NCBI RefSeq assembly: GCF_036971445.1
Contig: NC_091478.1
Location: forward strand, 62,930,001 to 62,994,000
From: Narcine bancroftii
Lineage: Eukaryota
DNA: 64,000 bases
Direction of reading: 5' to 3'
Part shown: one piece after another, positions 1 to 64,000 of the stretch
Position numbering within the stretch: the stretch's first letter is position 1
Layout of the letters: each line of letters opens with the position of its first letter
Made by a program: the position numbers and the translations under genes
The notes under the pieces: generated by a model
The model's database searches: none
Told to the model about the DNA's origin: nothing
Seen by the model: the letters and a program-made list of their open reading frames with translations, nothing else

Positions 1-19
1 CATTCCCCCAGGTTCACTG

Positions 20-194
20 TGTCACATTTGTGGCCCGAAATGTGAAGTTAATAAAACATTAAACACAAGTTTTATCAGGTAAACTTCTCAGTGGCTTTAT
101 TTTCCCGTTTCCTTCGTTCTCCTGCTTGTGTTCTTATCTCTCTCTCATACCACGTGACTTCCGGTACATCTCATACATATTCATTATCATGACG
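20..194 (-). repeat. 3' LTR of the Gypsy element
   Basis: Direct repeat of 4578-4752 with 3 differences by eye; adjacent polypurine tract AAAGGAGGGA on the minus strand (195-204). Confidence 0.96.
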
Positions 195-372
195 TCCCTC
201 CTTTAATCAGAAATAAACTTTACCTTCACTTACCAATATCCCTCGGAAACATACAAACATCGTAACTAATGGTAATACTATAACTCAACTACATAAAATT
301 TACTTCCTACAGCACTCATACATGCACTTTATGATATAAGATTAAAATACTCTCCCAAAGTTCTTATCAAAA

Positions 373-3300
373 CTATGGCACAAAGTCTTCGTATCGTTTG
401 GGCACTTTCCGGTTTCGTTTCGGCCTGCCTGCGATATTGTCGTCGCTTCTCGGTTGTTCACTCTCGGCGTCGGAAATACTGCTCGCCTCGGCTTCGGGTG
501 TTTCTGGCGCTCTAGTCACTTCATCAGGAGTGCTAGTAACTGCCTCTGGAACATCATCAGGTCTCTCAGTTTCAGCATCTCGTATTGGCCTTTCAACCTC
601 TTCGCTCGATGTATCTCTGGACTGGTACCTTTTTACACTTGATAAATTTTTCTTATACAGGACTCCAGTCGGAGACTTGACTGTCACCATACTGCCACTT
701 CTGGATACAACAGTATAGGGTTGATGGTAATAAGGTGTGTCTAGCTTACCACCAGTTTCATGCCTCACTAGAACATTATCTCCTGGCATGATGTCTGAGT
801 ACTTGGCTCCACGTTTCGAATCTGTGTACAACTTTGCTGCACCTTTCTTTTCAGCACCATGGTCCCTCATCTCCTGGTCGTCTCGGATTTCCTTTATTTC
901 TGGCATTTTTGTGTGGATTTTTCTCCCAAAAAATGCTTCTGCAGGACTTTTTCCAGTGGTTGCATGAGGCGTTGCTCAATAGACAGCCACATAAGATAGC
1001 AATGCTTCTCGCCAATTTTGTCCTGTGTGTGCAATCCTCAATCGTTTTTCAATGTACTGGTTTTGTCTCTCTACTTCTCCGTTGGCTTGCGGCCATTTTG
1101 AGTTACTTTATGATGGTGGATACCTGTGGTCCTCATGTATTCCGCAAATGTCTCTGAAATGAATTGTGGACCATTTCAGAGTATAATGTAACAGGTAATC
1201 CATATCTTGCGAATATCTCTGCTAACGCTTGTATTGTTTTTTCAGTGGTTGTGGACTTCAACACCACGTACTCATAGTATCTGCTGTAGTAATCTATCAC
1301 TACCATAATTGATTCACCCCCGTCGGTAAAGGTCCAAGAAAATCAACAGCTACGTCGATCCATGGTCCTGTCGGAAGTTGCGTACTCCGGATCGGTTCTG
1401 GCGGATTACTCCTACTTGTGATTTGACATCCGTGACAAGTTTTAACTAATTTCTCTGCGTCTTTATCACAACCTGGCCACCATACCTTGGTCCTGAGGTT
1501 TTGCTTGGTACCAACAATGCCTAGGTGTCCTTCATGCGCTAAGGATACGATCTTCGGTCTCAATCTTTGCGGTATCACCAATCTGCAACCTCTTAATACA
1601 CACTTTCCGATGCAACAAAGTTCGTCTCTAATGGGAATGTAAGCCTTGTGAGTACACTTGTCCCATTGTCCACTCCGTATGCATTCTCTTACTTCCCTGA
1701 GTTCTGGATCACGTTCGGATTCTCTCTCGACTTCCTTCGTAGTCACAGCTTTCGGTGTCGCCTAAATAGCTATGAAGCTTACAAAGCTCTCTGTTTCTGT
1801 TCCCAATTCTGACTTGGATTGTGGATCACCATCCTTCACCAATCTGGACAGCGGATCAGCAATGTTTGTTTTCCCTGCAATGTGGATTACTTTATATTTG
1901 TAGGGTTGTAGTCTGAGTACCCATCTCTCTATTCTGGCACATGGTTTGGATCTAGGTGCATAGATCACCTCTAACGGCTTATGATCTGTGATGAGTTCAA
2001 ATTCAATGCCGTATAAATATGCATGGAACCTCTCACAGGCCCATACAAGTCCGAGTGCTTCTTTCTCTGTCTGAGAGTATCTTCTTTCCACATCTGATAA
2101 CAATCTGCTGGCATAGGCAATGATTCTTGGTCCTCCATCATGCATCTGGACCAACACAGCTCCTAAACCAACCGGGCTGGCATTCGCTATGACTTTGGTT
2201 GATGCCGCCGGATCGTAATATCCAAGAGTTTTTGCATCTGTCAGGCTTTGCTTCAGCGCTGTGAACGCTTTCTTCTGCTCAGATCCAAAATGAAAAGGTA
2301 CACCTTTCCTTAGTGGTTCTGCCACTGTAGCGAAATTAGGAATGAACTTTGCACAAAAATTGACCAATCCCAGGAAACTCCTCACCTCTGTTGCGTTCTT
2401 AGGTGCACATGCCTCTGCAATAGCTTTCACCTTGGCCTCTGCAGGGTTTAGTCCTTCCCATGTAAGTCTGTGTCCCATGAAGTCCATTTCTGACACACCG
2501 AACTGGCACTTGTTTCCATTCACAGTAAGGCCTGCCTCCTGTAGTCTAGATAGTACACACCTCAACCGTTTGTCATGCTCTTCCTTCATTGGTGCATGGA
2601 CTATGATGTCGTCAGAAATGTAGGCAACTCCAGGAATGCCTTGAATTACTCGATGGATTTCATACTGGTAGATCTCCGAAGCTGCATTAATTCCAAATGA
2701 TAGTCTCTTGTAACGATACAATCCACAGTGAGTCACAAATGTAGTTACATCTCGGGAACCTGGATCCAGCTCTAATTGATGATAGCCCCATTTCAGATCA
2801 ATTTTTGAGAATACCTTGCTGGTAGTTAGTTCTTGAAGTATTTCCTCCACTGTTGGTATAGGGTGTCGTTCTCTAATTATAGTTTCATTGGCCATTCTCA
2901 TGTCAACACATAGTCTTATGTCACCCTTTGGTTTGGGCACAATCACTACAGGACTGACCCATTGTGTCGAATGTTCCACCGGTTCAATAATGTCTTGTTC
3001 AATCAATTCTTTAATTTTGGCTTCGACTTTCCCACGAAGTCCAAACGGAGTTCAGCGCATTGGTTGTGCCTTGGGTTTGACTGTTTCATCTACCACTAGC
3101 TTTAATTGTCGACCTTTCAGCTTTCCTACTCCTTGGAAGACTGCGGGGAATTCTTGCTTCATATCCTCGTATGACTGAATTGAATTGACACAAGCTCCAA
3201 TATGAAGTATTGCCAGGTCTTCTTCTACTCAGCAATGGTTCTCCCCTCTCTTCTATGACCATAAACTCTGCTTCGGTGTACTTATCTCCAGCTTCAACAG

Positions 3301-4447
3301 TTGCAGTAAAACATCCAATGGTCTGCAATGGCTTGGTTGCTGTGTATGGATACAGTTTCTTGGAACACTTCTTTGAGGTACAGATGATCTTTTTCCTTTT
3401 CAACTTCTCCCATAAATGTTGATCAATCACATTACTGTCACTGCCTGAGTCTACAATGACCTGCACTGTCACTCCACCAATGATCACTGGGACCTTCTCA
3501 TGACGTACTTCATTCAACGTAAATTGGTAACAACTCTGTTCCTCCTGGGTATCATCATCGTCACTGTCTATCTGGCGAATGGTATCTTTCTTTCCAGGAT
3601 ACTTTCCTTTCCCCCAGGCTTTGCCTTTGGAAGCTGTACTCTTCCTCTTCTGGTCTGCATTGGACTTGCTTTTGCACTTCTTTGCAAAGTGGTCCTAACC
3701 TCCACACTTTCTGCAAACTTTGCCTTTGGCCGGGCAATATGGGTCTTTTCCAAAGTGACCTCGGTTTCCACATCGATAACACTCCACGTCCTGTGTCGAC
3801 GTATATCTTGGCTGATTATGGCGATGTGAGAGCCTCTTAATTTGCTGGCTTGAGTTGTCTTTCAGGGTCATGGTATGAAATTGCCCTTCAACAGCCTCTA
3901 ATGCAGCAGCAATGGTTAAAGCATCGGTGAGTTCCAACTCACTCCCTCTTTCCAGTAGACGTCTTCTGAGTTTATCTGATCTACAGTGCTGTACGACTTG
4001 ATCCAATAATTGGTTGTCCAAATCAGCTGGCATGTAATTGCATCCAACAGCTAGCTGGCGTAGCTTCGTCACGTACTGAGCAATTGTCTGGCCATTTTCT
4101 TGTCTCGTTCTCCGAAACAAATGGCGTTGAAATGTAGCATTCGGTGTCACTACAAAGTGTGCATTTAATGCATCTACCGCTTTCTGGTACTCATCCTTTC
4201 TTCCAGTATTCAAAAGTGTCTTAAATGTTTCCCGAACTGCGGGTCCAGCAGTGAAAAGAAGTAACGCCCTTCTCTACGCTTTTTGTTCAACTGTACCGGT
4301 ATCTAGAAATAGGCCACGACTGTCGGCATAGGATTCAAATTCTTCCAGCCATGCCTTTCACTTCACACTTACATCACTTGCATCACTCGTCGGGTCAAAA
4401 TGAGCAATTCCACTATGTGTAAGAAAGTCACAGTTTGCACCAGCCAT
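373..4447 (-). pseudogene. Gypsy gag-pol polyprotein (disrupted)
   Basis: ORF fragments 3695-4213 (gag), 3086-3517 (protease), 1762-3006 (RT/RNase H), 1300-1746 and 373-906 (integrase); probable ATG at 4447. Confidence 0.93.
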
Positions 4448-4562
4448 GAGGAAATATTCCAGCCCCAAAAGTACTGAGTCACAGAGAAAATTCTTATCAC
4501 CTTGAAGTTGTCTGTAAACCTCTGTAATCTTGTTTAGTCTTTAATTTTCTTCAAGCTTCTTT

Positions 4563-4576
4563 CATCCTCGTCACCA
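4563..4576 (-). promoter_or_regulatory. Primer-binding site, tRNA-Ser(GCU)-type
   Basis: Minus strand TGGTGACGAGGATG directly after the LTR. It is complementary to the tRNA-Ser 3' end ...CATCCTCGTCGCCA with one CpG-type change. Confidence 0.85.
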
Positions 4577-4577
4577 A

Positions 4578-4752
4578 TGTCACATTTGTGGCCCGAAATG
4601 TGAAGTTAATAAAACATTAAACACAAGTTTTATCAGGTAAACTTCTCAGTGGCTTTATTTTCCTGTTTCCTTTGTTCTCCTGCTTGTGTTCTTATCTCTC
4701 TCTCATACCACGTGACTTCCGGTACATCTCATACATATTCATTATCATGACA
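4578..4752 (-). repeat. 5' LTR of the Gypsy element
   Basis: Direct repeat of 20-194, immediately next to the PBS. Confidence 0.96.
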
Positions 4753-4757
4753 CACTG

Positions 4758-4990
4758 GTTGCAGGCAATTCTTATACTGTGCACAGAATTTAACATTTAT
4801 AAAGTTCACCAGGCTTTGGTGCTTGAAAGGTAAATGGTTACCATCAAGGAAGGCTCTTGTCAGTTTTCAGAGTGAGATTTGTTGTTTCAGGACGTCCACA
4901 ACTGATGTATTTCCATCAGCCTCTACTGCATCTGGCATTTCGGGTGTTTCGGTATGATACCAGCTATCCTGGAAAATTTCTACAGATGCT
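4758..4990. repeat. Fragment of the LTR-like repeat into which the Gypsy element inserted
   Basis: CACTGGTTGCAGGCAATTCTT..TACTGTGCACAGA..AAAGTTCACCAG matches about 42085-42260 inside the solo LTR; end approximate. Confidence 0.8.
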
Positions 4991-5489
4991 TTGCACATCT
5001 CAAAGTGTGCTGACTGCTGCATCATGGTCTGGTATGAGAACACCAATACCTCTGAGCGTAAAACCACCAGAAAGGTACTAGACGCAGCCAAGGCATTTCA
5101 GGCAAAACCCTAGAACATCTACAGGGAACAGTTGCCCTCCTGTTCTTGATGATCCTACCGACGGATTAAACCCAATCTGATTATCTACCCCCTGTGCTTC
5201 TCATCTCGTCCATATTTCTAACGATAACCATATATAAATTTTAAATTTAGACATACAGCACGGTAACAAGCCCTTTCTGCCCACCAGCCCGACCCGCCCA
5301 ATTTACACCCAATTGACCTACAAAACCGGTATGTTTCTAAAGGTGGGAGGAAACCGTAGACCCGCGGAAACCCCACGTTTACAATGGACGGAAATTCTTT
5401 CTTGCTGCAGCCAAGCAGGTCCTCCGTAAAAAAAATCGACACCATCTACATTCAATTAAAGAAGGGATAATATTACAAGCTGCAGTATG

Positions 5490-5750
5490 GGATTCTAGGA
5501 CAAGAGGGCACAACTTCAGGATAAAAGGGCTAATAATTTCCTTAGCCAGAGGGTGGTGAGTCTGTGGAACTTGTTCCCACAGGCGGCTGTGGAAACCAGA
5601 TCGTTGGGAATATTTAAGGAAGAGATTGGCAGGTATTTGATTAGTCAGGGCATCAAGGGTTACGGGGAGAAGACCTGGGAGTGCGGCTGAGTAGGTGGAT
5701 GGATACAATAACGGAGAAGACTCGATGGGCCTACTTCTGCTCCAAAATCT
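5490..5750 (+). mobile_element. CR1 LINE 3' fragment (also in copy B, about 39390-39650)
   Basis: CR1-type C-terminal remnants (GACAAGAGGGCACAAC..., AGGGTGGTGAGTCTGTGGAAC, TCGATGGGCC). Confidence 0.75.
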
Positions 5751-5904
5751 TGTTACGTTGCAAGATACATGATGTTTGAGCATTACAGGATTAGTGTGAG
5801 AAGGGGGCGTTGTTTCGAGGGTAAATTCATCACAAATCATACTTTCTATATATTAAGTCGTCAAGGTGAATTCAGGAGGGCAAGAAATTAATGCATTTCA
5901 AGCT

Positions 5905-6060
5905 CCTACTTTTCCCCTTCCTCAATTATCGGTGCCAAACTCTGAAACGACGTCGTCTAATTATTTTCAACATATAAATTCAACATCCCAACGCTCACTT
6001 CCAGGATGTGATAAGCCCCGGCAACTCGTCATACAACCCAAACGTCAGACGTCGCTTCAC
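5905..6060 (+). promoter_or_regulatory. Candidate proximal promoter of gene A
   Basis: TTCCCCTTCCTC (ETS/PU.1-like), CACTTCC (ETS), TGATAAG (GATA) and AACGTCA (CRE half-site) within about 200 bp of the ATG. All are conserved in copy B (about 39810-39965). Short motifs, so function is inferred. Confidence 0.4.
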
Positions 6061-6108
6061 ATTTAACAGTGCTCCTTACTGCAAGGTCATTTGAATCCCC
6101 TATTCAGA

Positions 6109-6133
6109 ATGGTTCTCCTTCTGCTTCTCCGAG
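6109..6133 (+). CDS. Gene A exon 1: leader peptide MVLLLLLR
   Basis: ATG plus hydrophobic run, phase-1 donor G|GTAATA; 15 nt shorter than the gene B leader. Confidence 0.8.
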
Positions 6134-6249
6134 GTAATATTTAACCAGTACCATTTTGTTCCTTGTTCTACTTATTTAGTTCTCTCTCTTTATCTCCCAT
6201 CTCGATGCCGGCCTCACCGATTTAATTGCGCCATGTTACATTTTCTCAG

Positions 6250-6573
6250 CAGTTGCAGATCAGCGAGGTTTTCATGTAAATCAATTACCCAAAGAAACCA
6301 GTATACCAGTCGGGGGAAATGTTACCTTTTATTGTGTGTTGCCCATCATCCGCGACAAGTCCAGTGTGAAGGTCTACTGGTGGAAGGAGGGTGAGAATGC
6401 ATACCAACACAGCGATGTCGCCAATGGAAAACGATATGGTCTCCGAGGTAGAGCAAGTTGGTACTTTGAGTTGTGCAAAGCAACTGTCCAAGATTCTGGA
6501 GTATATCGCTGTTCCGTCATCGGTCCGGAAATGGTTGCAATCAATGGAAGTGGATCGCGTCTAATTGTTCACG
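6250..6573 (+). CDS. Gene A exon 2: Ig V-set domain, germline-joined VJ type
   Basis: Acceptor TTTTCTCAG and donor G|GTAAAT, phase 1-1, 324 nt. Translates AVADQRGFHVNQLPKETSIPVGGNVTFYCVLPIIRDKSSVKVYWWKEG...YFELCKATVQDSGVYRCSVIGPEMVAINGSGSRLIVH, with B-strand Cys, C-strand Trp, DSGxYxC and J-like GSGSRLIV. Confidence 0.95.
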
Positions 6574-7206
6574 GTAAATCATATTAACGGGAAAAGCAAA
6601 CAGCGAATAACTGTCTGAACAATAAGAAACGGAAAGGCTGGTAGACAGACCATGATTTGTCGATACCCCTCTACCCGCTCAATGAAGATGAGGAAGGCAG
6701 AGATTCTGCCGCCCGTCTCCCAACTCGTACAGTTCGCGGTTAAGTTCATGCCCGCCCGAAGAGTCTTTCTGCAACGTGGCACAAAGCTTTATGGATTCTC
6801 ATTTGTATTGTCTGGTATATTCACCATCCTCACCCAGGCCCCCATCCTATAACTATTTTGTCTGATGTGGATCAAACAACCTGCAAATAAAAGCATTCCT
6901 CAGCCATTCTATACTCAGACGATCATCGCTCCACCATTGTCCGAGTACATTGCGGGAATAATATCGCAAGTTATCAGTAGCAAAAAAACACCATTGAAAA
7001 TGGTGGAAGGAGAAGGCAACCACCCATTCACTCCCCCGCCCCGCACACTCACACACACCTTTAACCTTTCCCTTTTTAATTCGGCGGAGAAGCTCGTTCG
7101 TGCTCATTTTTGTTCATGGAATATTGGTTACTTCCCAATTACTTACAGGAAAGAATTAGTCCGCATTCTGTCTTTCTCACGCAACATTGACAGATTTGTT
7201 TCTTCT

Positions 7207-7452
7207 GGGGCTACACGGTAGGCAAAGCGGTTCGCGCAACGCTGTTAACAGAGGCAGCGACCGGGAACGGGGGTTCGACTCCCGCGCTTTCTCCCAGTGT
7301 CTGCGTGGATTTTTCTCCGGGCTCCGGTTTCCTCCCACAATTGAAAATGTACCAGAATCGTAGGTTAATTTCGTGTAATTGGGCTGCACGGACTTGTGGG
7401 CCGAAATGGCCTGTTATCGTGCTGTAACTTTAAATTTCAATTTTTAAATTTA
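7207..7452 (+). mobile_element. tRNA-derived V-SINE-type element
   Basis: tRNA-like head with B-box GGTTCGACTCC, central GCGTGG..TTCTCCGGGCTCCGGTTTCCTCCCAC, tail GGGCCGAAATGGCCTGTT. Related fragments on the minus strand near 5240-5380 and 39140-39280. Confidence 0.8.
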
Positions 7453-8252
7453 AGCCAGTGTTTGTAAAGTATGATTATTCATACAACACAATTAGTATCG
7501 CAATTTATTATCTTGTTATTAGAATGGAATATGATCCATTATGAATTAAACATTATATGTCTATTTCACATCCGTGACGTGAAATTACGGACCAATGTTC
7601 AATTTCCCAGCGAATCAAAATCCATCATTTTCATTAATTCCAACCGAAAGAAGGAGCTCGAAACCAATTCTTGTTTTGGAGAGTTTTTGCCGCTAACCAT
7701 CCCCAATGTACTAGTGTCATGTTAGTTTGAAAGGTTGCAAAGACAAAATATGCAACTTATATCATTGCAAAGAAACCACTGAATCCACTGTCCTTGCCTT
7801 GGATAAAGAAAGTAACACTACCTGTTGAGTAACAAAATTATTGGCTTTCTTTCAGCAATTGTTATGCCCAGGTTTTCAGTCTAATACTGCCCTCAGTAAC
7901 TCGCTTTATCATCTAAGACATGCGGAATATTCTTCGCTATCAGTGTGCAATAATCACGGAGGAGCTCTCATTATAAAATACCCCGACATCCTCGCACAAA
8001 GTGTTCTTAGTGGATTATTTGGATTACGAATGGGGAAAACGACTTTCTGACGGAGGGTTTGGTTCGGCCTGTATCCCAAATATTCAGATATGTTAGTTAA
8101 GTGAACAGATAACGACTTCTTCTGTTTTACGGGGGATTGGGATTTTCAAATAGCATAATTCGAATTAATAAATGAGACTGGGAAAGAATTGTTTTATAAT
8201 TTCCCAGTCATTGGATTAAATTAATTCAAATCTTTATTTACTCGTATTTCAG

Positions 8253-8549
8253 TGGCGCCAACTCCACTGAAAATCTACTCCAAGACTGTTGATGGGAATC
8301 CACTCACTAGACATGTTCTCGTATGCGAAACGGCTGCATTTTACCCGGAGAATCTCACCCTAATTTGGTACTGAAATGGAACGAAAATCACAGCGGGAAC
8401 TCATACAAGAAAAGAGAAGAACGCGGAGGGACTGTATGTAGTTTCCAGCGATTTAACCTACAGCAACGGCGAGGATCAATATGCCTGCAAGGTATATCAC
8501 CTCTCTCTCCAGACTCCAGCCGTTGCCAGGTATTCTGTTGCGAAACAAG
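8253..8549 (+). pseudogene. Gene A exon 3: Ig C1-set domain with in-frame TGA at 8372-8374
   Basis: Acceptor GTATTTCAG and donor G|GTATGT, phase 1-1, 297 nt. Translates VAPTPLKIYSKTVDGNPLTRHVLVCETAAFYPENLTLIWY*NGTKITAGTHTRKEKNAEGLYVVSSDLTYSNGEDQYACKVYHLSLQTPAVARYSVAKQ. C1 hallmarks: C..FYP, W, N.xG.Y, YxCxVxH. Confidence 0.92.
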
Positions 8550-9008
8550 GTATGTCGTCAACAGTCTAGTGAGTCGTGATTTGTTGTAAATGCCTTGATG
8601 CATTGTATAAATTCTTGCAGTTAATAATTCCGAAATTAAATCATTCAAATTCCATGGGGAAATATCGGATGGAGCATTGATTTCATTTCCAATTTGTAAA
8701 AGAAAACCTGTGCGTCTGAGGCATGGCCAGTCAAATGCCGTTGGCAATCATTTTTTCAAAAAATTGCTGCGCTACAAAAGCATAGAGATATTAATCGTTC
8801 ACGTTTTGTACCCACCTCATTATCATTAGGTTTCTTTTGTTTGCGATTTTAAGTGTGTCAGAGTTTTGCTCTACCACCATCTCTAAACTTCTTGACTTCA
8901 CGATGAAATGGCTGTCTTTTAAAGTATTTAACATTTGTTATAGTTCAAATAAAAATGATTAATCATCATAAGACAGATGAAATATTTAACGTTCCTGATT
9001 CATTTCAG

Positions 9009-9046
9009 ATTTGGGTCCCACGCCCCACACACGTCCCCTTTCATGA
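9009..9046 (+). CDS. Candidate short terminal (secreted tailpiece) exon of gene A, DLGPTPHTRPLS*
   Basis: Acceptor TTCCTGATTCATTTCAG, phase-1 compatible with the C1 exon, 12 hydrophilic codons then TGA. Short, so it could be chance. Confidence 0.35.
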
Positions 9047-9164
9047 ACATCCATTGCCATTCATGCGACTTCAAAGTTCGACCGGTCTGTGCTCTACACG
9101 CCACCGATATTAGAATCGTATTTGACGCAACTTCACCTGGCTGGCACTGTCAAGTAATCTCTGC

Positions 9165-9170
9165 TTCTCT

Positions 9171-9222
<52 letters not shown>
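9165..9222. repeat. Compound (CT)n(CA)n microsatellite
   Basis: Directly visible. Confidence 0.95.
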
Positions 9223-9223
<1 letters not shown>

Positions 9224-9599
9224 TGACAGAAAGCCTGTTTGTCTCTCCTCCAACAGCAAAACTCTCCTGCAGACAATAGTGGCTCCAGCCTGCTCTTTCA
9301 TCTGTTTCCTTGATAAACAATAATCCATTAGTGACATCTTTTGAGCACTTCAAAGCTCTTGCAAAAATGTACGAGAAGCCACTATGTCTCCAGTATTTCA
9401 AATGAGATCTGTTTTAAGGTGTTTTCATGTGACTTACTCTAACAAATTTTTCCTAATTTGTCTCCCAAAAACATTTTTATATACTTTGTATCAACACAAA
9501 CCATCTTCTCAAAATTACACCAAATGTTTTCTATCAGGATAAAAAAAAAGTGCAGATTTTTTTAGTAAATAGGTACCCTTTCCTTCTTCCCCTATTCGA

Positions 9600-10047
9600 C
9601 GTGATCTACCGGGATCATTGTCTGAAGAGGTCCCCTTTCATTCTGCACACAGCTCTCAACTGCTCCTATTGGGAAAGAGATGCAGGAGTATCAGAGCCAC
9701 CACCACCAGACTGAGGAACAGCTTCTTTCCACGGGCAGTGAGAATGGTGAACGATCAAAGGAACTGCTCACACTGACCATCTGAGATTCTACTATTTACT
9801 AAATAGCACATATATACAGATACGTGCATGCATATATATGTGTGTGTGTATTTATTTATCTGTCCACCTATTTATTTATCTATCTATTTATTTATTTGTT
9901 TGTTTGTGTGTATTTCTCCTGCTTGTGTATTGTTTGGATGTAGTTTATGTTTGGTTCTGTGTCTGTGTGTTTTGCACCTTGGACCGGAGAAGGCCATTTC
10001 AGCCTGTTCTATTTGTTCAATCAGATGAAAATAAACTTGAGCTTGAA
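9600..10047 (+). mobile_element. Rex1/Babar-like LINE 3' end
   Basis: ACCACCAGACTGAGGAACAGCTTCTTTCC and tail AATAAACTTGAGCTTGAAC; boundaries approximate. Confidence 0.65.
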
Positions 10048-10379
10048 CGCTATTATGTCTAGTGTAAAAATATGACTACATGAGGCGTTGCGTTATTTGT
10101 TGTATGAGGCTAAATGACATAGATTCCTATGTCATTTGAACTCCCCTTCCCATTCTCAATTCCAGTTGTCTGCCCTAGGGCTTCTCCATGGCCTTTGCTT
10201 TCTTGATGCGCCTACCGAGGGATAAAAAAATGAGTCTGTCTATCCTCCCTGTACTTCTCATAACTGTCCATATGTCATATGCAGTGCACCATGTGTGGAA
10301 ATTCTTACTTGCTGCATCCGAACCGGTACATGGTTAAAAAAAAGTCAACTACAATATTACATCAAATTAAAAGCAGAAT

Positions 10380-13090
10380 TTTGGCTGCATTACTAACACA
10401 CTGTTCAGATTGCTAAGCAAGCTCAACTGCACATGGAAAGCTGGCATCTCGTTGACTATGTCATCACCCGACAATGGGACATCTCTGATGTTGGTATCAC
10501 CAGAATTAAGCGTGGAGCTGAGTGCTCAACTGATCATCAAATGGAGTGGTTGGATCTATGTTTATCGATCAAACCTTCAAGCAGACTGATTGCAGCCAAA
10601 CCACCCAAAAAGCTGAACACCACCAAATTGAAACACCGTGAATGTGGCAATGCACCTAAATCCTCCATGGAAACTACACTAAGCAGACTGGTTGAGAATC
10701 CACCAGATGATATTACTGAGCACAAGAATGCTTTCAAAGAAACAACTTATGGCACTGTTTAGGACACTTTGGGGAAAGTCAAGCCCAAACATCAGGATTA
10801 GTTTAATGAGTACAACCAATTTGGCACAAGACCTTCTAATAGCTAAGACAGTTGCACACCAAGCTTGTCTTCAACACCCAAACTCAAGTTCCAAAAAGCA
10901 TGCCTTTTTGAGTGCAAAATCAACTTTGCAGAAGCAGCTCAGAGATTTCCAAGACCAGTGGTGGATGAACAAGGCCAAGGAGTTACAAGCCTTCGCTGAC
11001 TGTAATGACTCAAGAATGAAGCAATCAAGGTTGTCTATGGTCCATCAAAGCAAGGTACCTCACAACTCTTGAGCAAAGACAGTAACTCCATCTTAACTGA
11101 AAAGTCAGAGCACATGAAAAGATGGCAAGAACCCTTCTATGAGCTGTTGGATAGATTAGGAATCATCACCGATGAAGCACTGGGTACCCTCAACTCATAT
11201 TGTTTGAGCCAGATGCTCCCCCCTACTCTTCACAAGGTCATCAAAGCCATCAAACAGCTAAAACCCAACAAAGCACCAGAGCCTAATGGTATTGCAGCTG
11301 AGATCTACCAGTATGGTGGCAACACACTGATATCATGCCAACACCAGCTGTTCACAAAGTTGTGGGAAACTGCAAAACTACCACAAGACTTCAAAGGCGC
11401 ATTAATCCTGACCATCTACAAGAACAAGGGAGGCAAGAAAAATTACAAAAATTATCGTGGACGTCTCTCTTCTGTCAGTTGTGGGAAAATGCCTTGCAGA
11501 GATCACCCCTAGCTGTTTGGTGTCTGACATCAATGACAACATCCTTTCACAAAGCCATTGTGGTTTTCGAGCAGGCCGAAGCAGAGTGGATATGATTTTC
11601 TCACTGAGGCAGCTTCAAGAGAAATGTGTGGAGCAGCAGATAAGTCTCTGTCACATTTGTTGATCTAACCAAAGATGGCCTACAGAAGCTCTTACCAAAT
11701 TTCAGTTGCCCTCCTCCCATGCCTAACCAACATCATCCCTGAATTCCACAAGGTATGGAAGGCTGCATCAATATGTGTGATGAGTTGTCAGACATATTTC
11801 CCATCTCCAATGGTGTAAAACAGGGTTAAGTTTTGGCCCCTACACTGTTTGGACTATTCTTCACAGTTGTTCTTCAAGATGCCACATCAGACCTGAAGTT
11901 AGGGGTCTTCCTAAAAATGAGGGCTGATGATGGGCTTCTCAACCTCGCAAGACTTAGATCAAAAACAAAGGTCAAGGACATAGTTGCGCATGAGCTATAG
12001 TTTGTTGATGACTGTGTACTGGTTGTCCACTCTCTCAAAGACTTACATGAGATCACCAGTCACTTTGCCAGTTCTGCCAAGAGATGCAGATTGACAATCA
12101 GCTTTAAAAAGACAGAAGTTTTTGACCAACTGGCCCCTTGACCAAGTTACGAAGAACCAACTTTCCTCATTGATGACATTCTTCTCAATGCTGCCAACAA
12201 ACTTGGGCAGCACAATAATATCCTCAGCTTCGCTAGATGTAGAGATTGAATCAAGAACCAGAAAGGTTTGCTTTGCTGAAAGATCAGGTTTGGTCAGAGA
12301 GCATCAGGTTGGCCAGCAAGTGCAAGGTGTACAGGGCCACTGTCATATCAGGTATGTCGTCAACAGTCCAGTGAGTCGTGATTTGTTGTAAATGCCTTGA
12401 TGCATTGTATAAATTCTTGCAGTTAATAATTACGAAATTAAATCATTCAAATTTCATGGGGAAGTACTGATTTCATTTCCAATTTGTATGAAAAACTTGT
12501 GCGTCTGAGGCTTGGCCAGTCAAATGCCATTTGCAATCACTTTTTTTTATTTGCTGCACTACAAAAGTATAGAGATATTAATCGTTCACATTTTATACCC
12601 ACCTCATTATCATTAGGTTTCTTCTGTTTGCGATTTTTATATGGATATGAGACATGGTGCCCATATCAGAGTCACTTTTGTCAGATTGACCAACTGTGGC
12701 GGCATCATTACGTTCTCTGATGAAAATCACCTGTGGCGAGACAAGGCCTTCAATATCAAGGTCCTTTCTAGAGCCAGAATGCCAGCAGTTTCATCATTAG
12801 TGATGTCAGGCCAACTGTGCTGGGAAGGACATGTTGTCAAAATGCCTGACAGAAAACTGCCCAAGGACATATTGTAAAGCCAACTGTACCCAAAATTGAG
12901 GAGGCCAGTGACTACAGTACAAGGATGTTCTGCACAAGAGTCATAAGAAAGATGGCATTGCCCCATCAACATGGCTCAAGATTGCTTGCAGTGGAGGGAC
13001 CCCATCAGAAAAGGTTTGCATGCTGTTGGAGAACAAGCTCCAAGAAGCAACAGAGGAAAGGCACAGAAAGCAAGCAGAAGAAGACAATTG
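10380..13090 (+). mobile_element. Old RTE-clade LINE (endonuclease and RT remnants), interrupted at 12350-12637
   Basis: WHLVDYVITR, KAPEPNGIAAEIY, GFRAGRSRVDMIFSLRQLQEKCVEQ, GVKQG..LAPTLF and GHVVKMPDRKLPKDIL, with many frameshifts. Confidence 0.9.
12350..12637 (+). repeat. Third copy of the C1 donor site and first about 290 bp of the downstream intron
   Basis: AGGTATGTCGTCAACAGTCCAGTGAGTCGTGATTTGTTG... aligns to 8548-8850 and 41263-41565. Confidence 0.9.
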
Positions 13091-13294
13091 GCAGAAATTC
13101 TGACAAACTGCAGCTGAATCGACACGTTTTTTAATAAAGACAACTACAATATTACAACGAATTAAAAAGATAACAATGACAAACCAGAGATAGAAAATAA
13201 ATAATCACAATTATGATTGTGCAAGGAAATACATGCAATAGTGTGGACAGCCTTTTTGTGGTGTTGGAGCAGTGAATGATACTTGTAACAAACG

Positions 13295-13660
13295 GGCAGA
13301 ATTTCAAGAGTAAACTCAAAAACAAATCTGTTTCTATTTCTTAAGTTGTCAGGGTGAATTTGTGAGGCCAAAAAAAATTAATGCATCTAAAATTGCATTT
13401 TTTAACAAAAAAATACTATCTGGACTATGAATTATGGATGTTTTACAATTTACATTTGCTTTTTATATGATTGTTTTATTAATTATGTTTAACTATTCAT
13501 ATAATCTCATTATATTTTTATTATTATAAACTTTTCATTAAAATCAATAAAAATATTTTAAAATACAAAAAAGATAATCGCATTTTCCCCTTCCTGAATT
13601 ATGGGTAGCAAACTCTGAGACAATGTCAAATAATGCACTTTAATATAAATTTGGCATTCT
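13295..13660 (+). repeat. Diverged third copy of the receptor upstream/promoter region
   Basis: TTAAGTTGTCAGGGTGAATT..AAATTAATGCAT and TTTTCCCCTTCCTGAATTATGGGTAGCAAACTCTGA align to about 5805-5985; split by an AT-rich insert at about 13400-13580. Confidence 0.75.
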
Positions 13661-15009
13661 GTGCTATTAAAGTGGAATATTAGAATAATTTACAAGTTTT
13701 AAAGTGAATTAAAACACAGAATGGAAGTCTGATGCTTCTCCTACACTGCCTGCATTCCAAAGTCATCTGCTCGTGCCTCTTGAAGGTCGTAAGTGGCTTT
13801 GAAATGCAGGCAGTGTAAGAGAAGGGGTGTGTGTTTTTGCTGAGGGTTTTGAAGCAATATATTATTCAACCTTAGGCTTTGTCCGGTGCATTCTACGCTA
13901 AGGATGCATCTGAAGAGGCAGAAGCGGCCCTTTAAATTGCCTTTCAGGTGGCAGCGTTTAAAGTGCAACACTGGCCACCTGAAGGACACAGCTGCACAGG
14001 ATGCGGCTCTGAGCACACTCAGGCTCCTGCCCAGTGTCAGCTGTGATCAGCAGCCTGACCCTTTCACATCCACTTTCAGCGAGCTGTATTCAGGTGGCTG
14101 GGGGAGCCACTGAGCTGAGCTGACTATCCCTCTCGGAGGAAGGTTACGTAGCCTCCTGAAGGGGGGACAAGGGGTGTTACTTGCGTTATATGTAGAATAA
14201 TAATGTAATCATTTAGTCCAACTTATTTACATGAGTGTATAAAAGTTAATACATTCCTTTGTATGAGAGGAGACCCAGGAGACTGCTTTTGTCGAGAAGC
14301 TTTTTAATATTTTCAATATTTCAATTCAAGGCAAATGAATACAATTCGTATTTTTGCATATAACAGCAAATCCAAGAACTATTCTGCATGCATCAAATAC
14401 TGCATTTAGTATAGATAAGTATAAAAAATGTGTTTTAATTGTTGTTACCCAATCGTAACTGCTTCCCTTGTTAATTTATGTCCTTTGCTCTGATGTAGTT
14501 CCGCATTACTTTTCCGAGGGTGATGAGCAGTTAGTTCTACAGGGTAATACGCTTGCTGGAGTGAACGAAAATGGCTCCTTTCGCTGGCGGTGCTGCTCAC
14601 TCAAGTCGCAGCATCATCGGATCTGTCAGATAGGATACATTTGATTTCTGCTCGCCGACTCATATCGTATCATAACTCATTGAATCTTTTCATTCACATT
14701 TTTTTTTATTTGCCAAGAATTTGACAGAGAAGCGAAACATCATCTCTTTGTTTTAACAATTGAAATGTTTGGTTTCAGCAAGCAACCTACGGCCACGTTT
14801 TAATTTTCGATTTGACCAAGATAAATCATTTATTTTCATTATTGTACACAGGATGCAGCAAAATGCTTGTTACACAGTCTCCTATTTTACCAGAATTGTT
14901 TTTAAAAAAAGTGAATGATAAAGCGTTCAGTTTTTGGAAGCAAAATATTCCATCCCACTTCTGCTTCTATCAAATCAAAGTTCATTTTAGAATCATCCTG
15001 GTCATTTCA

Positions 15010-15400
15010 AAGTTCAAATTTATTTGTCAGGGTTCTTGGTTCCTGTGGGCAAGTCAGACTTTTCCCAGTAACTGTAAACTGTACTTAAGAAAAAGATACA
15101 TGTACAAAAGTGACACATGTAAAGCAACGTTAACAAACTGCCCTTACAATAAAGACAACTAAATATTCAGTAATAAATAATGTGCATGGTAAGAGGCCTT
15201 AAATGAGTCTCTGATTGAGTTTGTTGTTGAGGAGTCTGTTGATGGAGGGGTAGCAACTGTTCCTGAACCTGATGGTGCGAGTCTTGTGGCACCTAAACCT
15301 CTTTCCTGATGGCAGCAATGAGAACAGAGCATTTCCTGGGTGGTGTGGATCCTTGATGATTGCTGCTGCCATCCGATGTTCTCGATGGTGGGGAGAGTTT
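15010..15400 (-). mobile_element. Rex1/Babar-like LINE 3' end
   Basis: IIKDPHHPGNALFSLLPSGKRFRCHKTRTIRFRNSCYP on the minus strand. Confidence 0.8.
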
Positions 15401-15618
15401 TGCCTGTTTAATACTGGATGGCATCCATTCCCTTTTGCAGGAACCAATATGTTTCATCGCCAGCCTCTTAAAACACTTCTCTGTGGACGTGTGAGCCACT
15501 GGTCATTAGATTATTAATTGCATCCCAACTCCCACACATACATCAGCTCAGTTCTCAGTCATGGTAAACACAACCATTGTTTGGCCAATAATTCCATATT
15601 ATGCTGTTATTCTTTCAG

Positions 15619-15735
15619 ATTGTGTCTTCATACGTCCTTCCTTGTACATTAGATATGCTGTGGGTTTGACCTTTCTGTTCCTGGCCATCGTTTGCCTTAC
15701 CATTGGGGCGCGTAGTCAATTACCCATTTATAAAG
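15619..15735 (+). CDS. Activating-type transmembrane exon (Arg in TM, stalk Cys)
   Basis: Acceptor TTATTCTTTCAG and donor AAAG|GTACGT, phase 1-1, 117 nt. Translates DCVFIRPSLYIRYAVGLTFLFLAIVCLTIGARSQLPIYK. Confidence 0.8.
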
Positions 15736-16015
15736 GTACGTTAACTAACAGAATTCACTCTCATAGAAAATGCCATGGCATTACGATGGACAATGGGGAG
15801 AGGTTTTATATATATATATATATATATAGTGTGGAAAAATGAGATTTGATTATTATTTTAAATTGAAATTGTGCTGAGACTGGTAATTCTTCCAAAAATC
15901 AACCAATTTAGCATGCAGAATTATGCTATTAAGGGGCACTTGTTGCAGACACACATTTCTGTGAATCAGTGAATGCTTTAACTATGCTTTCTAATTCATC
16001 TCCACTGCTCTGCAG

Positions 16016-16062
16016 GGAGGAAGATTTGTAATTGTGCCACCCCACCATGTGGGACCCAATGA
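16016..16062 (+). CDS. Short cytoplasmic terminal exon GRKICNCATPPCGTQ*
   Basis: Branch-like CTAAT, then TCATCTCCACTGCTCTGCAG acceptor. Phase-1 compatible with the TM exon, stop TGA at 16060-16062, no tyrosine motif. Confidence 0.6.
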
Positions 16063-16969
16063 TTCCCTCAATTATGCATCATTGTAAATGCTCAACTTTG
16101 AAGGATATCGATAACATACAGATATTTTCTCATGTGCAGAATGCATTCATGGTATATTTATTCAAACAGCACACCTGACTTGTAGAAACATACACATCAC
16201 AATGAAAAACATATTTGTCAGGGGAAGTCGTGTATCTCATCCTCATGGTGAAATATATTTCCCGAAGAATATATGAGGGTGTTGCACCATCTTTTGGCAG
16301 ATACTTTATTGGCTGTTTCTGATTCAAATGTAACCAAAAGCAGACTGAAAATTGGAATGATTAATTTGCAGAAAATGTACCTATTTATGGGACTAATTTT
16401 AAATAATCTTTATGTATTGAAGACAGGTGTTTGTACATTTTATTTATGGAGTAATAGGCTTCCTCCAGCCTCTTGCACTAGGCTAATTGCAAAGCACAAT
16501 GTAAAGAGAACTGTTTAAAATATCCGCCGGGACTGAAAAAAGGAATGTAAGGATTTCAATCTCACACTTAGTATTCAACCTGGGTGACTTACAATGCACT
16601 GATGTTACATATTGTATTTGACATTTCAGGTAATCAATATGCTGGTGTTCATTTCTCCCTCCAGCAGGCTTCTACAGTTCCTCTCCACTGGCTCAATAAT
16701 TGGTTTAATCTGACCACATTTTGCTTATCTATTTCAACTTATCCACCAACCATCTTCTCAAAATAATACCAAAGGCTTTCTATAAGAATAAAGAATAGGC
16801 ACAGATTATTTGGTAAATAGGTAACTAATAGAACGCCATTATATTCAACTGTAATATATGACTATATGAGGCATGAGGTATTTGTTGTATGTGGAGTAAA
16901 TACGAAGAATTTCTGATGTGCTGGTTGATGGGGTTTTCATTTCATTGGGCCTTTTCATACATATTACTG

Positions 16970-17431
16970 TCCACGCTGCTGAAGATCCAACTGCGCTGGG
17001 TGGGTCACGTCTCCAGAATGGAGGACCATCGCCTTCCCAAGATCGTGTTATATGGCGAGCTCTCCACTGGCCACCGTGACAGAGGTGCACCAAAGAAAAG
17101 GTACAAGGACTGCCTAAAGAAATCTCTTGGTGCCTGCCACATTGACCACTGCCAGTGGGCTGATATCGCCTCAAACCGTGCATCTTGGCGCCTCACAGTT
17201 TGGCGGGCAGCAACCTCCTTTGAAGAAGACCGCAGAGCCCACCTCACTGACAAAAGACAAAGGAGGAAAAACCCAACACCCAACCCCAACCAACCAAAAT
17301 TCCCCTGCAACCGCTGCAACCGTGTCTGCCTGTCCCGCATCGGACTTGTCAGCCACAAACGAGCCTGCAGCTGACGTGGACATTTACCCCCTCCATAAAT
17401 CTTCGTCCGCGAAGCCAAGCCAAGAAAAGAA
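16970..17431 (+). mobile_element. Young RTE LINE, 5'-truncated 3' end
   Basis: QLRWVGHVSRMEDHRLPKIVLYGELSTG...FPCNRCNRVCLSRIGLVSHKRACS*; tail GAAGCCAAGCCAAGAAAAGAA. Confidence 0.92.
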
Positions 17432-17694
17432 ACTGTGAACCGAGTGAATAAAACTCAGATGCCCAACTTGAGTACAATCTTATTTTTGTATCTATTATCT
17501 ACAACAGCTGTTAAAAAAATCATGTGTCAAATAATGGCAGTTACAAAATTCAGTATATACACAATGCTGGAGACTCACCAGGTCAAACGGTGTCCTTTAT
17601 ATAGCAAAGGTAAAAATACATAACCAATATTTCAGCCTTGATCCCTTCATCAAGGAATGAGAAAATGTTGGTAGCACCAAACAAAAGAGTAGTG

Positions 17695-18121
17695 AGATAA
17701 TTTGAAAATACAACAATGGTATATAGAAATGAATAAATGTATTCCATTAGAAAAAATAACATATAGTTTAAGAAATAATATTGAAATATTTGAACAAATA
17801 TGGGAGCCTTACATGAAACACAATAGAGAAAACCTACCAGGGACATTCACTACCTAAATTAACGAAAGGAGAAGGAAATGAAAAGAATTGACTCAGTGGA
17901 ATTTCTTGTTTATTTTTATTGAATGACAACATTGTTTGACTGGTTTAATGTATCCTAGATTTTGTACTTTAAATGGATGGGAGGGGGGAGGTAGGGAGGG
18001 TGGGATGGGAGGAGGGAGGTGGGGGGGGGGAGAAAATGGCACTGTATATATTTGAAAAGGAAAAAGTATGTATCATGGTTAATGTGGTTTATGGTGTGAA
18101 AAATAAAAAAATTAAAAAAAA
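17695..18121 (+). mobile_element. L1-clade LINE 3' end with poly(A)
   Basis: ORF2 C-terminal remnant, G-rich 3' UTR, AATAAA and A-tail. 16-bp TSD AAACAAAAGAGTAGTG at 17679-17694 and 18122-18137. Confidence 0.88.
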
Positions 18122-18736
18122 AAACAAAAGAGTAGTGGGGGGGGAAATGGGTGGTTGCAAGGAAGGTGGTGATAGGTGGAGAAGGGAGGGAGGGGACAGC
18201 AGAGATCAAGGGGAGAAGGGATGGCTGGGTGAAGGAGGGAGGAGAACCACAAAGAAGAAGGGAAGGGGGGAGGGGGGAAAGGAAACCAGGTTAGCAGAAA
18301 CCAGAAAAGTCGATGTTAATGCCATCTGGCCGGAGAGGGCCAAGACAGAAAATCAGGTGTTGTTCCTCCAATTTGCAGGTGGTATTGGTGGGATAGTATA
18401 TAAGGTCATGGACAGACATGTGAGTATGGGAGTGTGACACAGAACTGAAAGGGTTGGCTACTGGGAGGTCTCTGTCACTGGAGCGGATGGAGGGAAGGAT
18501 TTCAGTGAAGTGATCTCTCAATCTGCATCCAGTCTCTTCAATGCAGAGAAGGAGGCCACAAAGGGAGCACCGGATGCAGTAAATTAGACCTGTGTTTACA
18601 CAAGTGAAATGTTGCTTCACTTGAAAGGCCTTTTTGAGGGAGGAGGTGTGGATGCAAGTGTGACACATCCTGTGGCTACAGGGAAAAAGTGTTGGAGTGG
18701 GGGTTGCAATTGGTGAGGAGGGATGAGTGCACAAGT

Positions 18737-21007
18737 TTGAAGACTTTATTTAAAATTTTATAACATGAATACAATAAAGAATTACATTTAAAGAAAAATA
18801 AAAAAAATTAAAATAGTATGATTACAATATTACATCAGAAAACTACACAAACCCCCCCCCGTTAATTGTAACACAATATTAATAGTCGAACTTAAAATTA
18901 GTCCAACCCTCCCCCCCCAAAAAATAAAGTGTGAAGAGTTAATAAAATTAACAATATTATATATGGAAAAAATACCCACTTACAAAAAAAGAGATAAAAC
19001 TTAACCTAAAAAAAATTCTAACAACAAAAAAAAATTGTCAATACCACGCTTAAACATATATTTAAATCAAACTTAAATGCATATAATTAGCAAACAGAGT
19101 CCACTTTAACTTATAAAAAGACATCTTATCCTGAATTGAAAAAGATATCCTTTCCATAGTCAAACAAAATTTCATTTCCAAATACCACTTATCTAAAGTT
19201 AGTATATTTCTATCTTTCCAAGTAAGTACTATACATTTGTTAGCCACGACTAAAGCTAAATAGATAAATGAAATCTGATAATCCTCTAAACCTAAATCAA
19301 TTAATGATTGCATGTTCCCTAATAAAAATATATCGGGATCTAATACAAGATGAATATTATATAAACTGTTAAAAATAGATTGAATACCTTTCCAAAACTG
19401 TTGCAATCGATCACAAAGCCAAACAGTATGCAAAATAGTATTGGCCGTCTGATCACATCGAAAACAAGAATCCAACTTACTAAGACCAAATTTTTTAAAT
19501 TTCTCCGGCGTTAAATATAGCTGATGAATAAAATTATAATTAATCATCGCTAGTCTAGCATTAATTAATTTCCGAATACTATTCTGACAAATTTCCATCC
19601 AAGCTTCTTCAGCTATTTTATGTCCTAAATCTTTTCCCATTTCAACTTGTCTTTATCCCAGTATTTTTTACTATCAATTTCTTGTAAAATACAATACAAA
19701 TCAGATATATATCCCTTTTTTGGTATTGAAAGTACAAATTCTTCAAAACTAGATTCAGGCAATAAAATCATATGTCGACCACATAACTGTTTTACAAAAG
19801 ATTTTAATTGATAATATACAAATATAGAATTTGCACTAATACCATATTTCCTTTGTAATTCGTCAAAGGAACAAAAACAACCCTCACAAAAACAATCAGA
19901 TAAATTTTTTATTCCCTTCTTTTCCTATTGTTTCAAAGTGGCATTGGAGACCGTAAAAGGAACAAGTTGATTATTATATAATGGCAATCTTCCAGAATAT
20001 ATATTTTAAAGTCCCAATTTTTAAAATTTACTTGTCCATAAATTCAATAAATGTTTCAATATTGGTACATCATAAGTTCGTAATACATTTTTATTCCATC
20101 GAAACAAAAACTCATGAGGAAATATTTCTAAAATAACCGCCATTTCTATCTTTACCCAACTAGGTGGGTCGTCCATATTCATTAATGCACTAAGAAATGT
20201 GAATTGAGCTGCTTCATAATAATGCTGAAAATTCGGTAATCTTAAACCTCCAAATTGAAAATCCCACATCAATTTTCTCATTGCTACTCTGGGAAATTTT
20301 CCCTTCCATAAGAATTCTCTAATCGCTTTATATAAGTCCTTAAAAAAACTTTAAAAAAAAATAAGGAATTGATTGAAACAAATATTGTATGCTAGGAAAA
20401 ATGTTCCTCCCTAGTAAACCCAAAGGTAGATCCCTCCACCTAATCAAATCTAATTTAATCCTTTTTATTAAAGGAAAATAATTAATTGAATATAATTCTT
20501 GAAATTCTGTATTAACATTAATTCCTAAATATTTAATTTGTGTAGTCCACTTCAAATTTGTAATATTTTTATATACTGAATAATCATCTTTACAAATTGG
20601 CAAAATTTCACTTTTAGCCGAATTTACTTTGTAATCAGATAATTGGCCATAAATTTCTAAACATTCTTGAATTGCAGGTAAAGAAATATCTGGATCCACC
20701 AAATATAATAAAACATCATCAGCAAATAAATTAATCTTGTATTCCTCATTCAGAACTCTCATACCTTTAACATTTTCATTTTGACGTATTAATTGTGCTA
20801 AAGGTTCAATAACTATAGCAAATAAAGCAGGTGACAACGGACATCCTTGTCTAGTAGAACTTGTCAAACTAAAAGATTCTGAAATTTGGCCATTAACAGC
20901 AATTCTAGCCTTCGGGCTATTATATAAAGCCTTTATCAACCCAATAAATGAAGAACCAAAACAAAATTTCTCAAGTACTTTGAACAGAAACTTCCATTCC
21001 ACTCTGT
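18737..21007 (-). mobile_element. 5'-truncated L1-clade LINE
   Basis: RT RQGCPLSPALF and LFADD plus C-terminal CFRC..H..W.C. 17-bp TSD GGGATGAGTGCACAAGT at 18720-18736 and 21008-21024. Confidence 0.93.
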
Positions 21008-21545
21008 GGGATGAGTGCACAAGTGAGTCACACAGGGAGTGGTCCCGACAGAAGACAGAGAGGAAAGGAGAGGGGAAGATGTGTCTAGTGATGGGATCCT
21101 TTTGTAAGTGCCAAAAATTCTGGAGGATAATGTGTTGGATGCAGAGGCTGGTGGAGTGGTAGATGAGGATGAGGAGGGGTCCATGTTTGTTACATCAGGG
21201 GCAGAAGAGGCCAGGGCAGATGAGCAGGAAATGGAGGAGATTTGGGTGAGGGCTGAGTTGATGGTGGTGGGGGAGGTGGGGGGAGGGGGAGAGAGAACCA
21301 CGTTTGTGGAAGAAGACAGACATTTCAGAAGATCTGGACTGGAAGAAATTCATCTTGGGAACAGATACAGCAGAGACAGAGAAATTGAGAGAATGGGATA
21401 GAATTTTTGCTGGGGACAGAGTGAAATTAAGTGTAGTCAAGTTAGTTGTGGGAGTTAGAGGGTTTGTAATGTATGTCGGAGGAACACTTATCTCCCGAGA
21501 TGGAGACAGAGAGATCCAGGAAGGGGAGAGTGTTGTCCCAAGATG

Positions 21546-21910
21546 ATATCTTCCTCTGTGACTCCCTCAAACACTCATCCCTCCCTACCAATCACCACCC
21601 CTTGACCCAGCACATTTCACTGTGACCTCAAGATGTGCCACACCTGCACTCACACCTTCTCCCGTACCTCAGTCTGGGGCCCTAAACGGGGCTGTCAAGT
21701 GAAGCAACACTTCACTTATGTATCCAGAGGATTGATTTACTGAATTCACTGCTCCCTTTGTGGAATTCTCTCCATCAGGGAGACTGGGTGTACATTGGGA
21801 GATGGCTTCACTGAGCACCTTTGCTCTGTTCATTACAGAGACCATTTCAGTTCTGTGTCACACTCCCATACTCACATGTCTGTCCATGGCCTTATGTACT
21901 ATCCCACCAA
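21546..21910 (+). mobile_element. Penelope-like GIY-YIG fragment, inverted relative to the adjacent copy
   Basis: CAAGTGAAGCAACACTTCAC..TTGATTTACTG.. is the reverse complement of about 18400-18680. Confidence 0.7.
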
Positions 21911-21924
21911 GAAATCTCTCCAAC

Positions 21925-22486
21925 TACAAACGGTCTTTTAGAACCAGAAAGCAGCCCCCTTTGGGCCTTCTAGTCAGTGCCAAACCATTTTTTTTGCCTA
22001 GTCCCACTGACCTGCACCCAGTCCATAGTCCTTCATACCTCTCCCATCCATGCACTTGTCCAAATTCTTCTTGAATTTGGACACATTCACCATTTAAGTT
22101 GGAAGCTCGTACCACACTCCCACGATGCTCTATGTGAAGAAGTTCCCACTCACGTTCCCCCTAAACTTTCCCCTTTCACTCTTAACCCATGTCGTCTGGT
22201 TCGTATCTCACCTACCCTCAGTGGAAACAGCCAATTTACATTTACTCTCCATGTTCCCCTCATAATTTTAAATACTTCTATCAAATCACCCCTCATTCTT
22301 CTACGGTCCAGGGAATAAACTCCTAATCCTGCTTAACCTTTCCCTGTAACTCAGTTCTTGAAGTCAGGGCAACATCATAGTAAATCTTCTCTGCACTCTT
22401 TCTATCTTATTGATACCTGTCTTGTAGTTAGGTGACCAAAACAGCACACAATACTCCAAATTTGGCCCCACTAATGTCTTATACAG
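21925..22486 (-). mobile_element. CR1 LINE 3' portion
   Basis: Minus strand LEYCVLFWSP-like and FFT.SIVGVWYELP-like remnants; same C-terminal region as 44492-45301. Confidence 0.8.
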
Positions 22487-22489
22487 GTA

Positions 22490-23385
22490 CATGATCATTT
22501 ATCTGGAACCCGTGGAGGACAGTGGGTTCTGAACTTCAAATTTTTCTGTATCTCAGAAAGCCCACCCGAATTGTACTGCCTATCCACCCCCAACCCCTTC
22601 CAGACGCCTGCCAGTTACCCATGGTAAAATGTACCTCATCCTCTGGCTGATGGGAAGGGGCCCTACAATGTCCATGTGAACATAGTCTAACCTGTCTGCT
22701 GTGGGTGGGGCTTTAATGTTATGATGGACTTTGGCTTGCTGGCGTTGTACACAGATTTTTTCCAAAAGTGAAACTTCACGCTGAAGCCCATACTATACGA
22801 ACTTAAGGCGGCTGTTGACTGGATGGAATGATGAGACAGTCCATCCACCGTCTTCAGGTCATGGGCAGGATTGGCCTGGGGTGGCCTGTAAACATATCAC
22901 ACAGGAGCGTTGGGCCCCCTGGGTCTCTGGTGCAAACTCGTCAATCTGTAGGCTGGTGATGGCAATGTGGTACACCCGTGTGTCAGCATCTTCAGCCTCG
23001 TCCTTGGCAAGATGAGCTACATTGATGCCATCCGTCACCTCAAAAATCGTTGGCCTGGACAGTGAGTCAGCTACTACGATGGACTTCCCCACTACGTGAC
23101 AGATGTCCATTGTATATTCAAAGATGTATGAACGATGCTGTTGTTGCCTTGCCAATCAGGGGTCCGAGATTTTGCCCAGCGCCTGCACCAGCAGCTTGTG
23201 GTCTATGTAGGCCGTGAAAACTTCATCTTCGAGGATGTACTGGCCATGTATGTTACCAGCAGTTTAAGATCAAAAGTGCTGTACTTCAGCTCGGGTGGTT
23301 GGAGGTGTTTGCTGAAGAAAGCGAATGGCTGCCATTGATGATCAACCCACTGTTGCAGCATTATGCCCACTGAGGCATCTGCTGT
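22490..23385 (-). mobile_element. Gypsy pol fragment (RNase H/integrase), continuing at about 29697-29940 beyond the L1 insertion
   Basis: HVVGKSIVVADSLSRP and YVHMDIVGPLP; MGNFYHCFLPGAAATMRPL on the far side of the L1. Confidence 0.8.
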
Positions 23386-26300
23386 GTTTTTTTAAACTTT
23401 ATTTATTCGTTCAAAAAACAAATAATATATGACATATACAGCAATTAAACATAAACATGAATGCTTTTTTTATATATAGAAAAAATAAGAAAAGAACCCC
23501 CCCTCCTTCAGACAACTCTCCTAAGGAGAGCCATAAAAAAAGAAAAAAAGAAAGAATATTAAAGAAAAAGTTAAATATACATATTAAAATCTAGTCAATA
23601 TAAATTGAAATGTAAATATTCCAAGTATAACAACCATTTATTAATAAAAAAATTATAATTATCATGTGAAACACAAGTAATTTTTTCCATTATTAAACAA
23701 TATCTCATCTCATTAAGCCATCTATTAATATCAATCATATTTGTATCTTTCCACATACTAGCAATACATTTTTTTTCTAGGGATAAAGCTAAATATACAA
23801 AAGCAAGCTGGAACTTATTTAATCCCAAACATTTCAGAGGTTGCAAATTACCCAATAAAAATACTGTTGGATCTAAAACTATTTTAATCTTATACAGGTA
23901 TTCTAAAAACGACTGAATTTTCTTCCAAAAAGATTGTATATGTATACATAACCAAACAGCATGAAAAAAAGTTCCAACCGTATCACCACATCTAAAACAC
24001 AAATCTGATTCATTAAAACCATATTTTTTTAATTTTTCAGGTGTCAAATATAATTGATGTAAAAAATTATAATTAATCATTGCATAAGGTGCATTTATCA
24101 ATCTAGTTACACTATCATAACAGATATCTAACCAATCATCTTCAGGAAAAATAAAACCAATATCCGCTTCCCATTTAATTGTAGATCTATCCCAACCCTT
24201 TTTATCTATACCATCCTGTAATATTTGATACATAGATGAAATATAACCCTTCTCTGGTACCTTCATAAGAAAAGTCTCAAATTTAGTCATTTTAGGTAAA
24301 ATCATATCTCTACCAAACATACATTTTACCAAAGATCGAATTTGATAATAAAGAAATAAAGAGTTCTTATCAATACCCAAAATCTTCCCTCATCTGATTA
24401 AAAGATAAAAACTTACCCTCTTTAAAACAATCTCCCAAATTTTTCACACCTTTAAATCTCCAATGCAATAAACTTTGATTATGTATTGTAAAAGAAATAA
24501 GTTGATTATTATATAACAGAGTCAAAGCCAATAATTTATCCCTAGAGCCTAACATTCTATTTTTCTTTATCCATAATGTCATTAAATGTTTTAGTATAGG
24601 CACATTATATTGTGGCAACAAATTTATATTCCACCTAAACAAAAATTGATGAATTTCAAATTCAGAAATACTTGCTATCTCAATTTTAGCCCAACTAGGA
24701 GGCCGTACCAAATCCATCAATGAACTAATAAATTTAAGGTGGGCTGCTTCATAGTAATTTTGAAAATGTGGTAAACGTAGTCCCCCTAACTCATATTTCC
24801 AAGTTAATTTATTCAAAGCTACTCTCAAAAATTTACCTCTCCATAAAAACTCTCTAACCATTTTATTCAAATCTCAAAAAAATTATCAAATAAATACGGA
24901 ATAGATTGAAACAAATATTGTAAACGCGGAAAGATATCAATCTTAATTGTATTTATCCTTCCTATTAAATTAATAGATAAATCTTTCCATTTAATCAAAT
25001 CAGTTTTAATTTTTTTTCATTAATGGAGCATAATTTAATTTATATGAAGATTGATAATTAACATTCAAATTTATACCCAGATATTTGATTCGATCAGTTC
25101 ACTTCAAATTAATAATATTCTTATAAACGGAATAATCTCCTTCACTTACTGGTAATATTTCACTTTTTTCCCAATTAACTTTATATCAAGAAAGACATCC
25201 ATATTGTATTAAACATTCCTTCAAGTGCAGAAGTGACTGAGGTTGGTTTATTAAATATACCAATATATCATCAGCAAATAAATTAATTTTATACTCCTCA
25301 TCTAAAACTTTCATACCTTGTATCTGTGTATTTTGTCTTATCAACTGTGCTAAGGGTTCGATCACTAACGCAAACAAAGCTGGTGATAAAGGACAACCTT
25401 GATGCGTTGATCGAGTTAACTTAAAAGATTCCAAAATCAAAACATTCATCAATACTCTAGCTACCGGTTTACTATATAAAGCCCTAATCCATCCAATAAA
25501 AGAAGGACCAAACTTAAATTTCTCCAGAACTTTAAACAAAAAATTCCATTCAACTCTGTCAAATGCTTTTTCTGCATCTAAGGATATCACCATCGGGTGA
25601 TCTAAAGATTGTCAAAATCTATTAATCAAACTAATCACGTGAAAAATGTTATCCGAAGCATATCTATTCTTTATAAAACCTGTTTGATCCATATGAATCA
25701 ACTTTGGTAAAAATTTAGCCAATCTATTCGCTAATATTTTAGCTAATATTTTATAATCTACATTTAACAACGAAATTGGTCTACATGAAGATACTTTCAA
25801 TGGATCTCTATCTTTTTTAGGAATTACTGTAATTAAAGCACTAGAACAAGACTCAGGTAATTCATAATCTTCTCCAACTTGATGTAATACATCCCTAAAC
25901 ACTGTAGACAAATCATCATTAAAAATTTTTATAAAATTCAACCGAAAATCCATCATCACCAGGCGATTTACCGTTCGGCATTTCCAACATCATTCAGATG
26001 TATATAACTTTTTATAAAATGAATAAAATTCATCATTAATCTCATGAGGTTTATAAATAATAAGAGAATTCTGTCTAACAGCGTGAATAGTCCTCGATAT
26101 CTGTTCTTCTTTAATTGCCACGCCAATACCTTATGTGCTTTCTCTTCCCATTCATAATACCGTTGTTTAGTTCTATTAATCACACATTCAAATTGATAAG
26201 ATTGCAAAGTATTATATTCCAATTTCAGCCTAGATAATTCTATTTTCTGATCTTCTGTAGCATCTTTCTGAAATTCCTTTTCTAACTTATCGATCTGTTT

Positions 26301-29300
26301 CTCTAATTCAAGACTCTGATTTAATCGATTCTTTTTTATTTTAGAAGTATAACTAATTATTTGTCCTCTCAAACAGGCTTTCATAGCATACCATAATACA
26401 AACTTACTTTGAACAGAATTAGAATTTTCTTTCAAAAAAAACTAATTTGTTTTTTCAAAAAATCACTAAATTCCATATTTTTTAACAACATTGCATTAAA
26501 TCTCCAACGATAAGCTATTTGAATTTTCTCAGAAGTTTCATATGTAAAATATAACAGAGAATGATCTGAAATCACCCTACTTTTATATTCCACTTGTTGT
26601 ATTTTCCCTTGTAAATGTGCCAATACTAAAAAGAAGTCAATCCTTGAAAACGATTCATGTCTAGATGAATAAAAGAAAAAATCTTTCTCTGTCGGATTTT
26701 TCTTTGGCTTGGCTTCATGGACGAAGATTTATGGAGGGGTAATGTCCACGTCAGCTGCAGGCTCGTTTGTGGCTGACAAGTCCGATGCGGGACAGGCAGA
26801 CACGGTTGCAGTGGTTGCAAGGGAAAATTGGTTGGTTGGGGTTGGGTGTTGGGTTTTTCCTCCTTTGTCTTTTGACAGTGAGGTGGGCTCTGCGGTCTTC
26901 TTCAAAGGAGGTTGCTGCCCGCCGAACTGTGAGGTGCAAAGATGCACGGTTGGAAGCGATATCAGCCCACTGGCGGTGGTCAATGTGGCAGGCACCAAGA
27001 GATTTCTTTAGGCAGTCCTTGTACCTCTTCTTTGATGCACCTCTGTTTCAGTGGCCAGTGGAGAGCTCGCCATATAACACGATGTTGGGAAGGCGATGGT
27101 CCTCCATTCTGGAGACGTGACCTACCCAGCGCAGTTGGATCTTCAGCAGCGTGGATTCAATGCTGTCGGCCTCTGCCATCTCGAGTACTTCGATGTTGGA
27201 TATGAAGTCGCTCCAATGAATGTTGAGGATGGAGCGGAGACAACGCTGGTGGAAGCGTTCCAGGAGCCGTAGGTGATGCCAGTAAAGGACCCATGATTCA
27301 GAGCCGAACAGGATTGTGGGTCTCCAAATATCTACTAAATTAAGATCTTTCATCAACACTTGGACCTGAATTGACATCTTTGATTTTTTTAACTTTCTTC
27401 GGAGATTTACCTAATAAAGGTTCCAAAACACAATTAAAATCACCACCAACTAAAATATTATCATTATCTTGACCCAAACATAAAAATGCATCTGAGATAA
27501 ATATTTCATCATCTGTATTTGGAGCATAAGTATTAAGTAAAGTCTAAAATTAACTAAACACTTACAGTTCAATTTAAGAATACATCCTGCCTTTTCCTCC
27601 ATTGATTGTAATTCAAAAGATAATTTTTTATGTATCAAAATTGCTACACCATTATCTCTAGAATTAAATGAAGAAGAATATACATGCCCAACCCAGTCCC
27701 TTTTTAATTTCATGCTTTCCTTCACATTCAAATCTGTTTCTTGTAAAATTTTCATTTTCTTAATATACGCCAAGACTCGCTTAAGTTTAATCGTACTATT
27801 TAATCCTCGAACATTAAAAGTAGCAAACCTCAACTTTAACATATCTACTATTATTACTAAATACCAATAATATCTTTATATAAAAACTGAAATCAACATA
27901 TATAGGCCCTCCAACAGAAAAAATATCACAAATTAAAAACTAAATAAAATAAAAAAATAATATAAAAAAGAAAATTAGCCCCCCCAAAAAAACTACCACT
28001 GGGTCACCCACCAGTGGCTGATGACTAGTAAAGAAAGTGCAAATCTCTCCCTCCCCAGCCAAAGAGTCAATAACATCAAAATATCATAATAACAAAAGAA
28101 AAAATAGAAGAAGAAAATTCTTCTTTTCATCCAGAAGATTCCATTTCAGAAGGAGATAGACTCTTTCCATTCCCATTTTTCCCATTTCTGCCATTTCTTC
28201 CATTTCCAGAGCAAGCAGATTTTTCTTTATGAGATAATGGTGGACTACGTCTTTGTCCTCTTAAATCTGGTAATGAATCAGCAAAAATCATTGCTTCATG
28301 ATCAGTTTCAAAAAACCGAAATTGATAGTCTCCATAAAACACCTTCAACACTGCAGGGTAACGAAAAGTAGACTTATAACCTTTACGCCACAAAACTTCT
28401 TTAACTGAATTGAATCGACGTCGACGTTGAATGACCTCTTGACTCAAATCAGGATAAAAAAAAGACTCTGCTATTCTGAATCAATAATGGGGGTTGTCGT
28501 TGTCTCGCATTTTGTACTGCAAGTCAAAGTATTGCTTCTCTGTCCAAATAACTCAAATATCAAATTATTACCGGTTTCAGTGGTTGACCAACTGAGGGTG
28601 TTCTTCTTAAAGCTCTATGGGCTCTTTCCAGTACCAATCCCCCAGAGAAAAATTCTTGCCCTAATATTTGTGGAATCCAATCTTTAAAGAAATGAAGAGG
28701 ATCTTTTCCTTCAATACCTTCTGGCAAACCAACAATTTTCACATTATTCCTTCTGCTTTGATTCTCCAAATAATCTATTTTTCTTTCTAGCTCCTTCTCA
28801 CATTCTCCTAGATCTCTGATTGATTTTTCCACCTTCAACACCTTTTCTGTGTTAGAAATCACTTGTTTACAGTCCAAAAAAGCGGTCTGAAATTTTAAAA
28901 AATCTTCACAAGATGCATCCACACGTGTCTTAGACAGTCTTAATTCTGAACTTATACCAGCATTCATTTGAACCATTTAATTCATTTGAGATGTCAACAA
29001 ATCCATTCCAGATTTTATAACTGCTTAAATAACTTCATTTAATTGCATACACTGTGAATCGTAAATCTCAGCTCTGCTCTCTCTGACATAGTGACAGAAC
29101 AAGGTAACTGCAGCTCCTGCTGCAACTCAATAGAAGGCATTTAAAAATTTTTACTGTGCGTCTGAACTCCCAGTGACGGCACTCCGACTTCCTCAGGGGG
29201 TCGCCGCTGGTCTCCCCCCTTATCTCATTTTTTCATCAATTCACAAAGAAAAACGATTTCTTCAGATTGAAATGCTACCTGATGCATTCCTGTTTGCTCC

Positions 29301-29696
29301 CTCCATTGAAATCGAAAGGCTTTCCAAATCAGGGTTCACTTCTTGGGAACACGCACCTTCTTCCGGAGAATGGGCAATTCCAGCGCCATCTTCACTTGGT
29401 GAGCAATAGACATTTTATTTTCAGCTCCCACAGGCAATCTTTGGGGTTTAGACAATGAAGAGATGTATCAAGTCATCTAGGCCCCAATTCTTCAGCACTT
29501 CGAATATGTAACTTCTTCTGCACTTGAAGTTTAGTTTTTTTTACTATTAGTGGCCATAATAATTTCTTCATACTTTAAACTAAAATTTAGAAAGTTTAAA
29601 CTTGGAAACTAAGAGTTAAAAAACAGGTACTTAAAAGTCTGGCCAGAGAGGTCGAGATTACATGTCTAGACTCTATGCCATCTTGCCACGCCCCCC
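23386..29696 (-). mobile_element. Full-length L1-clade LINE (about 5.7 kb excluding a nested RTE), decayed
   Basis: 5' end GGGGGGCGTGGCAAGATGGC; ORF1 LENQSRRNNVKIVGLPEG; ORF2 EN FATFNVRGLN, RT SLDAEKAFDRVEW/LFADD and C-terminal CFRC; AATAAA plus A-tail. TSD GCATCTG(C/T)TGT at 23375-23385 and 29697-29707. Confidence 0.95.
26699..27311 (-). mobile_element. Young RTE 3' end nested in the L1 endonuclease region
   Basis: LFGSESWVLY...SHKRACS. The flanks rejoin the L1 sequence seen uninterrupted at about 50610-50645. Confidence 0.92.
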
Positions 29697-29939
29697 GCAT
29701 CTGTTGTTAAAGTCTGGATCCAGGTGTGCCTGGAACGAGGCTTTGGAGAGAGCTGTTTTGGTCTCCTCGAATGCCTAGAGTGCTTCCGCAGACCAGCTGG
29801 GCTCTTTGTTACCTACTTTAATGAGGTCGAAGAGCGGCCGCATGGTGGCTGCTGCTCCTGGGAGGAAACAATGATAGAAATTCCCCATCCCATGGAATTC
29901 TGGTAGGCTTTTGAGGGTTTTGAGCCTGGGAAAGTTCTG

Positions 29940-30720
29940 AAGTATTACATTCTCTCTAGTTGGTACCTCTATATATTGATTTAGAAAACTTCCCTGAACA
30001 CATTCAACAAACTCCAAGCCATTCAGCCCTTTTACAATATGAGATTCCCAGTCAACATGTGGCAAACTAAAACCCCCTACTATTATGACTTTATGTTTCC
30101 TGCAGTTGTCTGCTGTCTCTCTACAGATTTGTTGATTATTGGGCTGTTTATAACACAACCTCATGAATATGGTCATACCTTTACCGTTCCTCAGCTCGAC
30201 TCATATACCCTCAGTAGACAAGCCCCCTGGTCTCTCCTGCCTGAAACACCACTGTGATATTTTCCCTGACAAGCAATGCCACTCCTCCCCTTTTCATCTA
30301 TCCAATTCTGTCACGTCTAAAGCAATGTAAGGCCAGAACATTGAGCTGCCAGTACTACCCTCCTGTAACCAAGTTTCACTAAAGGCCACAATGTCATAAT
30401 TCCACATTCAATCCACGCTTGTCTACCTTTCCTACAATACTCCTTGCATTGAAATAGATGCACTTTAGAATATTTCCACCACATACACCCCATTGACTCC
30501 TAACAGTGCATGCAAGTTTCACATAAACTTTTCCATCCTCCACTCCTGTATCTGATCTGGCACTCTGTAATCTAGTTTAAACCCACCAGAGCAGCACTAG
30601 CAAACTTTCTTGCAAGGATATTAGTTCCCCCACTCCTCGAGTTTAGATGCATACTGTCCCATCTGAACAGGTCCCACCTTCCCTGGAAGAGAGCCCAATG
30701 ATTCAGAAACTTGAAGCTTA
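29940..30720 (-). mobile_element. CR1 ORF1 (esterase-like) and endonuclease remnants
   Basis: WDLFRWDSMHLNSRSGGTNILARKF and VIIVGGFSLPHVDWE. Confidence 0.7.
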
Positions 30721-31214
30721 GTGGAGATGCGACCAATCTCCTGCACTGTGAGAAATTGTTAACAGATTCCGCATGCTTTGCTTCTTCTTGTCTTCTCTGA
30801 TATAACATGAGGTCAAATATATTTATTGATGACCAACTCTTGTGATCGCAGGAGAAATCACAGTGGACAATCAACTTTCACTTCAGAGAAGTAATAATCC
30901 TGAATATTTCAGCATGGTGTGCAGCACTGGATGATAACGGCAGAGGGCGGTGTTTAGTAGCCACAAACATTAACCAATTGGATTGGAAGAACTGCACTGC
31001 GTGATTCATTGCATGGGACCGTGACTATCATGCAAGTGGCACTGTGCAGGAACATTAGAGTAGTTCAGTACGGTTTTGGCTGCACCTCCATATTATCATA
31101 GAGGGCCCTTCTACCCTACTCACTGTAGCTGAAGTTTGTTTACCTGAGAATTTCTCCAACTAGCAGAATGACAGATATGAGGTGACTGATTCAAACAGAA
31201 AAGACTATAGATTG

Positions 31215-32190
31215 TAGTAGAAACACACAGAAATAATGGTGGAACTCAGCAGGTCTCACAGGTCCATGGCAGATAAAGATATATCACCGACCTTTCGAGC
31301 TTGGGCCCTCCTTCATGAAGTAAAGAACAGGCCAGCATCTGAATAAAGACCAAAGAGTGGGAGATGGAAGAGCCCAGCTGAACAGCAAAACAGTTCTAAT
31401 TAGATTTGATAAGAGGAGGGGTGAGAATTGATTTTGGCTCCGTGAAAGGAGGCATTTGGTAAAGCAGAGAGAGAGAGAGAGGAGAGAGAGAGAGATATCT
31501 GGGTGAAAGGCAGCAGGGTGAAGAGGAAGGAAGAAGGAAGAAGTCAATGTTAATCCTATCTGGTTGAACGGTGCTCAGGTGGAGGATGAGGTGCTGTTCC
31601 TTCAATATGCGGCTGGTCTCAGTCTGGCAGTGCATGAGACCATGGACAGACATGTCAGCAAGGGAATGGGGTGGGAAATTGAAATGGATGGCCACTGGGA
31701 GATCCACACTTTTCTGCCAGACAAAGCTGAGGCACTCAACAAAGTGATTTTCCAGTCTCTCCAATCTACAGGAACCCATAATGGGAGCACAGGATTCAGT
31801 AGATGGCCCCTGAAGATTTACAAGTGAAATGTTATTTCACTTGAAAGGTCTGTTTGGGCCCCTGAATGTTGGCGAGGGAAGAGGCATGAGTGCAGGAGGA
31901 GCACCTCATGCAATCACAGGGGAAGGAGTCAAGAAGGTAACTGATTGGAAGGGAGGAGTGGACAAGGGAGTCACAAGGGGATTAGTTCCCTGTGAAATGT
32001 GGAGAGGGGAGGAGAAGGGAAGATGTGTGAGGTAGTGGTATCACATAGTAGGTGGTGGAATTGATGATGTAGAGGCTGGTGGGTAGTAGGTGAGGACAAG
32101 GGGAATCCTGTCCTTGCTGTGCATGGGGGTGGAGGGGTGTCAGGGCGGACGTGCTGGTAATGAAGGAAATGCAGGTGATGGTCCAGTTGA
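31215..32190 (-). mobile_element. Penelope-like GIY-YIG fragment
   Basis: DLPVAIHFNFPPHSLADMSVHGL..LKEQHLILHLSTVQPDRINIDF, homologous to 18291-18734. Confidence 0.75.
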
Positions 32191-32900
32191 TGTTGGTAGA
32201 GGGAACCAAGTCGAAGAAGATGATCTTTGGCTTCAGTAGGATTAGGTATGACCACCCCATCTACACATTAATAACTCAGTTGTGGAGCAAATGGAGAGCA
32301 TCAAGATCCTAGGAGTTCATTTAACAAGTGACCTATCATTGACTCACATCTCCTCACTTGAGGAAGATGCATCAGTGACTGCACTTCCTGAGAAGACTGA
32401 AGGGGGTAAGGCTACTGGCCACCATCACCTCAAACTTCTACAGGTGCACTATTGAGTGTGGTCTTGTTGCTGCAGAGAAATAGATTGAAGGTCAATCGAC
32501 ATGAGCATAAGAGTGCCAGAAAGGATCACTAGAGTCTCACTCTCTGTCCTATTGATGTTATCTACTTGGATCGTTGTCTAATTGTTTAGTACCCCTTTCA
32601 CCCGCACACATCATTTTTCAGCTACACCCATTGGGAAAGAGATATGAGTATCAGAGCTAGTACCACCAGGCTGAGAAACAGCTTTTGCTCACGGGCAGTG
32701 AGGATGTCGAATGACCACAGGAACTGCTGACACTAACTGTATTTATTTTAATTTATGTATAAATTATATATGTATAATTTGTCTTTGTGTGATATAGCTG
32801 GTTGTGTGTCTCCGTGTTTTGCACCGAAGTCCGGAGAATGCAGTTTCATTGTGTTGTACTTGTACAATCAGTTTATATTAAACTTAAATGTGAACTTGAT
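32190..32900 (+). mobile_element. Rex1/Babar-like LINE 3' part
   Basis: KFLGVH-like, LHFLRRL-like, ACCACCAGGCTGAGAAACAGCTTT and tail AAACTTAAATGTGAACTTGA. Confidence 0.65.
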
Positions 32901-33012
32901 CGAACGCTGTTATATTCAACGGTAAAATCAGGATTTGGATTATTTGTTGCTTGTGGAGTAAATGAGAAGTATTATCTGATGCACTGCTTGGTGAGGTTTT
33001 CACCGCACCAGG

Positions 33013-33450
33013 TCTTCTTTTCTTTGGCTTGGCTTCGCGGACGAAGATTTATGGAGGGGGTAAAAGTCCACGTCAGCTGCAGGCTCGTTTGTGGCTGACA
33101 AGTCCAATGTGGGACAGGCAGACACGGTTGCAGCGGCTGCAGGGGAAAATTGGTTGGTTGGGGTTGGGAGTTGGGTTTTTCCTCCTTTGTCTTTTGTCAG
33201 TGAGATGGGCTCTGCGGTCTTCTTGAAAGGAGGTTGCTGCCCGCCGAACTGCGAGGCGCCAAGATGCACGGTTTGAGGCGATATCAGCCCACTGGCGGTG
33301 GTCAATGTGGCAGGCACCAAGAGATTTCTTTAGGCAATCTTTGTACCTCTTCTTTGGTGCAGCTCTGTCACGGTGGCCAGTGGAGAGCTCGCCATATAAC
33401 ACGATCTTGGGAAGGCGATGGTCCTCCATTCTGGAGACGTGACCCACCCA
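33013..33450 (-). mobile_element. Young RTE 3' end
   Basis: ORF 33073-33447, GHVSRMEDHRLPK...SHKRACS. Confidence 0.92.
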
Positions 33451-34280
33451 TTAAGATATAATATTGCAAGCAATGCTTTGTTGAGTTGAATGAATAAGAC
33501 TCAGATGCTCAAATTGAAACATCAAGAGTAAAATTTCATTTTATATTTATTATCTACAACAACAGGTCAAATCATCACATGTTAAATAATGACAGTTACT
33601 AAATATAACCATTTATCTGTTATTGAAACCACACATTTGAATAGCAAAATTAAACGGATATTTAAATTTGGGGTGTCTTTGGTAAGTTTATTAATTATGC
33701 AGCCAAGATTATAAAATCTATTTACATTCAAGTACTGATGCACCTACCCTGCCATTGAGCTAATTAAATGAAAGATGTTCCTGGGTATCAACCTTCATAA
33801 TTGCACATCCACAACATTCAATCTACTTTGAGGCTGCCTCTGTAGTGGCCCTGAAAATTGGTGGACTGCCAGAAATGATCATGTCCTTACACAGGTTGCA
33901 TGCAAGTGTTTTTCTGATAAAACAGAATCACTCATCACCATCCACACCATCAGACCCATGAGCTCCTTCACCGATATCCTAGTCCCGGGTCATGGTTTTC
34001 CTGCTGCTATGATCACGCTTTTCAATTCTGTTAACCAAGTCATTAGCCTGCTGCCTTTCTCACTTAGATTGAAATTATTTCCCCACATCTCATTGATTCC
34101 ACGGCAGTCAAATGCAGATTTGATGCCGAGTTTCCAATTTTCTATAATTTCTGTACCTTACGATCAGCTCAAAACAAATGAGATTCTGCACAGATAATTC
34201 TACATAAACCTATGTGAGCAGAGTTGGTCACAGCCATCTCACACCATTGATATGAAACATTGTATATCCCCTTGTGGGAT

Positions 34281-35381
34281 TCTTTGGCTTGGCTTCGCGG
34301 ACGAAGATTTATGGAGGGGTATGTCCACGTCTGCTGCAGGCTCGTTGTTGACTGACAAGTTCGATGCGGGACAGGCAGGCACAGTTGCAGTGGTTGCAAG
34401 GGAAAATTGGTTGGTTGGGGTTGGGTGTTGGGTTTTTCCTCCTTTGTCTTTTGACAGTGAGGTTGGCTCTGTGGTCTTCTTCAAAGGAGGTTGCTGCCCG
34501 CCGAACTGTGAGGCACCAAGATGCACGGTTGGAGGCGATATCAGCCCACTGACGGTGGTCAATGTGGCAGGCACCAAGAGATTTCTTTAAGCAGTCCTTG
34601 TACCTCTTCTTTGGTGCACCTCTGTCTCAGTGGCCAGTGGAGAGCTCACCATATAACATGATCTTGGGAAGACGATGGTCCTCCATTCTGGAGACGTGAC
34701 CCACCCAGCACAGTTGGGTCTTCAGCAGCATGGATTTGATGCTTGCGGATTCTGCCAGCTCGAGTACTTCGATGTTGGTGTTGAAGTCATTCCAATGAAT
34801 GTTGAGGATGGAGCAGAGACAGCGCTGATTGAAGCTGCAAGCTTACACCAAGACACAAGAGCAACTTGTCCGTGAACTACTCTTTGCAGACGATGCCGCT
34901 TTAGTTGCCCATTCAGAGCCAGCTCTCCAGCGCATGACGTCCTGTTTTGCAGAAACTGCCAAAATGTTTGGCCTGGAAGTTAGCCTGAAGAAAACTGAGG
35001 TCCTCCATCAGCCAGCTCCCCACCATGACTACCAGCCACCCTCCCCACCATGACTACCAGCCACCCCCCACCCCCCACATCTCCATCGGGCACACAGAAC
35101 TCAAAACGGTCAACCAGTTTACCTATCTCGGCTGCACCATTTCATCGGATGCAAGGATCGACAACGAGATAGACAACAGACTCGCCAAGGCAAATATCGC
35201 CTTTGGAAGACTACACAAAAGAGTCTGGAAAAACAACCAACTGAAAAACCTCACAAAGATAAGCGTATACAGAGCCGTTGTCATACCCACACTCCTGTTC
35301 GGCTCCGAATCATGGGTCCTCTACCGGCATCACCTACGGCTCCTAGAACGCTTCCACCAGCGTTGTCTGCACTCCATCCTT
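34281..35381 (-). mobile_element. RTE with inverted 5' segment (3' part minus 34281-34827; upstream RT part plus 34829-35381)
   Basis: The plus segment runs LQAYTKTQE..ELLFADD..FHQRCLHSIL. The minus segment starts at QRCLCSILNIHW and runs to the tail. Confidence 0.85.
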
Positions 35382-35479
35382 GTCAGATTGTTCAGGTGGT
35401 AATTAGCCTGATTCATTCTGAGGTCTTGGTTGGTTACATGGAGCAATTCATGCTAACAGAGGCAAGGCTCCCCAACTCT

Positions 35480-36140
35480 TCCTCTGCTTCATCAATTACT
35501 AATTTGGTGCTGTCTCATATATCCACAATGAGCTAATTGACTTTATCCACTTTATCCTTAAATTCACTTGGTCCTACTCCCGCAACATACTCCCTTTTTG
35601 CAATTTTTATCTCCTTCTAGAGAGGCAAACTCTTGACTGATATCTTCTACAAACCAACCAAATCCAATAGCTACTTTGACTACACCTCTTCACACCCTGT
35701 TCCATGTAAGGGGTCTATTAATTTCTCTCAATTTTTCAGTCTCCCTCACAACTGCTGCCAGGACAAAGTCTTCCATGCCAGGTAATCAGAGAAGTCTTCC
35801 TTCTTAAAACAACATGGCTCCCCCTCTACCACCATCAAATTGGCCCTCACCAACATATCGTCCATTAACTGCACATCTGCCCCAGACCCTCCTCGACAAG
35901 TGCAAAAAGGATCTCAACTACCACCCCACCAAATTCTGTAATCTCTGCCACCTACCATATTATCCCAACAGCAGACACATCTTCCCTTCACGTCGCTCTC
36001 CATTTTCCATAGAACTTCCTCATTTTGTGACTCCCTCATCCACTCCTTTCCAATTCCCCATAGAACCATATCCTCTGACTTGCACCCCAACCTTCACCTC
36101 ACCACTATTCCAGGCTCTAAGCAATCCTTCCAAATGAAGC
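35480..36140 (+). mobile_element. Penelope-like RT C-terminal remnant
   Basis: LKFTWS, TDIFYKPT.SNSYFDYTSSHP-like translation; degenerate. Confidence 0.6.
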
Positions 36141-36329
36141 AACACGGGGTTTTTCTAATGCTGATTGGTGGGGAGGGATGTTGATTAAAACAGATTCACA
36201 GAGGGGTGGAACCAAACTGAAGAAATAGAGGAAAAGGTGGTCAGCACACAAGTAGCTGATAGGGGGTTTGTGTGGAAAGAAAGGCAGATAGGGAAAAATC
36301 GGGGGCATGGGGAATGTGTTACAATGCAT

Positions 36330-37230
36330 AGTGACACAGTGTGAAGTGAAGCAAATAAAGAACAAAAGGCTTGTATTTAAATGCATACAGCATAAGAAAT
36401 AAAGTGGACAACCTTGTAGTAAAGTAACTGATTGGCTAGTACAGAGTCATGGCTAAAGGCTGGATGTCATTGGGAACTGAATGTCTGAGGATGAGCAGGT
36501 AATCGGGGGTGCTGTCGTTCTGCTGGCAAGGAACAACATTAAATCCTTAAAAGAGCTGACAGGGCTCAGAAGCTATAGAATCAATGTGGGTTCAGTTAAG
36601 AAATGGCAAGGGTGAAGACACTGTAAACTGTTATATACACACTTCCAAGCATTAGCCGTGATGTGGACAAAAATTTGAACAGCAGATGGAAAAGACGTGT
36701 CAGAAGGGCCATGTTATGGTAGTCATAGGGGATTAAATATGCAGGTAGATTGAGAAAACCAGGTTAGGACTAGATCTCAAGAGAGAGATTTAGTAGAAAA
36801 CCGATGAGATTACTTTTTCGAGCAGCTCGGTCATGAGCCCACGAGGGGATTGGCTGTATTGTAGTGGATCTGGAGCGATGAGCCCGAGGTGATTCAATTG
36901 CTTTGAGTAAAGGAACCAATAGGGGGCAGTTATCATAATATATATGATTGAGTTCAATTTGAGATTTACAAGGAGAAAACAAAAGCAGATGTGCAGTAAA
37001 AGGAATTACACTGACATGAAAGGAACTGGCCAAAGTAGATTAGAAGGGGGCACTAGTAGAGAAGACAGCAGAGCAGAAATGGATGGAGTTTCTGCAAGAA
37101 TTGGGAAGTATAAATACAAACCCCCAAAAAAGGAGAATATTCGAAAAGAAAAATGTCACAATTATGCCTGACTCGGAAAGTCAAAGCCAACGTGAAAGCA
37201 AAAAAGAGCAACAGAAAATAGTGGGAAGAC
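36330..37230 (+). mobile_element. Degenerate CR1 endonuclease region
   Basis: LVFKCIQHKK / TESWL / ESMWVQLRNGKG / VIGD-like remnants. Confidence 0.55.
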
Positions 37231-37424
37231 TATCTCCGGCTCCCAAGCAAAGACCGGTACACACAGCAAACCACGCCAAGGCGGTCCAAAGAAGAAAGAA
37301 GACCATCTGAACGCTTAAAGCACTATGTGCCCCGATTATTGTTAAATACTTTCCCTTTTATAATTATAATTACTCATGGGGTGTATTCTAATTCTCACTT
37401 GTAGTCCTGGCCCGATGTAATCTT

Positions 37425-37712
37425 ATTGACCACCGCCAGTGGGCTGATATCGCCTCAAACCGTGCATCTTGGCGCCTCACAGTTCGGCGGGCAGCAACCT
37501 CCTTTGAAGAAGACCGCAGAGCCCACCTCACTGACAAAAGGCAAAGGAGGAAAAACCCAACACCCAACCCCAACCAACCAATTTTCCCCTGCAACCGCTG
37601 CAACCGTGTCTGCCTGTCCCGCATCGGACTTGTCAGCCACAAACGAGCCTGCAGCTGACGTGGACTTTTACCCCCTCCATAAATCTTCGTCGGCGAAGCC
37701 AAGCCAAAGAAT
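37425..37712 (+). mobile_element. Young RTE 3' end
   Basis: Near-identical to 17141-17425; ATCTTATT flanks both sides. Confidence 0.9.
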
Positions 37713-38589
37713 CTTATTAGTTGGAAGGGACCCAGTCAGCATTTATCGTTGGGTGGAAGCCCGCCCTCTGCTGGACATTATGTCGCCCATTGCCCTTCCA
37801 CGTGTATAAACATCCATATATATATATATATATATATATATACCCCTTGTGTCAGTAGCCATGTTAGTCTGATGAAAATAAAGGATGAGAAAGCATCAGG
37901 TCTCCTTTCATACAGACGTCTGTCTCGTTTTAAATCATACATTTAAGAAGGGCCCAGACCCGAAACTTCGTCATATATAGTTACCCCCTGTTGGACGCGG
38001 CAGGTCGTGTTAAGCTACAGCATTTCTCCATCTCATAGTATCCAGCTTAATCTCAACCTTCAAACAATGTGCTGGACGGGAGTTCAGAGACAGTGATGGA
38101 CCCGGCGATGTGTGCTACCTTCTGTTTTCCGGGCTTCTCAAATTATCATTCCAGGGCGATACGCAACCAGTCGATATTATTTGAGCAGAACATGTTCGAC
38201 AAAAGATTCCGAACCTCCTCGCACTGCTTAGAAAGTAGGCACCTTGGAAAGCAACGCAGGTGGGTGGAGTCGGTATGGGTGGACGCGTACGAGTTGGGTG
38301 AAGGGCAGGCACTCAATTTGGGGCTGAAAGGCAGCGGTGAGGATGGCTCGCGCGCGGACATCGAAACCCGCGAAAGGGAAGCAGGGAGAAGTCGATCCCA
38401 TCACGGCCACCAACCCCTCCCCCCCCCCCCTCACCCTGGGAGGAAGGATGCTGGACAAGTGACGTTGAAAGGAGGGCGCAGAGAGCGCTGTAGTCGGTCT
38501 GTGTACCCTGGACCCACCTCCCTCGCATTCCCTGCGCGCAGGCCAATGAATTTTTATCATTGCTTTGTTCGGTAACTCGAGTGTCCGGG

Positions 38590-38910
38590 CACCCAGGAGG
38601 TGGGAAACGTCCCCTCCACCTTCATCACCATCGGGGTTTCAAACAGGTGAGGCAGACGTTCGGCTGCTCCTCCTCCAACCTCGTCCACTGCAATCGCTGC
38701 TTCCGATGTGGTTTCCTTCACGTCGGTGAGACGAAACGCAAACCTGGAGACCTTTTCGTATAGAGTCGACGATCTGGGTGCGATGGCGATGCCGCGCATT
38801 TGATATCCCTGCCATTTCAACGCCTCTTCCCATACTCACACCAACCTGGCCTCTCCACTGCCGGAGTGAGACCTGTTGCAAGTGGAGCAACAACCTCATG
38901 TCATCTTGAA
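38590..38910 (+). mobile_element. Penelope-like GIY-YIG fragment, CpG-rich
   Basis: FKQVRQTFGCSSSNLVHCNRCFRCGFLHVGETKRKPGDLF. Confidence 0.7.
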
Positions 38911-40010
38911 CGCGGTGACCGGATCCGATTCATCATCTCCTCGGGCAGTGAGTTCTACATATTAATGAATCTCCGTGTAAAAAAAAGGATCTTTCAGATC
39001 CCCTTGAAACCTTCCTCGCATCTTGAACCGATGCCCTCCCGTTCTTGATGATCCAACCGACGGAGTAAACCCAATCTGATTATCTACCCTCTCTGTTCTT
39101 CTCATCTCGGCCATATTTCTAACGATAAATATATATACATTTTAAATTTAGCACGGTAACAAGCCCTTTCTGCCCACCAGCGCGCGCCGCCCAATTTATT
39201 CACAATGAACCTATAAAACCCGGTACTTTTCGAACAGTGGGAGGAAGGAAACCATAGACCCGGGGAAAACCCACTCATTCAATGGACGGAAATTCTTTCT
39301 TGTTGCAGCCGAGTTGGTCCTCCGTAAAAAAAGTCACCCGTCCACATTCAATTAAAAAAGAGATAATAATTTCAAGCTGTAGTATGGGATTCGAGGACAA
39401 GAGGGCACAACTTCAGGATAAAAGGGCGTCAATTTAAGAGAAGCGGAATAGTTTCCTTTGCCAGAGGATGGTGAGTCTGTGGAATCCAGATCGTTGGGTA
39501 TATTTAAGGAAGACATTGGCAGGTATTTGATTAGTCAGGGCATCAAGGGTTACGGGGAGAAGACCTGAGAGTGGGGCTGAGTAGGTGGATGGATCAACTC
39601 ATGATAGAATAACGGAGAAGCCTCGATGGGCCTAATTCTGCTCCAAAATCTTGTTATCAATGTAAGAAGCATGATGTTTGAGCATTGCAGGATTAGTGGG
39701 AGAAGGGGGCGTTGTTTCGAGGGGAAATTCATCACAAATCATACTTTCTATATATTAAGTCGTCAAGGTGATTTCAGGAGGGCAAGAAATTAATGCATTT
39801 CAAACTCCTACTTTTCCCCTTCCTCAATTATCGATAGCAAACCCTGAAACGATGTCAACTATTTATTTTGAACATATAAATTCAACATTCCAACGTTCAC
39901 TTCCAGGATGTGATAAGCCCCGGCAACTCGTCATACAACCCAAACGTCAGACGTCGCTTCACATTTAACAGCGTTCCTGACTGCAAGGTCATTTGAATCC
40001 CTTGTGCAGA

Positions 40011-40050
40011 ATGTCAGGGACTGCGATTGTTCTCCTTCTGCTTCTCCGAG
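40011..40050 (+). CDS. Gene B exon 1: leader peptide MSGTAIVLLLLLR
   Basis: AGAATG context, hydrophobic core, phase-1 donor G|GTAATA. Confidence 0.85.
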
Positions 40051-40166
40051 GTAATATTTAACCAGTACCATTTTGTTCCTTGTTCTACTTATTTAGTTCT
40101 CTCTCTTTATCTCCCATCTCGATGCCGGCCTCACCGATTTAATTGCGCCATGTTACATTTTCTCAG

Positions 40167-40490
40167 CAGTTGCAGATCAGCGAGGTTTTCATGTAAATCA
40201 ATTACCCAAAGAAACCAGTATACCAGTCGGGGGAAATGTTACCTTTTATTGTGTGTTCCCCATCATCCGCGACAAGTCCAGTGTGAAGGTCTACTGGTGG
40301 AAGGAGGGTGAGAATGCATACCAACACAGCGATGTCGCCAATGGAAAACGATATGGTCTCCGAGGTAGAGCAAGTTGGTACTTTGAGTTGTGCAAAGCAA
40401 CTGTCCAAGATTCTGGAGTATATCGCTGTTCCGTCATCGGTCCGGAAATGGTTGCAATCAATGGAAGTGGATCACGTCTAATTGTTCACG
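40167..40490 (+). CDS. Gene B exon 2: VJ-type Ig V domain
   Basis: 324 nt. Differs from gene A at two positions by eye (CVF vs CVL, and a silent TCA/TCG); same splice sites. Confidence 0.95.
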
Positions 40491-40993
40491 GTAAATCATA
40501 TTAACGGGAAAGGCAAACAGCGAATAACTGTCTGAACAATAAGAAACGGAAAGGCTGGTAGATAGACCATGATTTGTCGATACCCCTCTACCCACTCAAT
40601 GAGGATGAGGAAGGCAGAGGTTCTGTCGCCCGTCACCCAACCCGTACAGTTCGCGTTTATGTTCATGCCCGCCCGAAGAGGCTCGCTGCAACGTGACACA
40701 AAGCTTTATGGATTCTCATTTGTATTGTCTAGTATATTCACCATCCTCACCCAGGCCCCCATCCTATAACTATTTTGTCTGATGTGGATCAAACAACCTG
40801 CAAATAAAAGCATTCCTCAGCCATTCTATATTCAGAAGATCATCGCTCCACCATTGCCTGAGTACCTTGCGGGAACAATATCACGTTATAAGTAGCAAAA
40901 GGGAACCATTGAAAATTGTGGAAGTAGAAGATAACCACCCATTCACTCCCCCCGCCCCATACACTCAATCATTATCTCTCTGTCTCTTTCTCT

Positions 40994-41151
40994 NNNNNNN
41001 NNNNNNNNNNNNNNNNNNNNNNNNNNNNNNNNNNNNNNNNNNNNNNNNNNNNNNNNNNNNNNNNNNNNNNNNNNNNNNNNNNNNNNNNNNNNNNNNNNNN
41101 NNNNNNNNNNNNNNNNNNNNNNNNNNNNNNNNNNNNNNNNNNNNNNNNNNN
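40994..41151. other. Assembly gap (158 N)
   Basis: N run. The collinear interval in copy A (about 7070-8436) is about 1.4 kb and includes the 5' part of the C1 exon. Confidence 0.99.
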
Positions 41152-41264
41152 TGTAGTTTCCAGCGATTTAACCTACAGCAACGGCGAGGATCAATATGCC
41201 TGCAAGGTATATCACCTCTCTCTCCAGACTCCAGCCGTTGCCAGGTATTCTGTTGCGAAACAAG
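41152..41264 (+). CDS. Gene B exon 3 (visible 3' part): C1-set domain
   Basis: VVSSDLTYSNGEDQYACKVYHLSLQTPAVARYSVAKQ, identical to 8437-8549; donor G|GTATGT. Confidence 0.9.
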
Positions 41265-41838
41265 GTATGTCGTTTAACAGTCCAGTGAGTCGTGATTTGT
41301 TGTAAATGCCTTGATTCATTGTATAAATTCTTGCAGTTAATAATTCCGAAATTAAATCATTCAAATTCCATGGGGAAATATAGGATGGAGCATTGATTTA
41401 ATTTCCAATTTGTATCAAAACCCTGTGCGTCTGAGGCATGGCCACTCAAATGCCGTTGGCAATCATTTTTTCAAAAAATTGCTGCGCTACAAAAGCATAG
41501 AGATATTAATCGTTCATGTTTCATACCCACCTCATTTTCATTAGGTTTCTTTTGTTTTCAATTTTAAGTGTGTCAGAGTTTTGCTCTACCACCATCTCTA
41601 AACTTCTTGTCCTTCTTGGAACTCTTAAATCTGCAGTTTGCTTTGCAAATTAATTTGGACTACATTCAATCAATTTAGAAACTTCGAGTATTAATTATGT
41701 GCACATCATTTGTTCTGTATTTATTGCTATTTTCATGTTCACTCGTGTACAGCGTAATTCCACCCAGTTGTGTTTCAGCCCTATTCTGACCGCTCCACTC
41801 ACAAATGGACAAAGAATGTGTTTAACATGAAAACCTAA

Positions 41839-42615
41839 TGTTACTGAGTCCAGAGGACCCCAAAAACTAGCAGCAATAAATATGCACCACAACACAGTGT
41901 TACTTCAACAAAAGTAGTTTTTACTTGTATTTGAACAATAAAACAGAATTGAACTTTAAATTATTACTTAAATTACCTAATAATTAATACCCCCCCTCCC
42001 CACCCCAATCCCTCTAATACTAAGCGCAGGTGTGTGTAATGTATATTTTAGATTAGAAAGGTTCTTTGGATCACAGTCCAATCTCACTGGTTGCAGGCAA
42101 TTCTTGTACTGTGCACAGATGTTTGCATTAGCAAAGTTCACCAGTCTTTGGTGCTTAGCAGGCAAATGGTTACCACTCAAGAGGGTTCTTGCTGGTTTTC
42201 AGTGATAGATTCCTTTTCTAGACATCCACAACTGATTCCTACTCAATCAGTCTTGCTGACGAACCTTGCCCCCTTTTGGGTTCTCCAGGTGATCCTCTTT
42301 CTTTCAGACCGCCAATCTCCGCCTCTGACCAGACAGCCTTCCAAAGTTTGCCAGCTGCTGCCCCTGGAACGGATTACTGTCTCCTCTCTCTCTGTTTCAC
42401 ATCATCGCTCTCTGAGAGCAACACTCTTCTCTGCCTGCAAAGATATCATAGTCTCCCAGGCAAGCTGCTAACGATACTTTATTGCCTCCTGCAAAGAGCA
42501 TTCTGAAATAGTCCTGCAAATAATCTATGTTTTAATGTGTGTGTGTGTGTGTATGTGTGTGTGTGCAAGCTGCTCTAAGAATTCCTCCCAAACCACCTGT
42601 GAATACTCTGTCACA
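41839..42615. mobile_element. Solo LTR (777 bp) in the C1-TM intron of gene B
   Basis: Starts TGTTAC and ends GTCACA; 4-bp TSD CTAA at 41835-41838 and 42616-42619; partial second copy at 4753-4990. Confidence 0.8.
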
Positions 42616-42652
42616 CTAACAAGTATAATAAATATTCCTTATAACTTTGCAG

Positions 42653-42766
42653 ATTCTCGCAATACACTCGCAAACTACCTGGTTCCTAGTGGCGTGGTGG
42701 TTGGATTACTGATTTTAGTGCTAATGATTGTTGTCGGGGTACGGTTGGGACGACAGGAACTTGAAG
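42653..42766 (+). CDS. Gene B exon 4: uncharged transmembrane segment
   Basis: Acceptor ATAACTTTGCAG and donor GAAG|GTAAGA, phase 1-1, 114 nt. Translates DSRNTLANYLVPSGVVVGLLILVLMIVVGVRLGRQELE. Confidence 0.9.
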
Positions 42767-44394
42767 GTAAGATCTGGATTGAACGCTCGATGTTACTGAA
42801 CACGGAAGAATTGTAAAATTCCTTTAATCTGTTGACAGCTTTGACAAACCGCCGGTCATCCTGAACGAGGAGTTGCCTCTTCTCGGTGACTGAACGTCCG
42901 TTCTCCTTTTCCCAATTCAGATTTTGCCTACTAAGAAGCAATAATGATTGCCATGTTCACCCTAGAACAACTGGAAGAAACTGCAGGGAACAGGATGAAC
43001 CACCAATCAAAGCCACATAATCTGGGAACTGAGAAGAATATGATGAATTCATTTCCAGTTCGACCGAACGCAAAAAGCCACCTCCATTCCATGTATGTTA
43101 CACGTGATGATATGGGAGAGCGACTGGTCTATGCGCTCAGAACAGGCTCAATGGCAATCGAGTGGCATCTAAGGATCGTAGCTCATGCATCCTTCGTTTA
43201 CGACCCTGTTTCTCCTGCAGTTTTGCACTTCACGTCAAACAGGTTTACACTTCATGAGCAGTTAATCCGTCAGGCAATGTGAAAAATATTCGACATTTGT
43301 GGCATTCACACCGGGATCAAGTTTTACAGAAAATATGGTTATAAAGCCGAACTCTGCAGATTATACTTGTGCACTTATGTTGTGAAAGCCAGACTCCCTG
43401 ACTACTTTCATGAAACGTCTGCAAATTTTAAGTAAAGACTCTCAACCAATCTCCTGCTGCTGAACATAACCCAACTCCATGCTCCAACACGGGGCAGAGG
43501 AATATTCTCTATCTCATTCTCCATCAAAGGAAACTCATCTAAGTGTATCCTAATCAGCTCTGCTTCAAATGAAGCTCCCGACCTGAAGAAGAGAATGTTC
43601 AAATTTCAATTCTGGCTCTGGTATAATATACTTTTAGATATCAGTGAGTTCTGCTCTAACCCGCACTTCAGATGTATGGTCGATTTTTTAAAATTAACTT
43701 GCAAACACTTAACAGATAATATGAATGCCCCAATAGGCTAACCAAACCAAAAGCCTTTTAAAACAATATCGTCACCAAAATCTAATTCAAACTCAAGCAA
43801 CATCAATATGTAGAGCTCGTGGTTCGTTTACCTATCACCAGTATCTCCAATGGAGCAGTCTATTCCGAAAGGCGCCCTTGAAAATAATTATCTGGAGCGT
43901 AAGGAAAATAACGCATGGATATTTTCAAAGCGTCCATGAAAACAGCTAACGTTGTGGCAGCTTCATTGCGATTCTGGCATTGAACGATCGAAACATTGTA
44001 AAGAATCACCCAAGAGTCTATGGTGTAAGGAAAAAAAGCTGGTTATCAGTCGGATACAGAAACAAAGGAAATAGTGCAAGCAGCAGGCAATCGTCCATGA
44101 CCCACAAGCTCACACACACAAACTGCCTGTGCAAAGCCTAAATCCACATTCGCTGCACCATTACCTCAGAAACGTACCTGCGGAGCAATGATTCAATTAC
44201 ATTTTCGACTTCAGTCCAATTAAAAAAATGTCATTTGATGGCATTGGTCGCCTTGTTAATGTTTTCCTTCATTTCGGAATTAAACAAAATACCACTGGTA
44301 AAATGAATTTGGGTTCGATTTGAGGATAGAAAAGATGTCACAATGCGAAATACGAAATATTTCCAGCATTTGTCCATTTCCCGAAATATATTTT

Positions 44395-45342
44395 AGAAAC
44401 ATAGAAACATAGAAGATAGGAGCAGGAGTAGGTCATTCGATCCTTCGAGCCTGCTCCGCCATTCAACGAGTATATTGGCTGATCTTAAAGTTCAGTACCC
44501 CGTCCCCGCCTTCTCTCCGTAACCTTTAATACCCTTATACTGAAGAAATATATCTAATTCCCTCTTAAATATATTTAATGAACCTGCCTCCACTGCCCTC
44601 TGTGGCAATGAATTCCACAGATTCACCACCCTCTGGGTAAAGAAATTCCTCCTCCTCTCGGTCCTAAATGGTTTGCCTATTATCCTCAAACCATGGCCCC
44701 GGGTTCTGGATTTTCCCATCATTGGAAACATCCCATCTGCATCCACTCTGTCCAGTCCTGCCAGAATTTTATATGTCTCTATGAGATACCCTCTCAATCT
44801 TCTAAACTCCAGCGAGTACAATCCCAATCTGCGCAATCTTTCCTCATAAGTCATTCCTGCCATTCCAGGTATCAGCCTGGTGAATCTCCTCTGCACTCCC
44901 TCCATTACAAGAACATCCTTCCTTAGATAAGGTGACCAAAACTGCACACAATACTCCAGGTGTGGTCTCACCAAGGCCCTGTACAACTGCAGTAAGGTAT
45001 TCTTGTTCCTATACTCAAACCCTCTTGATATGAAGGCCAACATACCATTTGCCTTTTTAACCGCCTGCTGTACCTGCATGCTCGCCTTCAGAGACTTGTG
45101 TACAAGTACCCCTAGGTCTCTCTGCACTTCCCCATCTCTTAATCTATTGCCATTCAAATAGTAATCTGCCCTCCGGTTTGTATTACCAAAGTGGATAACC
45201 TCACATTTATCCACATTGTAGTGCATTTGCCATGTATCTGCCCAGTCCCTCAATTTATCCAAATCACACTGGAGCTTCCTGACCCCCTCTTCCGTGCACA
45301 AAACCCCTCCGAGCTTAGTGTCGTCTGCAAATTTGGAGATAT
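44395..45342 (-). mobile_element. Young CR1 LINE 3' end in a gene B intron
   Basis: Uninterrupted ORF 44492-45301 (LYRALVRPHLEYCVQFWSP...FFTQRVVNLWNSLP) and (ATGTTTCT)n tail. Confidence 0.95.
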
Positions 45343-45399
45343 CCGCACTGCGAATGATGTTAAACGTTATAATGACATTAAAATTTCGCCTCTTTCAAG

Positions 45400-45443
45400 G
45401 TGAAGAGGAATGTGGGATGGAACCAAATGGCCACCAGGATCAG
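45400..45443 (+). CDS. Gene B exon 5: short cytoplasmic exon GEEECGMEPNGHQDQ
   Basis: Acceptor TTTCGCCTCTTTCAAG and donor CAG|GTATGT. Phase 1 to 0 bridges the TM exon and the terminal exon exactly. Confidence 0.7.
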
Positions 45444-45569
45444 GTATGTCCCTTCATTTATTCATACTGGTCAATGCTGGAAATGCCAAGAAATAGACTG
45501 AATTAGAGCGACTATATTCTGCTCACATTAGAAACTTTACGTATGTTTACCAGAAGTATTAATCGGATT

Positions 45570-46165
45570 CAGAATTTATTGTCATGATCAAGTCATGAAA
45601 TTCGGTATTTTGCAGCAGCATCTTAATGAGAACATGGATATAACCATCTTACGACATTACTATAAAAGTAAAAGAAAGTAATTAAAAACAAAAGTGCAAG
45701 GTAGGTATTTTGGATCATTAAACATTCAGGAATCTGATGGCAGCGGGGATCAAGCTGTCTTGTGCCGTTGAGAGCTCGACTTTAGGCTCCCGTACTTTTC
45801 GCAGATGGTAGTAGAGTGAATCTGGAATGGGCTGTGTGCTGGGTGGTGGGGGGTTCTTAAGGATTGAGGCAGTGTTTTTTTTTTAAAGACACCACCTCAT
45901 GTAGATGTCCGCGATGGTCCCAGACAGAGTTAACAACCCTCTGCAGTTTATTCTTGTCCTGAGAGTTAGTGTCTCCATACCAGGTAGTGATGCAACCAGC
46001 CAGAATGCTCTCCACGGTCCACTTGTGACATGCTCCTCAGACACCTCACAAAGTATAGCCGCTGGCGAACCTTCTTGGTGATTAGATCAACGTGGAGGCT
46101 CCAGGACAGATCCTTGGAGATGTTAACACCCAGGAATTTGAAGTTCTTGATCCGCTCCACAAATC
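45570..46165 (-). mobile_element. Rex1/Babar-like LINE 3' part
   Basis: VERIKNFKFLGVNISKDLSWSLHVDLITKKVRQRLYFVRCL. Confidence 0.8.
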
Positions 46166-46476
46166 CGGTCACAGAGGACTTTTCAAATGGTTATCACAAT
46201 GTCCTTGGTTTCAGCGTTTTCAAGTGTTAAATGTCTGATTAACAGATCAAGGTTCAGTAGCAGTGGTTAAATGTTGGAGATCGTCGCTCTTTGAAACTCT
46301 TCCAAAGTCAAAACTGATAGGTTTAAATAAAATATGATGTTCATCGTGCCATAATATTTGCAACTGTATCCATATATTTATACATGAACTCGTGTCCTTG
46401 ATCTCAAGCCCAGAGCAAACTATTTAAGGATTGACACGGACACTTAGTTGAATAATATTTTTGTCGAACTTTTCAG

Positions 46477-46827
46477 AGAGAAGAGAACAACATGGTACAT
46501 TATGTTGCAATACATTTCGACACGTCCAGGAAGGCCACAAAACAAAAACGTCTTGACGCAAGGCATGCTTTTGATCAGGTGAGTGTAAATAACGGTGTAG
46601 AGAGTTCATTAATTGGATACTATTTCTCAAGCATACGATTTGAGCAGCACATCCCAAAACAAATGAAAAAGCCAAATAGCAGTATTTTCTCAATTGCCTT
46701 TACAGAAAATGCAAGGGGAACCAGCACAGAGTATAGGATAAACTGCAAAGAGAGCACAGAATATGCGGAGGTGAAAACAAAAAAAGACCGCGGAGCAACA
46801 GAGGCGCTTTATTCAACAATAAGATAA
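46477..46827 (+). CDS. Gene B terminal cytoplasmic exon with ITIM/ITSM motifs
   Basis: Acceptor GAACTTTTCAG, phase 0, open to TAA. Translates REENNMVHYVAIHF...STEYAEVKTKKDRGATEALYSTIR*. VHYVAI fits ITIM, TEYAEV fits ITSM, ALYSTI is ITIM-like. Confidence 0.82.
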   Translation, partial: REENNMVHYVAIHFDTSRKATKQKRLDARHAFDQVSVNNGVESSLIGYYFSSIRFEQHIPKQMKKPNSSIFSIAFTENARGTSTEYRINCKESTEYAEVKTKKDRGATEALYSTIR

Positions 46828-46911
46828 ATATACCAGTCAGGCTGCAGTGGCGAAGACTCGTTTCTGACGTATTTCAATCGCAATCTGCTTCAAAATCAAC
46901 TTTTTGATGCT

Positions 46912-49900
46912 ATTTTTTGTAATTTTATTCAGTATCTGATTTAGTTTTTCCCAAAACGTATTAACTTTTGTACATACCAAAGTTGCATGTAATGTTGTTC
47001 CCATTTCCCTCTTACAGCAAAAACATCTATCCGATAAGGTTGAATCTCATTTAAAAATTTTTTGAGGAGTGATATATACCCTGTGTAACCAATTAAACTG
47101 TATCATGCGTAACCTTGTGTTTATTGTATTCTTCATAGTTCCAGAACAACTTTTCAAATACTTCATTTTTATCTTTATGTTTAGATCCTTTTCCCACTTC
47201 TGCTTAGGTTTATAATTTATTTCATTTTCCTTATCTTGCAGCTTAATGTACATGATGGTTATAAATCTTTTAATTTCCATTGTGTCTGTAATTACATTTT
47301 CAAAGCTGCTTCCTTCAGGTAATCTCAAGCTGTTTACCAATTTATCCTTTAAATAAGCTTTCAATTGATGATATGCAAACATTGTCCATGAGTTATCCCA
47401 TATTTGTACTTCAACTGTTCAAATGTTAATAAATTATTTCCCAAAAAATAATTTTCTATTCTTTTGATTCTTTTTCTCTCCCATTCTCTAAAGGAAAGGT
47501 TGTCTGTTGTAAACGGATCTGGCAGATTGAGGGTCAATAATAATTTTTATATTTGATAATTCGCTTTTTTTCCCTTTCTAAGTGGATCTTCTTCCATATA
47601 TTGTAAATGATGCAGTACTGGTGTGTTATCATATTGCACCAACTTTTCATCCCACTTATAAAGTATATGTTCCAGTACCTTCTCCCCTATTTTATCTAGT
47701 TCTATCTTAGTCCAGTCTAGTTTTTCCCTTGTCTGTTAAAAATCTGATAAATACCTTAATTGTGTTGCTCTATAATAATTTATAAAATTTGGTAACTGCA
47801 AACCACCTTGATTATACCTCTCTGCTAATTTATCTAATGCTACCTTTGATTTCCTCCCTTTCCACAAGAATTTCCTTATTATTCTCTTTAGTTCATTAAA
47901 GAACTTTTCTGTTAAAAGAATTGGTAATGTTTGAAATAAGTATTGTATTCTTGGGAACACGTTCATTTTAATGCAGTTCACCCTCCCTATCAACATTAGG
48001 GGTAATTCTTTTCAATGTTCTAAGTCTTCCTGCAATTTCTTTATTAGTGGCTGATAATTTAGTTTGTATAAGTGGCTTAAGTTATTATCTAACCTGATCC
48101 TAGGTATCGGATTGCTTGTGCTTGCCATCTAAATGGTGATTCTTTGTTAACTTCTGTATAGTCTGCAATACTCACTGGAATCACTTCACTTTTATTTCAT
48201 TGATCTTGTAACCTGATATTTCTCCAAATTCCATCAATTTCTTATGAAATTCTTTTACTGATAACTCTGGTTCTGTTAGGTATACTATGATGTCATCTGC
48301 AAAAAAGCTGATTTTATACTCCTTCTCCTTTTCTTTAATCATTTTTATTTTATTTTCTATTCTTATCAGTTCTGCCAAAGTTTCTATTGCTAAGGCGAAC
48401 AATGAGGGGCATAGTGGACATCCCTGTCTAGTTGACCTACTTAATTTAAAGTGACTCGATACATATCAATTTACTGCTACCTTCGCCAATGGTCCATTAT
48501 ACAATGCTATAATCCAATTTATATATTTTTTTCCTGTAGATTGAACTTCTGTAATACTTTAAGTAAGTAGTTCCACTCTACTCTGTCAAAGGCTTTTTCT
48601 GCATTCTAGAGCAACAGCCACTGTTGGTTTCTTATTTCCTTAAACTGCATGGATTAGATTAATAAGTTTACAGACATTGTCCACTGTTTGTCTTTTCTTA
48701 ATAAATCTAGTTTGATCTAGTTTTACTATTTTAGGAACACAGTCAGCCAATCTGTTAGCTAATAATTTCACTATTATCTTATAGTCTAAATTAAGTAGAG
48801 ATATTGGTCTATATGATGTTGGTGTTAATGAGTCCTTTCTAATCTTTGGTATTAATTTGTTTTCATAATTTAATTTATATAAAAATTGATAATTAACATT
48901 CAAAATTATACCCAGATATTTGATTCGATCAGTCCACTTCAAATTAATAATATTCTTATAAACTGAATAATCTCCTTCACTTACCGGTAACATTTCACTT
49001 TTTTCCCAAAAAACTTTATATCCAGAAAGACATCCATTTTGTATTAAACATTCCTTCAAATGCAAAGGTGACTGAGGTTGGTTTATTAAATACACCAATA
49101 CATCATCAGCAAATAAATTAATTTTATACTCCTCATCTAAAACTTTCATACCTTGTATCTGTGTATTTTGTCTTATCAACTGTGTTAAAGGTTCAATCAC
49201 TAACACAAACAAAGCTGATGATAAAGGAAAATCTTGATGAGTTGATTGAGTTAACTTAAAAGATTCTGAAATCAAACCATTCCTCAATATTCTAGCCAGC
49301 AGTTTACTATATAGAGACCTAATCCAACTAATAAAAGAAGGACCAAATTTAAATTTCTCCAAAACTTTAAATAAAAAATTCCATTCAACTCTATCAAATG
49401 CTTTTTATACATCTAAGGATATCACCATCGGATGATCATTAAACTAATCATGCGAAAAATGTTATCTGAAGCATAATTATTCTTTATAAAACCTGTTTGA
49501 TCAATATGAATCAACTTTGGTAAAAGTTTAGCCAATCTATTCGCTAATTCTTTAGCTATTATTTTATAATCTACATTTAACAACGAAAGTGATCTATATG
49601 AAGATACTTTCAAAGGATCTCTACCTTTTTTTTAGGAATTACTGTAATTAAAGCACCAGAACAAGACTCAGGTAAATCATGAAGTTCTCCAACTTGATGT
49701 GATACATCCCCAAACACAGAAGATAAATCATCATAAAAGATTTATAAAACTAAACCGAAAATCTATCATCACCATGAGACTTACCATTCGCCAATTCCAG
49801 CATAGCCATTTTAATTTCTGAATCAGTAAATGGTTCTTCTAACTCCTGTATATCTCCATCCTCTACTATTGGTAAATTCAACTGTGATTTTAAAAAATCA

Positions 49901-52900
49901 ATCGATCCAGTTTCCTGTTTTCCTTCAAATGTATATAATTTTTTATAAAATGAATAAAATTCATCATTGATCTCATGAGGTTTATAAGTATAAGAGAATT
50001 CCATCTAACAGCATTAATAGTCCTCGATATCTGTTCTTTCTTTAATTGCCATGCCAATACCTTATCTGCTTGCTCTCCCCATTCATAATACTGTTGTTTA
50101 GTCCTATTAATCACACATTCAAATTGATAAGATTGCAAAGTATTATATTTCATTTTCAGCCTAGGTAATTCTATTTTCTGATCTTCTGTAGTAGCATCTT
50201 TCTGAAATTCCTTTTCTAACATCGATCTGTTTCTCTAATTCAAAACTCTGATTTAATCGATTTTTTTTTTTATTTTAGAAGTATAACTAATTATTTGTCC
50301 TCTCAAATAGGCTTTCATATCATCTCATAATACAAACTTACTTTGAAGAGAATTATAATTTTCTTTAAAAAAAAATTAATTTGTTTTTTCAAAAAATCAC
50401 TAAATTCCATATTTTTTAACATTGTATTAAATCTCCAATGATAAGCTATTTGAATTTTCTCAGAAGTTTAATATGTAAAATATAACAGAGAATGATTTGA
50501 CATCACCTTACTTTTATATTCCGCTTGTTGTATTTTCCCTTTTAAATGTGCTGATACTAAAATGAACTCAATTCTTGAAAATGATTCATGACGAGATGAA
50601 TAAAAGGAAAAATCTTTCTCTGTTGGATTAAGATGTCTCCAAATATCTACTAAATTAAGATCTTTCATCAATGCTTGGACCTGGATTGCCATCTTAGATT
50701 TTTTTTACTTTCTTCGGAGATTTATCTAATAAAGGTTCCAAAAACACAATTAAAATCACCACCAACTAAAATATAATCATTAGCTTGACCCAAACATATA
50801 AATGCCTCCGAAATAAAAACTTCATCATCTGGATTTGGAGCATAAATAGTAAGTAAAGTCCAAAATTCACTAAAAATCTTACAATTCAATTTGTGATTGA
50901 ATCATGCCCTTTCCTCCATTGATTGTAATTCAAAAGATAAATTTTTATGTATCAAAATTGCTACACTTTTAGCTCTAGAATTAAATGAAGAATGATATAC
51001 ATGTCCAACCCAGTCCCTTTTTAATTTCATGCTTTCCTTCACATTCAAATGTGTTTCTTGTAAAAAGGCAATATCAATTCTCATTTTCTTAATATTAACT
51101 TCTGTTTAATCATACTATTTAATCATCGAACATTAAAAGTATCAAACCTCAACTTTGACATATCTACTATTATTACTAAATATCAATAATATCTTTATAT
51201 AAAAACTCAAATCAACGTATATAGACCCTCCAATAGAAAAAATCACAAATTAAAAACTAAAAAATAAAACAAAAATAAAAAACAATAAAGAAAAAGAAAA
51301 AAAGAAAACTCCTTAAAAAAAACTAAGAAAGGTAGTAATCCCCTAAACAAAAATTGAGTCTGTGTCACCCACCAGTGGCTGATGACTAGTAAAGAACTTA
51401 GTGCAAATCTCTCCCTCCCCAGCCAAACAATCAGTAACATCAAAATATCGTAATTACAAAAAAAAAATAGAATAAGAAAATTCTTCTTTTGATCCAAAAG
51501 ATTCCAATCTCGAAGATCCCATTTCAGAAGGAGGTAGACTCTTTCCATTCCCGTTTTTCCCATTTCTGCCATTTCTTCCATTTCCAGAGCTACCAAAGTT
51601 TTCTTTAGGGGATAATGGAGGACTACGTCTTTGTCCTCTTATATCTGGCAAAGAGTCAGCAAAAATAATTGCTTCAGAATCAGTTTCAAAAAACAGAAAT
51701 TCATAGTCTCCGTAAAACACCTTCAAAACTGCAGGGTAACGAAAAGTAGACTGAAACTTTTACGCCACAAAGCTTATTTAACTGGATTGAATCGATGTCG
51801 ATGTTGAATGACATCTTGACTCAGATCAGGATAAGAAAAGACTCTGCTATACTGAATCAATAATGGGGTTTTTCATTGTCTCACATTTTGTACTGCAAGT
51901 TGAAGTATGGCTTGTATATCCAAATAAATCAAACATCGAATTATTACCGGTCTTGGGGGTTGACCAGCTGAGGGTATTCTTCTTAAAGCTCTATAGGCTC
52001 TTTCCAGTGCCAATCCCCCAGAGAAAAATTCTGGCCCTAATATTTGCGGAATCCAGTCTTTAAATAAACGAAGAAAATCTTCTGGCAAACCTACAATTTT
52101 CACATTATTCCTTCTGCTTTGATTTTCCAAATAATTTATTTTTCTTTCTAGCTCCTTCTCATGATCTCATAATTCTATGACTGATTTTTACACCTTCAAC
52201 ACTTTTTCTGTATTAGAAGTCACTTGTTGTTTACAGTCCAAAAAAGCAGTCTGAATTTAAAAAAATTCTTCATAAGTTGCATCCACATGTGTCTTAACCA
52301 TATTTAATTCTGAACTCATAGCAGCATTCATTTCAACCATTTCAATATTCTGAGATGTCAACAAATCCATTCCAGGTTTTATAACAGCTTGAATAATTGC
52401 ATTCAATTGCATACACTGTGAATCAGCAAATCTCAGCTCTGCTCTCTCTGACATAGTGGCTGTACAAGGTAACTGCAGCTCCTGATGCAACTCAACAGAA
52501 GGCATTTTAAAAGTTTAACTGCGGGTCTGGACTCCCAGCGATGGCACCCCGACTTCCTCAGGGTGTTGCTGCTGGTCTCCCCCCCTCCAGTATCTCATTG
52601 TTTTCTCACCAATTCGCAAAGAAAAACAATTTCTTCAGATTAAAATGCTACCTGGTGCATTTCCATCAATGGCGTCATCTTCCTGCATACTCCCTCCATT
52701 GAAATTGAAAGTCTTTCCAAATCGGGGTCCATTTCTTGGAAACACACACCTTCTTCTGGAGAACGAGTAATTCCAACGCACTCCTTCATTTGGTGAGCAA
52801 TAGATTATTTTCAGCCCCCACAGGCGATCTTTGGGGTTAAGGCAATGAAGAAATTGAGCCTGGGGCTGTTTCAGGTCTCTAGGCCCCAGATCTTTGGCAC

Positions 52901-55900
52901 TTCAAAAATGTAACTTCTTATGAACTTGTGGATTAGTCCTTTTCCCATTAGTGGCCATAATAATTCCTTAATACTTTAAACTAAAATTTTAAAAGTTTTC
53001 AAGTTTTAAAAACTTGAAAACAAAGTGTTAAAAAACAGGTATTTAAAAGTCTGGCCAGAGAGGTTGAGATTGCACATCTAGACTCTACACCATCTTGTCA
53101 CGCCACCCCCATCTTTGGTATTAATGTAATTATTGCTCTCTTACATGAATCTGGCAAGTTTTCTGTTTCTTATGTCTGGTTCATTACTTACAGTCGAGGA
53201 GGAATTAATAACTCTTCAAATATTTTATAAAATTCTATTGGAAATCCATCCTCTCCTGGTGATTTATTGTTCAGCAGCTTTTTTAATATATCCTGTACTT
53301 CCTCTATTTCAAATGGTTTTATTCGTTTGTTTTGTTCCTCTTCTTGCAAATTCGGCAATTCAATTTTAGCTTAAATATTCCTCTATTTTATCATCTTTGC
53401 CCTCGTTCTCAGTTTGTTACAATTGTTCATAAAATTCTTTATAATTTCTGTTGGATTATATGTAATTTGTTTGTCTTTTTTCCTTTAACTTGTTCTGTTT
53501 TAAGTTGCCAGGCTAATATTTTATGTGTTTTTTTTCTCCCAGTTCATAATATTTTTGCTTTGTTTCCATTATGTTCTTCTCCACCTGATACATTTGTAAT
53601 GTTTCGTATTTAAATTTTTTTGTCCGCCAATTCTCTCCATTTCATTGTATCATCCCTTTTCACTAATTCCTTTTCTGTACTTACTATCTCCATTTCCAAC
53701 TGCTCTATTTCCCGATTGTAATCCTATTTCATCTTAGTCACATAACTTATTATCTGCCCTCTAATGAAGGCTTTTGTTGTGTCCCATAATATAAATTTGT
53801 CTTTCAGTGATCCTGTGTTTATTTCAAAATATGTTTTAATTTGGAATTCAATAAACTCCCTACATTCCTGTCTTTTACAAAGCATGGAGTTTAACCTCTA
53901 TCTATATATTCTTGGTGGGATGTCCACCCCAGTTCTATTGCTAATAATAGGGGTGAATGATCTGATAGTAGTCTAGCTTTATACTCAGTTTTTCTAACTC
54001 TCCCTTGAATATGGGCTGACAACAAAAACATAACAATCCTTGAGTAAGTTTTGTGCCTACTCGAATAATATGAAAATTCCTTCTCTCTTGGGTGTTACCT
54101 CATCCATAAGTTTCATTTCCTGCATTGATTTAACCATAATATTGGTTACTTTATTCTTTTTACTTGTCTTTTGTCCAGTTTTATCCAACATTGGGTCCAA
54201 ATTAAGGTTAAAATCCCCTCCTATCAATATATTTCTTTGTGTGTCTGCAATCTTCAAAAAAATATCCTGCATAAACTTATGATCCTCCTCATTAGGTGCG
54301 TATATATTGAGCAAATTCCAAAATTCTGAGTGTATCTGACACTTTATCATTGCATACCTCCCTGCCAGATCTATTATTTCCTCCTCTATTTTGATTGGTA
54401 ATATGGCTATACCTCTAGCTTTTGAATGACAGGATGATGCCATTACATGTCCTACCCAATCTCTATTTAGTTTGTTATGTTCCGCTTCAGTTATGTGTTT
54501 CCCGCACAATTGCTATATCTATTTTTTCCTTCTTCAATAAATTTAGTAGCCTCTTCCTTTTAATTTGGTTATGGATTACATTAATGTTTATAGTCATATA
54601 GTTCAACATGGCCATCTTATATCTTGTATACACCACTTTTCCAACTCTTCGCCACCTCCATCCCCCTTTTCCCCATTTTCATCTCTTAGTTTTCTCTTAT
54701 TACACTTAATGTACAACAACACATTTAAAACATAAAGTACCCTCACAGTTCTCACATTAACCCCAAAAGTTTCCCCCTCTCTGAGTTGCCCCATATCCAT
54801 TGCTGGACATCCACAACTCCCCTTTTCACTTGGATTGCAATCTTGTTCACAGCGCCAACTGATTTTGCAGTGATGGTTATTCCATCTCTACCCATCCCTC
54901 TCCAGAAAACACTTTTTTAAAACACATATAACAAAGCTCTCTCTTTTTTCCCTTACCCCCTTCCTTCCTTCTCTTTTCCCTCTATAGTTCTTTACATATA
55001 AATTGTTTTTACATCTTTATATATACTTTATCACCATTTGTCATTCTTGTTACATCTCTTCATCTCTTCTTCTGTCTTGCAAACATTCTGCAAATTCTTG
55101 CACTTTCTCTGGATCCGAGAACAGTCTGTTTTGCTCCCTGGGTATAAATATTTTAAACCAGATGGATTTCATGACATGTATTTTTAACTTTTTTTTCCAT
55201 AAAATCAATTTTGCTGTTTTAAACTCCTTCCTCCTCTTTGAGTTCAAAACTTATGCCTGGGTACAAAAAATATTTTTGACCCTTTTATTCCAATGCTTTT
55301 TTAAATCTTCTCTAACTTTATTCCTAGCTCTTTCCAGTATATTTTCTCTTGTCGTGTATCTCAAAAATTTTATTAAGATGGATCTTGGTTTTTGATGTGC
55401 CTGTGGTTTCGGAGCTAATGGTCTGTGTGCCCTTATTTTCTATTCTTCCTGCATTTCTGTCATTCCCAGGACCTTCTGGATCTATCCTTTTATAAATTGC
55501 TTCATGTCTGTGCCTTCTTCACCCTCCTTCAAGCCCACTATTTTTTATGTTGTTCCACCAACTATAATTTTCCAACATATCAATTTTCTGAGATAACAAC
55601 TCTTGTGTCTCTTTAATTTTTTTTGTCACTTTCTTCCAATTTTTCTCTTGTCATTTACTTCCATTTCTACACCATTTCCCATTCTTCCACGTACTCTACT
55701 CTTTTCCCTATTTCTGTTATTACCACTTCTAAACTTTGCATCTTCTGTTCTTTTCATTTTCCTTTTAATTGCATTAAATTCTAATTATAACCATTCTTTT
55801 AGTGATCTCATTTGTTCTTAAAAAAAATTTATCTATACTCTGTTCATCAGTTTTACCTTTTATTTCTGTTTGTCCATCAGTTTTATCTTCTATTTCTCTA

Positions 55901-56650
55901 TGAAGATCTTGGTTTTCTTCTTTCTCTTCTTTTGTGACTGTACCTGTGTTTGTGTCTTCATCTTCTCCTCTTTGTGCCTGTGTCTCTTCTGTTTTCCCTT
56001 ATGAGCTACTTGTATCTCTTTGTCGGGCCTCTTCTTGCTGGGCCTTTTGTTGCTGGTCCTCCCCTCCTGGGCTGCTTATGTGCTGTGCTTCCTGACGTTG
56101 GCCTTCTTATCATTCAACCCTCCGTCTATATCCCACATCTGTTTCATCGCTCCCTCTTCTGCTGTCTTCCTCATCCTCCAGCTGAGAGCCCTGGTGTTGG
56201 GTGTCATTTAGCTGTTCACGTTGTGACAGCCTGCTCCTCTGCTGAGCCCCCTTCCACCAGTGTCCTCTTTCTCCTTTGATTGCACACTGAACACATTTGT
56301 TTGGCTCAGAGAACCATTTTTGAAGTCCACCAGCTGGTGAGTCGCAACTCTGTAGGTCAGGTACTGACCTCGAGGATTGGGCGCTCCTCGCCACCACAGC
56401 GCCTTGTTCCTTCTTGTAGGTAAAGTCTTCTTCTTTCTTCTCCGGCGACTTTTCTCCTTTTTTTTCCAGTTGTTCTTACTTTCTCCTTCTTGGAAGCCAT
56501 CTTCTTTCTCTTTTCTCTATCTTTATCTTCTACTTCTTATATTTTATTTTTGTTATGCTTTGCTTTTTTCTAACGTTTCTCCTATTTTCCTGGAGAGGGC
56601 TGGTTTCCCCAACCGGCCACTACTCCATCACGTGACTCCCGACTCACCGG
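46912..56650 (-). mobile_element. L1-clade LINE (second family), 3'-truncated, host of a nested L1
   Basis: ORF2 pieces at 47047-48850 and 53126-54600 (NIYAPNEED, GGDFNL, SYRPISLLNLDYK); ORF1 remnants at about 55050-55800; 5' end near 56650. Boundaries approximate. Confidence 0.88.
48857..53110 (-). mobile_element. Nested L1 (same family as 23386-29696), 5'-complete but ending inside ORF2
   Basis: 5' end GGGGGTGGCGTGACAAGATGG; ORF1 ENQSRRNNVKIVGLPE; RT LFADD. Exact 15-bp TSD ATCTTTGGTATTAAT at 48842-48856 and 53111-53125. Confidence 0.92.
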
Positions 56651-56689
56651 AACTTGATGTCCTCTATTCTCTCCTCTACTGAGTTATTA

Positions 56690-59080
56690 ATGTGTAGTGG
56701 GAGGTAGCAGTCGCTGGCCTATCACAATCATCTGCTTTATCTTCTCCAGGATGATTCTCAGGTTGTTTCTCTTGCACTATTTCACAAGATTCCCCCCCCA
56801 CCCCCGCCCTCTTCTCTGTAGTGCGACTCATCATTGTTGCTGATCAGACTAAGCACTGTCGTGTCATCCAAAAACTCTGTTGGAGCTGGATCTGACACTG
56901 CTGTTGTATGTCCATAGGGTAAAGAAGTGCAGACTGAGCACACAGCTCTCAGCTGAGAGCCAGTTCTCAGCATGATGGTGTTCCACGTTCTGCTTCAGTC
57001 CCGAACAGTCTTCTTTCCTTAAGGAGTCCAGAATCCAGTTAGATGGAGGGGTGATGAGTTCCAGCGAGGTCAACTTGCCACTAATCTTTGGAGTAGATTG
57101 TACTAAACGCCGAGCTGAAGTAAATGTACAGCACTTAGCATATATTGTTCTCCAGATGGGTCAAGGTGGAGTGATTTTCAATCAATTGCTTTCTCAAAAT
57201 AGGCTGTGATGCAACCAGTCAGTATGCTTTCCACGGTGCACCTGCGGAACTTTGATATCTTCTTCTTTGGCTTGGCTTCGCGAATGAAGATTTATGGAGG
57301 GGGTAAATGTCCACGTCAGCTGCAGGCTCGTTTGTGGCTGACAAATCCGATGCGGGACAGGCAGACATGGTTGCAACGGTTGCAGAGGAAAATTGGTTGG
57401 TTGGGGTTGGGTGTTGGGTTTTTCTTCCTTTGTCTTTTGTCAGTGAGGTGGGCTCTGCGGTCTTCTTGAAAGGAGGTTGCTACCCTCCGAACTGTGAGGC
57501 GCCAAGATGCACGGTTTGAGGCAATATCAGCGCACTGGCGGTGGTCAATGTGGCAGGCACCAAGAGATTTCTTTAGGCAGTCCTTGTACCTCTTCTTTGG
57601 TGCATTCTGTCACGGTGGCCAGTGGAGGGCTCACCATATAACACGATCTTGGGAAGGCGATGGTTCTCCATTCTGGAGACGTGACCCACCCAGCGCAGCT
57701 GGATCTTCAGCAGCACGGACTCGATGCTTTCGGCCTCTGCCATCTTGAGTACTTCGACGTTAGGGATGAAGGCGCTCGAATGAATGTTGAGGATGGAGCG
57801 GAGACAACGCTGGTGGAAGCGTTCTAGGAGCCATAGGTGATGCCGATAGAGGACCCATGATTTGGAGCCGAACAGGAGTGTGGGTATGACAACGGCTCTG
57901 TATACGCTTATCTTTGTGAGGTTTTTCAGTTGGTTGTTTTTCCAGACTCTTTTGTGCAGTCTTCCAAAGGCGCTATTTGCCTTGGCGAGTCTGTTGTCTA
58001 TCTCGTTGTCGATCCTTGCATCTGATGAAATGGTGCAGCCGAGATAGGTAAACTGGTTGACTGTTTTGAGTTTTGTGTGCCCGATGGAGATGTGGGGGGG
58101 CTGGTAGTCATGGTGGGGAGCTGGCTGATGGAGGACCTCAGTTTTCTTCAGGCTGACTTCCAGGCCAAACATTTTGGGAGTTTCCGCAAAACAGGACATC
58201 AAGCGCTGAAGAGCTGGCTCTGAATGGGCAACGAAAGCGGCATCGTCTGCAAAGAGTAGTTCACGGACAAGTTTCTCTTGTGTCTTGGTGTGAGCTTGCA
58301 GATGCCTCAGATTGAAGAGACTGCCATCCGTGAGGTACCAGATGTAAACAGCATCTTCATTGTTGACGTCTTTCATGGCTTGGTTCAGCATCATGCTGAA
58401 GAAGATTGAAAAGAGGGTTGGTGCGAGACCACAGCCTTGCTTCATGCCATTGTTAATGGAGAAGGGTTCAGAGAGCTCATTGCTGTATCTGACCCGACCT
58501 TGTTGGTTTTCGTGCAGTTGAATAACCATGTTGAGGAACTTTGGGGGCATCCGATGCCAAAGCCCTTTCCTGCTCACGGTGTCGAAGGCTTTGGTGAGGT
58601 CAACAAAGGTGATGTAGAGTCCTTTGATATATAATTTGATGATATACCAGATATCTAGACATTTTAGAAAGTATAGGCATTGGTATGCCTTCAAGTTTGT
58701 CTCGAAGCATTGCTCTGGGAGAGCCCTTCTAATATATGGACTTCAAGGAACTTGAAGGTATTAAGTCTCTCCACCTCTGTCCCATCTATAGGGTCTGGCA
58801 TGTGATCTATCGGCTTCCCCCTTTCTATTATCAAACTCTTTGGTCTTAATGATGTTGAGAGCAGGAATGTGGTTGTGGCACCACCCATTCATATTCCTGA
58901 CCTTTATTTTGACATTATTTCCAGTTATCTGGCCAACCAAGGGGAGTCTCAGCAACTTTATAGACTGTGATGCAGATGCATTTGTCTACACAGTCCACAA
59001 GAAATAAAGCAGGGGCCCTTGGGTGACCTTGAATTGATGGTCAGCGAGGAGGATGTACCAATCTGTCTTTTCCTATGCCA
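56690..59080 (-). mobile_element. Rex1/Babar-like RT fragments interrupted by an RTE
   Basis: EFLDDTTVLSLISNNDESHYREE and IDGTEVERLNTFKFLEVHI; probably more than one copy. Confidence 0.65.
57259..58621 (-). mobile_element. Young RTE LINE, about 1.4-kb 3' portion
   Basis: FVDLTKAFDTV..GMKQGCGLAPTLF..ELLFADD..SHKRACS; TSD CTTTGATAT at 57250-57258 and 58622-58630. Confidence 0.94.
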
Positions 59081-59129
59081 TATGCAAATATGTGTGACAT
59101 TGGATAACTCAGGCTCTTGCGATGGTAAA

Positions 59130-60095
59130 GGATCCCTGGTTGGCTCACCAGCAGCATCACCTCTCCTTTGTGTAGCACTTTACCACCGACATTAGGCACA
59201 AGGCAGGAAAGAACAACATGGTTGCTGATGCACTCTCCCAGCCATCTGTACGCTGACACACAGCCTCGACTTCCACCAGCTCACCCAGGACCCGATGTCT
59301 GATGAGGAGATGAGAGCCTTCAAGACCACCATCACCAGCCTGCGGTTCCGAGATCTCCTGACTCCGAGTGGCGAAGATACCATCCTTTGCAATATCTCCA
59401 TGGGCACTCCATGACCAGTGGTTCCCCAGCAGTGGCACAGGCGGGTCTTTCATCACATCCAAGACCTTTAACATCTGTCCATCACATCCACGGTCCGGAT
59501 GATGGCAGAACGGTTTATATGGCATGGGCTGCGGAAGCAGATCGTGGGCTGGGTCAGAACATGCACCCATTGCAGACATCCAAGGTGCATACGCACACCA
59601 GGGCACTGTAACAGGAGTTCGAGTATGTCCGGGAATGGTTCAGCCACATTCACATGGACATTGTCAGGCCCTTACCCATTTCCCGAGGCAACCATTACCT
59701 GTTTATGATGGTGGACCACACCACTCGCTGGCCCAAGGCTATCTCGATGCTAGACACCTCCACTGACTCCTGCTCCCAGCACTGTTGCATGGTTGTGTCA
59801 CCCGGTTCAGCATCCTGGGGCACCTCACCAGTGATTGGAGCATCCAGTTCACATCTGTGCTCTGGGCACAGCTCGCCAATAGGTTGGGGATACAGCTACA
59901 CCGCACCATGGCCTACCACCCACTGGCCAATAGACTGGTTGAATGTCTGCACCGGTGCTGACTGGTTGGACAAACTGCCTTGGGTGCTCCTGGGCATCCA
60001 CTCCACTCCCAAGGAAGATCTGCAGGTGTCATCAGCTGAGCTGGTCTATGGTGCACCGCTGGCACTACCTGGTGAGTTCGTCAAAGCACCTCACA
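59130..60095 (+). mobile_element. Gypsy integrase fragment
   Basis: GKNNMVADALS, HMDIVRPLPISRGNHYLFMMVDHTTRWP, WLDKLPWVLLGIHSTPKEDL..SSAELVYG. Confidence 0.88.
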
Positions 60096-61699
60096 ATCCA
60101 TTTCATTGGATAACCATCGAAGAGTTTAGCCAAAAAACATAACATTAATGATTTTTTTTTAGCTCAGCGAGAATCTCTCCAAATGTTTCCGAAACTCAAT
60201 TATTTATTCGACATACATACAGGATGTGGTTCAGTCATTCAGCTCGAAGAGATACACTTCTGTATATCTAATTTTAACATTACTCAATAGGCACGTCAAC
60301 ATATACGCAGTATTTTTAAAAAAAACACAGAAAATGCTCCAAAGTGCATACTTGAATGTAATTATTGCAATATCTGCTGTCTATATTCAATGGAAATTCA
60401 GTGCCCGTTATGGCGGTCTCACCTTTCTGTTTATACAAATGACCAAGTCTCAATGCTTGCTTTAAAATGTACGTTTCTGATAAGTTGCCAAAATGGTTTC
60501 GTGAGAGGGGTAAGTTTTAAAGGAGATTTGCAGGGCAATTCTTTGGAGACAATGTTTAGTCCCTGAAATGCGGATGCGTGGCATGTGTTAGAAACTGATA
60601 GGATAGCAAAGTTTAAACATTCGGAGGCATTTAGAGAGCTGTATGGAAGACAGGGGTATGATCCATCTTCAAACATATGGGATTAGTGTTATTTTGCAAT
60701 GTTATCCACATAGTCAGGATGGGACGAATGGACTGTTAATTTCTGTTGTTACCAGTTCACTGGAGCAATTACTTTCATAAATTCCGATCTTCGTTTGGAT
60801 ATCGTGAGCAATTACGTCCTTCGTGAAACTACTATGGGGTTTTGCAAATATCTTGCTAAATGCAAGATACTCCCATCCGATTTCTGAATCTGAGGAGAAA
60901 TCGCAGGAACAAAACAATCCGTCTCCCCAACCCCCGTTAGCCGATACCTTCACTGGATGTAATTTCTGTCTCAATCGTAGTATTTCCATCACTTGGCTCC
61001 CCAGTAATTCGTAATTCTCTGCCTCAATTTGTGAATGTTCCTGACTTAACCTTTACGACGGACAGAAAGACATTAGTCGACCAGCCGAAGATGGAGGGTC
61101 TGCGGGTATTAACGAGGTATACCTCTACCTCTAACTCGACCTTTCGGGAAGTTGATTCCAAAGATATACGAGCGCGTGATGACTGGTACCTGTAAGTATT
61201 CTAAGTGTCACATACATAAAACTTGAAACTGATCCAAACTATTGCCCCTTGGATAAGTCTACAGCACACTTACGAGGGCAAAATACTGGACGGAGTGGTC
61301 CTAAATGACTGGTCGACTGTTTTATGGGAATATAGAAAAAATAAACATCACCAAGTTGTGGTTTCGCTGAGATACACTGTGTTGTAGATCCATGGTTAAT
61401 ATCATGGCTTGCATGCCACTGTGAAGCAAAGGAAAGATTTAAATACAATTCCTCAGACAGCCAAACCTGAGGTTCCCATGTTCAAATGAATCAAAGGTTA
61501 TACAATGAAGATCCAACAGTAGGTGGAATGGCTCTCTTCATTTCTTTCAGAGGTATCACAGGGTAAACAGATCCATTCTGAGTCAGGATGGGCAGAATTT
61601 GCACCGTGGGTCGTGGAGCAGAAATTCTTCGAATTGGAGGAGACAGCTGGGAAGAGCCGAGGACACGACATCCACTGTGGAAAGACAGCAGGAATATAA

Positions 61700-61950
61700 T
61701 TTTTAATTTAGAGGTATAACATGCCATTCGGCCCACGAGTCCATTACCCACGACTCAAACCCCCACCACCCTAACACTCCCACCCCATTTATACCCCATT
61801 AACTACATGCCCGTTACGTTTCGAACAGTTGAAGAAAACCGGAGCCCCCGGAGAAAACACAGGCGAAGATTCAAACTCCTTATAGACACTGCGGGATTCC
61901 AACCCTGGTCGTGGTCGCTGGCGCTGTAAAGGTGTTGCGCTCTCCGCAGC
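61700..61950 (-). mobile_element. V-SINE-type element
   Basis: Reverse-complement homology to 7207-7452 (TTCTCCGGGGGCTCCGGTTTTCTT; GTGGGCCGAATGGCATG). Confidence 0.75.
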
Positions 61951-63039
61951 CACCAGTGATGGCAGTGTCACCTTTCCTTAAGGTGATCTGTGTGATTTCC
62001 TGGCATATCATTTTGCCAAATATAGCTGATGACTTCGTGGCTTCACGATAAAAATCATCTAAGGACCCTTTCAATCTCCAGATAATCAGGGAGCAGCTGC
62101 ATTGCTGGACCACAATACCGACGTCTGAATTCAAAGGATTTCATGCCAGAAACTGAGCCAGACATTGAGGAGGCCTTTCAAGTGTCCAAAAATTGTTGGC
62201 TTTCTCTTTGTCCATGATGACCTGACTCTTTTATGCCTGGTTCACGTCTAGTGGCTCTCATCGCATTGCCAAAATTAATGAGTTCTCTCCATCCACCGTC
62301 CGTCCTTCAGCTTACAGCTTTTTTGCTAGACTTCTGCCAATATGCGCCCGTGGAGCATTTTATATTCTTTGGCACAACTTCCAATACGGGACACTTTATG
62401 TCAATTTTCAATTCAATTCCGATCCCCAGGAGATTATCGCTGAATTACTGCTCATTCCACTAGGATCATCTTATCTACATTTGGGGTGTGAATTAGGTCT
62501 TTAGCAAGTTCTGTGTTCCATGTATTGGACGTTACCTGAAGTTGCTACACTTGATTCATATGTTTTAAGTGTAACTCCAGTGAGCTGTGGCTCCCTAACA
62601 TTCACTAATTAAGCGGGGGAAGCTGATGAGAAGGCAGAGTCATCCTTTGTTAATGGAGAGTTCACTCCATGAAAATATCCTTCCTCTTCGATGTAGTGAT
62701 CAGCCATGATCTGTAAAATGGCGGTGCTGGCTCGACGGGCCGAAGGGCCTACTCCAGCTCCTATTGTCTATTGTCTTCTGGTTTCAAACTCCAGAATACT
62801 GTGTACTTACAACTTTCTACTTAAAACTGGCCAGATCGCTCAGTGGATTCATTGGACTTGATTCATTGGATTTGACATTCGGTATGTCAAAACGCCTGCA
62901 TTTTCTATCCGTGTTTATCGGGTGTCCTTCTGGTTATTTACCTCTGTTATTGACCTTGAAGCTCGTGGAATTTCATGTCAGAATCTTCATATTGAGGAGT
63001 TATATCTGCCTAAGTTTTTTGCCTTTAACCTGAGATCAC

Positions 63040-64000
63040 ACGGTACACCTGTAGAAAAGTGCAAGTTTTGGTGACATATTCAATCCCCCTAAACTCCTCG
63101 CAAAGTATAACCACTGTAGAGCATTTTACGTTAACGCGCTGAGATGTAGACAGATCTTCTGGGATGTTGACATACGTGAATTTGAAGTTCTTAAATTTTC
63201 CTCTGATGACCCCTCATTGGGTTTCCCCCTCCTGAAGTCCACAATCACTTAATTAGTTTTACTAACGCTGAGTGCAGGGTGGTTGTTGTGAATGAGTATT
63301 CACCTGACCTATCTCATTCCTGTACACTTGGCAAATTTGTAAATGGCATTAGCATTGACCCTAGCCACATAAACATGGATGTAGACCCAGTCCAGCAATC
63401 GGAAGAGCGCTCATCCCTGAAGTACGCCTGTGTTGATTGTCAGTAAGGAGGAGTCGTTGTTCCAGAGCCACACTTACTGTGGTCCTCAACGAGGGTCAAA
63501 GATCCATTTTCAGAGGGGTTGCAGGGGCCCAGGTTTTGGAACTTGTTGACCAGCACTGAGGGTATGATGGTATTGAAAACTGAGCTGTAGTGGATGAAGA
63601 GCAGCCTGATGTACGTGTTGTGGTCTAGGTGATCCGGAACTAAGCGGAGAACTAATGATACTGCATCTTCTGTGGAGCGATTGTGATGGAAGGCGACTTG
63701 CAGTAGGTCCAAAACTTTACTTAGGTCGGAGGTACATGTGACCATAACCAATCTCTCGAAATATTTCATCACAGTAAATGTGAGTGCGACTAGGAGATAA
63801 TCTTTGAGGCAGCTCATTCTGCTCTTATCGGGCACCTGCATGATTGAACCCTGGCTGCAGCAATGACCAATTAAAAATATCGATGGACTCTCCAACTAGT
63901 TGATGGGCGCAGATATTCAGTACCCTTCCAGGTAAGCCATCAGGACAGGGCGATAGCCAAAATACTTGTTGAAAGGTATGCCATTCTGTGGAATACTTCG
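63040..64000 (-). mobile_element. Rex1/Babar-like LINE RT region
   Basis: VALTFTVMKYFERLV..HNRSTEDAV..YIRLLFIHYSSVFNTIIP. Confidence 0.85.

What the first reader, a model, noticed from the sequence alone, without database searches (positions are those of the whole stretch)
6112..6590. Gene-conversion signature: leader intron and V exon nearly identical between A and B, flanks more diverged
By eye, the 116-bp leader intron is identical, the V exon differs at 2 of 324 nt and the visible 113 nt of C1 are identical. The first about 210 nt of the V-C1 intron show roughly 14 differences, and the upstream region has many substitutions and indels. An identical intron next to a diverged one points to recent conversion keeping the ligand-binding domains matched, as known for paired receptors.
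Basis: partly seen in the sequence, partly recalled or inferred. Interest (0 to 1): 0.7.

Follow-up and report, generated by a model that had tools for sequence, protein, structure and literature searches.

The report
Ray paired receptors share converted exon
Neighbouring immune-receptor genes of an electric ray share an almost letter-perfect leader intron and binding-domain exon inside flanks that differ by about 9%, likely because gene conversion copied the stretch between predicted inhibitory copies and a predicted activating, probably damaged, copy, a pattern already known from mammal and frog receptor pairs.

Summary
Observation confirmed. A and B differ at 2 of 479 nt over 6112-6590 (116-nt intron identical), against 8-9% in the flanks; 0 of 20,000 permutations match this.

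The genes belong to a ten-gene cluster of non-rearranging V-C1 receptors of a ray. B and its tandem copies C-E have a neutral transmembrane exon and an ITIM. A lacks both; a candidate Arg-bearing (activating-type) transmembrane exon lies at 15619-15735.

Conversion is well supported. In the tract A is closer to B (2/483) than B is to C (5/483), the reverse of upstream, and one site pair shows four gametes. Two more patches lie in the cluster: broken gene F (5/294 inside, about 70% identical outside) and pair H/I (2/667). A DNA run argues against a collapse artefact.

That selection keeps binding domains matched is not shown. A has a 15-nt leader deletion, a C1 stop codon, and no transcript or protein model was found.

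The mechanism is known (CEACAM, SIGLEC11/16, KLRC). I found no paper on this family, but this scan noted similar shark and skate pairs before on other DNA.

The parts
5126..8894 (+). Gene A 5' cassette (upstream region, leader, V, C1): the block homologous to B, with sharp ends and unalignable sequence beyond
   Evidence: self-BLAST; ends printed
6112..6594 (+). Homogenised tract (leader 3' part, leader intron, V exon, 21 nt of next intron); against C/D it extends to about 6740
   Evidence: 2/483 A-B, 5/483 A-C/D, 3/483 A-E; 6595-6760 A-C/D 4/166 vs A-B 10/166
6109..6133 (+). A leader exon MVLLLLLR, 15 nt shorter than in B-E (MSGTAIVLLLLLR); no upstream in-frame ATG before the nearest stop
6134..6249 (+). 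Leader intron, GT..AG, 116 nt, identical in A, B, C, D, E
6250..6573 (+). A V exon: germline-joined V-set domain with J-like G strand NGSGSRLIV
   Evidence: Pfam V-set E 1.9e-7; translation
8253..8549 (+). A C1 exon with in-frame TGA at 8372-8374; second low-divergence island (4/297 vs C/D, flanked by 10-14% diverged intron)
   Evidence: Pfam C1-set E 2.2e-11
12350..12637 (+). Older copy (88% to A) of the post-C1 intron start, sitting inside LINE-like coding sequence
   Evidence: LINE identity of the flanks is recalled from the motif, not tested by a family search
15619..15735 (+). Candidate transmembrane exon of A (117 nt, phase 1-1, AG/GT): CVFIRPSLYIRYAVGLTFLFLAIVCLTIGARSQLPIYK, Arg at the outer end of the membrane segment
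   Evidence: scan; family TM profile iE 0.043, rank 10 of 16,328 ORFs; Arg column shared with P0046, P0026, P0027, P0025; splicing to A not shown
39025..41609 (+). Gene B 5' block homologous to A
40011..40050 (+). B leader exon
   Evidence: spliced B-type contig in run X6
40051..40166 (+). B leader intron, identical to A's
   Evidence: intron skip seen in X6 contig (table 5)
40167..40490 (+). B V exon
   Evidence: 100% identical to the V of P0001
41152..41264 (+). Visible 3' part of B's C1 exon; the 158 N before it are fewer than the 184 nt of exon that A has there, and copy E joins a CA repeat straight into mid-C1, so B likely lacks the C1 5' half (inferred)
   Evidence: P0001 skips C1
42653..42766 (+). 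B transmembrane exon, no charged residue in the membrane segment
45400..45443 (+). B first cytoplasmic exon
46477..46578 (+). B cytoplasmic exon with ITIM VHYVAI (IHYVAI in C/D)
46706..46817 (+). B terminal exon; read as KMQGEPAQSIG in P0001, while the family's TEYAEV / ALYSTI motifs lie in another frame

Best explanation
The near-identical leader-intron-plus-V stretch is likely a recent non-allelic gene-conversion tract, exchanged at the DNA level between gene A and the tandem B-E copies of a ray V-C1 receptor cluster, where B-E carry an ITIM tail and A is a predicted activating, probably damaged, partner. Shown: A's 3.8-kb 5' cassette is 8-14% diverged from B-E upstream and in the deep V-C1 intron, but 0.4-1.3% diverged over leader-intron-V and over C1; the copies are mosaics; B-E have a neutral transmembrane exon and an ITIM exon; A has no such exons. 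Inferred: (1) A's cassette arose as a copy of the inhibitory gene's 5' half placed in front of a much older Arg-bearing transmembrane exon. (2) Later DNA-mediated conversions (the intron is included, so not via mRNA) re-matched the two Ig exons, the islands where homology stays high. (3) While A worked, this gave an activating receptor, likely signalling through an ITAM adaptor, with the same binding surface as the inhibitory copies. The direction of transfer is not determined.
For: Rate contrast: 0 of 20,000 permutations; also significant for non-coding columns alone (P=0.0035) and silent sites (P=0.018). Incongruence: upstream A differs from each of B-E at 85 of 936-948 sites while B-E differ at 0; in the tract A-B is 2/483 but B-C is 5/483; in 6595-6760 A groups with C/D (4/166) rather than B/E (9-10/166). 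Four gametes at 6341/6426 among six copies. The intron can diverge: F's leader intron matches A's at only 66 of 93 columns. Repeats in the cluster: F carries a 294-nt patch at 5 differences from A inside a gene about 70% identical elsewhere; H and I differ at 2 of 667 nt over leader, 165-nt intron and V, then 26 of 148 in the next intron, with H carrying LTYASL and I an Arg-bearing TM exon ending in a stop. Not a collapse: DNA run X1 has one 517-nt contig over the tract at depth 32 against 12-14 for single-copy A sequence, plus a separate A-allele contig at 6341; a model with A diverged over the whole tract predicts 24-25. A's TM exon is not alignable to B's at DNA level (69 of 200 shuffles score as high), so it is far older than the cassette. 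Arg-TM short-tail and ITIM forms both occur among the family's shark and ray proteins.
Against: A looks damaged (leader deletion, TGA in C1). No A protein was found among longer or near-length hits, and the RNA-guess contig over the leader is B-type only. The TM exon's profile score is marginal (iE 0.043; the next ORF scores 0.09), and its motif is LYIR, not the NxxR of FcR-gamma-binding receptors (PMC2413239, passages). V domains of this family can be very conserved between species (Hypanus P0025 vs Mobula P0015 96%; Leucoraja P0079 vs Amblyraja P0074 97%), so selection may contribute to exon identity. The depth model cannot decide the intron alone (expected 35-37 if shared, 32-33 if only the intron differed; observed 32-33). 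Among 106 V domains I found no within-species Arg/ITIM pair at 80% or more in another species (the collections are clustered, which can hide such pairs). One four-gamete pair could be recurrent mutation. No outgroup genome was available.
Confidence: 0.72

Rival explanations
1. Conversion is real but neutral: it persists only in islands where homology stays high, A is a dead gene, and no selection for matched binding domains acts.
For: A has two lesions; broken F also carries a patch; C1 is homogenised although it is stopped in A and truncated in E and likely B; low-divergence windows also occur in non-coding sequence.
Against: The H/I tract ends within 4 nt of the V donor and joins an ITIM gene to an Arg-TM gene; both converted sets in the cluster cross the ITIM/Arg-TM divide; skipping C1 would keep A's V and TM exons in frame, as in B's model P0001. 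This rival overlaps the best explanation on mechanism and differs on purpose.
Confidence: 0.35
2. Purifying selection alone keeps the exons and the short intron alike.
For: V proteins of this family are 96-97% identical across some species pairs; short introns carry splice signals.
Against: Silent V sites 1 of about 72 and core intron 0 of 80 against 8.1% flanks (P=0.018, 0.001); F's intron is 71% identical; A is nested inside B-E diversity in the tract; the F patch starts mid-exon.
Confidence: 0.08
3. Assembly artefact: collapsed or mis-polished reads made the tract identical.
For: The B-E array looks over-counted against run X1: B-type upstream contigs have depth 22-26 and C/D-type intron about 5, against 12-14 for single-copy sequence; a 67.5-kb stretch from B's C1 onward matches the stretch one unit downstream at 99.5%. 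Only contigs, not raw or long reads, could be laid.
Against: A keeps private alleles in the tract (6341, seen as its own contig in X1 and X2); no diverged extra contig was laid on the intron at 85% likeness although diverged upstream contigs were; whole-tract divergence predicts depth 24-25, observed 32-33; the F patch and H/I pair show the same pattern.
Confidence: 0.04
4. A single recent unequal crossover made A a chimera of an old promoter and a new body.
For: The left boundary is sharp at the start codon.
Against: Divergence returns to 10-14% after the tract, falls again over C1 and rises after it; one crossover cannot make islands bounded on both sides.
Confidence: 0.05

Closest known systems
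Xenopus ceacam paired receptors (ceacam301/303, 350/351; PMC5112662, passages read)
   Same: Ligand-binding V-type exon nearly free of silent changes between an ITIM gene and an activating-type gene, with poorly conserved flanking introns.
   Different: There conversion is restricted to the N exon and partners are in opposite orientation with ITAM-like tails. Here the leader intron and C1 are included, partners are in the same orientation, the activating feature is a TM arginine, and the family is V-C1.
SIGLEC11/SIGLEC16(P) (PMC5701461, passages read)
   Same: A 5' block with upstream DNA and Ig exons shared between an inhibitory and an activating gene, a younger tract (97-99%) inside an older block (88-93%), and a non-functional activating allele taking part in conversion.
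   Different: Primate sialic-acid lectins with shown binding and expression, head-to-head; here ligand, expression of A and direction are unknown.
Merohomogenization of KLRC, KLRA, KLRB, KLRI, PIR (PMC3210942, abstract and first part of Discussion read)
   Same: Homogenisation limited to the ligand-binding part while signalling exons stay old and distinct.
   Different: That paper requires interspecies orthology of both signalling types; I could not run it at DNA level.
SIRP-alpha/beta/gamma
   Same: Joined-VJ V domain plus C1-set domain; ITIM and charged-TM forms; automatic names of many homologs say SIRP-like; SIRP-alpha 2wng is among the top profile hits (E 7.7e-29).
   Different: One C1 rather than two (SIRP architecture recalled); Arg rather than Lys (recalled); SEP-domain and Vps16 genes are on C5/C15 and C9, not on C22; antibody chains and UrIg2 score as high or higher.
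Non-rearranging VJ(-C1) genes UrIg/UrIg2, NKp30, PRARP (PMC12227049 abstract and passages, PMC10751288 and PMC11599192 passages)
   Same: Unsplit VJ exon with GxG motif followed by a C1 domain in a cartilaginous fish.
   Different: UrIg2 has ten Ig domains and is AgR-complex linked; these genes have one V, one C1 and ITIM or Arg-TM ends; MHC linkage not tested.

Membership tests
Paired opposing receptors homogenised by gene conversion | Ligand-binding exon near-identical at silent sites while flanks diverge | tested here: met
Paired opposing receptors homogenised by gene conversion | Regional tree incongruence or reticulation among paralogs | tested here: met
   A nested among B-E in the tract, outgroup upstream; one four-gamete pair
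Paired opposing receptors homogenised by gene conversion | One partner with ITIM and uncharged TM | tested here: met
   B-E: VHYVAI/IHYVAI, neutral TM; by sequence motif only
Paired opposing receptors homogenised by gene conversion | Other partner with an activating feature (charged TM or ITAM) | tested here: inconclusive
   Arg-TM exon candidate at 15619-15735, marginal profile score, splicing not shown
Paired opposing receptors homogenised by gene conversion | Both partners intact and expressed | tested here: inconclusive
   B-type spliced contig seen in one RNA-guess run; A has leader deletion and C1 stop, no model found; C1 skipping or an intact allele not excluded
Paired opposing receptors homogenised by gene conversion | Signalling types older than speciation, binding domains grouping by species | tested here: inconclusive
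   Arg-TM and ITIM forms in other species; no within-species pair at 80% or more among 106 V domains; no relative's DNA available
Paired opposing receptors homogenised by gene conversion | Shared ligand and opposite signalling | not testable with these tools
   needs cell assays
CEACAM-type loop conversion (PMC5112662) | Partners in opposite transcriptional orientation | tested here: not met
   A-F and H/I are all on the + strand
FcR-gamma-associating TM class (LILRA, PIR-A, NKp46, GPVI, XFL TM1) | NxxR motif at the TM N-terminus (PMC2413239, passages) | tested here: not met
   A reads LYIR: Arg present, Asn absent
SIRP | V-C1-C1 ectodomain (recalled) | tested here: not met
   one V and one C1 exon per gene
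SIRP | Linkage to NSFL1C / VPS16 region (markers recalled) | tested here: not met
   SEP-domain hits on C5 and C15, Vps16_C on C9; cluster on C22; only two markers tried
SIRP | CD47 binding | not testable with these tools
   no job sent
Non-rearranging VJ-C1 genes (UrIg, PRARP, NKp30 group) | Germline-joined VJ exon with GxG G strand | tested here: met
   single exon ending NGSGSRLIVH
Non-rearranging VJ-C1 genes (UrIg, PRARP, NKp30 group) | MHC or AgR-complex linkage | not tested
   only flanking gene found: a rho-class GST exon about 80 kb upstream, 1 of 140 ORFs scanned out of 585 candidates

The most novel reading that the evidence does not exclude
An ancient Arg-bearing transmembrane exon acts as a fixed activating socket that has been re-fitted several times with the inhibitory gene's ectodomain: first a V patch converted into its original partner F, then a whole 3.8-kb promoter-leader-V-C1 cassette (A) dropped between F's C1 and the TM exon, then fresh conversions of A's two Ig exons. 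With H/I this gives two separate brake-accelerator sets in one cluster of an apparently undescribed cartilaginous-fish receptor family, with C1 lost twice (stop in A, deletion in E and likely B) towards V-only receptors. Basis: six related V exons but five TM exons found, none between F's C1 and A.
Probability: 0.25. Interest if true: 0.62.

Novelty: new member of a known kind. Interest (0 to 1): 0.45.

Why it matters
It extends exon-level homogenisation of opposing immune receptors, known from mammals and frogs, to a cartilaginous fish and to a non-rearranging VJ-C1 family that I did not find described in nine paper searches. One cluster holds three conversion patches of different extent, including one in a broken gene, so it is a natural test of whether selection or bare homology decides where tracts end. 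Converted pairs point to the family members likely chased by pathogens (inference from the CEACAM and Siglec cases). The mechanism itself is not new, and A may be dead.

Tried and rejected
RNA support for A's TM exon: three RNA-guess runs (X6-X8) gave no contig on 15619-15735; contigs only, so this is no evidence of silence. No holder on record as RNA was listed. Protein model of A: none among proteins of 58-188 aa or 189-2000 aa. Cytoplasmic exon of A: no hit between 8550 and 39000 among the 32 best tail-profile hits; an acceptor at 16630 would give GNQYAGV..., untested. Run X5 (organism B) as outgroup: its contigs match B/C/D-type sequence almost exactly by difference counts and are too shallow (depth 2-6) to cover A-specific parts, so it was not used. 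V-domain tree: the first extraction caught only 16 domains; redone as pairwise identities on 106. The P0074/P0079 pair looked like a second-species paired set but is two skate species. My A_TM query was in the wrong frame; redone. My H leader guess was wrong; the leader was taken from P0083. Synteny scan: 140 of 585 candidate ORFs, only a GST, LINE and integrase pieces. Paper search for PRARP returned unrelated uses; the skate/MDIR search returned 0. No structure or complex prediction was run. No supplements were read; those of the shark MHC and UrIg2 papers could list these genes. Absolute dating was not attempted (no rate from a call).

Full report
Observation. Treating each gap as one difference, the best 480-column window (6112-6591) has 2 differences where permutations give 24 on average; none of 20,000 reached it. 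The same holds against copies C and E. Without exon columns the result stays significant (P=0.0035), and silent V sites show 1 change in about 72 (P=0.018); C1 silent sites alone do not reach significance (P=0.077).

What the genes are. The exons are a V-set and a C1-set domain, the V with a germline-joined J-like end. B's V is identical to P0001, a leader-V-TM-tail model labelled Narcine bancroftii. The genome holds six close V copies within 155 kb and four more distant V-C1 genes further on, all on C22. In window coordinates: F at -5435, A at 6109, B at 40011, C 75034, D 110797, E 147863, G about 245000 (minus strand), H 339088, I about 390700, J about 427400. B-E are tandem units about 35-37 kb apart. 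Homologs come from sharks, rays and chimaera under automatic names such as SIRP-like or tapasin-related (42 hits; 123 hits including unrelated multi-Ig proteins).

Signalling ends. B-E each have an uncharged TM exon and an exon with VHYVAI or IHYVAI. A's homology with B stops at 8894 and no B-type TM or tail exon follows. A scan for hydrophobic phase-1 exons in 8550-39000 left two candidates with donors, one a low-complexity repeat and one at 15619-15735. A TM profile built from 50 family proteins, the three labelled Narcine left out, ranks this exon tenth of 16,328 ORFs (iE 0.043), behind nine TM exons of B, C, D, E, G, H, I (two) and J, but only just ahead of the next ORF (0.09). Its Arg aligns with the Arg of short-tailed homologs (FRYTVGG in P0046, IRCTVGG in P0026, SRCVMGG in P0027, LRCAMG in P0025), where ITIM members have Gly. 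An Arg at the outer end of the TM marks FcR-gamma-associating receptors (PMC2413239, passages), though their NxxR motif is not met. The exon cannot be aligned to B's TM exon as DNA, so it is much older than the 8-14% diverged cassette in front of it.

Evidence for conversion. Upstream, A differs from every one of B-E at 85 sites and B-E do not differ by substitution. In the tract A-B is 2 of 483 while B-C is 5 of 483. In 6595-6760 A sides with C/D (4 of 166) against B/E (9-10 of 166). Deeper in the intron A is again the outlier (A-C 28 of 275 and 42 of 309), C1 falls to 4 of 297, and the post-C1 intron rises to 15-23 of 345. Sites 6341 and 6426 give all four gametes among six copies. The broken gene F is 70-74% identical to A in leader intron, V start, later intron and C1, yet differs at 5 of 294 nt over the V 3' part and 54 nt of intron; it shares the 6341 allele with A only. 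H and I differ at 2 of 667 nt across leader, 165-nt intron and V, then at 26 of 148 nt right after the V donor; C1 differs at 7 of 297 with unalignable introns around it. H has LTYASL; I has a neutral and an Arg-bearing TM candidate, the latter ending in a stop. Because introns are included, the transfer was DNA-mediated (inference).

Artefact check. In DNA run X1 (contigs only; possibly the source individual) single-copy A sequence has depth 12-14, the tract is one contig at depth 32, and A's private 6341 allele has its own contig. A k-mer model predicts 35-37 if A shares the tract, 32-33 if only the intron differed, 24-25 if the whole tract differed; observed 32-33. So a whole-tract artefact is excluded, and depth alone does not settle the intron; the absence of any extra diverged contig on the intron at 85% likeness argues for real identity. 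The same run suggests only about two diploid B-type copies, not four, so the array is either copy-number variable or over-assembled; this does not change the A-B result.

Against a live pair. A's leader lacks 15 nt and its C1 has a TGA. No A protein was found. The spliced RNA-guess contig has B-type alleles and the full leader. A C1 contig in that run has C at 8372 but ends at 8409, so it may come from C/D or from an intact A allele. C1 skipping would keep A's V and TM in frame, as in B's model. V proteins of this family are 96-97% identical between some species, so selection may add to exon identity, but it does not explain the intron, the silent sites or the mid-exon F boundary.

Comparison. 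The pattern is that of Xenopus ceacam pairs (PMC5112662, passages), SIGLEC11/16P, where a non-functional activating allele took part (PMC5701461, passages), and the merohomogenization of KLRC and PIR (PMC3210942, abstract and part of Discussion). It works like these; membership is met for the conversion signature and the ITIM partner, and inconclusive for the activating partner and expression. The family is not filed as SIRP: one C1 and no linkage to two recalled markers. Nine paper searches found no description of it. This scan's notes report similar paired V-C1 genes in skate and shark genomes; my reading was written before seeing them, and they are not independent support. Look-ups by place and by sequence gave nothing.

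Verdict. Real feature; conversion likely (about 0.85 for the mechanism, 0.72 with the paired-receptor setting); present selection for matched binding not shown. New member of a known kind; interest 0.45.

Noticed in passing
G000:C22 about 63,268,950-63,269,616 (L039) vs 63,320,561-63,321,227 (L044): Second pair H/I: 2 of 667 nt differ over leader, 165-nt intron and V exon, boundary at the V donor; H has an ITIM, I an Arg-TM exon ending in a stop. Cleaner than the A/B case.
   Followed up: partly
L011:4560-4970 (gene F, window -5435 to -5034): Broken old paralog with a 294-nt converted V patch; its left edge lies next to a G-run tract matching a G-quadruplex pattern that replaced part of the V exon. 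No TM exon of its own was found.
   Followed up: partly
window 39025-74000 and L012-L021 (copies B-E): Depth in run X1 fits about two diploid B-type copies (C/D type about one haploid copy) where the assembly has four; copy-number variation or haplotype stitching.
   Followed up: partly
copy E, window-equivalent 148846-148968; B 40950-41264: E joins a long CA repeat directly to the middle of C1, losing the acceptor and 5' half; B's model skips C1, giving a V-only receptor.
   Followed up: partly
window 46706-46817: B-E terminal exon carries the family's TEYAEV and ALYSTI motifs out of frame with the annotated splice, leaving one ITIM.
   Followed up: no
window 12350-12637: A 288-nt older copy of the post-C1 intron, starting at the splice donor, interrupts LINE-like coding sequence; looks like a templated insertion.
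   Followed up: partly
window 13583-13632: 50-nt piece 84-86% like the proximal upstream region of A and B-E; unexplained.
   Followed up: no
copies C/D V exon: C/D differ from B at three residues close together (A50T, G59R, G63C) and have a 12-nt upstream deletion; upstream of V, B-E show 0 substitutions while their second introns differ by 4-6%.
   Followed up: no
L064:560-925: Exon of a rho-class glutathione S-transferase about 80 kb upstream of the cluster; a possible synteny marker.
   Followed up: no
window-equivalent 313718-313922: A further degenerate V fragment between G and H.
   Followed up: no

What the first reader, a model, noticed from the sequence alone, without database searches (positions are those of the whole stretch)
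6109..46827. Candidate paired activating/inhibitory immune receptor system built on a germline-joined VJ + C1 ectodomain
Seen in sequence: two tandem genes share leader / VJ-type V / C1 exons but have unrelated downstream modules. Gene B has an uncharged TM and a tail with VHYVAI, TEYAEV and ALYSTI. Downstream of gene A lies a TM exon with a membrane-proximal Arg (SLYIRYAVGLTFLFLAIVCL) and a 15-aa terminal exon without Tyr. All junctions are phase-compatible with canonical GT-AG sites. Established: near-identical ectodomains with ITIM versus charged-TM ends define paired receptors (KIR, LILR, SIRP, teleost NITR). A single V(J)+C1 ectodomain is the architecture of a TCR chain or Ig light chain. 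Inference: this is a non-rearranging, antigen-receptor-like paired receptor family in a probable cartilaginous fish. I cannot tell from sequence alone whether it has been described.
Basis: partly seen in the sequence, partly recalled or inferred. Interest (0 to 1): 0.95.

Follow-up and report, generated by a model that had tools for sequence, protein, structure and literature searches.

The report
Decayed SIRP-like V-C1 receptor gene pair
Two tandem copies of an electric-ray immune receptor gene with an antigen-receptor-like outer part are real, but the proposed on/off pair is not shown here: one copy carries a stop codon, the "on" module looks like an unexpressed relic, and the expressed copy encodes a shortened "off" tail.

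Summary
The sequence observations largely hold. The genome is Narcine bancroftii. Two diverged tandem copies share leader, VJ-type V and C1 exons.

The functional pairing at this locus is not supported.
- Copy A has an in-frame TGA in C1 (8372-8374), a leader shorter by 15 nt, and none of the B-type TM or tail exons downstream.
- The Arg-TM exon lies 7 kb downstream of A, behind a LINE, a third copy of the post-C1 intron and a decayed promoter copy. It looks like a family TM exon left over from an older gene unit. None of its sampled words occurs in the three RNA runs listed.
- Copy B is transcribed. Removing the 127-nt intron puts TEYAEV and ALYSTI out of frame, so the tail ends KMQGEPAQSIG* with only VHYVAI. 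A paralogue (P0133) keeps them in frame.
- The 5' 184 nt expected for B's C1 exon lie in the N gap, which was not filled.

At family level the idea holds. Chondrichthyan gene models, auto-named SIRP-alpha-like or tapasin-related-like, include both Arg-TM/short-tail and ITIM/ITSM forms. The scan had already found this family on neighbouring DNA.

The parts
6109..6133 (+). Gene A leader exon (MVLLLLLR, phase 1). It lacks 15 nt that B's leader has.
6250..6573 (+). Gene A V exon, VJ-type. V and the J-like G strand NGSGSRLIV are in one exon.
   Evidence: Pfam V-set E 1.9e-7. 322 of 324 nt identical to B. No RSS heptamer nearby.
8253..8549 (+). Gene A C1 exon (297 nt, phase 1/1), interrupted by an in-frame TGA at 8372-8374.
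   Evidence: Pfam C1-set on 8375-8548. Paralogue P0133 has Arg at this position (IWYRNG).
12350..12637 (+). Third, older copy of the post-C1 intron. It starts at the position equivalent to the exon/intron boundary and directly follows LINE sequence.
   Evidence: 88.8% identical to 8548-8850 and 86.5% to 41263-41565
13259..13659 (+). Decayed copy of the region upstream of the leader (promoter relic). No leader, V or C1 follows it.
   Evidence: 69-77% identical to 5770-5980 and 39672-39890. tblastn finds no further V or C1 copy.
15619..15735 (+). Arg-bearing TM exon (DCVFIRPSLYIRYAVGLTFLFLAIVCLTIGARSQLPIYK+G, phase 1/1). Probably a relic of an activating-type paralogue.
   Evidence: Best local score against family tails is 46, versus 34±4 for shuffles; 6 of 300 shuffles reach it. 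No words held in the RNA runs.
16016..16062 (+). Short terminal exon after the Arg-TM exon (G RKICNCATPPCGTQ*).
40011..40050 (+). Gene B leader exon (MSGTAIVLLLLLR, phase 1).
   Evidence: Matches NCBI models P0002 and P0124.
40167..40490 (+). Gene B V exon, VJ-type.
   Evidence: Pfam V-set E 9.7e-8. 100% identical to P0002 residues 14-120.
40994..41151 (.). Assembly gap. It hides part of the V-C1 intron and the expected 5' 184 nt of B's C1 exon. Not filled.
41152..41264 (+). Gene B C1 exon, readable 3' part. Identical to A at 113 of 113 nt.
   Evidence: RNA joint 41264|42653 in three runs.
42653..42766 (+). Gene B TM exon with an uncharged core (…VPSGVVVGLLILVLMIVVGVRLGRQELE+G).
   Evidence: RNA joints on both sides.
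45400..45443 (+).
   Evidence: Present in the NCBI models. RNA joints 42766|45400 and 45443|46477.
46477..46578 (+). Gene B ITIM exon (REENNMVHYVAIHFDTSRKATKQKRLDARHAFDQ).
   Evidence: RNA contigs match with 0 mismatches.
46706..46741 (+). Coding part of gene B's last exon as spliced (KMQGEPAQSIG*). The transcript continues to at least 46900.
   Evidence: RNA joint 46578|46706 in three runs.
46742..46827 (+). Remains of the conserved ITSM and terminal Tyr motifs (TEYAEV, ALYSTI). They are out of frame in B's spliced mRNA and in frame in paralogue P0133.

Best explanation
The window holds two units of a tandem array, about 34 kb per unit, of a receptor gene family found here mainly in chondrichthyans. 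The gene structure is leader, germline-joined VJ-type V, one C1, TM, then cytoplasmic tail.

**Copy B** is transcribed and spliced. It should give a type I membrane protein with an uncharged TM and a tail carrying one ITIM (VHYVAI). Its conserved distal ITSM and terminal Tyr motifs are frameshifted out, because its last exon is about 10 nt shorter than that of paralogue P0133. By inference it is a weakened inhibitory receptor: after tyrosine phosphorylation its ITIM would recruit an SH2 phosphatase.

**Copy A** is a pseudogene or a null allele. It has a nonsense codon in C1 (probably CGA to TGA), a shortened leader, and none of the B-type TM or tail exons downstream. Its leader-to-V tract has been kept identical to B's by gene conversion.

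**The Arg-TM exon and short-tail exon** 7 kb downstream are the remnant of an older activating-type paralogue whose ectodomain exons were lost. In intact relatives the Arg would pair with an acidic adaptor chain; this is inferred, not shown.

The locus is therefore a decaying piece of a paired-receptor gene family, not a working pair.
For: **Species and gene models**
- P0002 and P0124 are the NCBI Narcine bancroftii models of gene B.

**Gene A defects**
- In-frame TGA in C1. Paralogue P0133 has Arg at that position.
- 15-nt leader deletion.
- No protein-level trace of a B-type TM or tail elsewhere in the window.
- Similarity to B ends at 8894.
- No A-derived protein model appeared among database hits.

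**Relics between A and the Arg-TM exon**
- A third copy of the post-C1 intron and a promoter relic.

**Gene conversion**
- The leader intron is identical at 116 of 116 positions and the V exon at 322 of 324. Flanking sequence is 90-94% identical.

**Gene B RNA**
- Four GT..AG joints appear in all three runs.
- One 564-nt contig spans the C1 3' part through to the last exon with 0 mismatches and no indel.
- The resulting frame ends KMQGEPAQSIG*.
- P0133 reads KMQGEPRGTSTEY…TEYAEV…ALYSTIR*.
- The same C-terminal motif series is conserved across the family.

**Arg-TM module**
- Phase 1/1, and it ends in K+split Gly like the family's TM exons.
- Similarity to family tails exceeds shuffles.
- 0.00 of its sampled words are held by the RNA runs.
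Against: - The TGA rests on a single assembly.
- All of A's splice sites are intact. The C1 exon is symmetric (297 nt, phase 1/1), so skipping it would keep the frame.
- The Arg-TM and terminal exons are open and have canonical splice sites.
- Only three small runs of unknown tissue, kept as contigs, were available. Contigs drop rare isoforms, so absence of Arg-TM words is weak evidence.
- The 10-nt difference from P0133 is deduced from protein sequences, not from its DNA.
- Half of B's C1 exon is unread.
Confidence: 0.68

Rival explanations
1. One reading: A and B are a working pair. A's leader-V-C1 is spliced across 7 kb to the Arg-TM exon to make an activating receptor. B is the ITIM/ITSM inhibitory partner.
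For: - Near-identical ectodomain exons.
- Canonical phase-compatible splice sites at 8549, 15619, 15735 and 16016.
- Arg-TM/short-tail members with V-C1 ectodomains exist in relatives, for example P0004.
Against: - In-frame TGA in A's C1 exon.
- Relics of other gene units lie between C1 and the Arg-TM exon.
- No Arg-TM words are held by the RNA runs in which B is detected.
- B's tail is truncated to a single ITIM.
Confidence: 0.1
2. A makes a V-only activating receptor. The C1 exon carrying the TGA is skipped (297 nt, phase 1/1), joining V directly to the Arg-TM exon. The product would have an NKp30-like architecture.
For: - Exon symmetry and intact splice sites.
- The conversion-maintained V exon is intact.
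Against: - No RNA support for the Arg-TM module.
- A's leader is shortened.
- The V exon's identity to B extends across the intron, which points to gene conversion and not to selection.
Confidence: 0.1
3. The A/B duplication is an assembly artefact, such as an allelic haplotig placed in tandem or a collapse near the gap.
For: - There is an N gap inside B.
- The exons are nearly identical.
Against: - The flanks are only 90-96% identical and carry many indels.
- The downstream content differs entirely between the copies.
- A third distinct paralogue exists on the same record.
- B-specific RNA contigs match exactly.
Confidence: 0.04

Closest known systems
SIRP family (SIRP-alpha and SIRP-beta; PDB 2wng)
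   Same: - N-terminal V domain with a J-like strand, followed by a C1-set domain.
- The family contains both ITIM-tailed and charged-TM/short-tailed members.
- NCBI auto-names many relatives 'tyrosine-protein phosphatase non-receptor type substrate 1-like' or 'signal-regulatory protein beta-1-like'.
- The family profile hits SIRP-alpha at E 2e-30.
   Different: - One C1 domain, not two.
- The TM charge is Arg, near the outer face.
- The V exon alone finds shark IgNAR V and PD-L1 V ahead of SIRP.
- An IgA1 heavy chain and UrIg2 score higher than SIRP with the profile.
- Orthology and synteny were not tested.
UrIg / UrIg2 (elasmobranch non-rearranging antigen-receptor-like genes; PMC12227049)
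   Same: - Elasmobranch genes with a split leader and a VJ domain encoded in one exon, followed by C1-type domains.
- UrIg2 (PDB 9dmx) is the second-best hit of the family profile in PDB, at E 4e-35.
   Different: - The paper describes nurse-shark UrIg2 with nine C1-type domains and epaulette-shark UrIg2 with eleven. UrIg's three N-terminal C domains are paralogous to UrIg2's.
- Here there is a single C1 followed by a TM and a signalling tail.
- This is a multigene cluster.
- 'ITIM' and 'SIRP' do not occur in that paper's main text, and 'paired' occurs only in 'paired-end reads'.
Ig light chain / TCR chain
   Same: - One V(J) domain plus one C1 domain.
- The AlphaFold model of relative P0005 finds Fab light chains as the top Foldseek matches, at E about 1e-15.
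   Different: - No rearrangement: V and the J strand are contiguous in one exon, with no RSS heptamer.
- The chain has its own TM and an ITIM tail.
NKp30 (NCR3)
   Same: - A non-rearranging VJ-type V domain.
- An Arg near the outer end of the TM in the activating-type exon. This resemblance is from memory and was not tested.
   Different: - NKp30 has no C1 domain, whereas A and B have a C1 exon.
- No sequence search here returned NKp30.

Membership tests
Paired activating/inhibitory receptor pair (at this locus) | Two genes with closely similar ectodomains | tested here: met
   The V exons are 99.4% identical in nt. The readable part of C1 is 100% identical.
Paired activating/inhibitory receptor pair (at this locus) | An intact activating partner with a charged TM and short tail, joined to that ectodomain | tested here: not met
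   TGA in A's C1 exon. The Arg-TM exon lies behind relics of other gene units. No RNA words are held for it. The junction itself could not be tested with reads.
Paired activating/inhibitory receptor pair (at this locus) | An inhibitory partner with an ITIM-bearing tail that is expressed | tested here: met
   B is spliced in three runs. VHYVAI is in frame, but the distal ITSM and Tyr motifs are frameshifted out.
Paired receptor family (chondrichthyan V-C1 family as a whole) | Both signalling types share similar ectodomains within a species | tested here: met
   Gene models only. Mobula P0152 (Arg-TM) is 76-77% identical to P0143 and P0150 (ITIM). Heptranchias P0160 is 93% identical to P0144 over C1.
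SIRP family | V-C1-C1 ectodomain | tested here: not met
   There is a single C1 exon between V and TM in A, in B's RNA contigs and in the relatives.
SIRP family | Specific sequence affinity or orthology to SIRP | tested here: inconclusive
   The profile hits SIRP-alpha at 2e-30, but an IgA1 heavy chain and UrIg2 score higher. The V exon alone prefers IgNAR V and PD-L1 V. No tree or synteny analysis was done.
SIRP family | CD47 binding | not testable with these tools
   This needs binding assays.
Rearranging antigen receptors (TCR, IgL) | V exon ends in an RSS, with a separate J segment | tested here: not met
   The J-like strand is contiguous with V in one exon. There is no CACAGTG in or beside either V exon.
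UrIg / UrIg2 | VJ domain followed by several C domains | tested here: not met
   There is one C1 exon and then a TM exon. UrIg architecture is taken from PMC12227049.
NKp30 / NCR3 | A single VJ domain directly followed by stalk and TM, with no C domain | tested here: not met
   A C1 exon is present, and in B's transcripts it is spliced to the TM exon.

The most novel reading that the evidence does not exclude
The chondrichthyan one-V(J)/one-C1 membrane receptor family has both Arg-TM and ITIM/ITSM members and undergoes rapid birth, death and gene conversion, as seen here. It could be a surviving non-rearranging lineage close to the single-chain precursor of TCR and Ig light chains, distinct from SIRP, UrIg and NKp30. 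Its activating members might signal through adaptors such as DAP12, FcR-gamma or CD3-zeta. I found no paper describing it in the library searched.
Probability: 0.2. Interest if true: 0.8.

Novelty: new member of a known kind. Interest (0 to 1): 0.45.

Why it matters
Non-rearranging genes with a VJ-type V and a C1 domain are candidate relatives of the gene that the RAG transposon invaded. A clustered family of such genes in sharks, rays and chimaeras, with both inhibitory and activating wiring, deserves proper description. Public annotations label it inconsistently as SIRP-alpha-like, tapasin-related-like, CD276 homolog, MHC class II beta-like or FcRn-like.

This locus adds a picture of how the family turns over. 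It shows tandem units of about 34 kb, gene conversion across leader and V, a nonsense mutation, a frameshifted tail, and orphaned TM exons. It is not itself a working pair, so it is a poor choice for functional tests. Intact paralogues would serve better.

Tried and rejected
**Searches within the window**
- Nucleotide and protein-level searches for a B-type TM or tail near A, or an Arg-TM exon near B, found nothing.

**Database searches**
- The search for homologous proteins with P0124 and P0133 returned only the Narcine models and one Heterodontus protein, because the tool depends on shared words.
- The profile search returned no further Narcine paralogues, so Arg-TM members in Narcine itself were not shown.
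The locus of P0133 and the DNA of its last exon could not be read, so the roughly 10-nt difference is deduced from protein sequence.

**Literature**
The library is incomplete, so this is not proof that the family is undescribed.

**RNA**
- Only three runs were listed, all kept as contigs and of unknown tissue.

**Structure**
- Foldseek gave only generic Fab light-chain matches.

- No search or fold was done with a joined (spliced) model of A or B. Exons were searched one by one, by reference.
- A's C1 exon was searched as two pieces on either side of the stop.
- The N gap was not filled.

**Rejected idea**
- Assembly artefact, because of the 4-10% divergence, the different downstream content, and a third paralogue.

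Full report
**Identity of the DNA**

The window is 40.5% G+C, with one N run at 40994-41151. The product of gene B's V exon is 100% identical to P0002. P0002 is NCBI XP_069755609.1, an 'uncharacterized protein' of Narcine bancroftii, the lesser electric ray, on a 108.75-Mb record. The rest of the window is retroelement sequence: LTR-type RT/RNase H and several LINE reverse transcriptases.

**The duplication**

A self-comparison gives two collinear blocks:
- 5126-7051 matches 39025-40967 at 90.3% identity.
- 8437-8894 matches 41152-41609 at 96.3% identity.

Identity is uneven along the alignment.

| Segment | Identity A vs B |
|---|---|
| Upstream sequence | 90-93% |
| Leader exon | 25 of 25, apart from a 15-nt deletion in A |
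| Leader intron | 116 of 116 |
| V exon | 322 of 324 |
| Intron after V | 92-94% |
| Readable C1 3' part | 113 of 113 |
| Intron after C1 | 95.6% |

An intron that is perfectly identical inside diverged flanks points to gene conversion and not to selection. The divergence, the indels and the different downstream content argue against an assembly duplicate.

**Exon anatomy of A**

- Leader: 6109-6133.
- V: 6250-6573.
- C1: 8253-8549.

All have canonical splice sites in phase 1. Pfam calls V-set on the V exon and C1-set on the second half of C1. The V exon carries the J-like strand NGSGSRLIV, and no consensus RSS heptamer lies in or beside it.

The C1 exon has an in-frame TGA at 8372-8374 (…LTLIWY*NGTKI…). 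Paralogue P0133 has Arg at that position (IWYRNG), so the change was probably CGA to TGA.

After 8894, A loses all similarity to B. No B-type TM or tail is detectable at protein level anywhere else in the window.

**What lies between A and the Arg-TM exon**

- A LINE on the + strand runs up to about 12350.
- At 12350-12637 there is a third, more diverged copy of the post-C1 intron. It is 88.8% identical to A and 86.5% to B, and it begins at the position equivalent to the exon/intron boundary.
- At 13259-13659 there is a 69-77% identical copy of the sequence that lies 130-340 nt upstream of the A and B start codons. No leader, V or C1 follows it.
- The Arg-TM exon follows at 15619-15735, then a terminal exon at 16016-16062.

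The Arg-TM module resembles the family's TM exons. It is phase 1/1 and ends in Lys plus a split Gly codon. Its best local score against family tails is 46, compared with 34±4 for shuffles; 6 of 300 shuffles reach that score. By eye, its R-Y-x-V-G…GAR pattern matches the Arg-TM of catshark P0004.

I read this stretch as a graveyard of older gene units. The Arg-TM module would be the orphaned 3' end of an activating-type paralogue.

**Gene B**

| Exon | Coordinates |
|---|---|
| Leader | 40011-40050 |
| V | 40167-40490 |
| C1 (readable 3' part) | 41152-41264 |
| TM | 42653-42766 |
| Mini exon | 45400-45443 |
| ITIM exon | 46477-46578 |
| Last exon | from 46706 |

The 5' 184 nt expected for the C1 exon lie in the gap. 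The NCBI models P0002 and P0124 skip C1, evidently because of the gap, but they contain all the later exons.

**RNA evidence**

Only three runs of this species were listed. They are stored as contigs, and their RNA nature was a guess. Laid on 41152-46900, they show GT..AG joints in all three runs at 41264|42653, 42766|45400, 45443|46477 and 46578|46706. One 564-nt contig covers the C1 3' part through to the last exon with no mismatch and no indel. The runs therefore contain spliced RNA, and B is transcribed.

Another contig extends 184 nt to the left of 41152. That is exactly A's 297-nt C1 exon length minus the 113 nt read in B. I did not look at or fill any gap letters.

None of the 84 sampled words of 15500-16300, the Arg-TM module, occurs in these runs. 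This is weak negative evidence.

**B's tail**

The intron 46579-46705 is 127 nt long, which is not a multiple of three. Its donor is a perfect AGGTGAGT, and its acceptor has the best pyrimidine tract in the region.

Spliced as observed, the frame gives KMQGEPAQSIG and stops at 46739-46741. TEYAEV and ALYSTI fall in the other frame.

P0133 has the same exons but reads KMQGEPRGTSTEYRINCKESTEYAEVKTKKDRGATEALYSTIR*. That implies about 10 more nucleotides in its last exon. The motif series …TEYAE[VIL]…TEAxY… at the C-terminus is conserved across the family.

So B has probably lost its distal motifs recently and keeps one ITIM.

**The family**

An HMMER scan of 1.84 billion representative proteins with B's V exon gave 44 hits at E ≤ 1e-10. 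Most of the hits inspected at this level have the architecture leader-V-C1-TM-tail; the list also includes long multi-domain proteins and some short or partial models. The members whose source was looked up come from Hypanus, Hemitrygon, Scyliorhinus, Mustelus, Heterodontus, Heptranchias, Mobula and Callorhinchus, and from Pristis and Stegostoma.

A profile search found no comparable V-C1 protein outside chondrichthyans. The next hits were reptile multi-V proteins. That search depends on shared words, so this is only suggestive.

Source names are inconsistent: SIRP-alpha-like, SIRP-beta-1-like, tapasin-related-like, CD276 homolog, class II beta-like, lambda light chain-like and FcRn-like.

Sorting members by TM and tail shows both signalling types:
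- Many have an uncharged TM and tails of 75-150 residues with ITIM and ITSM motifs.
- A second set has Arg in the outer TM and tails of 5-40 residues without such motifs.

Both types share chromosome-scale records in Heptranchias, Mobula and Mustelus. Within-species pairs reach 76-77% identity over the ectodomain (Mobula) and 93% over C1 (Heptranchias). These are gene models, not verified transcripts.

**Relation to known families**

- B's V exon alone is closest to shark IgNAR V and PD-L1 V among solved structures.
- The C1 piece matches beta-2-microglobulin, light-chain C and class I alpha-3.
- The family profile hits an IgA1 heavy chain, UrIg2 (9dmx, 4e-35) and SIRP-alpha (2wng, 2e-30).
- An AlphaFold model of relative P0005 has an ectodomain pLDDT mostly around 90 or above. 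Its best Foldseek matches are Fab light chains.

The ectodomain is therefore shaped like one antigen-receptor chain, while the wiring resembles SIRP. [quoted passage not shown] 'ITIM' and 'SIRP' do not occur in that paper's main text, and 'paired' occurs only in 'paired-end reads'.

Six literature searches found no description of this family. The library is incomplete. The scan's own earlier notes list several more such genes in this genome, including one 11 kb beyond the window's end.

**Limits**

Exons were handled one by one, by reference.
- The gap was not filled.

**Verdict**

The sequence features are real. The family-level inference is sound. The specific claim of a working activating/inhibitory pair at 6109-46827 is not supported.

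Noticed in passing
window 6109-6573 vs 40011-40490: There is a gene-conversion tract. The leader intron is identical at 116 of 116 positions and the V exon at 322 of 324, while the flanks are 90-94% identical. The only leader difference is a 15-nt in-frame indel.
   Followed up: yes
window 25029-29706 vs 48864-53117: Collinear repeat blocks, 84-92% identical and rich in LINE sequence, lie downstream of both gene units. The offset is about 23.8 kb here, against 33.9 kb for the gene exons. The A unit therefore carries about 10 kb of extra sequence between its C1 exon and this block.
   Followed up: partly
window 1762-3003 (-): A 413-aa ORF with RVT_1 and RNase H-like domains, indicating an LTR-type retroelement pol. 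Further LINE reverse-transcriptase ORFs lie at 20340-21017, 48640-49359 and 57573-58691.
   Followed up: partly
window 16970-17430, 26697-27321, 33016-33450, 34280-34835, 37425-37711, 57258-57885: At least six copies, 91-97% identical, of a repeat of about 450-600 bp occur in both orientations. It appears to be the 3' part of a young LINE family.
   Followed up: no
window 6640-6800 and 40580-40766: NCBI model P0133 of the third paralogue starts at a Met inside the sequence equivalent to the V-C1 intron and omits the V exon. That gene's annotation therefore looks truncated at its 5' end.
   Followed up: partly
window 41728-42495 and 44224-46335: Very high summed contig depth, from hundreds to more than 100,000, in the RNA runs falls over intronic repeats of gene B. 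This reflects transcribed repeat families, not gene B itself.
   Followed up: no

What the first reader, a model, noticed from the sequence alone, without database searches (positions are those of the whole stretch)
6250..6573. V and J-like strand encoded in one exon, with no recombination signal and an extra cysteine
After DSGVYRC the exon continues through a fixed CDR3-like loop (SVIGPEMVAIN) into GSGSRLIV, the J diglycine-bulge pattern with Asn where antigen receptors have Phe/Trp. I see no CACAGTG heptamer at the V end. A third Cys (6474-6476, YFELCK) is unpaired in both genes and could link chains. Such VJ exons are the proposed substrate type for the ancestral RAG transposon insertion; alternatively this could be a germline-joined derivative of a TCR or IgL gene, which cartilaginous fish do have.
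Basis: partly seen in the sequence, partly recalled or inferred. Interest (0 to 1): 0.7.

Follow-up and report, generated by a model that had tools for sequence, protein, structure and literature searches.

The report
Ray paired VJ-C1 immune receptor gene
This exon is the antibody-like tip of one damaged copy in a tandem cluster of non-rearranging surface-receptor genes shared by sharks, rays and chimaeras, which likely act as paired 'off' and 'on' switches on immune cells and are likely not relics of the antibody ancestor.

Summary
In detail: a 324-nt exon encodes V plus a J-like strand, with Asn118, no RSS and a third Cys. The interpretation mostly fails. The exon is one of at least 10 related VJ exons in a 0.44-Mb array beside AMFR and BBS2, on a different contig from the MHC, IgH/TCRαδ and IgL loci. 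Intact neighbours encode leader–VJ–C1–TM with ITIM/ITSM-like tails, and spliced RNA contigs confirm several junctions. RefSeq already models the family from chimaera to rays under loose 'SIRP-like' labels. The family forms its own branch (95/98), apart from Ig/TCR V; a joint clade with IgL is rejected (p=0.017), one with TCRαδ is not (p=0.11). Asn118 is the family norm (63 of 89, a glycan sequon); the extra Cys is private to this ray's copies (1 of 89). This copy has a stop in C1 and a unique Arg-bearing TM exon, so it is likely a damaged activating partner whose V was homogenised by gene conversion. This scan found the family before in other genomes; I found no paper describing it.

The parts
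6109..6133 (+). Copy 1 leader exon, coding part (MVLLLLLR); 15 nt shorter, in frame, than the leader of copies 2-5
   Evidence: leader-V joint 6133|6250 seen in an RNA contig that carries the longer, copy 2-5 leader
6250..6573 (+). Copy 1 VJ exon (the finding); tandem acceptor gives isoforms differing by one Ala
   Evidence: RefSeq isoforms X1/X2 of copy 2 differ by that residue
6474..6476 (+). Non-canonical Cys at the end of strand E, where the family mostly has Leu
   Evidence: Cys in 1 of 89, Leu in 54 of 89; present in all six near-identical copies
6543..6551 (+). Asn-Gly-Ser: Asn at J position 118 forming an N-glycosylation sequon
   Evidence: Asn in 63 of 89, sequon in 59 of 89 family V domains
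8253..8549 (+). Copy 1 C1-set exon with an in-frame TGA at 8372-8374 (CGA in copies 3 and 4)
   Evidence: Pfam C1-set 45.5 bits for the intact copy
15619..15735 (+). Candidate TM exon of copy 1 (phase 1/1, IRYAVGLTFLFLAIVCLTIG, Arg at the TM start); single copy in the genome
   Evidence: only such exon in 8550-39000, 2 of 200 shuffles give one (criteria set after seeing it); family profile score is weak, 4.4 bits; BLASTP to P0005 gave no alignment
16668..16699 (+). Possible short last exon of copy 1 (GFYSSSPLAQ-stop); speculative
   Evidence: splice-site reading only
40011..40050 (+). Copy 2 leader exon
40167..40490 (+). Copy 2 VJ exon
41152..41264 (+). Copy 2 C1 exon, 3' part only; the 5' part is missing, as in copy 5; RefSeq and RNA skip it
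   Evidence: contig of run X4 joins V to TM
42653..42766 (+). Copy 2 TM exon, uncharged
45400..45443 (+). Copy 2 cytoplasmic exon 1
   Evidence: joints in 4 of 4 runs
46477..46578 (+). Copy 2 cytoplasmic exon 2 with ITIM-like VHYVAI
46706..46827 (+). Copy 2 last exon; 10 nt shorter than in copies 3-5, which puts the ITSM-like TEYAEV and ALYSTI out of frame
   Evidence: joint 46578|46706 in 4 of 4 runs

Best explanation
The exon encodes the single V domain of one copy in a tandem array of non-rearranging leader–VJ–C1–TM genes, a cartilaginous-fish family that likely works as paired inhibitory and activating immune-cell receptors, and this copy is likely a damaged activating partner. Shown: the array, the exon layout, splicing of sister copies, ITIM/ITSM-like tails in copies 3-5, the C1 stop in this copy, and a branch separate from Ig/TCR. 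Inferred: tailed members are phosphorylated on ligand binding and recruit SHP-1/2; members with a TM Arg and short tail pair with an ITAM adaptor such as FcRγ; the short V, with a glycan site at position 118 and no Gln44, binds as a single domain instead of pairing like VH/VL; gene conversion copies the V exon between partners so that they see the same ligand. This copy is most likely a null allele or pseudogene (about 0.55), else it skips C1 and makes a V–TM(Arg) protein (about 0.35), as copy 2 or 5 already does.
For: Ten related V exons at C22:62.92-63.36 Mb, six of them 84-100% identical, with C1 exons behind them. Copy 3 gives a full open L-V-C1-TM-tail product with IHYVAI, TEYAEV and ALYSTI. 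GT..AG joints for leader-V (1 of 4 runs) and the three tail junctions (4 of 4 runs), plus contigs bridging V-TM and C1-TM. A profile of 28 relatives found 38 proteins at E<=1e-10; all whose source is legible are cartilaginous fish, and each species' hits share one contig length. Of 79 family proteins, 68 had a called TM, 39 of these had at least one ITIM-like hexamer, and 9 had a tail of at most 20 residues with Arg/Lys at the TM start (one dubious) (isoforms and partial models included). These are the marks of paired receptors (PMC3533184 passage). Tree of 82 V domains: family 33 rows 95/98, antigen-receptor side 98/85. Trp41-Cys104 spacing 39-45 in 78 of 89 family domains against 55-60 in parsed Ig/TCR controls. 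V exons of copy 1 and 2-5 differ at 1 of about 71 synonymous sites while upstream flanks are 82-98% identical per 100 nt; copy 0 shares a 255-nt V tract at 97% while its flanks are 64-79% and its C1 69% identical.
Against: No ligand, cell type, phosphorylation or adaptor binding was tested. The Arg-bearing TM exon rests on splice sites, phase, hydrophobicity and a post-hoc shuffle test; the family profile scores it only 4.4 bits and BLASTP found no match to the best-looking homologue. It lies 7 kb behind C1 beyond a second C1-donor remnant at 12350, so it may belong to a lost gene. The tree has only 106 columns, its bootstrap had not settled, and a family+TCRαδ clade was not rejected (p 0.107). 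SIRP, PRARP, NITR and UrIg sequences were not in the tree. RNA comes from one study whose tissues are not given.
Confidence: 0.78

Rival explanations
1. The family is the cartilaginous-fish branch of a known tetrapod family (SIRP, or the V-C1-ITIM PRARP genes), so this is simply an orthologue.
For: RefSeq labels many members SIRPα/β-like. The Atlas's nearest clusters by features for a chimaera member are SIRPα-named (0.97). SIRPα scores 112.7 bits against the family profile. PRARP is recalled as V-C1-TM-ITIM/ITSM (paper not held).
Against: One C1, not two as in SIRPα (PMC2785349 passages). The PDB scores are summed over domains and IgA and UrIg2 score higher. No bony-vertebrate V-C1 protein appeared in two profile searches (word-limited). 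Neighbours are AMFR and BBS2, recalled as human 16q13, not the 20p13 SIRP region; SEP-domain genes (NSFL1C, a recalled SIRP neighbour, and paralogues) were found on C5, C15 and C17, none on C22.
Confidence: 0.12
2. The family is the closest living sister of the VJ-C1 gene that the RAG transposon split.
For: VJ in one exon followed by a true C1 exon, short leader exon about 116 nt upstream, present from chimaera to rays; best single-sequence PDB hits are VNARs (E 3e-5); family+TCRαδ clade not rejected.
Against: Not on the MHC contig (C5:189-191 Mb) nor the IgH/TCRαδ (C11) or IgL contigs, where UrIg/UrIg2 and NKp30 lie (PMC12227049). The V lacks the CDR2/C'' region and Phe118. Its place relative to antigen receptors is unresolved in the tree. 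VNAR likeness is weak (about 25% identity) and follows the shared short length; NCAM domains tie or lead in the fold search (Z 14.5, rmsd 1.6 over 92).
Confidence: 0.06
3. A germline-joined IgL or TCR gene that later gained a TM and a signalling tail.
For: Germline-joined light chains exist in cartilaginous fish (PMC2193156, PMC2192082 listings; PMC12227049) and in this genome. Joining removes the RSS.
Against: Family+IgL clade rejected (p-AU 0.017, 44 rows, LG+G4 quick tree). The genome's joined IgL exons keep Phe118 and 55-59 spacing; the family has neither.
Confidence: 0.04

Closest known systems
RefSeq-modelled cartilaginous-fish V-C1 cluster (e.g. XP_069755609 Narcine bancroftii = copy 2; XP_059849417 Hypanus; XP_038661932 Scyliorhinus; XP_007902823-25 Callorhinchus)
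   Same: Same family: V exon 99% to the first, 35-54% to the others; same exon layout.
   Different: Only automatic, inconsistent names (SIRP-like, tapasin-related, CD276, Ig lambda-like). No paper found that defines it.
SIRP family (SIRPα/β/γ)
   Same: VJ-type V, C1-set domain, ITIM-bearing and TM-charged pairs (PMC2785349, PMC3533184, PMC11599192 passages).
   Different: One C1 instead of two; shorter V; different neighbours; activating members carry Arg at the TM start; no CD47 binding shown.
PRARP (Fu et al. 2019; title seen in a reference list, content recalled)
   Same: Non-rearranging VJ with C1 and ITIM/ITSM in non-avian species (recalled).
   Different: Not compared directly; recalled as MHC-paralogon linked and few-copy, against a large array beside AMFR/BBS2 here.
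UrIg / UrIg2 (PMC12227049)
   Same: Single-exon VJ followed by C1 in elasmobranchs.
   Different: UrIg/UrIg2 have 3-11 C1 domains, disulfide-linked homodimers via G-strand and C1 cysteines, and MHC or AgRC linkage; this family has one C1, tyrosine-motif tails and another locus.
NKp30 (NCR3)
   Same: Single-exon VJ, G-strand glycan motif, TM Arg in activating form (recalled).
   Different: No C1 in NKp30; the genome's NKp30-like exons are on C5:181 Mb near the MHC and fall outside the family in the tree.

Membership tests
Rearranging Ig/TCR V segment | V ends after Cys104 with an RSS; J separate | tested here: not met
   No RSS, J-like strand in the same exon; 20 of 20 parsed split V controls show one
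Germline-joined IgL | V groups with IgL V | tested here: not met
   Separate branch; AU p 0.017. IgL labels are from motifs and adjacent C exons, not a database
Germline-joined IgL | Phe118 FGxG, Gln44, full C'/C'' region | tested here: not met
   Asn118, Glu44, Trp-Cys spacing 44 against 55-60
Germline-joined IgL | Secreted V-C with no TM or tail | tested here: not met
   TM and three tail exons, spliced
TCR-derived joined gene | V groups with TCR V | tested here: inconclusive
   Free tree separates them but AU p 0.107 for family+TCRαδ
SIRP | VJ-type V plus C1-set domain | tested here: met
   Pfam V-set and C1-set; FYP and CxVxH motifs, 13 residues between Cys and Trp (PMC2785349)
SIRP | Two C1 domains (V-C1-C1) | tested here: not met
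   One C1 exon per gene; a few relatives have two (P0032)
SIRP | Inhibitory member with ITIMs and activating member with charged TM | tested here: met
   Motifs by sequence only
SIRP | Phylogenetic grouping with SIRP V | not tested
   No SIRP sequence was available to place in the tree
SIRP | Synteny with the SIRP locus | tested here: inconclusive
   Neighbours AMFR, BBS2, EEPD1-like; SEP-domain genes not on C22; human map positions recalled
SIRP | Binds CD47 | not testable with these tools
   none
UrIg/UrIg2 | VJ plus three or more C1 domains, MHC or AgRC linkage | tested here: not met
   One C1; C22 versus MHC on C5 and IgH/TCRαδ on C11
NKp30 | Single V without C1, MHC-linked | tested here: not met
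   C1 exon present; NKp30-like exons are elsewhere
PRARP | Orthology by tree and synteny | not tested
   Paper not held; no PRARP sequence retrieved
Paired IgSF receptors (general kind) | Clustered genes, near-identical ectodomains, ITIM versus short tail with TM Arg/Lys | tested here: met
   definition from PMC3533184; TM exon of copy 1 is a candidate only

The most novel reading that the evidence does not exclude
The cluster beside AMFR/BBS2 is an unnamed, chondrichthyan-wide family descended directly from the VJ-C1 membrane receptor that the RAG transposon split, keeping the ancestral innate form (monomeric V-C1 with ITIM or adaptor signalling) outside the MHC paralogons. That would make it a better model of the pre-adaptive receptor than UrIg.
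Probability: 0.07. Interest if true: 0.75.

Novelty: new member of a known kind. Interest (0 to 1): 0.3.

Why it matters
For the exon itself, little: joined VJ exons are common and this copy is damaged. The family matters more. Sharks and rays have few described innate paired receptors, and this one is old (chimaera to rays), multi-copy, mislabelled in databases and mapped here to AMFR/BBS2, a handle for testing orthology to SIRP, PRARP or the reptile multi-VJ ITIM receptors. The array shows birth-and-death evolution in progress: two intact, four altered copies, and V exons converted between genes with different TM exons.

Tried and rejected
No RNA holder was listed as RNA on record; the four contig sets show spliced joints, but none carried copy-1-specific letters (6341G, short leader, 8372T) and the candidate TM exon had no cover; this is not evidence of silence. 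Pfam MHC_II_beta search of the genome found nothing and its control did not ring. PDB searches with family profiles were swamped by multi-domain sums and did not rank single domains. Fold searches gave only generic Ig matches, tied within 1 Z; SIRP and NKp30 were not listed, which excludes nothing. One PDB search was run in a wrong frame and gave nothing (redone). The AU test on all 82 rows did not finish, so it was run on 44 rows with a simpler model. Rows left out of the tree: near-duplicate TCRαδ/IgH/BTN loci, L003, L005, L009, L012, L013, and most family isoforms. Flank gene hunt covered 147 of 3371 candidate ORFs, so neighbours are incomplete; 63.104-63.15, 63.18-63.26 and 63.29-63.315 Mb were not read. 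Reptile multi-VJ ITIM receptors among the hits did not group with the family. Papers on PRARP, the primordial immune complex, UrIg and shark NKp30 were not held; supplements were not opened and may list these genes.

Full report
Observation. The stretch 6250-6573 is a 324-nt exon, phase 1 at both ends, open throughout. It scores as Pfam V-set (E 1.9e-7) and folds as an Ig sandwich with pLDDT 85. A second copy at 40167-40490 differs at 2 nt. No RSS-like pair is near either exon; a near-identical scan hit 20 of 20 parsed split TCR/IgH V segments and 0 of 7 parsed family exons. Since germline joining also removes the RSS, this does not by itself decide the origin.

The gene. The best protein hit is a RefSeq model named from Narcine bancroftii that matches copy 2 exon by exon. 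Copy 1 has a leader exon at 6109-6133, the VJ exon, and a C1-set exon at 8253-8549 with TGA at 8372 where copies 3 and 4 have CGA. It lacks the TM and tail exons of copies 2-5. Instead a single-copy, phase-1/1, 117-nt exon at 15619-15735 encodes a hydrophobic span with Arg at its start. It was the only such exon in 30 kb and 2 of 200 shuffles gave one, with criteria chosen after seeing it. The family profile scores it weakly and a pairwise test found nothing, so it remains a candidate. Copy 2 has lost the 5' part of C1 and 10 nt of its last exon, keeping VHYVAI but losing TEYAEV and ALYSTI. Copies 3 and 4, outside the window, carry all seven exons, and copy 3 translates as an intact leader–VJ–C1–TM–tail with all three tyrosine motifs. 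Copy 5 lacks the 5' C1 but keeps the tail; copy 0 is decayed.

Expression. Four contig sets from one study, RNA by guess, show GT..AG joints for leader-V (1 of 4) and three downstream junctions (4 of 4), one contig bridging V to TM without C1 and one bridging C1 to TM. They carry the letters of copies 2-5 at 6341 and in the leader, and C at 8372. One contig has copy-1-type C1 letters without the stop, so an intact allele of that C1 type is transcribed. Copy 1 itself was not seen, which proves nothing.

The array and its place. Ten related V exons lie at C22:62.92-63.36 Mb (a lower bound). AMFR (G2BR domain) and BBS2 lie 60-160 kb downstream and an EEPD1-like exon (name recalled; Pfam gives helix-hairpin-helix) 140 kb upstream. 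MHC class I is on C5:189-191 Mb, NKp30-like exons on C5:181 Mb, TCRαδ/IgH-type V segments on C11 and IgL-type on C8, C9, C12 (labels from motifs and RSS). That AMFR/BBS2 correspond to human 16q13, outside the MHC paralogons, is recalled.

The family. Relatives at 31-54% identity come from chimaera, sharks, skates and rays. A 28-sequence profile returned 38 proteins at E<=1e-10 out of 5578 candidates, all legible ones cartilaginous fish, with automatic names from SIRPα-like to Ig lambda-like. Of 79 family proteins, 68 had a called TM, 39 an ITIM-like hexamer and 9 a short tail with Arg/Lys at the TM start. In 89 parsed of 92 distinct family V domains, position 118 is Asn in 63, forming a sequon in 59; the position of the extra Cys is Leu in 54 and Cys in 1, the record of copy 2; Trp41-Cys104 spacing is 39-45 in 78 (11 gave 49, probably mis-parsed on an earlier Trp) against 55-60 for Ig/TCR controls. 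So Asn118 is the family signature and the Cys is a private substitution spread through this ray's six copies. By IMGT counting (recalled) it sits at position 92, at the end of strand E, away from the face that pairs V domains.

Phylogeny. In an 82-row, 106-column tree the 33 family rows form one side of a branch (95/98) and the 13 antigen-receptor rows, with five unlabelled VJ exons, another (98/85); deeper forks are open and the bootstrap had not settled. On 44 rows, family+IgL was rejected (p 0.017) and family+TCRαδ was not (p 0.107). SIRP, PRARP, NITR, UrIg and VNAR were not in the tree.

Conversion. Copy 1 differs from copies 2-5 at 1 of about 71 synonymous V sites while upstream flanks are about 90% identical; copy 0 shares 255 nt of V at 97% while its flanks are 64-79% and its C1 69% identical. 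This fits recent conversion of V exons between genes of different age and different TM.

Mechanism. Paired receptors are clustered genes with similar ectodomains, ITIM tails in inhibitory members and a TM Arg/Lys with short tail in activating members (PMC3533184, passages). The family fits this by sequence. I infer SHP-1/2 recruitment by tailed copies, adaptor pairing by Arg-bearing ones, and single-domain binding because a glycan at 118 and loss of Gln44 would spoil a VH/VL-type interface. None of this was tested. Copy 1 is likely a null activating-type allele or pseudogene, or makes a C1-skipped V–TM protein.

Literature. PMC12227049 (outline and parts 1-4 of 8: introduction, results, discussion) names UrIg2 as the best candidate substrate because of MHC/AgRC linkage and multi-C1 structure, features missing here. 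PMC11599192 (passages) lists CD79, NITR, SIRP, CD8, NKp30 and PRARP as joined-VJ IgSF. PMC10751288 (passages) places VJ-C1 remnants in MHC paralogons. PMC2785349 (passages) gives SIRP's V-C1-C1 and C1 hallmarks. PMC2193156 and PMC2192082 were seen as listings only. Nine searches found no description of this cluster; the PRARP, primordial-immune-complex, UrIg and shark NKp30 papers were not held, and supplements were not read. Eight earlier notes of this scan describe what appears to be the same family in other genomes; my reading was set down before seeing them, and none was returned with the AMFR/BBS2 link.

Verdict. Real exon, ordinary kind: a damaged member of a paired VJ-C1 receptor family of cartilaginous fish, modelled in databases but apparently unnamed. 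Not an Ig light-chain derivative, and no better a RAG-substrate candidate than other joined-VJ genes. Interest 0.3.

Noticed in passing
G000:C22:62,971,152-63,074,385: Copies 2-5 sit in a roughly 35.8-kb tandem repeat; a 67.5-kb stretch aligns to its shifted self at 99.5%. Recent duplication or an assembly artefact; V exons of copies 3 and 4 are identical.
   Followed up: partly
L004, L005 (copies 3 and 4): The two intact copies carry a fourth V cysteine (KRYCL, strand D), near the private strand-E Cys; an intra-domain bond is possible but was not modelled.
   Followed up: no
L010/L020/L164, G000:C22:63.16-63.175 Mb, minus strand: An inverted paralogue with one-to-one relatives in sharks and rays (P0038, P0074, P0152) whose relatives' tails have Cys clusters and no ITIM; may be the conserved framework member of the cluster.
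   Followed up: partly
L061 and L102, G000:C9:2.91-2.93 Mb: Single-exon VJ domains with full Ig/TCR-like length that fall on the antigen-receptor side of the tree; not identified.
   Followed up: no
L074 and L076, G000:C5:180.9-181.1 Mb: Two NKp30-like VJ exons about 9 Mb from MHC class I, among butyrophilin-like V exons.
   Followed up: partly
P0045, P0075, P0092, P0093, P0104: Turtle, viper and lizard receptors with 3-5 tandem VJ-type domains and ITIM-like tails, under unrelated automatic names; not grouped with this family; their synteny is worth checking.
   Followed up: partly
window 376-4273, minus strand: Broken gag/pol ORFs of an LTR retrotransposon (Ty3/gypsy-like by recalled motifs), with a 174-nt direct repeat at 20-193 and 4578-4751.
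   Followed up: no
window 12350-12637: A second copy (88%) of the C1 donor site and following intron, without the exon: remnant of a lost or partly duplicated gene between C1 and the candidate TM exon.
   Followed up: partly
window 16,900-63,900: Many LINE fragments (reverse transcriptase and endonuclease ORFs on both strands), including at least five near-identical 3' ends of about 450 nt.
   Followed up: no

What the first reader, a model, noticed from the sequence alone, without database searches (positions are those of the whole stretch)
15619..16062. Activating module: Arg-bearing TM exon with stalk cysteine and Cys-rich short tail
LYIRYAVGL places an Arg at the outer end of the TM, as in the LIRM/LLRA-type TMs of FcR-gamma/CD3-zeta-coupled receptors (FcalphaRI, LILRA, NKp46, NKp30). 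DAP12 partners such as SIRP-beta use a central Lys instead. A Cys just before the TM suggests a disulfide-linked dimer. Tail cysteines (CNC..C) could be palmitoylated. This module is unrelated in sequence to the gene B TM exon.
Basis: partly seen in the sequence, partly recalled or inferred. Interest (0 to 1): 0.8.

Follow-up and report, generated by a model that had tools for sequence, protein, structure and literature searches.

The report
Orphan "on-switch" anchor of ray receptor
Two small exons in the lesser electric ray look like the membrane anchor and short tail of an "on-switch" immune receptor, but no RNA or protein model uses them and the receptor gene upstream carries a stop codon. 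They are most likely a silent leftover.

Summary
They encode a stalk Cys, a hydrophobic span with an Arg at its outer edge, and a 23-residue motif-free tail.

A splice and hydropathy scan of both strands finds only this exon and gene B's known TM exon at that quality, so chance is unlikely.

The tail exon is a diverged copy of gene B's first cytoplasmic mini-exon, with the same size and phase. Its TGA sits where gene B has a splice donor. "Unrelated to gene B" is therefore only partly right.

Shark, ray and chimaera relatives repeatedly combine a basic outer-TM residue with a very short tail, so the "activating design" reading is reasonable.

Function is not shown:
- Three same-species runs give zero contig depth over both exons.
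- No protein model contains them.
- Gene A's C1 exon has an in-frame TGA and its leader has a 15-bp deletion.
- An old promoter relic lies between C1 and the TM exon.

Whether the Arg is inside the membrane is ambiguous, and FcR-gamma coupling is inference only.

The scan had noted this receptor family elsewhere in this genome, but not this module.

The parts
15619..15735 (+). TM exon, phase 1/1. It encodes a stalk Cys, Arg12 at the outer edge of a 19-residue uncharged core, and a basic stop-transfer stretch. It ends with the split Gly codon.
   Evidence: Sequence and frame. It is one of only two top-quality TM-type exons in the window. Hydropathy. The family TM profile matches only weakly (E=0.31).
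15736..16015 (+). Intron of 280 bp with a GTACGT donor and a (TA)n run at about 15794-15840.
   Evidence: The repeat is flagged.
16016..16062 (+). Terminal coding exon: 2 nt plus 14 codons (GRKICNCATPPCGTQ), then TGA at 16060-16062.
   Evidence: It has the same size and phase as gene B's mini-exon 45400-45443. Anchored alignment of the exon plus flanks gives z=3.5, with 1 of 1500 real-sequence controls reaching it.
16060..16140 (+). Start of the presumed 3' UTR. It is homologous to the intron that follows gene B's mini-exon. The TGA lies where gene B has its GT donor.
   Evidence: The downstream 80 nt give z=3.95, with 0 of 1500 controls reaching the observed score.
16787..16792 (+). First AATAAA after the stop codon, a candidate poly(A) signal.
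   Evidence: This is a pattern match only, with no RNA support.
13259..13659 (+). Diverged relic of the family promoter region, in two collinear blocks: 13259-13402 and 13583-13659.
   Evidence: It is 70-77% identical to gene A 5770-5980 and gene B 39672-39890. No V or C1 relic lies between 8900 and 15600.
6109..6133 (+). Gene A leader exon. It has an in-frame 15-bp deletion relative to gene B, directly after the ATG.
6250..6573 (+). Gene A V(J) exon. It differs from gene B's V exon by one residue.
   Evidence: Pfam V-set. It is 99% identical to XP_069755609.
8253..8549 (+). Gene A C1 exon, with an in-frame TGA at 8372-8374 where the intact paralogue P0163 has Arg.
   Evidence: Pfam C1-set matches the second half.
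42653..42766 (+). Gene B TM exon, used as the comparator. It has no charged residue.
   Evidence: The family TM profile gives E=1.8e-7.
45400..45443 (+). Gene B first cytoplasmic mini-exon (G)EEECGMEPNGHQDQ, the homologue of the tail exon.
   Evidence: It is present in the RefSeq proteins P0002 and P0163.

Best explanation
These are the true transmembrane and terminal exons of an activating-type member of the V-C1 'SIRP-like' paired-receptor family of cartilaginous fish. That type has a short tail and a basic residue in the outer TM.

The tail exon descends from the family's first cytoplasmic mini-exon. Its reading frame now ends in a TGA exactly where the inhibitory paralogue has a splice donor, and that is what makes the tail short.

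In this Narcine bancroftii assembly the module is probably orphaned or silent. It lies 7 kb downstream of gene A, which is a young copy of the 5' half of gene B and carries a nonsense codon in C1. An old promoter relic lies between gene A and the module.

If such a chain were made, its Arg would be expected to pair with the Asp pair of an FcR-gamma or zeta-type dimer. That step is inferred, not shown.
For: - Exon quality: only this exon and gene B's TM exon pass a strict splice, phase and hydropathy scan of both strands.
- Tail exon: it has the same size and phase as gene B's mini-exon 45400-45443, the Cys at residue 5 is shared, and the downstream flank is significantly similar when anchored (0 of 1500 controls).
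- Family design: relatives end soon after the same K|G junction and have Arg in the outer TM, for example catshark P0136 and P0004 and Mobula P0015. Short tail and outer basic residue go together (7 of 7 against 5 of 34).
- Signs of silence or decay: zero contig depth over 15434-16812 in three same-species runs at 90% likeness or more. No protein with gene A's V exon plus this TM exists. No 61-192 aa protein shares words with the exon. There is a TGA in C1 where paralogue P0163 has Arg, and a 15-bp deletion in the leader.
- Older unit: a promoter relic lies at 13259-13659.
Against: - The three runs are small, of unknown tissue, and only guessed to be RNA. Absence from their contigs is weak evidence.
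- The TGA could be allele-specific. It could also be bypassed by skipping C1, because all exons are phase 1 and RefSeq isoforms of gene B join V directly to TM.
- The TM exon itself is not significantly similar to the family TM profile (E=0.31) or to gene B's TM exon DNA (z=1.56). Its origin within the family is inferred from its position and phases.
- I tested the tail-exon homology after noticing the similarity.
Confidence: 0.5

Rival explanations
1. The module is part of a working activating partner of gene B. Gene A's V exon, with or without C1, is spliced to the Arg-TM and tail exons. The receptor signals through FcR-gamma or zeta and is expressed in cells or conditions not sampled.
For: - The ectodomain exons are nearly identical to gene B: A and B are 90-96% identical from 1 kb upstream to 345 bp past C1, and the V exon differs by one residue.
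- All phases are compatible.
- The same design recurs in the family.
- An earlier scan note reports an expressed FcR-gamma gene in this genome. I did not check it.
Against: - There is a TGA in C1.
- The leader is shortened.
- No contig covers the exons.
- No RefSeq or other protein model contains them.
- A promoter relic lies between C1 and the TM exon.
Confidence: 0.22
2. The exons are real, but the Arg lies outside the bilayer. The product would be a tail-less anchored form that needs no adaptor, such as a decoy or ligand sink.
For: - The best 19-residue hydrophobic window (Y13-A31) excludes the Arg.
- Arg at a comparable spot also occurs in relatives with ITIM-bearing tails, such as P0017 and P0144.
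Against: - The best 21- and 23-residue windows include the Arg at position 4.
- An outer basic residue is strongly associated with very short tails in the family.
- KIR2DL4 shows that a TM Arg and an ITIM can coexist with FcR-gamma coupling. I state this from my own knowledge; it was not tested here.
Confidence: 0.18
3. It is a chance open frame in repeat-rich intergenic DNA, not an exon.
For: - There is no RNA, no protein model and no close homologue.
- The TM exon matches the family profile only at E=0.31.
Against: - It is one of only two loci in 128 kb of strand that pass the strict exon scan, the other being a known exon.
- The tail exon and its flank are homologous to gene B's mini-exon in the same register.
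- It has the correct strand, order and phases downstream of the V-C1 exons.
Confidence: 0.08

Closest known systems
Predicted short-tail members of the cartilaginous-fish V-C1 'SIRP-like / tapasin-related-like' family: Scyliorhinus canicula 'signal-regulatory protein beta-1-like' (P0136), S. canicula P0004, and Mobula hypostoma P0015
   Same: They share the V(J) plus C1 ectodomain family and an Arg in the outer part of the TM. The tail ends a few residues after the K|G junction that closes the TM exon. Inhibitory ITIM-bearing paralogues lie on the same chromosome.
   Different: TM sequence similarity to this exon is weak: an RY[AT]VG(G)L core with P0004, and profile E=0.31. This tail is longer and has three Cys. 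Here the upstream C1 exon carries a stop codon and no protein model exists.
Mammalian SIRP-beta1 / SIRP-alpha pair
   Same: It is a paired design. The V and C1-set ectodomain is nearly identical to that of an ITIM-bearing partner, and the activating form has a short tail and a basic TM residue.
   Different: SIRP-beta uses a central Lys and DAP12 and has V-C1-C1 (my own knowledge; rule in PMC1440944). Here there is an Arg at the outer edge and a single C1.
FcR-gamma-coupled receptors of the leukocyte receptor complex (Fc-alpha-RI, LILRA, NKp46, OSCAR, GPVI)
   Same: [quoted passage not shown]
   Different: The ectodomains are unrelated Ig types. In those receptors about 16 hydrophobic residues follow the Arg before an acidic residue, so the Arg must be buried (from memory). 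Here 19 uncharged residues follow, so burial is not forced.
Gene B of this window (XP_069755607 / XP_069755609) and its neighbour P0163
   Same: The exon order and phases are the same. The tail exon is homologous to their mini-exon (G)EEECGMEPNGHQDQ.
   Different: Their TM has no charge and is clearly of the family type (E=1.8e-7). They splice on to ITIM-bearing exons, whereas this module stops.

Membership tests
Adaptor-coupled activating member of a paired receptor system | Ectodomain nearly identical to that of an inhibitory partner nearby | tested here: met
   Gene A 5126-7051 and 8437-8894 are 90% and 96% identical to gene B. The V exon differs by one residue. That these exons are joined to the TM exon is not shown.
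Adaptor-coupled activating member of a paired receptor system | Basic residue inside the transmembrane helix | tested here: inconclusive
   Arg12 is just outside the best 19-mer window and at position 4 of the best 21- and 23-mer windows.
Adaptor-coupled activating member of a paired receptor system | Short cytoplasmic tail without ITIM, ITSM, ITAM or YxxM | tested here: met
   The tail is the 23 residues after the core, RSQLPIYKGRKICNCATPPCGTQ. Its single Tyr is in no such motif.
Adaptor-coupled activating member of a paired receptor system | Transcribed and spliced to an ectodomain, with an intact reading frame | tested here: not met
   Contig depth is zero over 15434-16812 in three runs, although this is weak evidence. 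There is a TGA in C1. No protein model exists.
Adaptor-coupled activating member of a paired receptor system | Surface expression or signalling depends on FcR-gamma, zeta or DAP12 | not testable with these tools
   This needs co-expression experiments.
Cartilaginous-fish V-C1 SIRP-like family | V-set domain with a J-like strand, followed by a C1-set domain | tested here: met
   Pfam V-set and C1-set matches on gene A's exons. Relatives occur in sharks, rays and chimaera.
Cartilaginous-fish V-C1 SIRP-like family | TM exon of the family type (xGCAVGGLAFLVLxIxIGKRC) | tested here: inconclusive
   The profile of 43 family TM segments gives E=0.31 for this exon, against 1.8e-7 for gene B's exon. 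The DNA comparison gives z=1.56.
Cartilaginous-fish V-C1 SIRP-like family | First cytoplasmic mini-exon after a K/E|G junction | tested here: met
   It has the same length and phase and a shared Cys. The anchored flank similarity is reached by 0 to 1 of 1500 controls.

The most novel reading that the evidence does not exclude
Gene A plus this module is a live gene. It makes a germline-joined V(J)-C1 receptor, or a V-only one by C1 skipping, that resembles an antigen-receptor chain and couples through an outer-membrane Arg to the ray's FcR-gamma or zeta dimer. This would show that the Arg-Asp-Asp assembly mode, and paired on/off receptors built on a TCR-like chain, already existed in the common ancestor of jawed vertebrates.
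Probability: 0.15. Interest if true: 0.6.

Novelty: new member of a known kind. Interest (0 to 1): 0.33.

Why it matters
Paired on/off receptors are well known in mammals, birds, frogs and bony fish. The V-C1 SIRP-like family of sharks and rays exists only as automatically named database entries, and I found no paper describing it.

This locus shows one concrete route by which a short-tailed form can arise from an inhibitory gene: the reading frame stops at a former splice donor after the first cytoplasmic mini-exon.

If the module proved to be expressed and adaptor-dependent, it would give a cartilaginous-fish test case for how old the arginine-to-FcR-gamma assembly rule is. As it stands, it is most likely a silent remnant and of modest interest.

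Tried and rejected
- TM exon searched by reference, as the stop-free stretch 15510-15839 with region 37-76: no candidate shared words with it. Only proteins of 61-192 aa could be seen.
- ESM Atlas with the TM exon: no usable hit.
- Pfam on the TM exon: only a sub-threshold DUF3955 match, dismissed.
- Earlier scan notes by sequence and by words: nothing on this module.
- The look-up of sequencing runs listed no RNA holder. The three same-species runs gave no contig on the exons.
I therefore could not fetch the catshark, Mobula or neighbouring Narcine loci to compare exon structures or to look for further copies.
- Rejected: that 12350-12637 marks a third gene unit with a lost C1 exon. It is a 287-bp patch of the post-C1 intron sitting inside a LINE copy, and contigs of other copies of that LINE skip it.
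- Rejected: relic ITIM exons downstream of the module. None were found up to 32 kb.
- Rejected: relic V or C1 exons between 8900 and 15600. None were found.
- The composition-preserving shuffle test of TM similarity is biased in favour of any TM segment, so I do not use it as evidence of homology.
- The SINE-like repeat at 15040-15433 is not tRNA-like by ARAGORN.

Full report
**What is in the sequence**

The window comes from the lesser electric ray, Narcine bancroftii. Gene B's products are XP_069755607 and XP_069755609.

At 15619 a good acceptor (ttctttcag) opens a frame reading (D)CVFIRPSLYIRYAVGLTFLFLAIVCLTIGARSQLPIYK. It closes at AAAG|GTACGT, with the last exon base at 15735. After a 280-bp intron, an acceptor at 16016 (ctctgcag) gives GRKICNCATPPCGTQ and a TGA at 16060-16062.

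Both junctions are phase 1. So are gene A's leader (6109-6133), V(J) exon (6250-6573) and C1 exon (8253-8549).

**Is it more than chance?**

I scanned both strands of the window for AG..GT phase-1/phase-1 exons of 28-60 codons with a hydrophobic 19-mer. With a 6/7 donor match only two loci remain: this exon and gene B's known TM exon at 42653-42766. Weaker thresholds add about six poorer loci.

The stretch 13640-16740 has no other copy in the window. I take the exon pair as real sequence features, not a chance frame.

**Relation to the family**

Gene A's V exon finds a family of V-C1 proteins in sharks, rays and chimaera. Their automatic names are inconsistent: [quoted passage not shown], "signal-regulatory protein beta-1-like" and "tapasin-related protein-like". 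I found no paper on this family.

Several members have a basic residue in the outer TM and a tail of only 5-18 residues. Examples are catshark P0004 (..FRYTVGGLAFLLLLIIAGARYKSR), catshark P0136 (..AIRCTVGGLVFLVLIIIIGAEFCLKNKGNEA) and Mobula P0015.

In 41 distinct family TM segments, all 7 proteins with tails of 18 residues or fewer carry such a residue, against 5 of 34 with longer tails. My hand hypergeometric calculation gives p of about 3.5e-5, uncorrected for relatedness.

It is not exclusive, however. P0017 and P0144 have an Arg there together with ITIM-like tails.

**The TM exon**

A profile of 43 family TM segments, leaving out the Narcine model P0163, hits gene B's TM exon at E=1.8e-7. 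It hits this exon only at E=0.31, over VGLTFLFLAIV.

Anchored DNA alignment to gene B's TM exon gives z=1.56. I infer its place in the family from its position, its phases, the shared (G)AT start and the K|G end.

**The tail exon**

The tail exon has exactly the layout of gene B's first cytoplasmic mini-exon at 45400-45443: 2 nt plus 14 codons, with a Cys at residue 5.

The best local alignment of the two 644-bp regions falls within 2 nt of the common register. Anchored global alignments beat real-sequence controls:
- Exon plus flanks: z=3.5, with 1 of 1500 controls reaching the observed score.
- The 80 nt downstream: z=3.95, with 0 of 1500 controls reaching it.

The TGA lies where gene B has its GT donor. 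The short tail is thus best read as a frame that stops at a lost donor. The direction of change is an inference, resting on the fact that the spliced-on state is the common one in the family. I ran this test after noticing the similarity.

No relic of ITIM exons lies downstream up to 32 kb.

**Which ectodomain?**

The only Ig exons upstream on this strand are gene A's. Gene A is a young copy of gene B, running from about 1 kb upstream of the leader to 345 bp past C1 (90-96% identity).

Two defects are visible:
- An in-frame TGA at 8372-8374, where the intact neighbour P0163 reads IWYRNG.
- An in-frame 15-bp deletion right after the ATG, which leaves a very short signal peptide.

Between C1 and the TM exon, at 13259-13659, lies a collinear relic of the family promoter that is 70-77% identical. 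This fits an older gene unit that kept its TM and tail exons but lost its leader, V and C1.

The 287-bp copy of the post-C1 intron at 12350-12637 is a patch inside a LINE, not a third unit.

**Expression**

No listed run holds the stretch as RNA. I laid the three same-species runs on 11100-17000 at 90% likeness or more. They give zero depth over 15434-16812 and depth only on repeats.

These are small runs kept as contigs, only guessed to be RNA and of unknown tissue. This is therefore weak negative evidence.

No protein in the two large collections combines gene A's V exon with this TM. No 61-192 aa protein shares words with the exon.

**Mechanism**

In mammals, receptors that assemble with FcR-gamma carry an Arg in the N-terminal TM segment. 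DAP12 partners carry a central Lys. The contact is one basic residue against an Asp pair (PMC1440944).

Here Arg12 is followed by 19 uncharged residues and then another Arg. It is either just outside a minimal core or at position 4 of a 21-23 residue helix. Sequence alone does not decide which.

A 2014 survey states that the gamma chain appeared with bony fish (PMC4016189). I checked neither claim.

The disulfide dimer and palmitoylation ideas remain untested. Cys26 near the inner end of the TM is at least as plausible an acylation site as the tail cysteines, but this is my own inference.

**Verdict**

The exon pair is a true, family-derived, activating-type TM and tail module. In this assembly it is probably orphaned or silent. 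FcR-gamma coupling is a reasonable but untested inference.

**Procedural notes**

- The N run at 40994-41151 in gene B was left as it is.
- Database searches were made exon by exon, by reference.
- In local scripts I did hold the TM and tail peptides as typed or joined strings for hydropathy and pairwise display. No conclusion depends on the join.

Noticed in passing
window 12350-12637: A 287-bp copy of the first part of the post-C1 intron, 89% identical to 8548-8850, sits inside a LINE reverse-transcriptase frame. Its homology starts at the C1 splice donor. Contigs of other copies of this LINE skip it and have CCTTGC in its place. It looks like a templated repair patch rather than a transposon insertion.
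   Followed up: partly
window 15040-15433: A very abundant SINE-like repeat ends about 190 bp upstream of the TM exon. Summed contig depth is above 100,000 in all three runs, and many contigs have poly(A)-like loose ends at 15189. ARAGORN finds no tRNA-like part.
   Followed up: partly
window 6109-6133 versus 40026-40065: Gene A's leader exon lacks 15 bp directly after the ATG (the residues SGTAI in gene B). The remaining signal peptide has only a 6-7 residue hydrophobic core.
   Followed up: partly
window 40169-40489 to 42653; proteins P0002, P0150, P0163: No RefSeq model of the Narcine genes joins V to C1. Gene B's isoforms go from V straight to TM; half of its C1 lies in the N run. The neighbour's model, P0163, starts in the V-C1 intron.
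   Followed up: no
proteins P0017 (Mustelus asterias), P0144 (Heptranchias perlo), P0003 (Hypanus sabinus): Some family members combine an Arg at the outer TM with long tails, two of them ITIM-like. This recalls KIR2DL4. An outer Arg is therefore not diagnostic of a tail-less form.
   Followed up: partly
PMC4016189 versus scan note s1-877375: A 2014 survey says the FcR common gamma chain first appears in bony fish. The conflict was not checked here.
   Followed up: no
window 4753-4906 versus 42085-42236: An 81% match links DNA just upstream of gene A's duplicated block to gene B's C1-to-TM intron. It may be a small repeat or a trace of a further gene unit.
   Followed up: no

What the first reader, a model, noticed from the sequence alone, without database searches (positions are those of the whole stretch)
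40011..46827. Gene B: TCR-chain-like ectodomain wired to a SIRP/Siglec/PD-1-style inhibitory tail
Six-exon model (40011-40050, 40167-40490, gap-41264, 42653-42766, 45400-45443, 46477-46827) with junction phases 1,1,1,1,0 fitting without adjustment. The tail has an ITIM, then an ITSM, then a terminal YSTI, the order typical of SHP-recruiting receptors. Mammalian SIRP-alpha has V-C1-C1; only one C1 is visible here, though the gap could hide more.
Basis: partly seen in the sequence, partly recalled or inferred. Interest (0 to 1): 0.85.

Follow-up and report, generated by a model that had tools for sequence, protein, structure and literature searches.

The report
Electric-ray inhibitory receptor, truncated tail

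Summary
Gene B is real. It is already a RefSeq model of Narcine bancroftii (XP_069755607.1 / XP_069755609.1, "uncharacterized protein"). RNA contigs from four runs of one study show the joints C1>TM, TM>exon 5 and exon 5>exon 6.

A 127-nt GT..AG intron (46579-46705) is spliced out in all four runs, with no depth inside it. The frame then shifts and the protein ends ...HAFDQKMQGEPAQSIG, stop at 46739-46741. Only the ITIM VHYVAI (46495-46512) is translated. TEYAEV and LYSTI lie out of frame in the 3' UTR. They are the family's true coding frame: a near-identical Narcine paralogue protein, probably the neighbouring downstream gene, carries them. One extra copy of a 10-nt unit at 46712-46723 would reproduce that paralogue's tail exactly.

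The gap hides the C1 acceptor and about 184 nt of the C1 exon, so C1 integrity and the V>C1 joint are untestable here. A C1-skipped V-TM form also seems to be made.

The gene belongs to a chondrichthyan-wide VJ-C1-TM family with ITIM/ITSM tails, auto-named "SIRP-alpha-like" and several other things. This scan had already reached the same family reading on the neighbouring gene.

The parts
40011..40050 (+). Leader exon (MSGTAIVLLLLLR + 1 nt, phase 1)
   Evidence: ATG and donor GAG|gtaata. Identical to the N-terminus of RefSeq models P0002 and P0124. The leader>V joint was not covered by the reads I laid.
40167..40490 (+). V-set exon with an in-exon J-like strand (NGSGSRLIVH). Tandem acceptor at 40167 or 40170.
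   Evidence: Pfam V-set E 9.7e-8. 100% match to P0002 residues 14-120. 99.4% identical to gene A's V exon 6250-6573. Fold model pLDDT 85.
40599..40732 (+). ORF in intron 2 resembling the first exon of the paralogue model P0134. Possible alternative first exon; not shown to be used in gene B.
   Evidence: tblastn of P0134 residues 1-44 at 86% identity. Phase-1 donor A|gtatat.
40994..41151 (.). Assembly gap. Hides the rest of intron 2, the C1 acceptor and about 184 nt of the C1 exon.
   Evidence: N run. Collinearity with gene A, which has 1,385 bp in the equivalent interval.
41152..41264 (+). 3' 113 nt of the C1-set exon (...YACKVYHLSLQTPAVARYSVAKQ, phase 1)
   Evidence: Translation. 100% identical to gene A 8437-8549. 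Joined to the TM exon in the X3 contig.
42653..42766 (+). Stalk + transmembrane exon, with no charged residue in the membrane span
   Evidence: Translation. Joints on both sides seen in RNA contigs.
45400..45443 (+). Cytoplasmic exon (GEEECGMEPNGHQDQ), phase 1 to 0
   Evidence: Joints 42766>45400 and 45443>46477 in all four runs.
46477..46578 (+). Cytoplasmic exon carrying the ITIM VHYVAI (46495-46512)
   Evidence: Aligns with the membrane-proximal ITIM column of the family.
46579..46705 (+).
   Evidence: GT..AG joint in one contig of each of the four runs; no depth inside. The RefSeq models splice it the same way.
46706..46741 (+). Last coding stretch KMQGEPAQSIG + TAA. The 3' UTR runs on past 46900.
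   Evidence: C-terminus of P0002 and P0124.
46712..46723 (+). Site of the 10-nt copy-number difference from the paralogue (unit CAAGGGGAAC, or a rotation of it)
   Evidence: An in-silico tandem copy reproduces P0134's last 50 residues exactly. The paralogue's DNA was not seen.
46742..46827 (+). Out-of-frame relic of the family's distal tail (TEYAEV 46756-46773, LYSTI 46807-46821), now in the 3' UTR
   Evidence: The same residues are in frame in P0134.

Best explanation
Gene B is a transcribed member of a multigene family of type I membrane receptors found across cartilaginous fishes. Family members have a leader, a germline-joined V domain with a J-like strand, one C1-set domain, an uncharged TM segment and a tyrosine-motif tail.

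Shown: the mRNA is spliced L-V-(C1)-TM-cyt1-cyt2-cyt3. After the 127-nt last intron is removed, the tail is about 66 residues long and holds a single ITIM (VHYVAI).

Inferred: the distal motifs carried by the paralogue (TEYRIN, the ITSM TEYAEV, LYSTI) are lost to a 10-nt copy-number difference in the last exon.

Inferred from what is established for ITIM receptors: a still unknown ligand on the V face leads to Src-family phosphorylation of the ITIM tyrosine and docking of an SH2 phosphatase (SHP-1/SHP-2 or SHIP), which damps activation. A lone ITIM cannot engage both SH2 domains of SHP-1/2. Gene B should therefore signal more weakly or differently than the intact paralogue, or act as a low-signalling ligand sink.

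A form that skips C1 (V joined directly to TM, as in the RefSeq models) is probably also made.
For: Exon coordinates, phases and splice sites.

RNA contigs matching gene B with no differences show C1>TM, TM>exon 5, exon 5>exon 6a and exon 6a>exon 7, with no coverage of the 127-nt intron.

The independent RefSeq models P0002 and P0124 end ...KMQGEPAQSIG.

Paralogue P0134 has the same TM and tail at 97-98% identity, with RGTSTEYRINCKESTEYAEVKTKKDRGATEALYSTIR in frame. A 10-nt tandem copy at 46712-46723 converts gene B's reading into exactly that tail.

Family: 44 representatives at E<=1e-10. The V-C1 relatives whose names I looked up are all chondrichthyan (chimaera, sharks, rays). Alignment A1 places VHYVAI in the family's proximal ITIM column and TEYAEV in the distal TEYAE(V/I) column.

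C1 skipping: X4's contig has 134 nt upstream of the TM exon while X4 shows zero depth on the C1 tail. Models P0101 and P0102 from one of the family's other hits (species not looked up) are identical except for C1.
Against: No functional data exist; ligand, cell type and phosphatase are all inferred.

The four runs are one study, and their RNA status is a guess by the tool. The GT..AG joints make DNA very unlikely. They may come from the individual that was assembled, so a polymorphic 10-nt site is not excluded.

The V>C1 joint cannot be observed. The hidden C1 part could carry a defect like gene A's TGA.

A tail that is out of frame yet identical in residues to the paralogue could mean a very recent loss, that is, a gene starting to decay rather than an adapted variant.
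Confidence: 0.6

Rival explanations
1. Gene B is a decaying duplicate. It is still transcribed, but the frameshifted tail, and possibly a damaged C1 hidden in the gap, leave it without a selected function. The intact paralogue would be the working gene.
For: The tail is out of frame relative to the family. Neighbour gene A already has an in-frame TGA in C1 at 8372-8374. C1-tail coverage appears lower than TM-exon coverage in three of four runs (a weak measure). Only two proteins in 5.8 billion share this tail, so it is a young, local duplication.
Against: V, TM and the ITIM exon are all open. The V exon is kept 99-100% identical to gene A's while flanks are 75-93% identical. Contig depth reaches about 270-390 in run X1. 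The stop is in the last exon, so nonsense-mediated decay is not expected. Single-ITIM receptors are known to work (FcgRIIB, from general knowledge).
Confidence: 0.28
2. One reading: one continuous last exon 46477-46827 is translated, giving ITIM, then ITSM TEYAEV, then terminal YSTI in a single 116-residue stretch.
For: The frame is open across 46477-46827. The distal motifs are real family motifs.
Against: All four runs splice out 46579-46705, with zero depth inside it. Both RefSeq isoforms do the same. The 42 intron-encoded residues (VSVNNG...IAFT) have no counterpart in the paralogue or the family.
Confidence: 0.04
3. Assembly artefact: the 5' half of gene B is a misplaced copy of gene A, joined across the gap to an unrelated TM and tail.
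For: A gap sits inside the gene. The V exon and C1 tail are 99.4-100% identical to gene A's.
Against: The flanks differ from gene A (75-93% upstream, about 96% downstream of C1), so these are two loci. An RNA contig joins the C1 tail to gene B's TM exon and on to gene B-specific exon 6a. RefSeq joins this leader and V to this TM.
Confidence: 0.03

Closest known systems
Chondrichthyan 'SIRP-like' VJ-C1 receptors. RefSeq models are auto-named PTPNS1-like, SIRP-beta-1-like, tapasin-related-like, NCR3LG1-like, Ig lambda-like or FcRn-like. Examples: Callorhinchus XP_007902825, Mustelus XP_078066559, Hypanus XP_059849417.
   Same: Same exon plan and domain order. V is 35-54% identical. Shared J-like NG(T/S)GSxLxV strand, 'PTPL' C1 start in the paralogue, the Y-x-C-x-V-x-H C1 hallmark, an uncharged TM and a proximal ITIM in the same alignment column.
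   Different: Gene B's mRNA lacks the distal LTYAAL / TEYAE(V/I) motifs because of the frame shift. The second tyrosine (RTVYAQT in relatives) is Phe here (HAFDQ). There is an extra Cys in the V E-strand region (FELCKA).
Narcine paralogue protein P0134 (RefSeq 'IgG receptor FcRn large subunit p51-like').
   Same: The C1 tail, TM and exon 5 are identical in residues. Exon 6a differs at two residues. The last 40 residues match gene B's out-of-frame reading exactly.
   Different: It has the full ITIM...TEYRIN...TEYAEV...LYSTI tail in frame and an intact C1 (WYRNG). Its model starts in the V-C1 intron and has no V.
Mammalian SIRP-alpha (PTPNS1/SHPS-1)
   Same: A V with a J-like strand followed by C1. 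The family profile aligns with SIRP-alpha D1-D2 in one stretch (2wng, E 3.8e-28). ITIM-type tail, and paired genes with near-identical ectodomains.
   Different: One C1 instead of two. One translated tyrosine motif instead of four. In a single-sequence PDB search, no SIRP entry appears among the 60 listed hits for the V domain; IgNAR V and PD-L1 lead that list. CD47 binding is unknown.
UrIg / UrIg2 (non-rearranging shark antigen-receptor relatives; PMC12227049)
   Same: Germline-joined VJ exon, split leader and C1-set constant domain. The family profile hits UrIg2 (9dmx) at E 2.7e-34.
   Different: UrIg has three C domains, and nurse-shark UrIg2 has nine. The terms ITIM and ITSM do not occur in that paper's text. 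UrIg is conserved and MHC-linked. This family is a fast-evolving tandem array with one C1.
Shark IgNAR variable domain
   Same: Best sequence match in the PDB (2i24, E 4.6e-5) and best Foldseek match (E 1e-8, TM about 0.7). Short W-to-C span (44 residues).
   Different: About 23-30% identity only. TCR V-beta, PD-L1, NCAM and CD79b score within tenfold. No rearrangement signals.
Teleost NITRs and other paired ITIM/charged-TM IgSF families (from general knowledge and PMC2442602)
   Same: V with a J-like strand in one exon. Multigene clusters. Mostly inhibitory ITIM tails with fewer activating members.
   Different: The second NITR domain, where present, is not C1-set. No sequence comparison was made here.

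Membership tests
Chondrichthyan SIRP-like VJ-C1 receptor family | V-set domain with a J-like G-x-G-(S/T)-x-L-x-V strand encoded in one exon | tested here: met
   GSGSRLIV ends the V exon, and no recombination signal splits it.
Chondrichthyan SIRP-like VJ-C1 receptor family | A single C1-set domain (PTPL start, FYP, W, Y-x-C-x-V-x-H) | tested here: inconclusive
   Only the last 37 residues (YACKVYH) are readable. The rest lies in the gap. An RNA contig joins this part to TM.
Chondrichthyan SIRP-like VJ-C1 receptor family | Uncharged TM followed by a proximal ITIM in the family's column | tested here: met
Chondrichthyan SIRP-like VJ-C1 receptor family | Distal (L/V)TYAAL and TEYAE(V/I) motifs in frame (inhibitory subtype) | tested here: not met
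   They are out of frame in the spliced mRNA but in frame in paralogue P0134.
SIRP-alpha (mammalian) | V-C1-C1 three-domain ectodomain | tested here: not met
   Only V and one C1 exon are found in gene A and gene B with family proteins as probes. The relatives I aligned or inspected have at most one C1.
SIRP-alpha (mammalian) | Four cytoplasmic tyrosines forming two SHP-binding pairs | tested here: not met
   One ITIM is translated.
SIRP-alpha (mammalian) | Binds CD47 through the V domain | not testable with these tools
   No binding assay was possible, and no complex prediction was attempted.
TCR / Ig antigen-receptor chain | V and J separated by recombination signals and joined by RAG | tested here: not met
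   V and the J-like strand are contiguous in exon 40167-40490.
TCR / Ig antigen-receptor chain | Charged TM residues for CD3 or CD79 assembly, and a very short tail | tested here: not met
   The TM span GVVVGLLILVLMIVVGV is uncharged, and the tail is about 66 residues with an ITIM.
UrIg / UrIg2 | VJ followed by three or more C1 domains | tested here: not met
   Single C1. Architecture taken from PMC12227049.

The most novel reading that the evidence does not exclude
This chondrichthyan-only array of non-rearranging VJ-C1 receptors is an undescribed lineage whose short V domain is the closest germline-joined relative of the IgNAR/NAR-TcR V. In it, slippage at a 10-nt unit in the last exon switches individual copies between a full ITIM+ITSM tail (the paralogue) and a single-ITIM tail (gene B). 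That would be a simple way to diversify signalling strength within a paired-receptor cluster.
Probability: 0.1. Interest if true: 0.6.

Novelty: new member of a known kind. Interest (0 to 1): 0.3.

Why it matters
For this gene the result is mostly corrective. The striking ITIM-ITSM-YSTI "checkpoint" tail is not what the mRNA encodes, and the gene is already in RefSeq as an uncharacterized protein.

The wider point is modest but real. Cartilaginous fishes carry a large, fast-evolving family of antigen-receptor-shaped, non-rearranging VJ-C1 receptors with inhibitory tails. Databases hold it only under contradictory automatic names. My five searches of the open literature found no paper describing it.

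Such families bear on how paired inhibitory and activating receptors arose, and on where rearranging receptors came from. The A/B/paralogue cluster shows exon-centred homogenisation and a clean example of tail loss by a small indel.

Tried and rejected

2. Second C1 hidden in the gap: rejected on collinearity with gene A and on the family architecture.

3. UrIg or UrIg2 membership: rejected on domain number.

4. Specific TCR likeness: not supported.

6. Searching for more proteins with this tail, to decide which state is ancestral: only P0134 and P0002 were found, so the direction is unresolved. The paralogue's spacing between 'QG' and the next tyrosine (8 residues) is close to the family's (7). 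That weakly favours a deletion in gene B.

7. Literature: five searches found no description of this family. The library misses most subscription journals, for example Fu et al. 2019 on PRARP, so this is not proof of absence.

8. I sent no self-joined spliced protein to any search tool. Full-length searches used the database's own proteins P0002 and P0134. Exons were searched by reference. The only joining was a local translation in a script.

9. The gap was neither filled nor looked up.

10. Read laying covered 41152-46900 only (one call allowed), so the leader>V and V>TM joints rest on the RefSeq models and on an unplaced 134-nt contig end.


Full report
**What is there**

The window is vertebrate DNA rich in retroelement fragments (reverse-transcriptase ORFs). 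The V exon translation is 100% identical to residues 14-120 of protein P0002. P0002 is RefSeq XP_069755609.1, and its isoform P0124 is XP_069755607.1. Both are "uncharacterized protein" of the lesser electric ray Narcine bancroftii, on a 108.75-Mb contig. Gene B therefore already has an automatic gene model.

**Exon check**

- leader, 40011-40050
- V exon, 40167-40490
- readable C1 part, 41152-41264
- TM exon, 42653-42766
- exon 45400-45443

The V acceptor is a tandem CAG|CAG. The two RefSeq isoforms differ by exactly that alanine. The V exon is a Pfam V-set domain (E 9.7e-8) and ends in a J-like strand, NGSGSRLIVH. The C1 fragment carries the hallmark YACKVYH. The TM span is uncharged.

**The gap (tested first, as asked)**

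The two sides of the N run (40994-41151) align collinearly and in the same orientation with gene A. Region 39025-40967 matches 5126-7051, and 41152-41609 matches 8437-8894. Gene A has 1,385 bp between those anchors, whereas gene B shows 184 bp. The gap is therefore probably about 1.2 kb longer than written. It hides the rest of intron 2, the C1 acceptor and roughly the first 184 nt of a 297-nt C1 exon; compare gene A's exon 8253-8549.

The reading frame of the visible 113 nt is fixed by its phase-1 donor and by an RNA contig (below). Whether the hidden part is open is unknown. Gene A has TGA at 8372-8374 there.

No second C1 is expected. Family proteins used as probes find only one V and one C1 exon in gene A and gene B. 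The relatives I aligned or inspected have at most one C1.

**RNA evidence**

One sequencing study holds this stretch: four runs kept as contigs. The tool only guesses that they are RNA. Laid on 41152-46900 they show clean GT..AG joints, so they are spliced RNA.
- Joint 42766>45400 appears in all four runs.
- Joint 45443>46477 appears in all four runs.
- X3 record 14 runs from the C1 tail (41152-41264) straight into the TM exon and on to the 3' UTR, without a single differing letter.

It skips 127 nt, 46579-46705 (CAG|gtgagt ... ttacag|AAAA), in all four runs. The mean depth of the bin 46528-46719 equals what the 65 exonic bases alone would give. In X1, 65 x 390.9 / 192 = 132.3, and 132.3 is observed. 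The intron therefore has no coverage. By contrast, the larger introns do show faint unspliced signal in X1.

The contigs carry gene B's own residues in exon 6a (N and V, where the paralogue has S and I). They have no insertion in the last exon.

**Consequence for the tail**

With that intron removed the frame shifts by one. The protein ends ...RLDARHAFDQ|KMQGEPAQSIG, with stop TAA at 46739-46741. This is exactly the C-terminus of the RefSeq models.

The translated tail is about 66 residues and has one ITIM, VHYVAI (46495-46512). TEYAEV (46756-46773) and LYSTI (46807-46821) lie in the 3' UTR in another frame.

**The distal motifs are nevertheless real family sequence**

A second Narcine protein, P0134, lies on the same 108.75-Mb contig and is auto-named "FcRn large subunit p51-like". 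P0134 has an intact C1 and an identical TM and exon 5. Its tail reads ...HAFDQKMQGEPRGTSTEYRINCKESTEYAEVKTKKDRGATEALYSTIR.

In a script, copying a 10-nt unit once in tandem at 46712-46723 (CAAGGGGAAC or a rotation) turns gene B's reading into exactly P0134's last 50 residues. Gene B and the paralogue thus differ by ten bases at this point, and everything downstream is identical in residues.

The direction of change is open. The paralogue's spacing fits the family slightly better, which weakly favours a deletion in gene B. Only these two proteins share this tail in the 5.8-billion-protein collection.

**C1 inclusion**

The RefSeq models join V directly to TM. That may partly be forced by the gap. 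However, X4's gene B contig has 134 further letters upstream of the TM exon, while X4 shows zero depth on the C1 tail. X2's contig also breaks exactly at the TM exon's start.

Elsewhere in the family, models P0101 and P0102 are identical except that one lacks C1. The C1 exon is phase 1 on both sides, so skipping keeps the frame. Both V-C1-TM and V-TM products are therefore likely.

The V>C1 joint cannot be observed in this assembly. Contig depths hint that C1-containing forms are the minority in three runs. The tool warns that such depths are a poor measure, so I give this little weight.

**The family**

HMMER against 1.84 billion representatives gave 44 hits at E<=1e-10. The V-C1 relatives whose names I looked up all come from cartilaginous fishes: Callorhinchus, Scyliorhinus, Mustelus, Heptranchias, Heterodontus, Hypanus, Hemitrygon, Pristis and Mobula.

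Their automatic names conflict with one another: PTPNS1-like (that is, SIRP-alpha-like), SIRP-beta-1-like, tapasin-related-like, NCR3LG1-like and Ig lambda-like. The two non-chondrichthyan hits whose names I looked up, a turtle and a lizard protein, carry pIgR-like and titin-homolog names.

Alignment A1 shows a conserved plan:
- V with NG(T/S)GSxLxV
- C1 beginning (V/A)PTPL
- TM
- a tail of repeated units: proximal (V/L)xYAxL, then RTVYAQTKQG, then LTYAAL, then TEYAE(V/I)

Other members have short tails and an acidic residue at the inner end of the TM. These are candidate activating partners.

A profile of the family hits Fab chains, UrIg2 (9dmx) and SIRP-alpha D1-D2 (2wng, one stretch across V and C1), all strongly. 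The layout is therefore generic "antigen-receptor/SIRP-like" rather than TCR-specific.

The V domain alone is nearest shark IgNAR V, both by sequence and by Foldseek on a model with pLDDT 85. The margins over TCR V-beta, PD-L1, NCAM and CD79b are small.

**Local context**

Gene A (leader at about 6109, V 6250-6573, C1 8253-8549) is a tandem copy about 34 kb upstream. Identity to gene B varies along the gene:
- 75-93% upstream of the leader
- 99-100% across the 3' leader intron and the V exon
- 100% across the C1 tail
- about 96% after the C1 tail

This is the pattern expected from exon-centred gene conversion. Gene A lacks gene B's TM and tail exons.

**Mechanism**

Shown: gene structure, transcription, splicing and the encoded sequence.

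Inferred from established ITIM biology: tyrosine phosphorylation of VHYVAI and recruitment of an SH2 phosphatase. Signalling should be weaker than in the paralogue because the second docking site is missing.

The main rival is that gene B is simply beginning to decay.

**Literature**

UrIg and UrIg2 (PMC12227049, PMC10751288) are the described non-rearranging shark VJ-C1 genes. They have three to eleven C domains, and the terms ITIM and ITSM do not occur in the UrIg2 paper's text. Five searches found no paper on the present family, but the library lacks most subscription journals.

**Earlier notes of this scan**

A follow-up on the neighbouring downstream gene reached the same family reading. 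My results agree with it. They add that gene B differs from that neighbour by the tail frameshift.

**Verdict**

This is a real, expressed and already auto-annotated gene. The exon model is right except for the last exon. The headline tail is not encoded. It is an ordinary member of an interesting but unnamed family.

Noticed in passing
window 39025-41609 versus 5126-8894: Identity between genes A and B is 75-93% upstream. It rises to 99-100% over the 3' leader intron plus the V exon (40075-40524) and to 100% over the C1 tail, then falls again. This looks like exon-centred homogenisation (gene conversion) between tandem copies about 34 kb apart.
   Followed up: partly
window 40599-40732 (+): An ORF in the V-C1 intron (MRMRKAEVLSPV...FVLS, phase-1 donor) is 86% like the N-terminus of the paralogue's RefSeq model. 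It could be an alternative first exon giving a V-less C1-TM-tail product, or a modelling artefact.
   Followed up: no
window 8372-8374 (+): Gene A's C1 exon has an in-frame TGA where the paralogue protein has Arg (WY*NG versus WYRNG). This is consistent with a CGA>TGA change.
   Followed up: partly
window 15561-15842 (+): An ORF downstream of gene A contains a hydrophobic stretch with an Arg (...LAIVCLTIGARSQ...). Family proteins used as tblastn probes do not hit it.
   Followed up: no
window 1765-3006, 20343-21020, 48643-49362, 57576-58694 (all -): Reverse-transcriptase (and, in the first, RNase H) ORF fragments of retroelements. The repeats inside gene B's introns (about 41730-42500 and 44220-46340) are very abundant in the RNA contigs.
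   Followed up: partly
window 37425-37711: A 287-nt repeat is present in at least six copies in the window: this one and five others, at 17141, 26700, 33020, 34278 and 57263, at 92-98% identity and in both orientations. It is probably a SINE.
   Followed up: no
proteins P0012, P0032, P0075, P0076, P0110 (other species): Family members with short tails and an Asp or Glu followed by His at the inner end of the TM (for example IIIMDHF, IIVEHLK, IIVDHV). These may be the activating counterparts of the ITIM forms.
   Followed up: no
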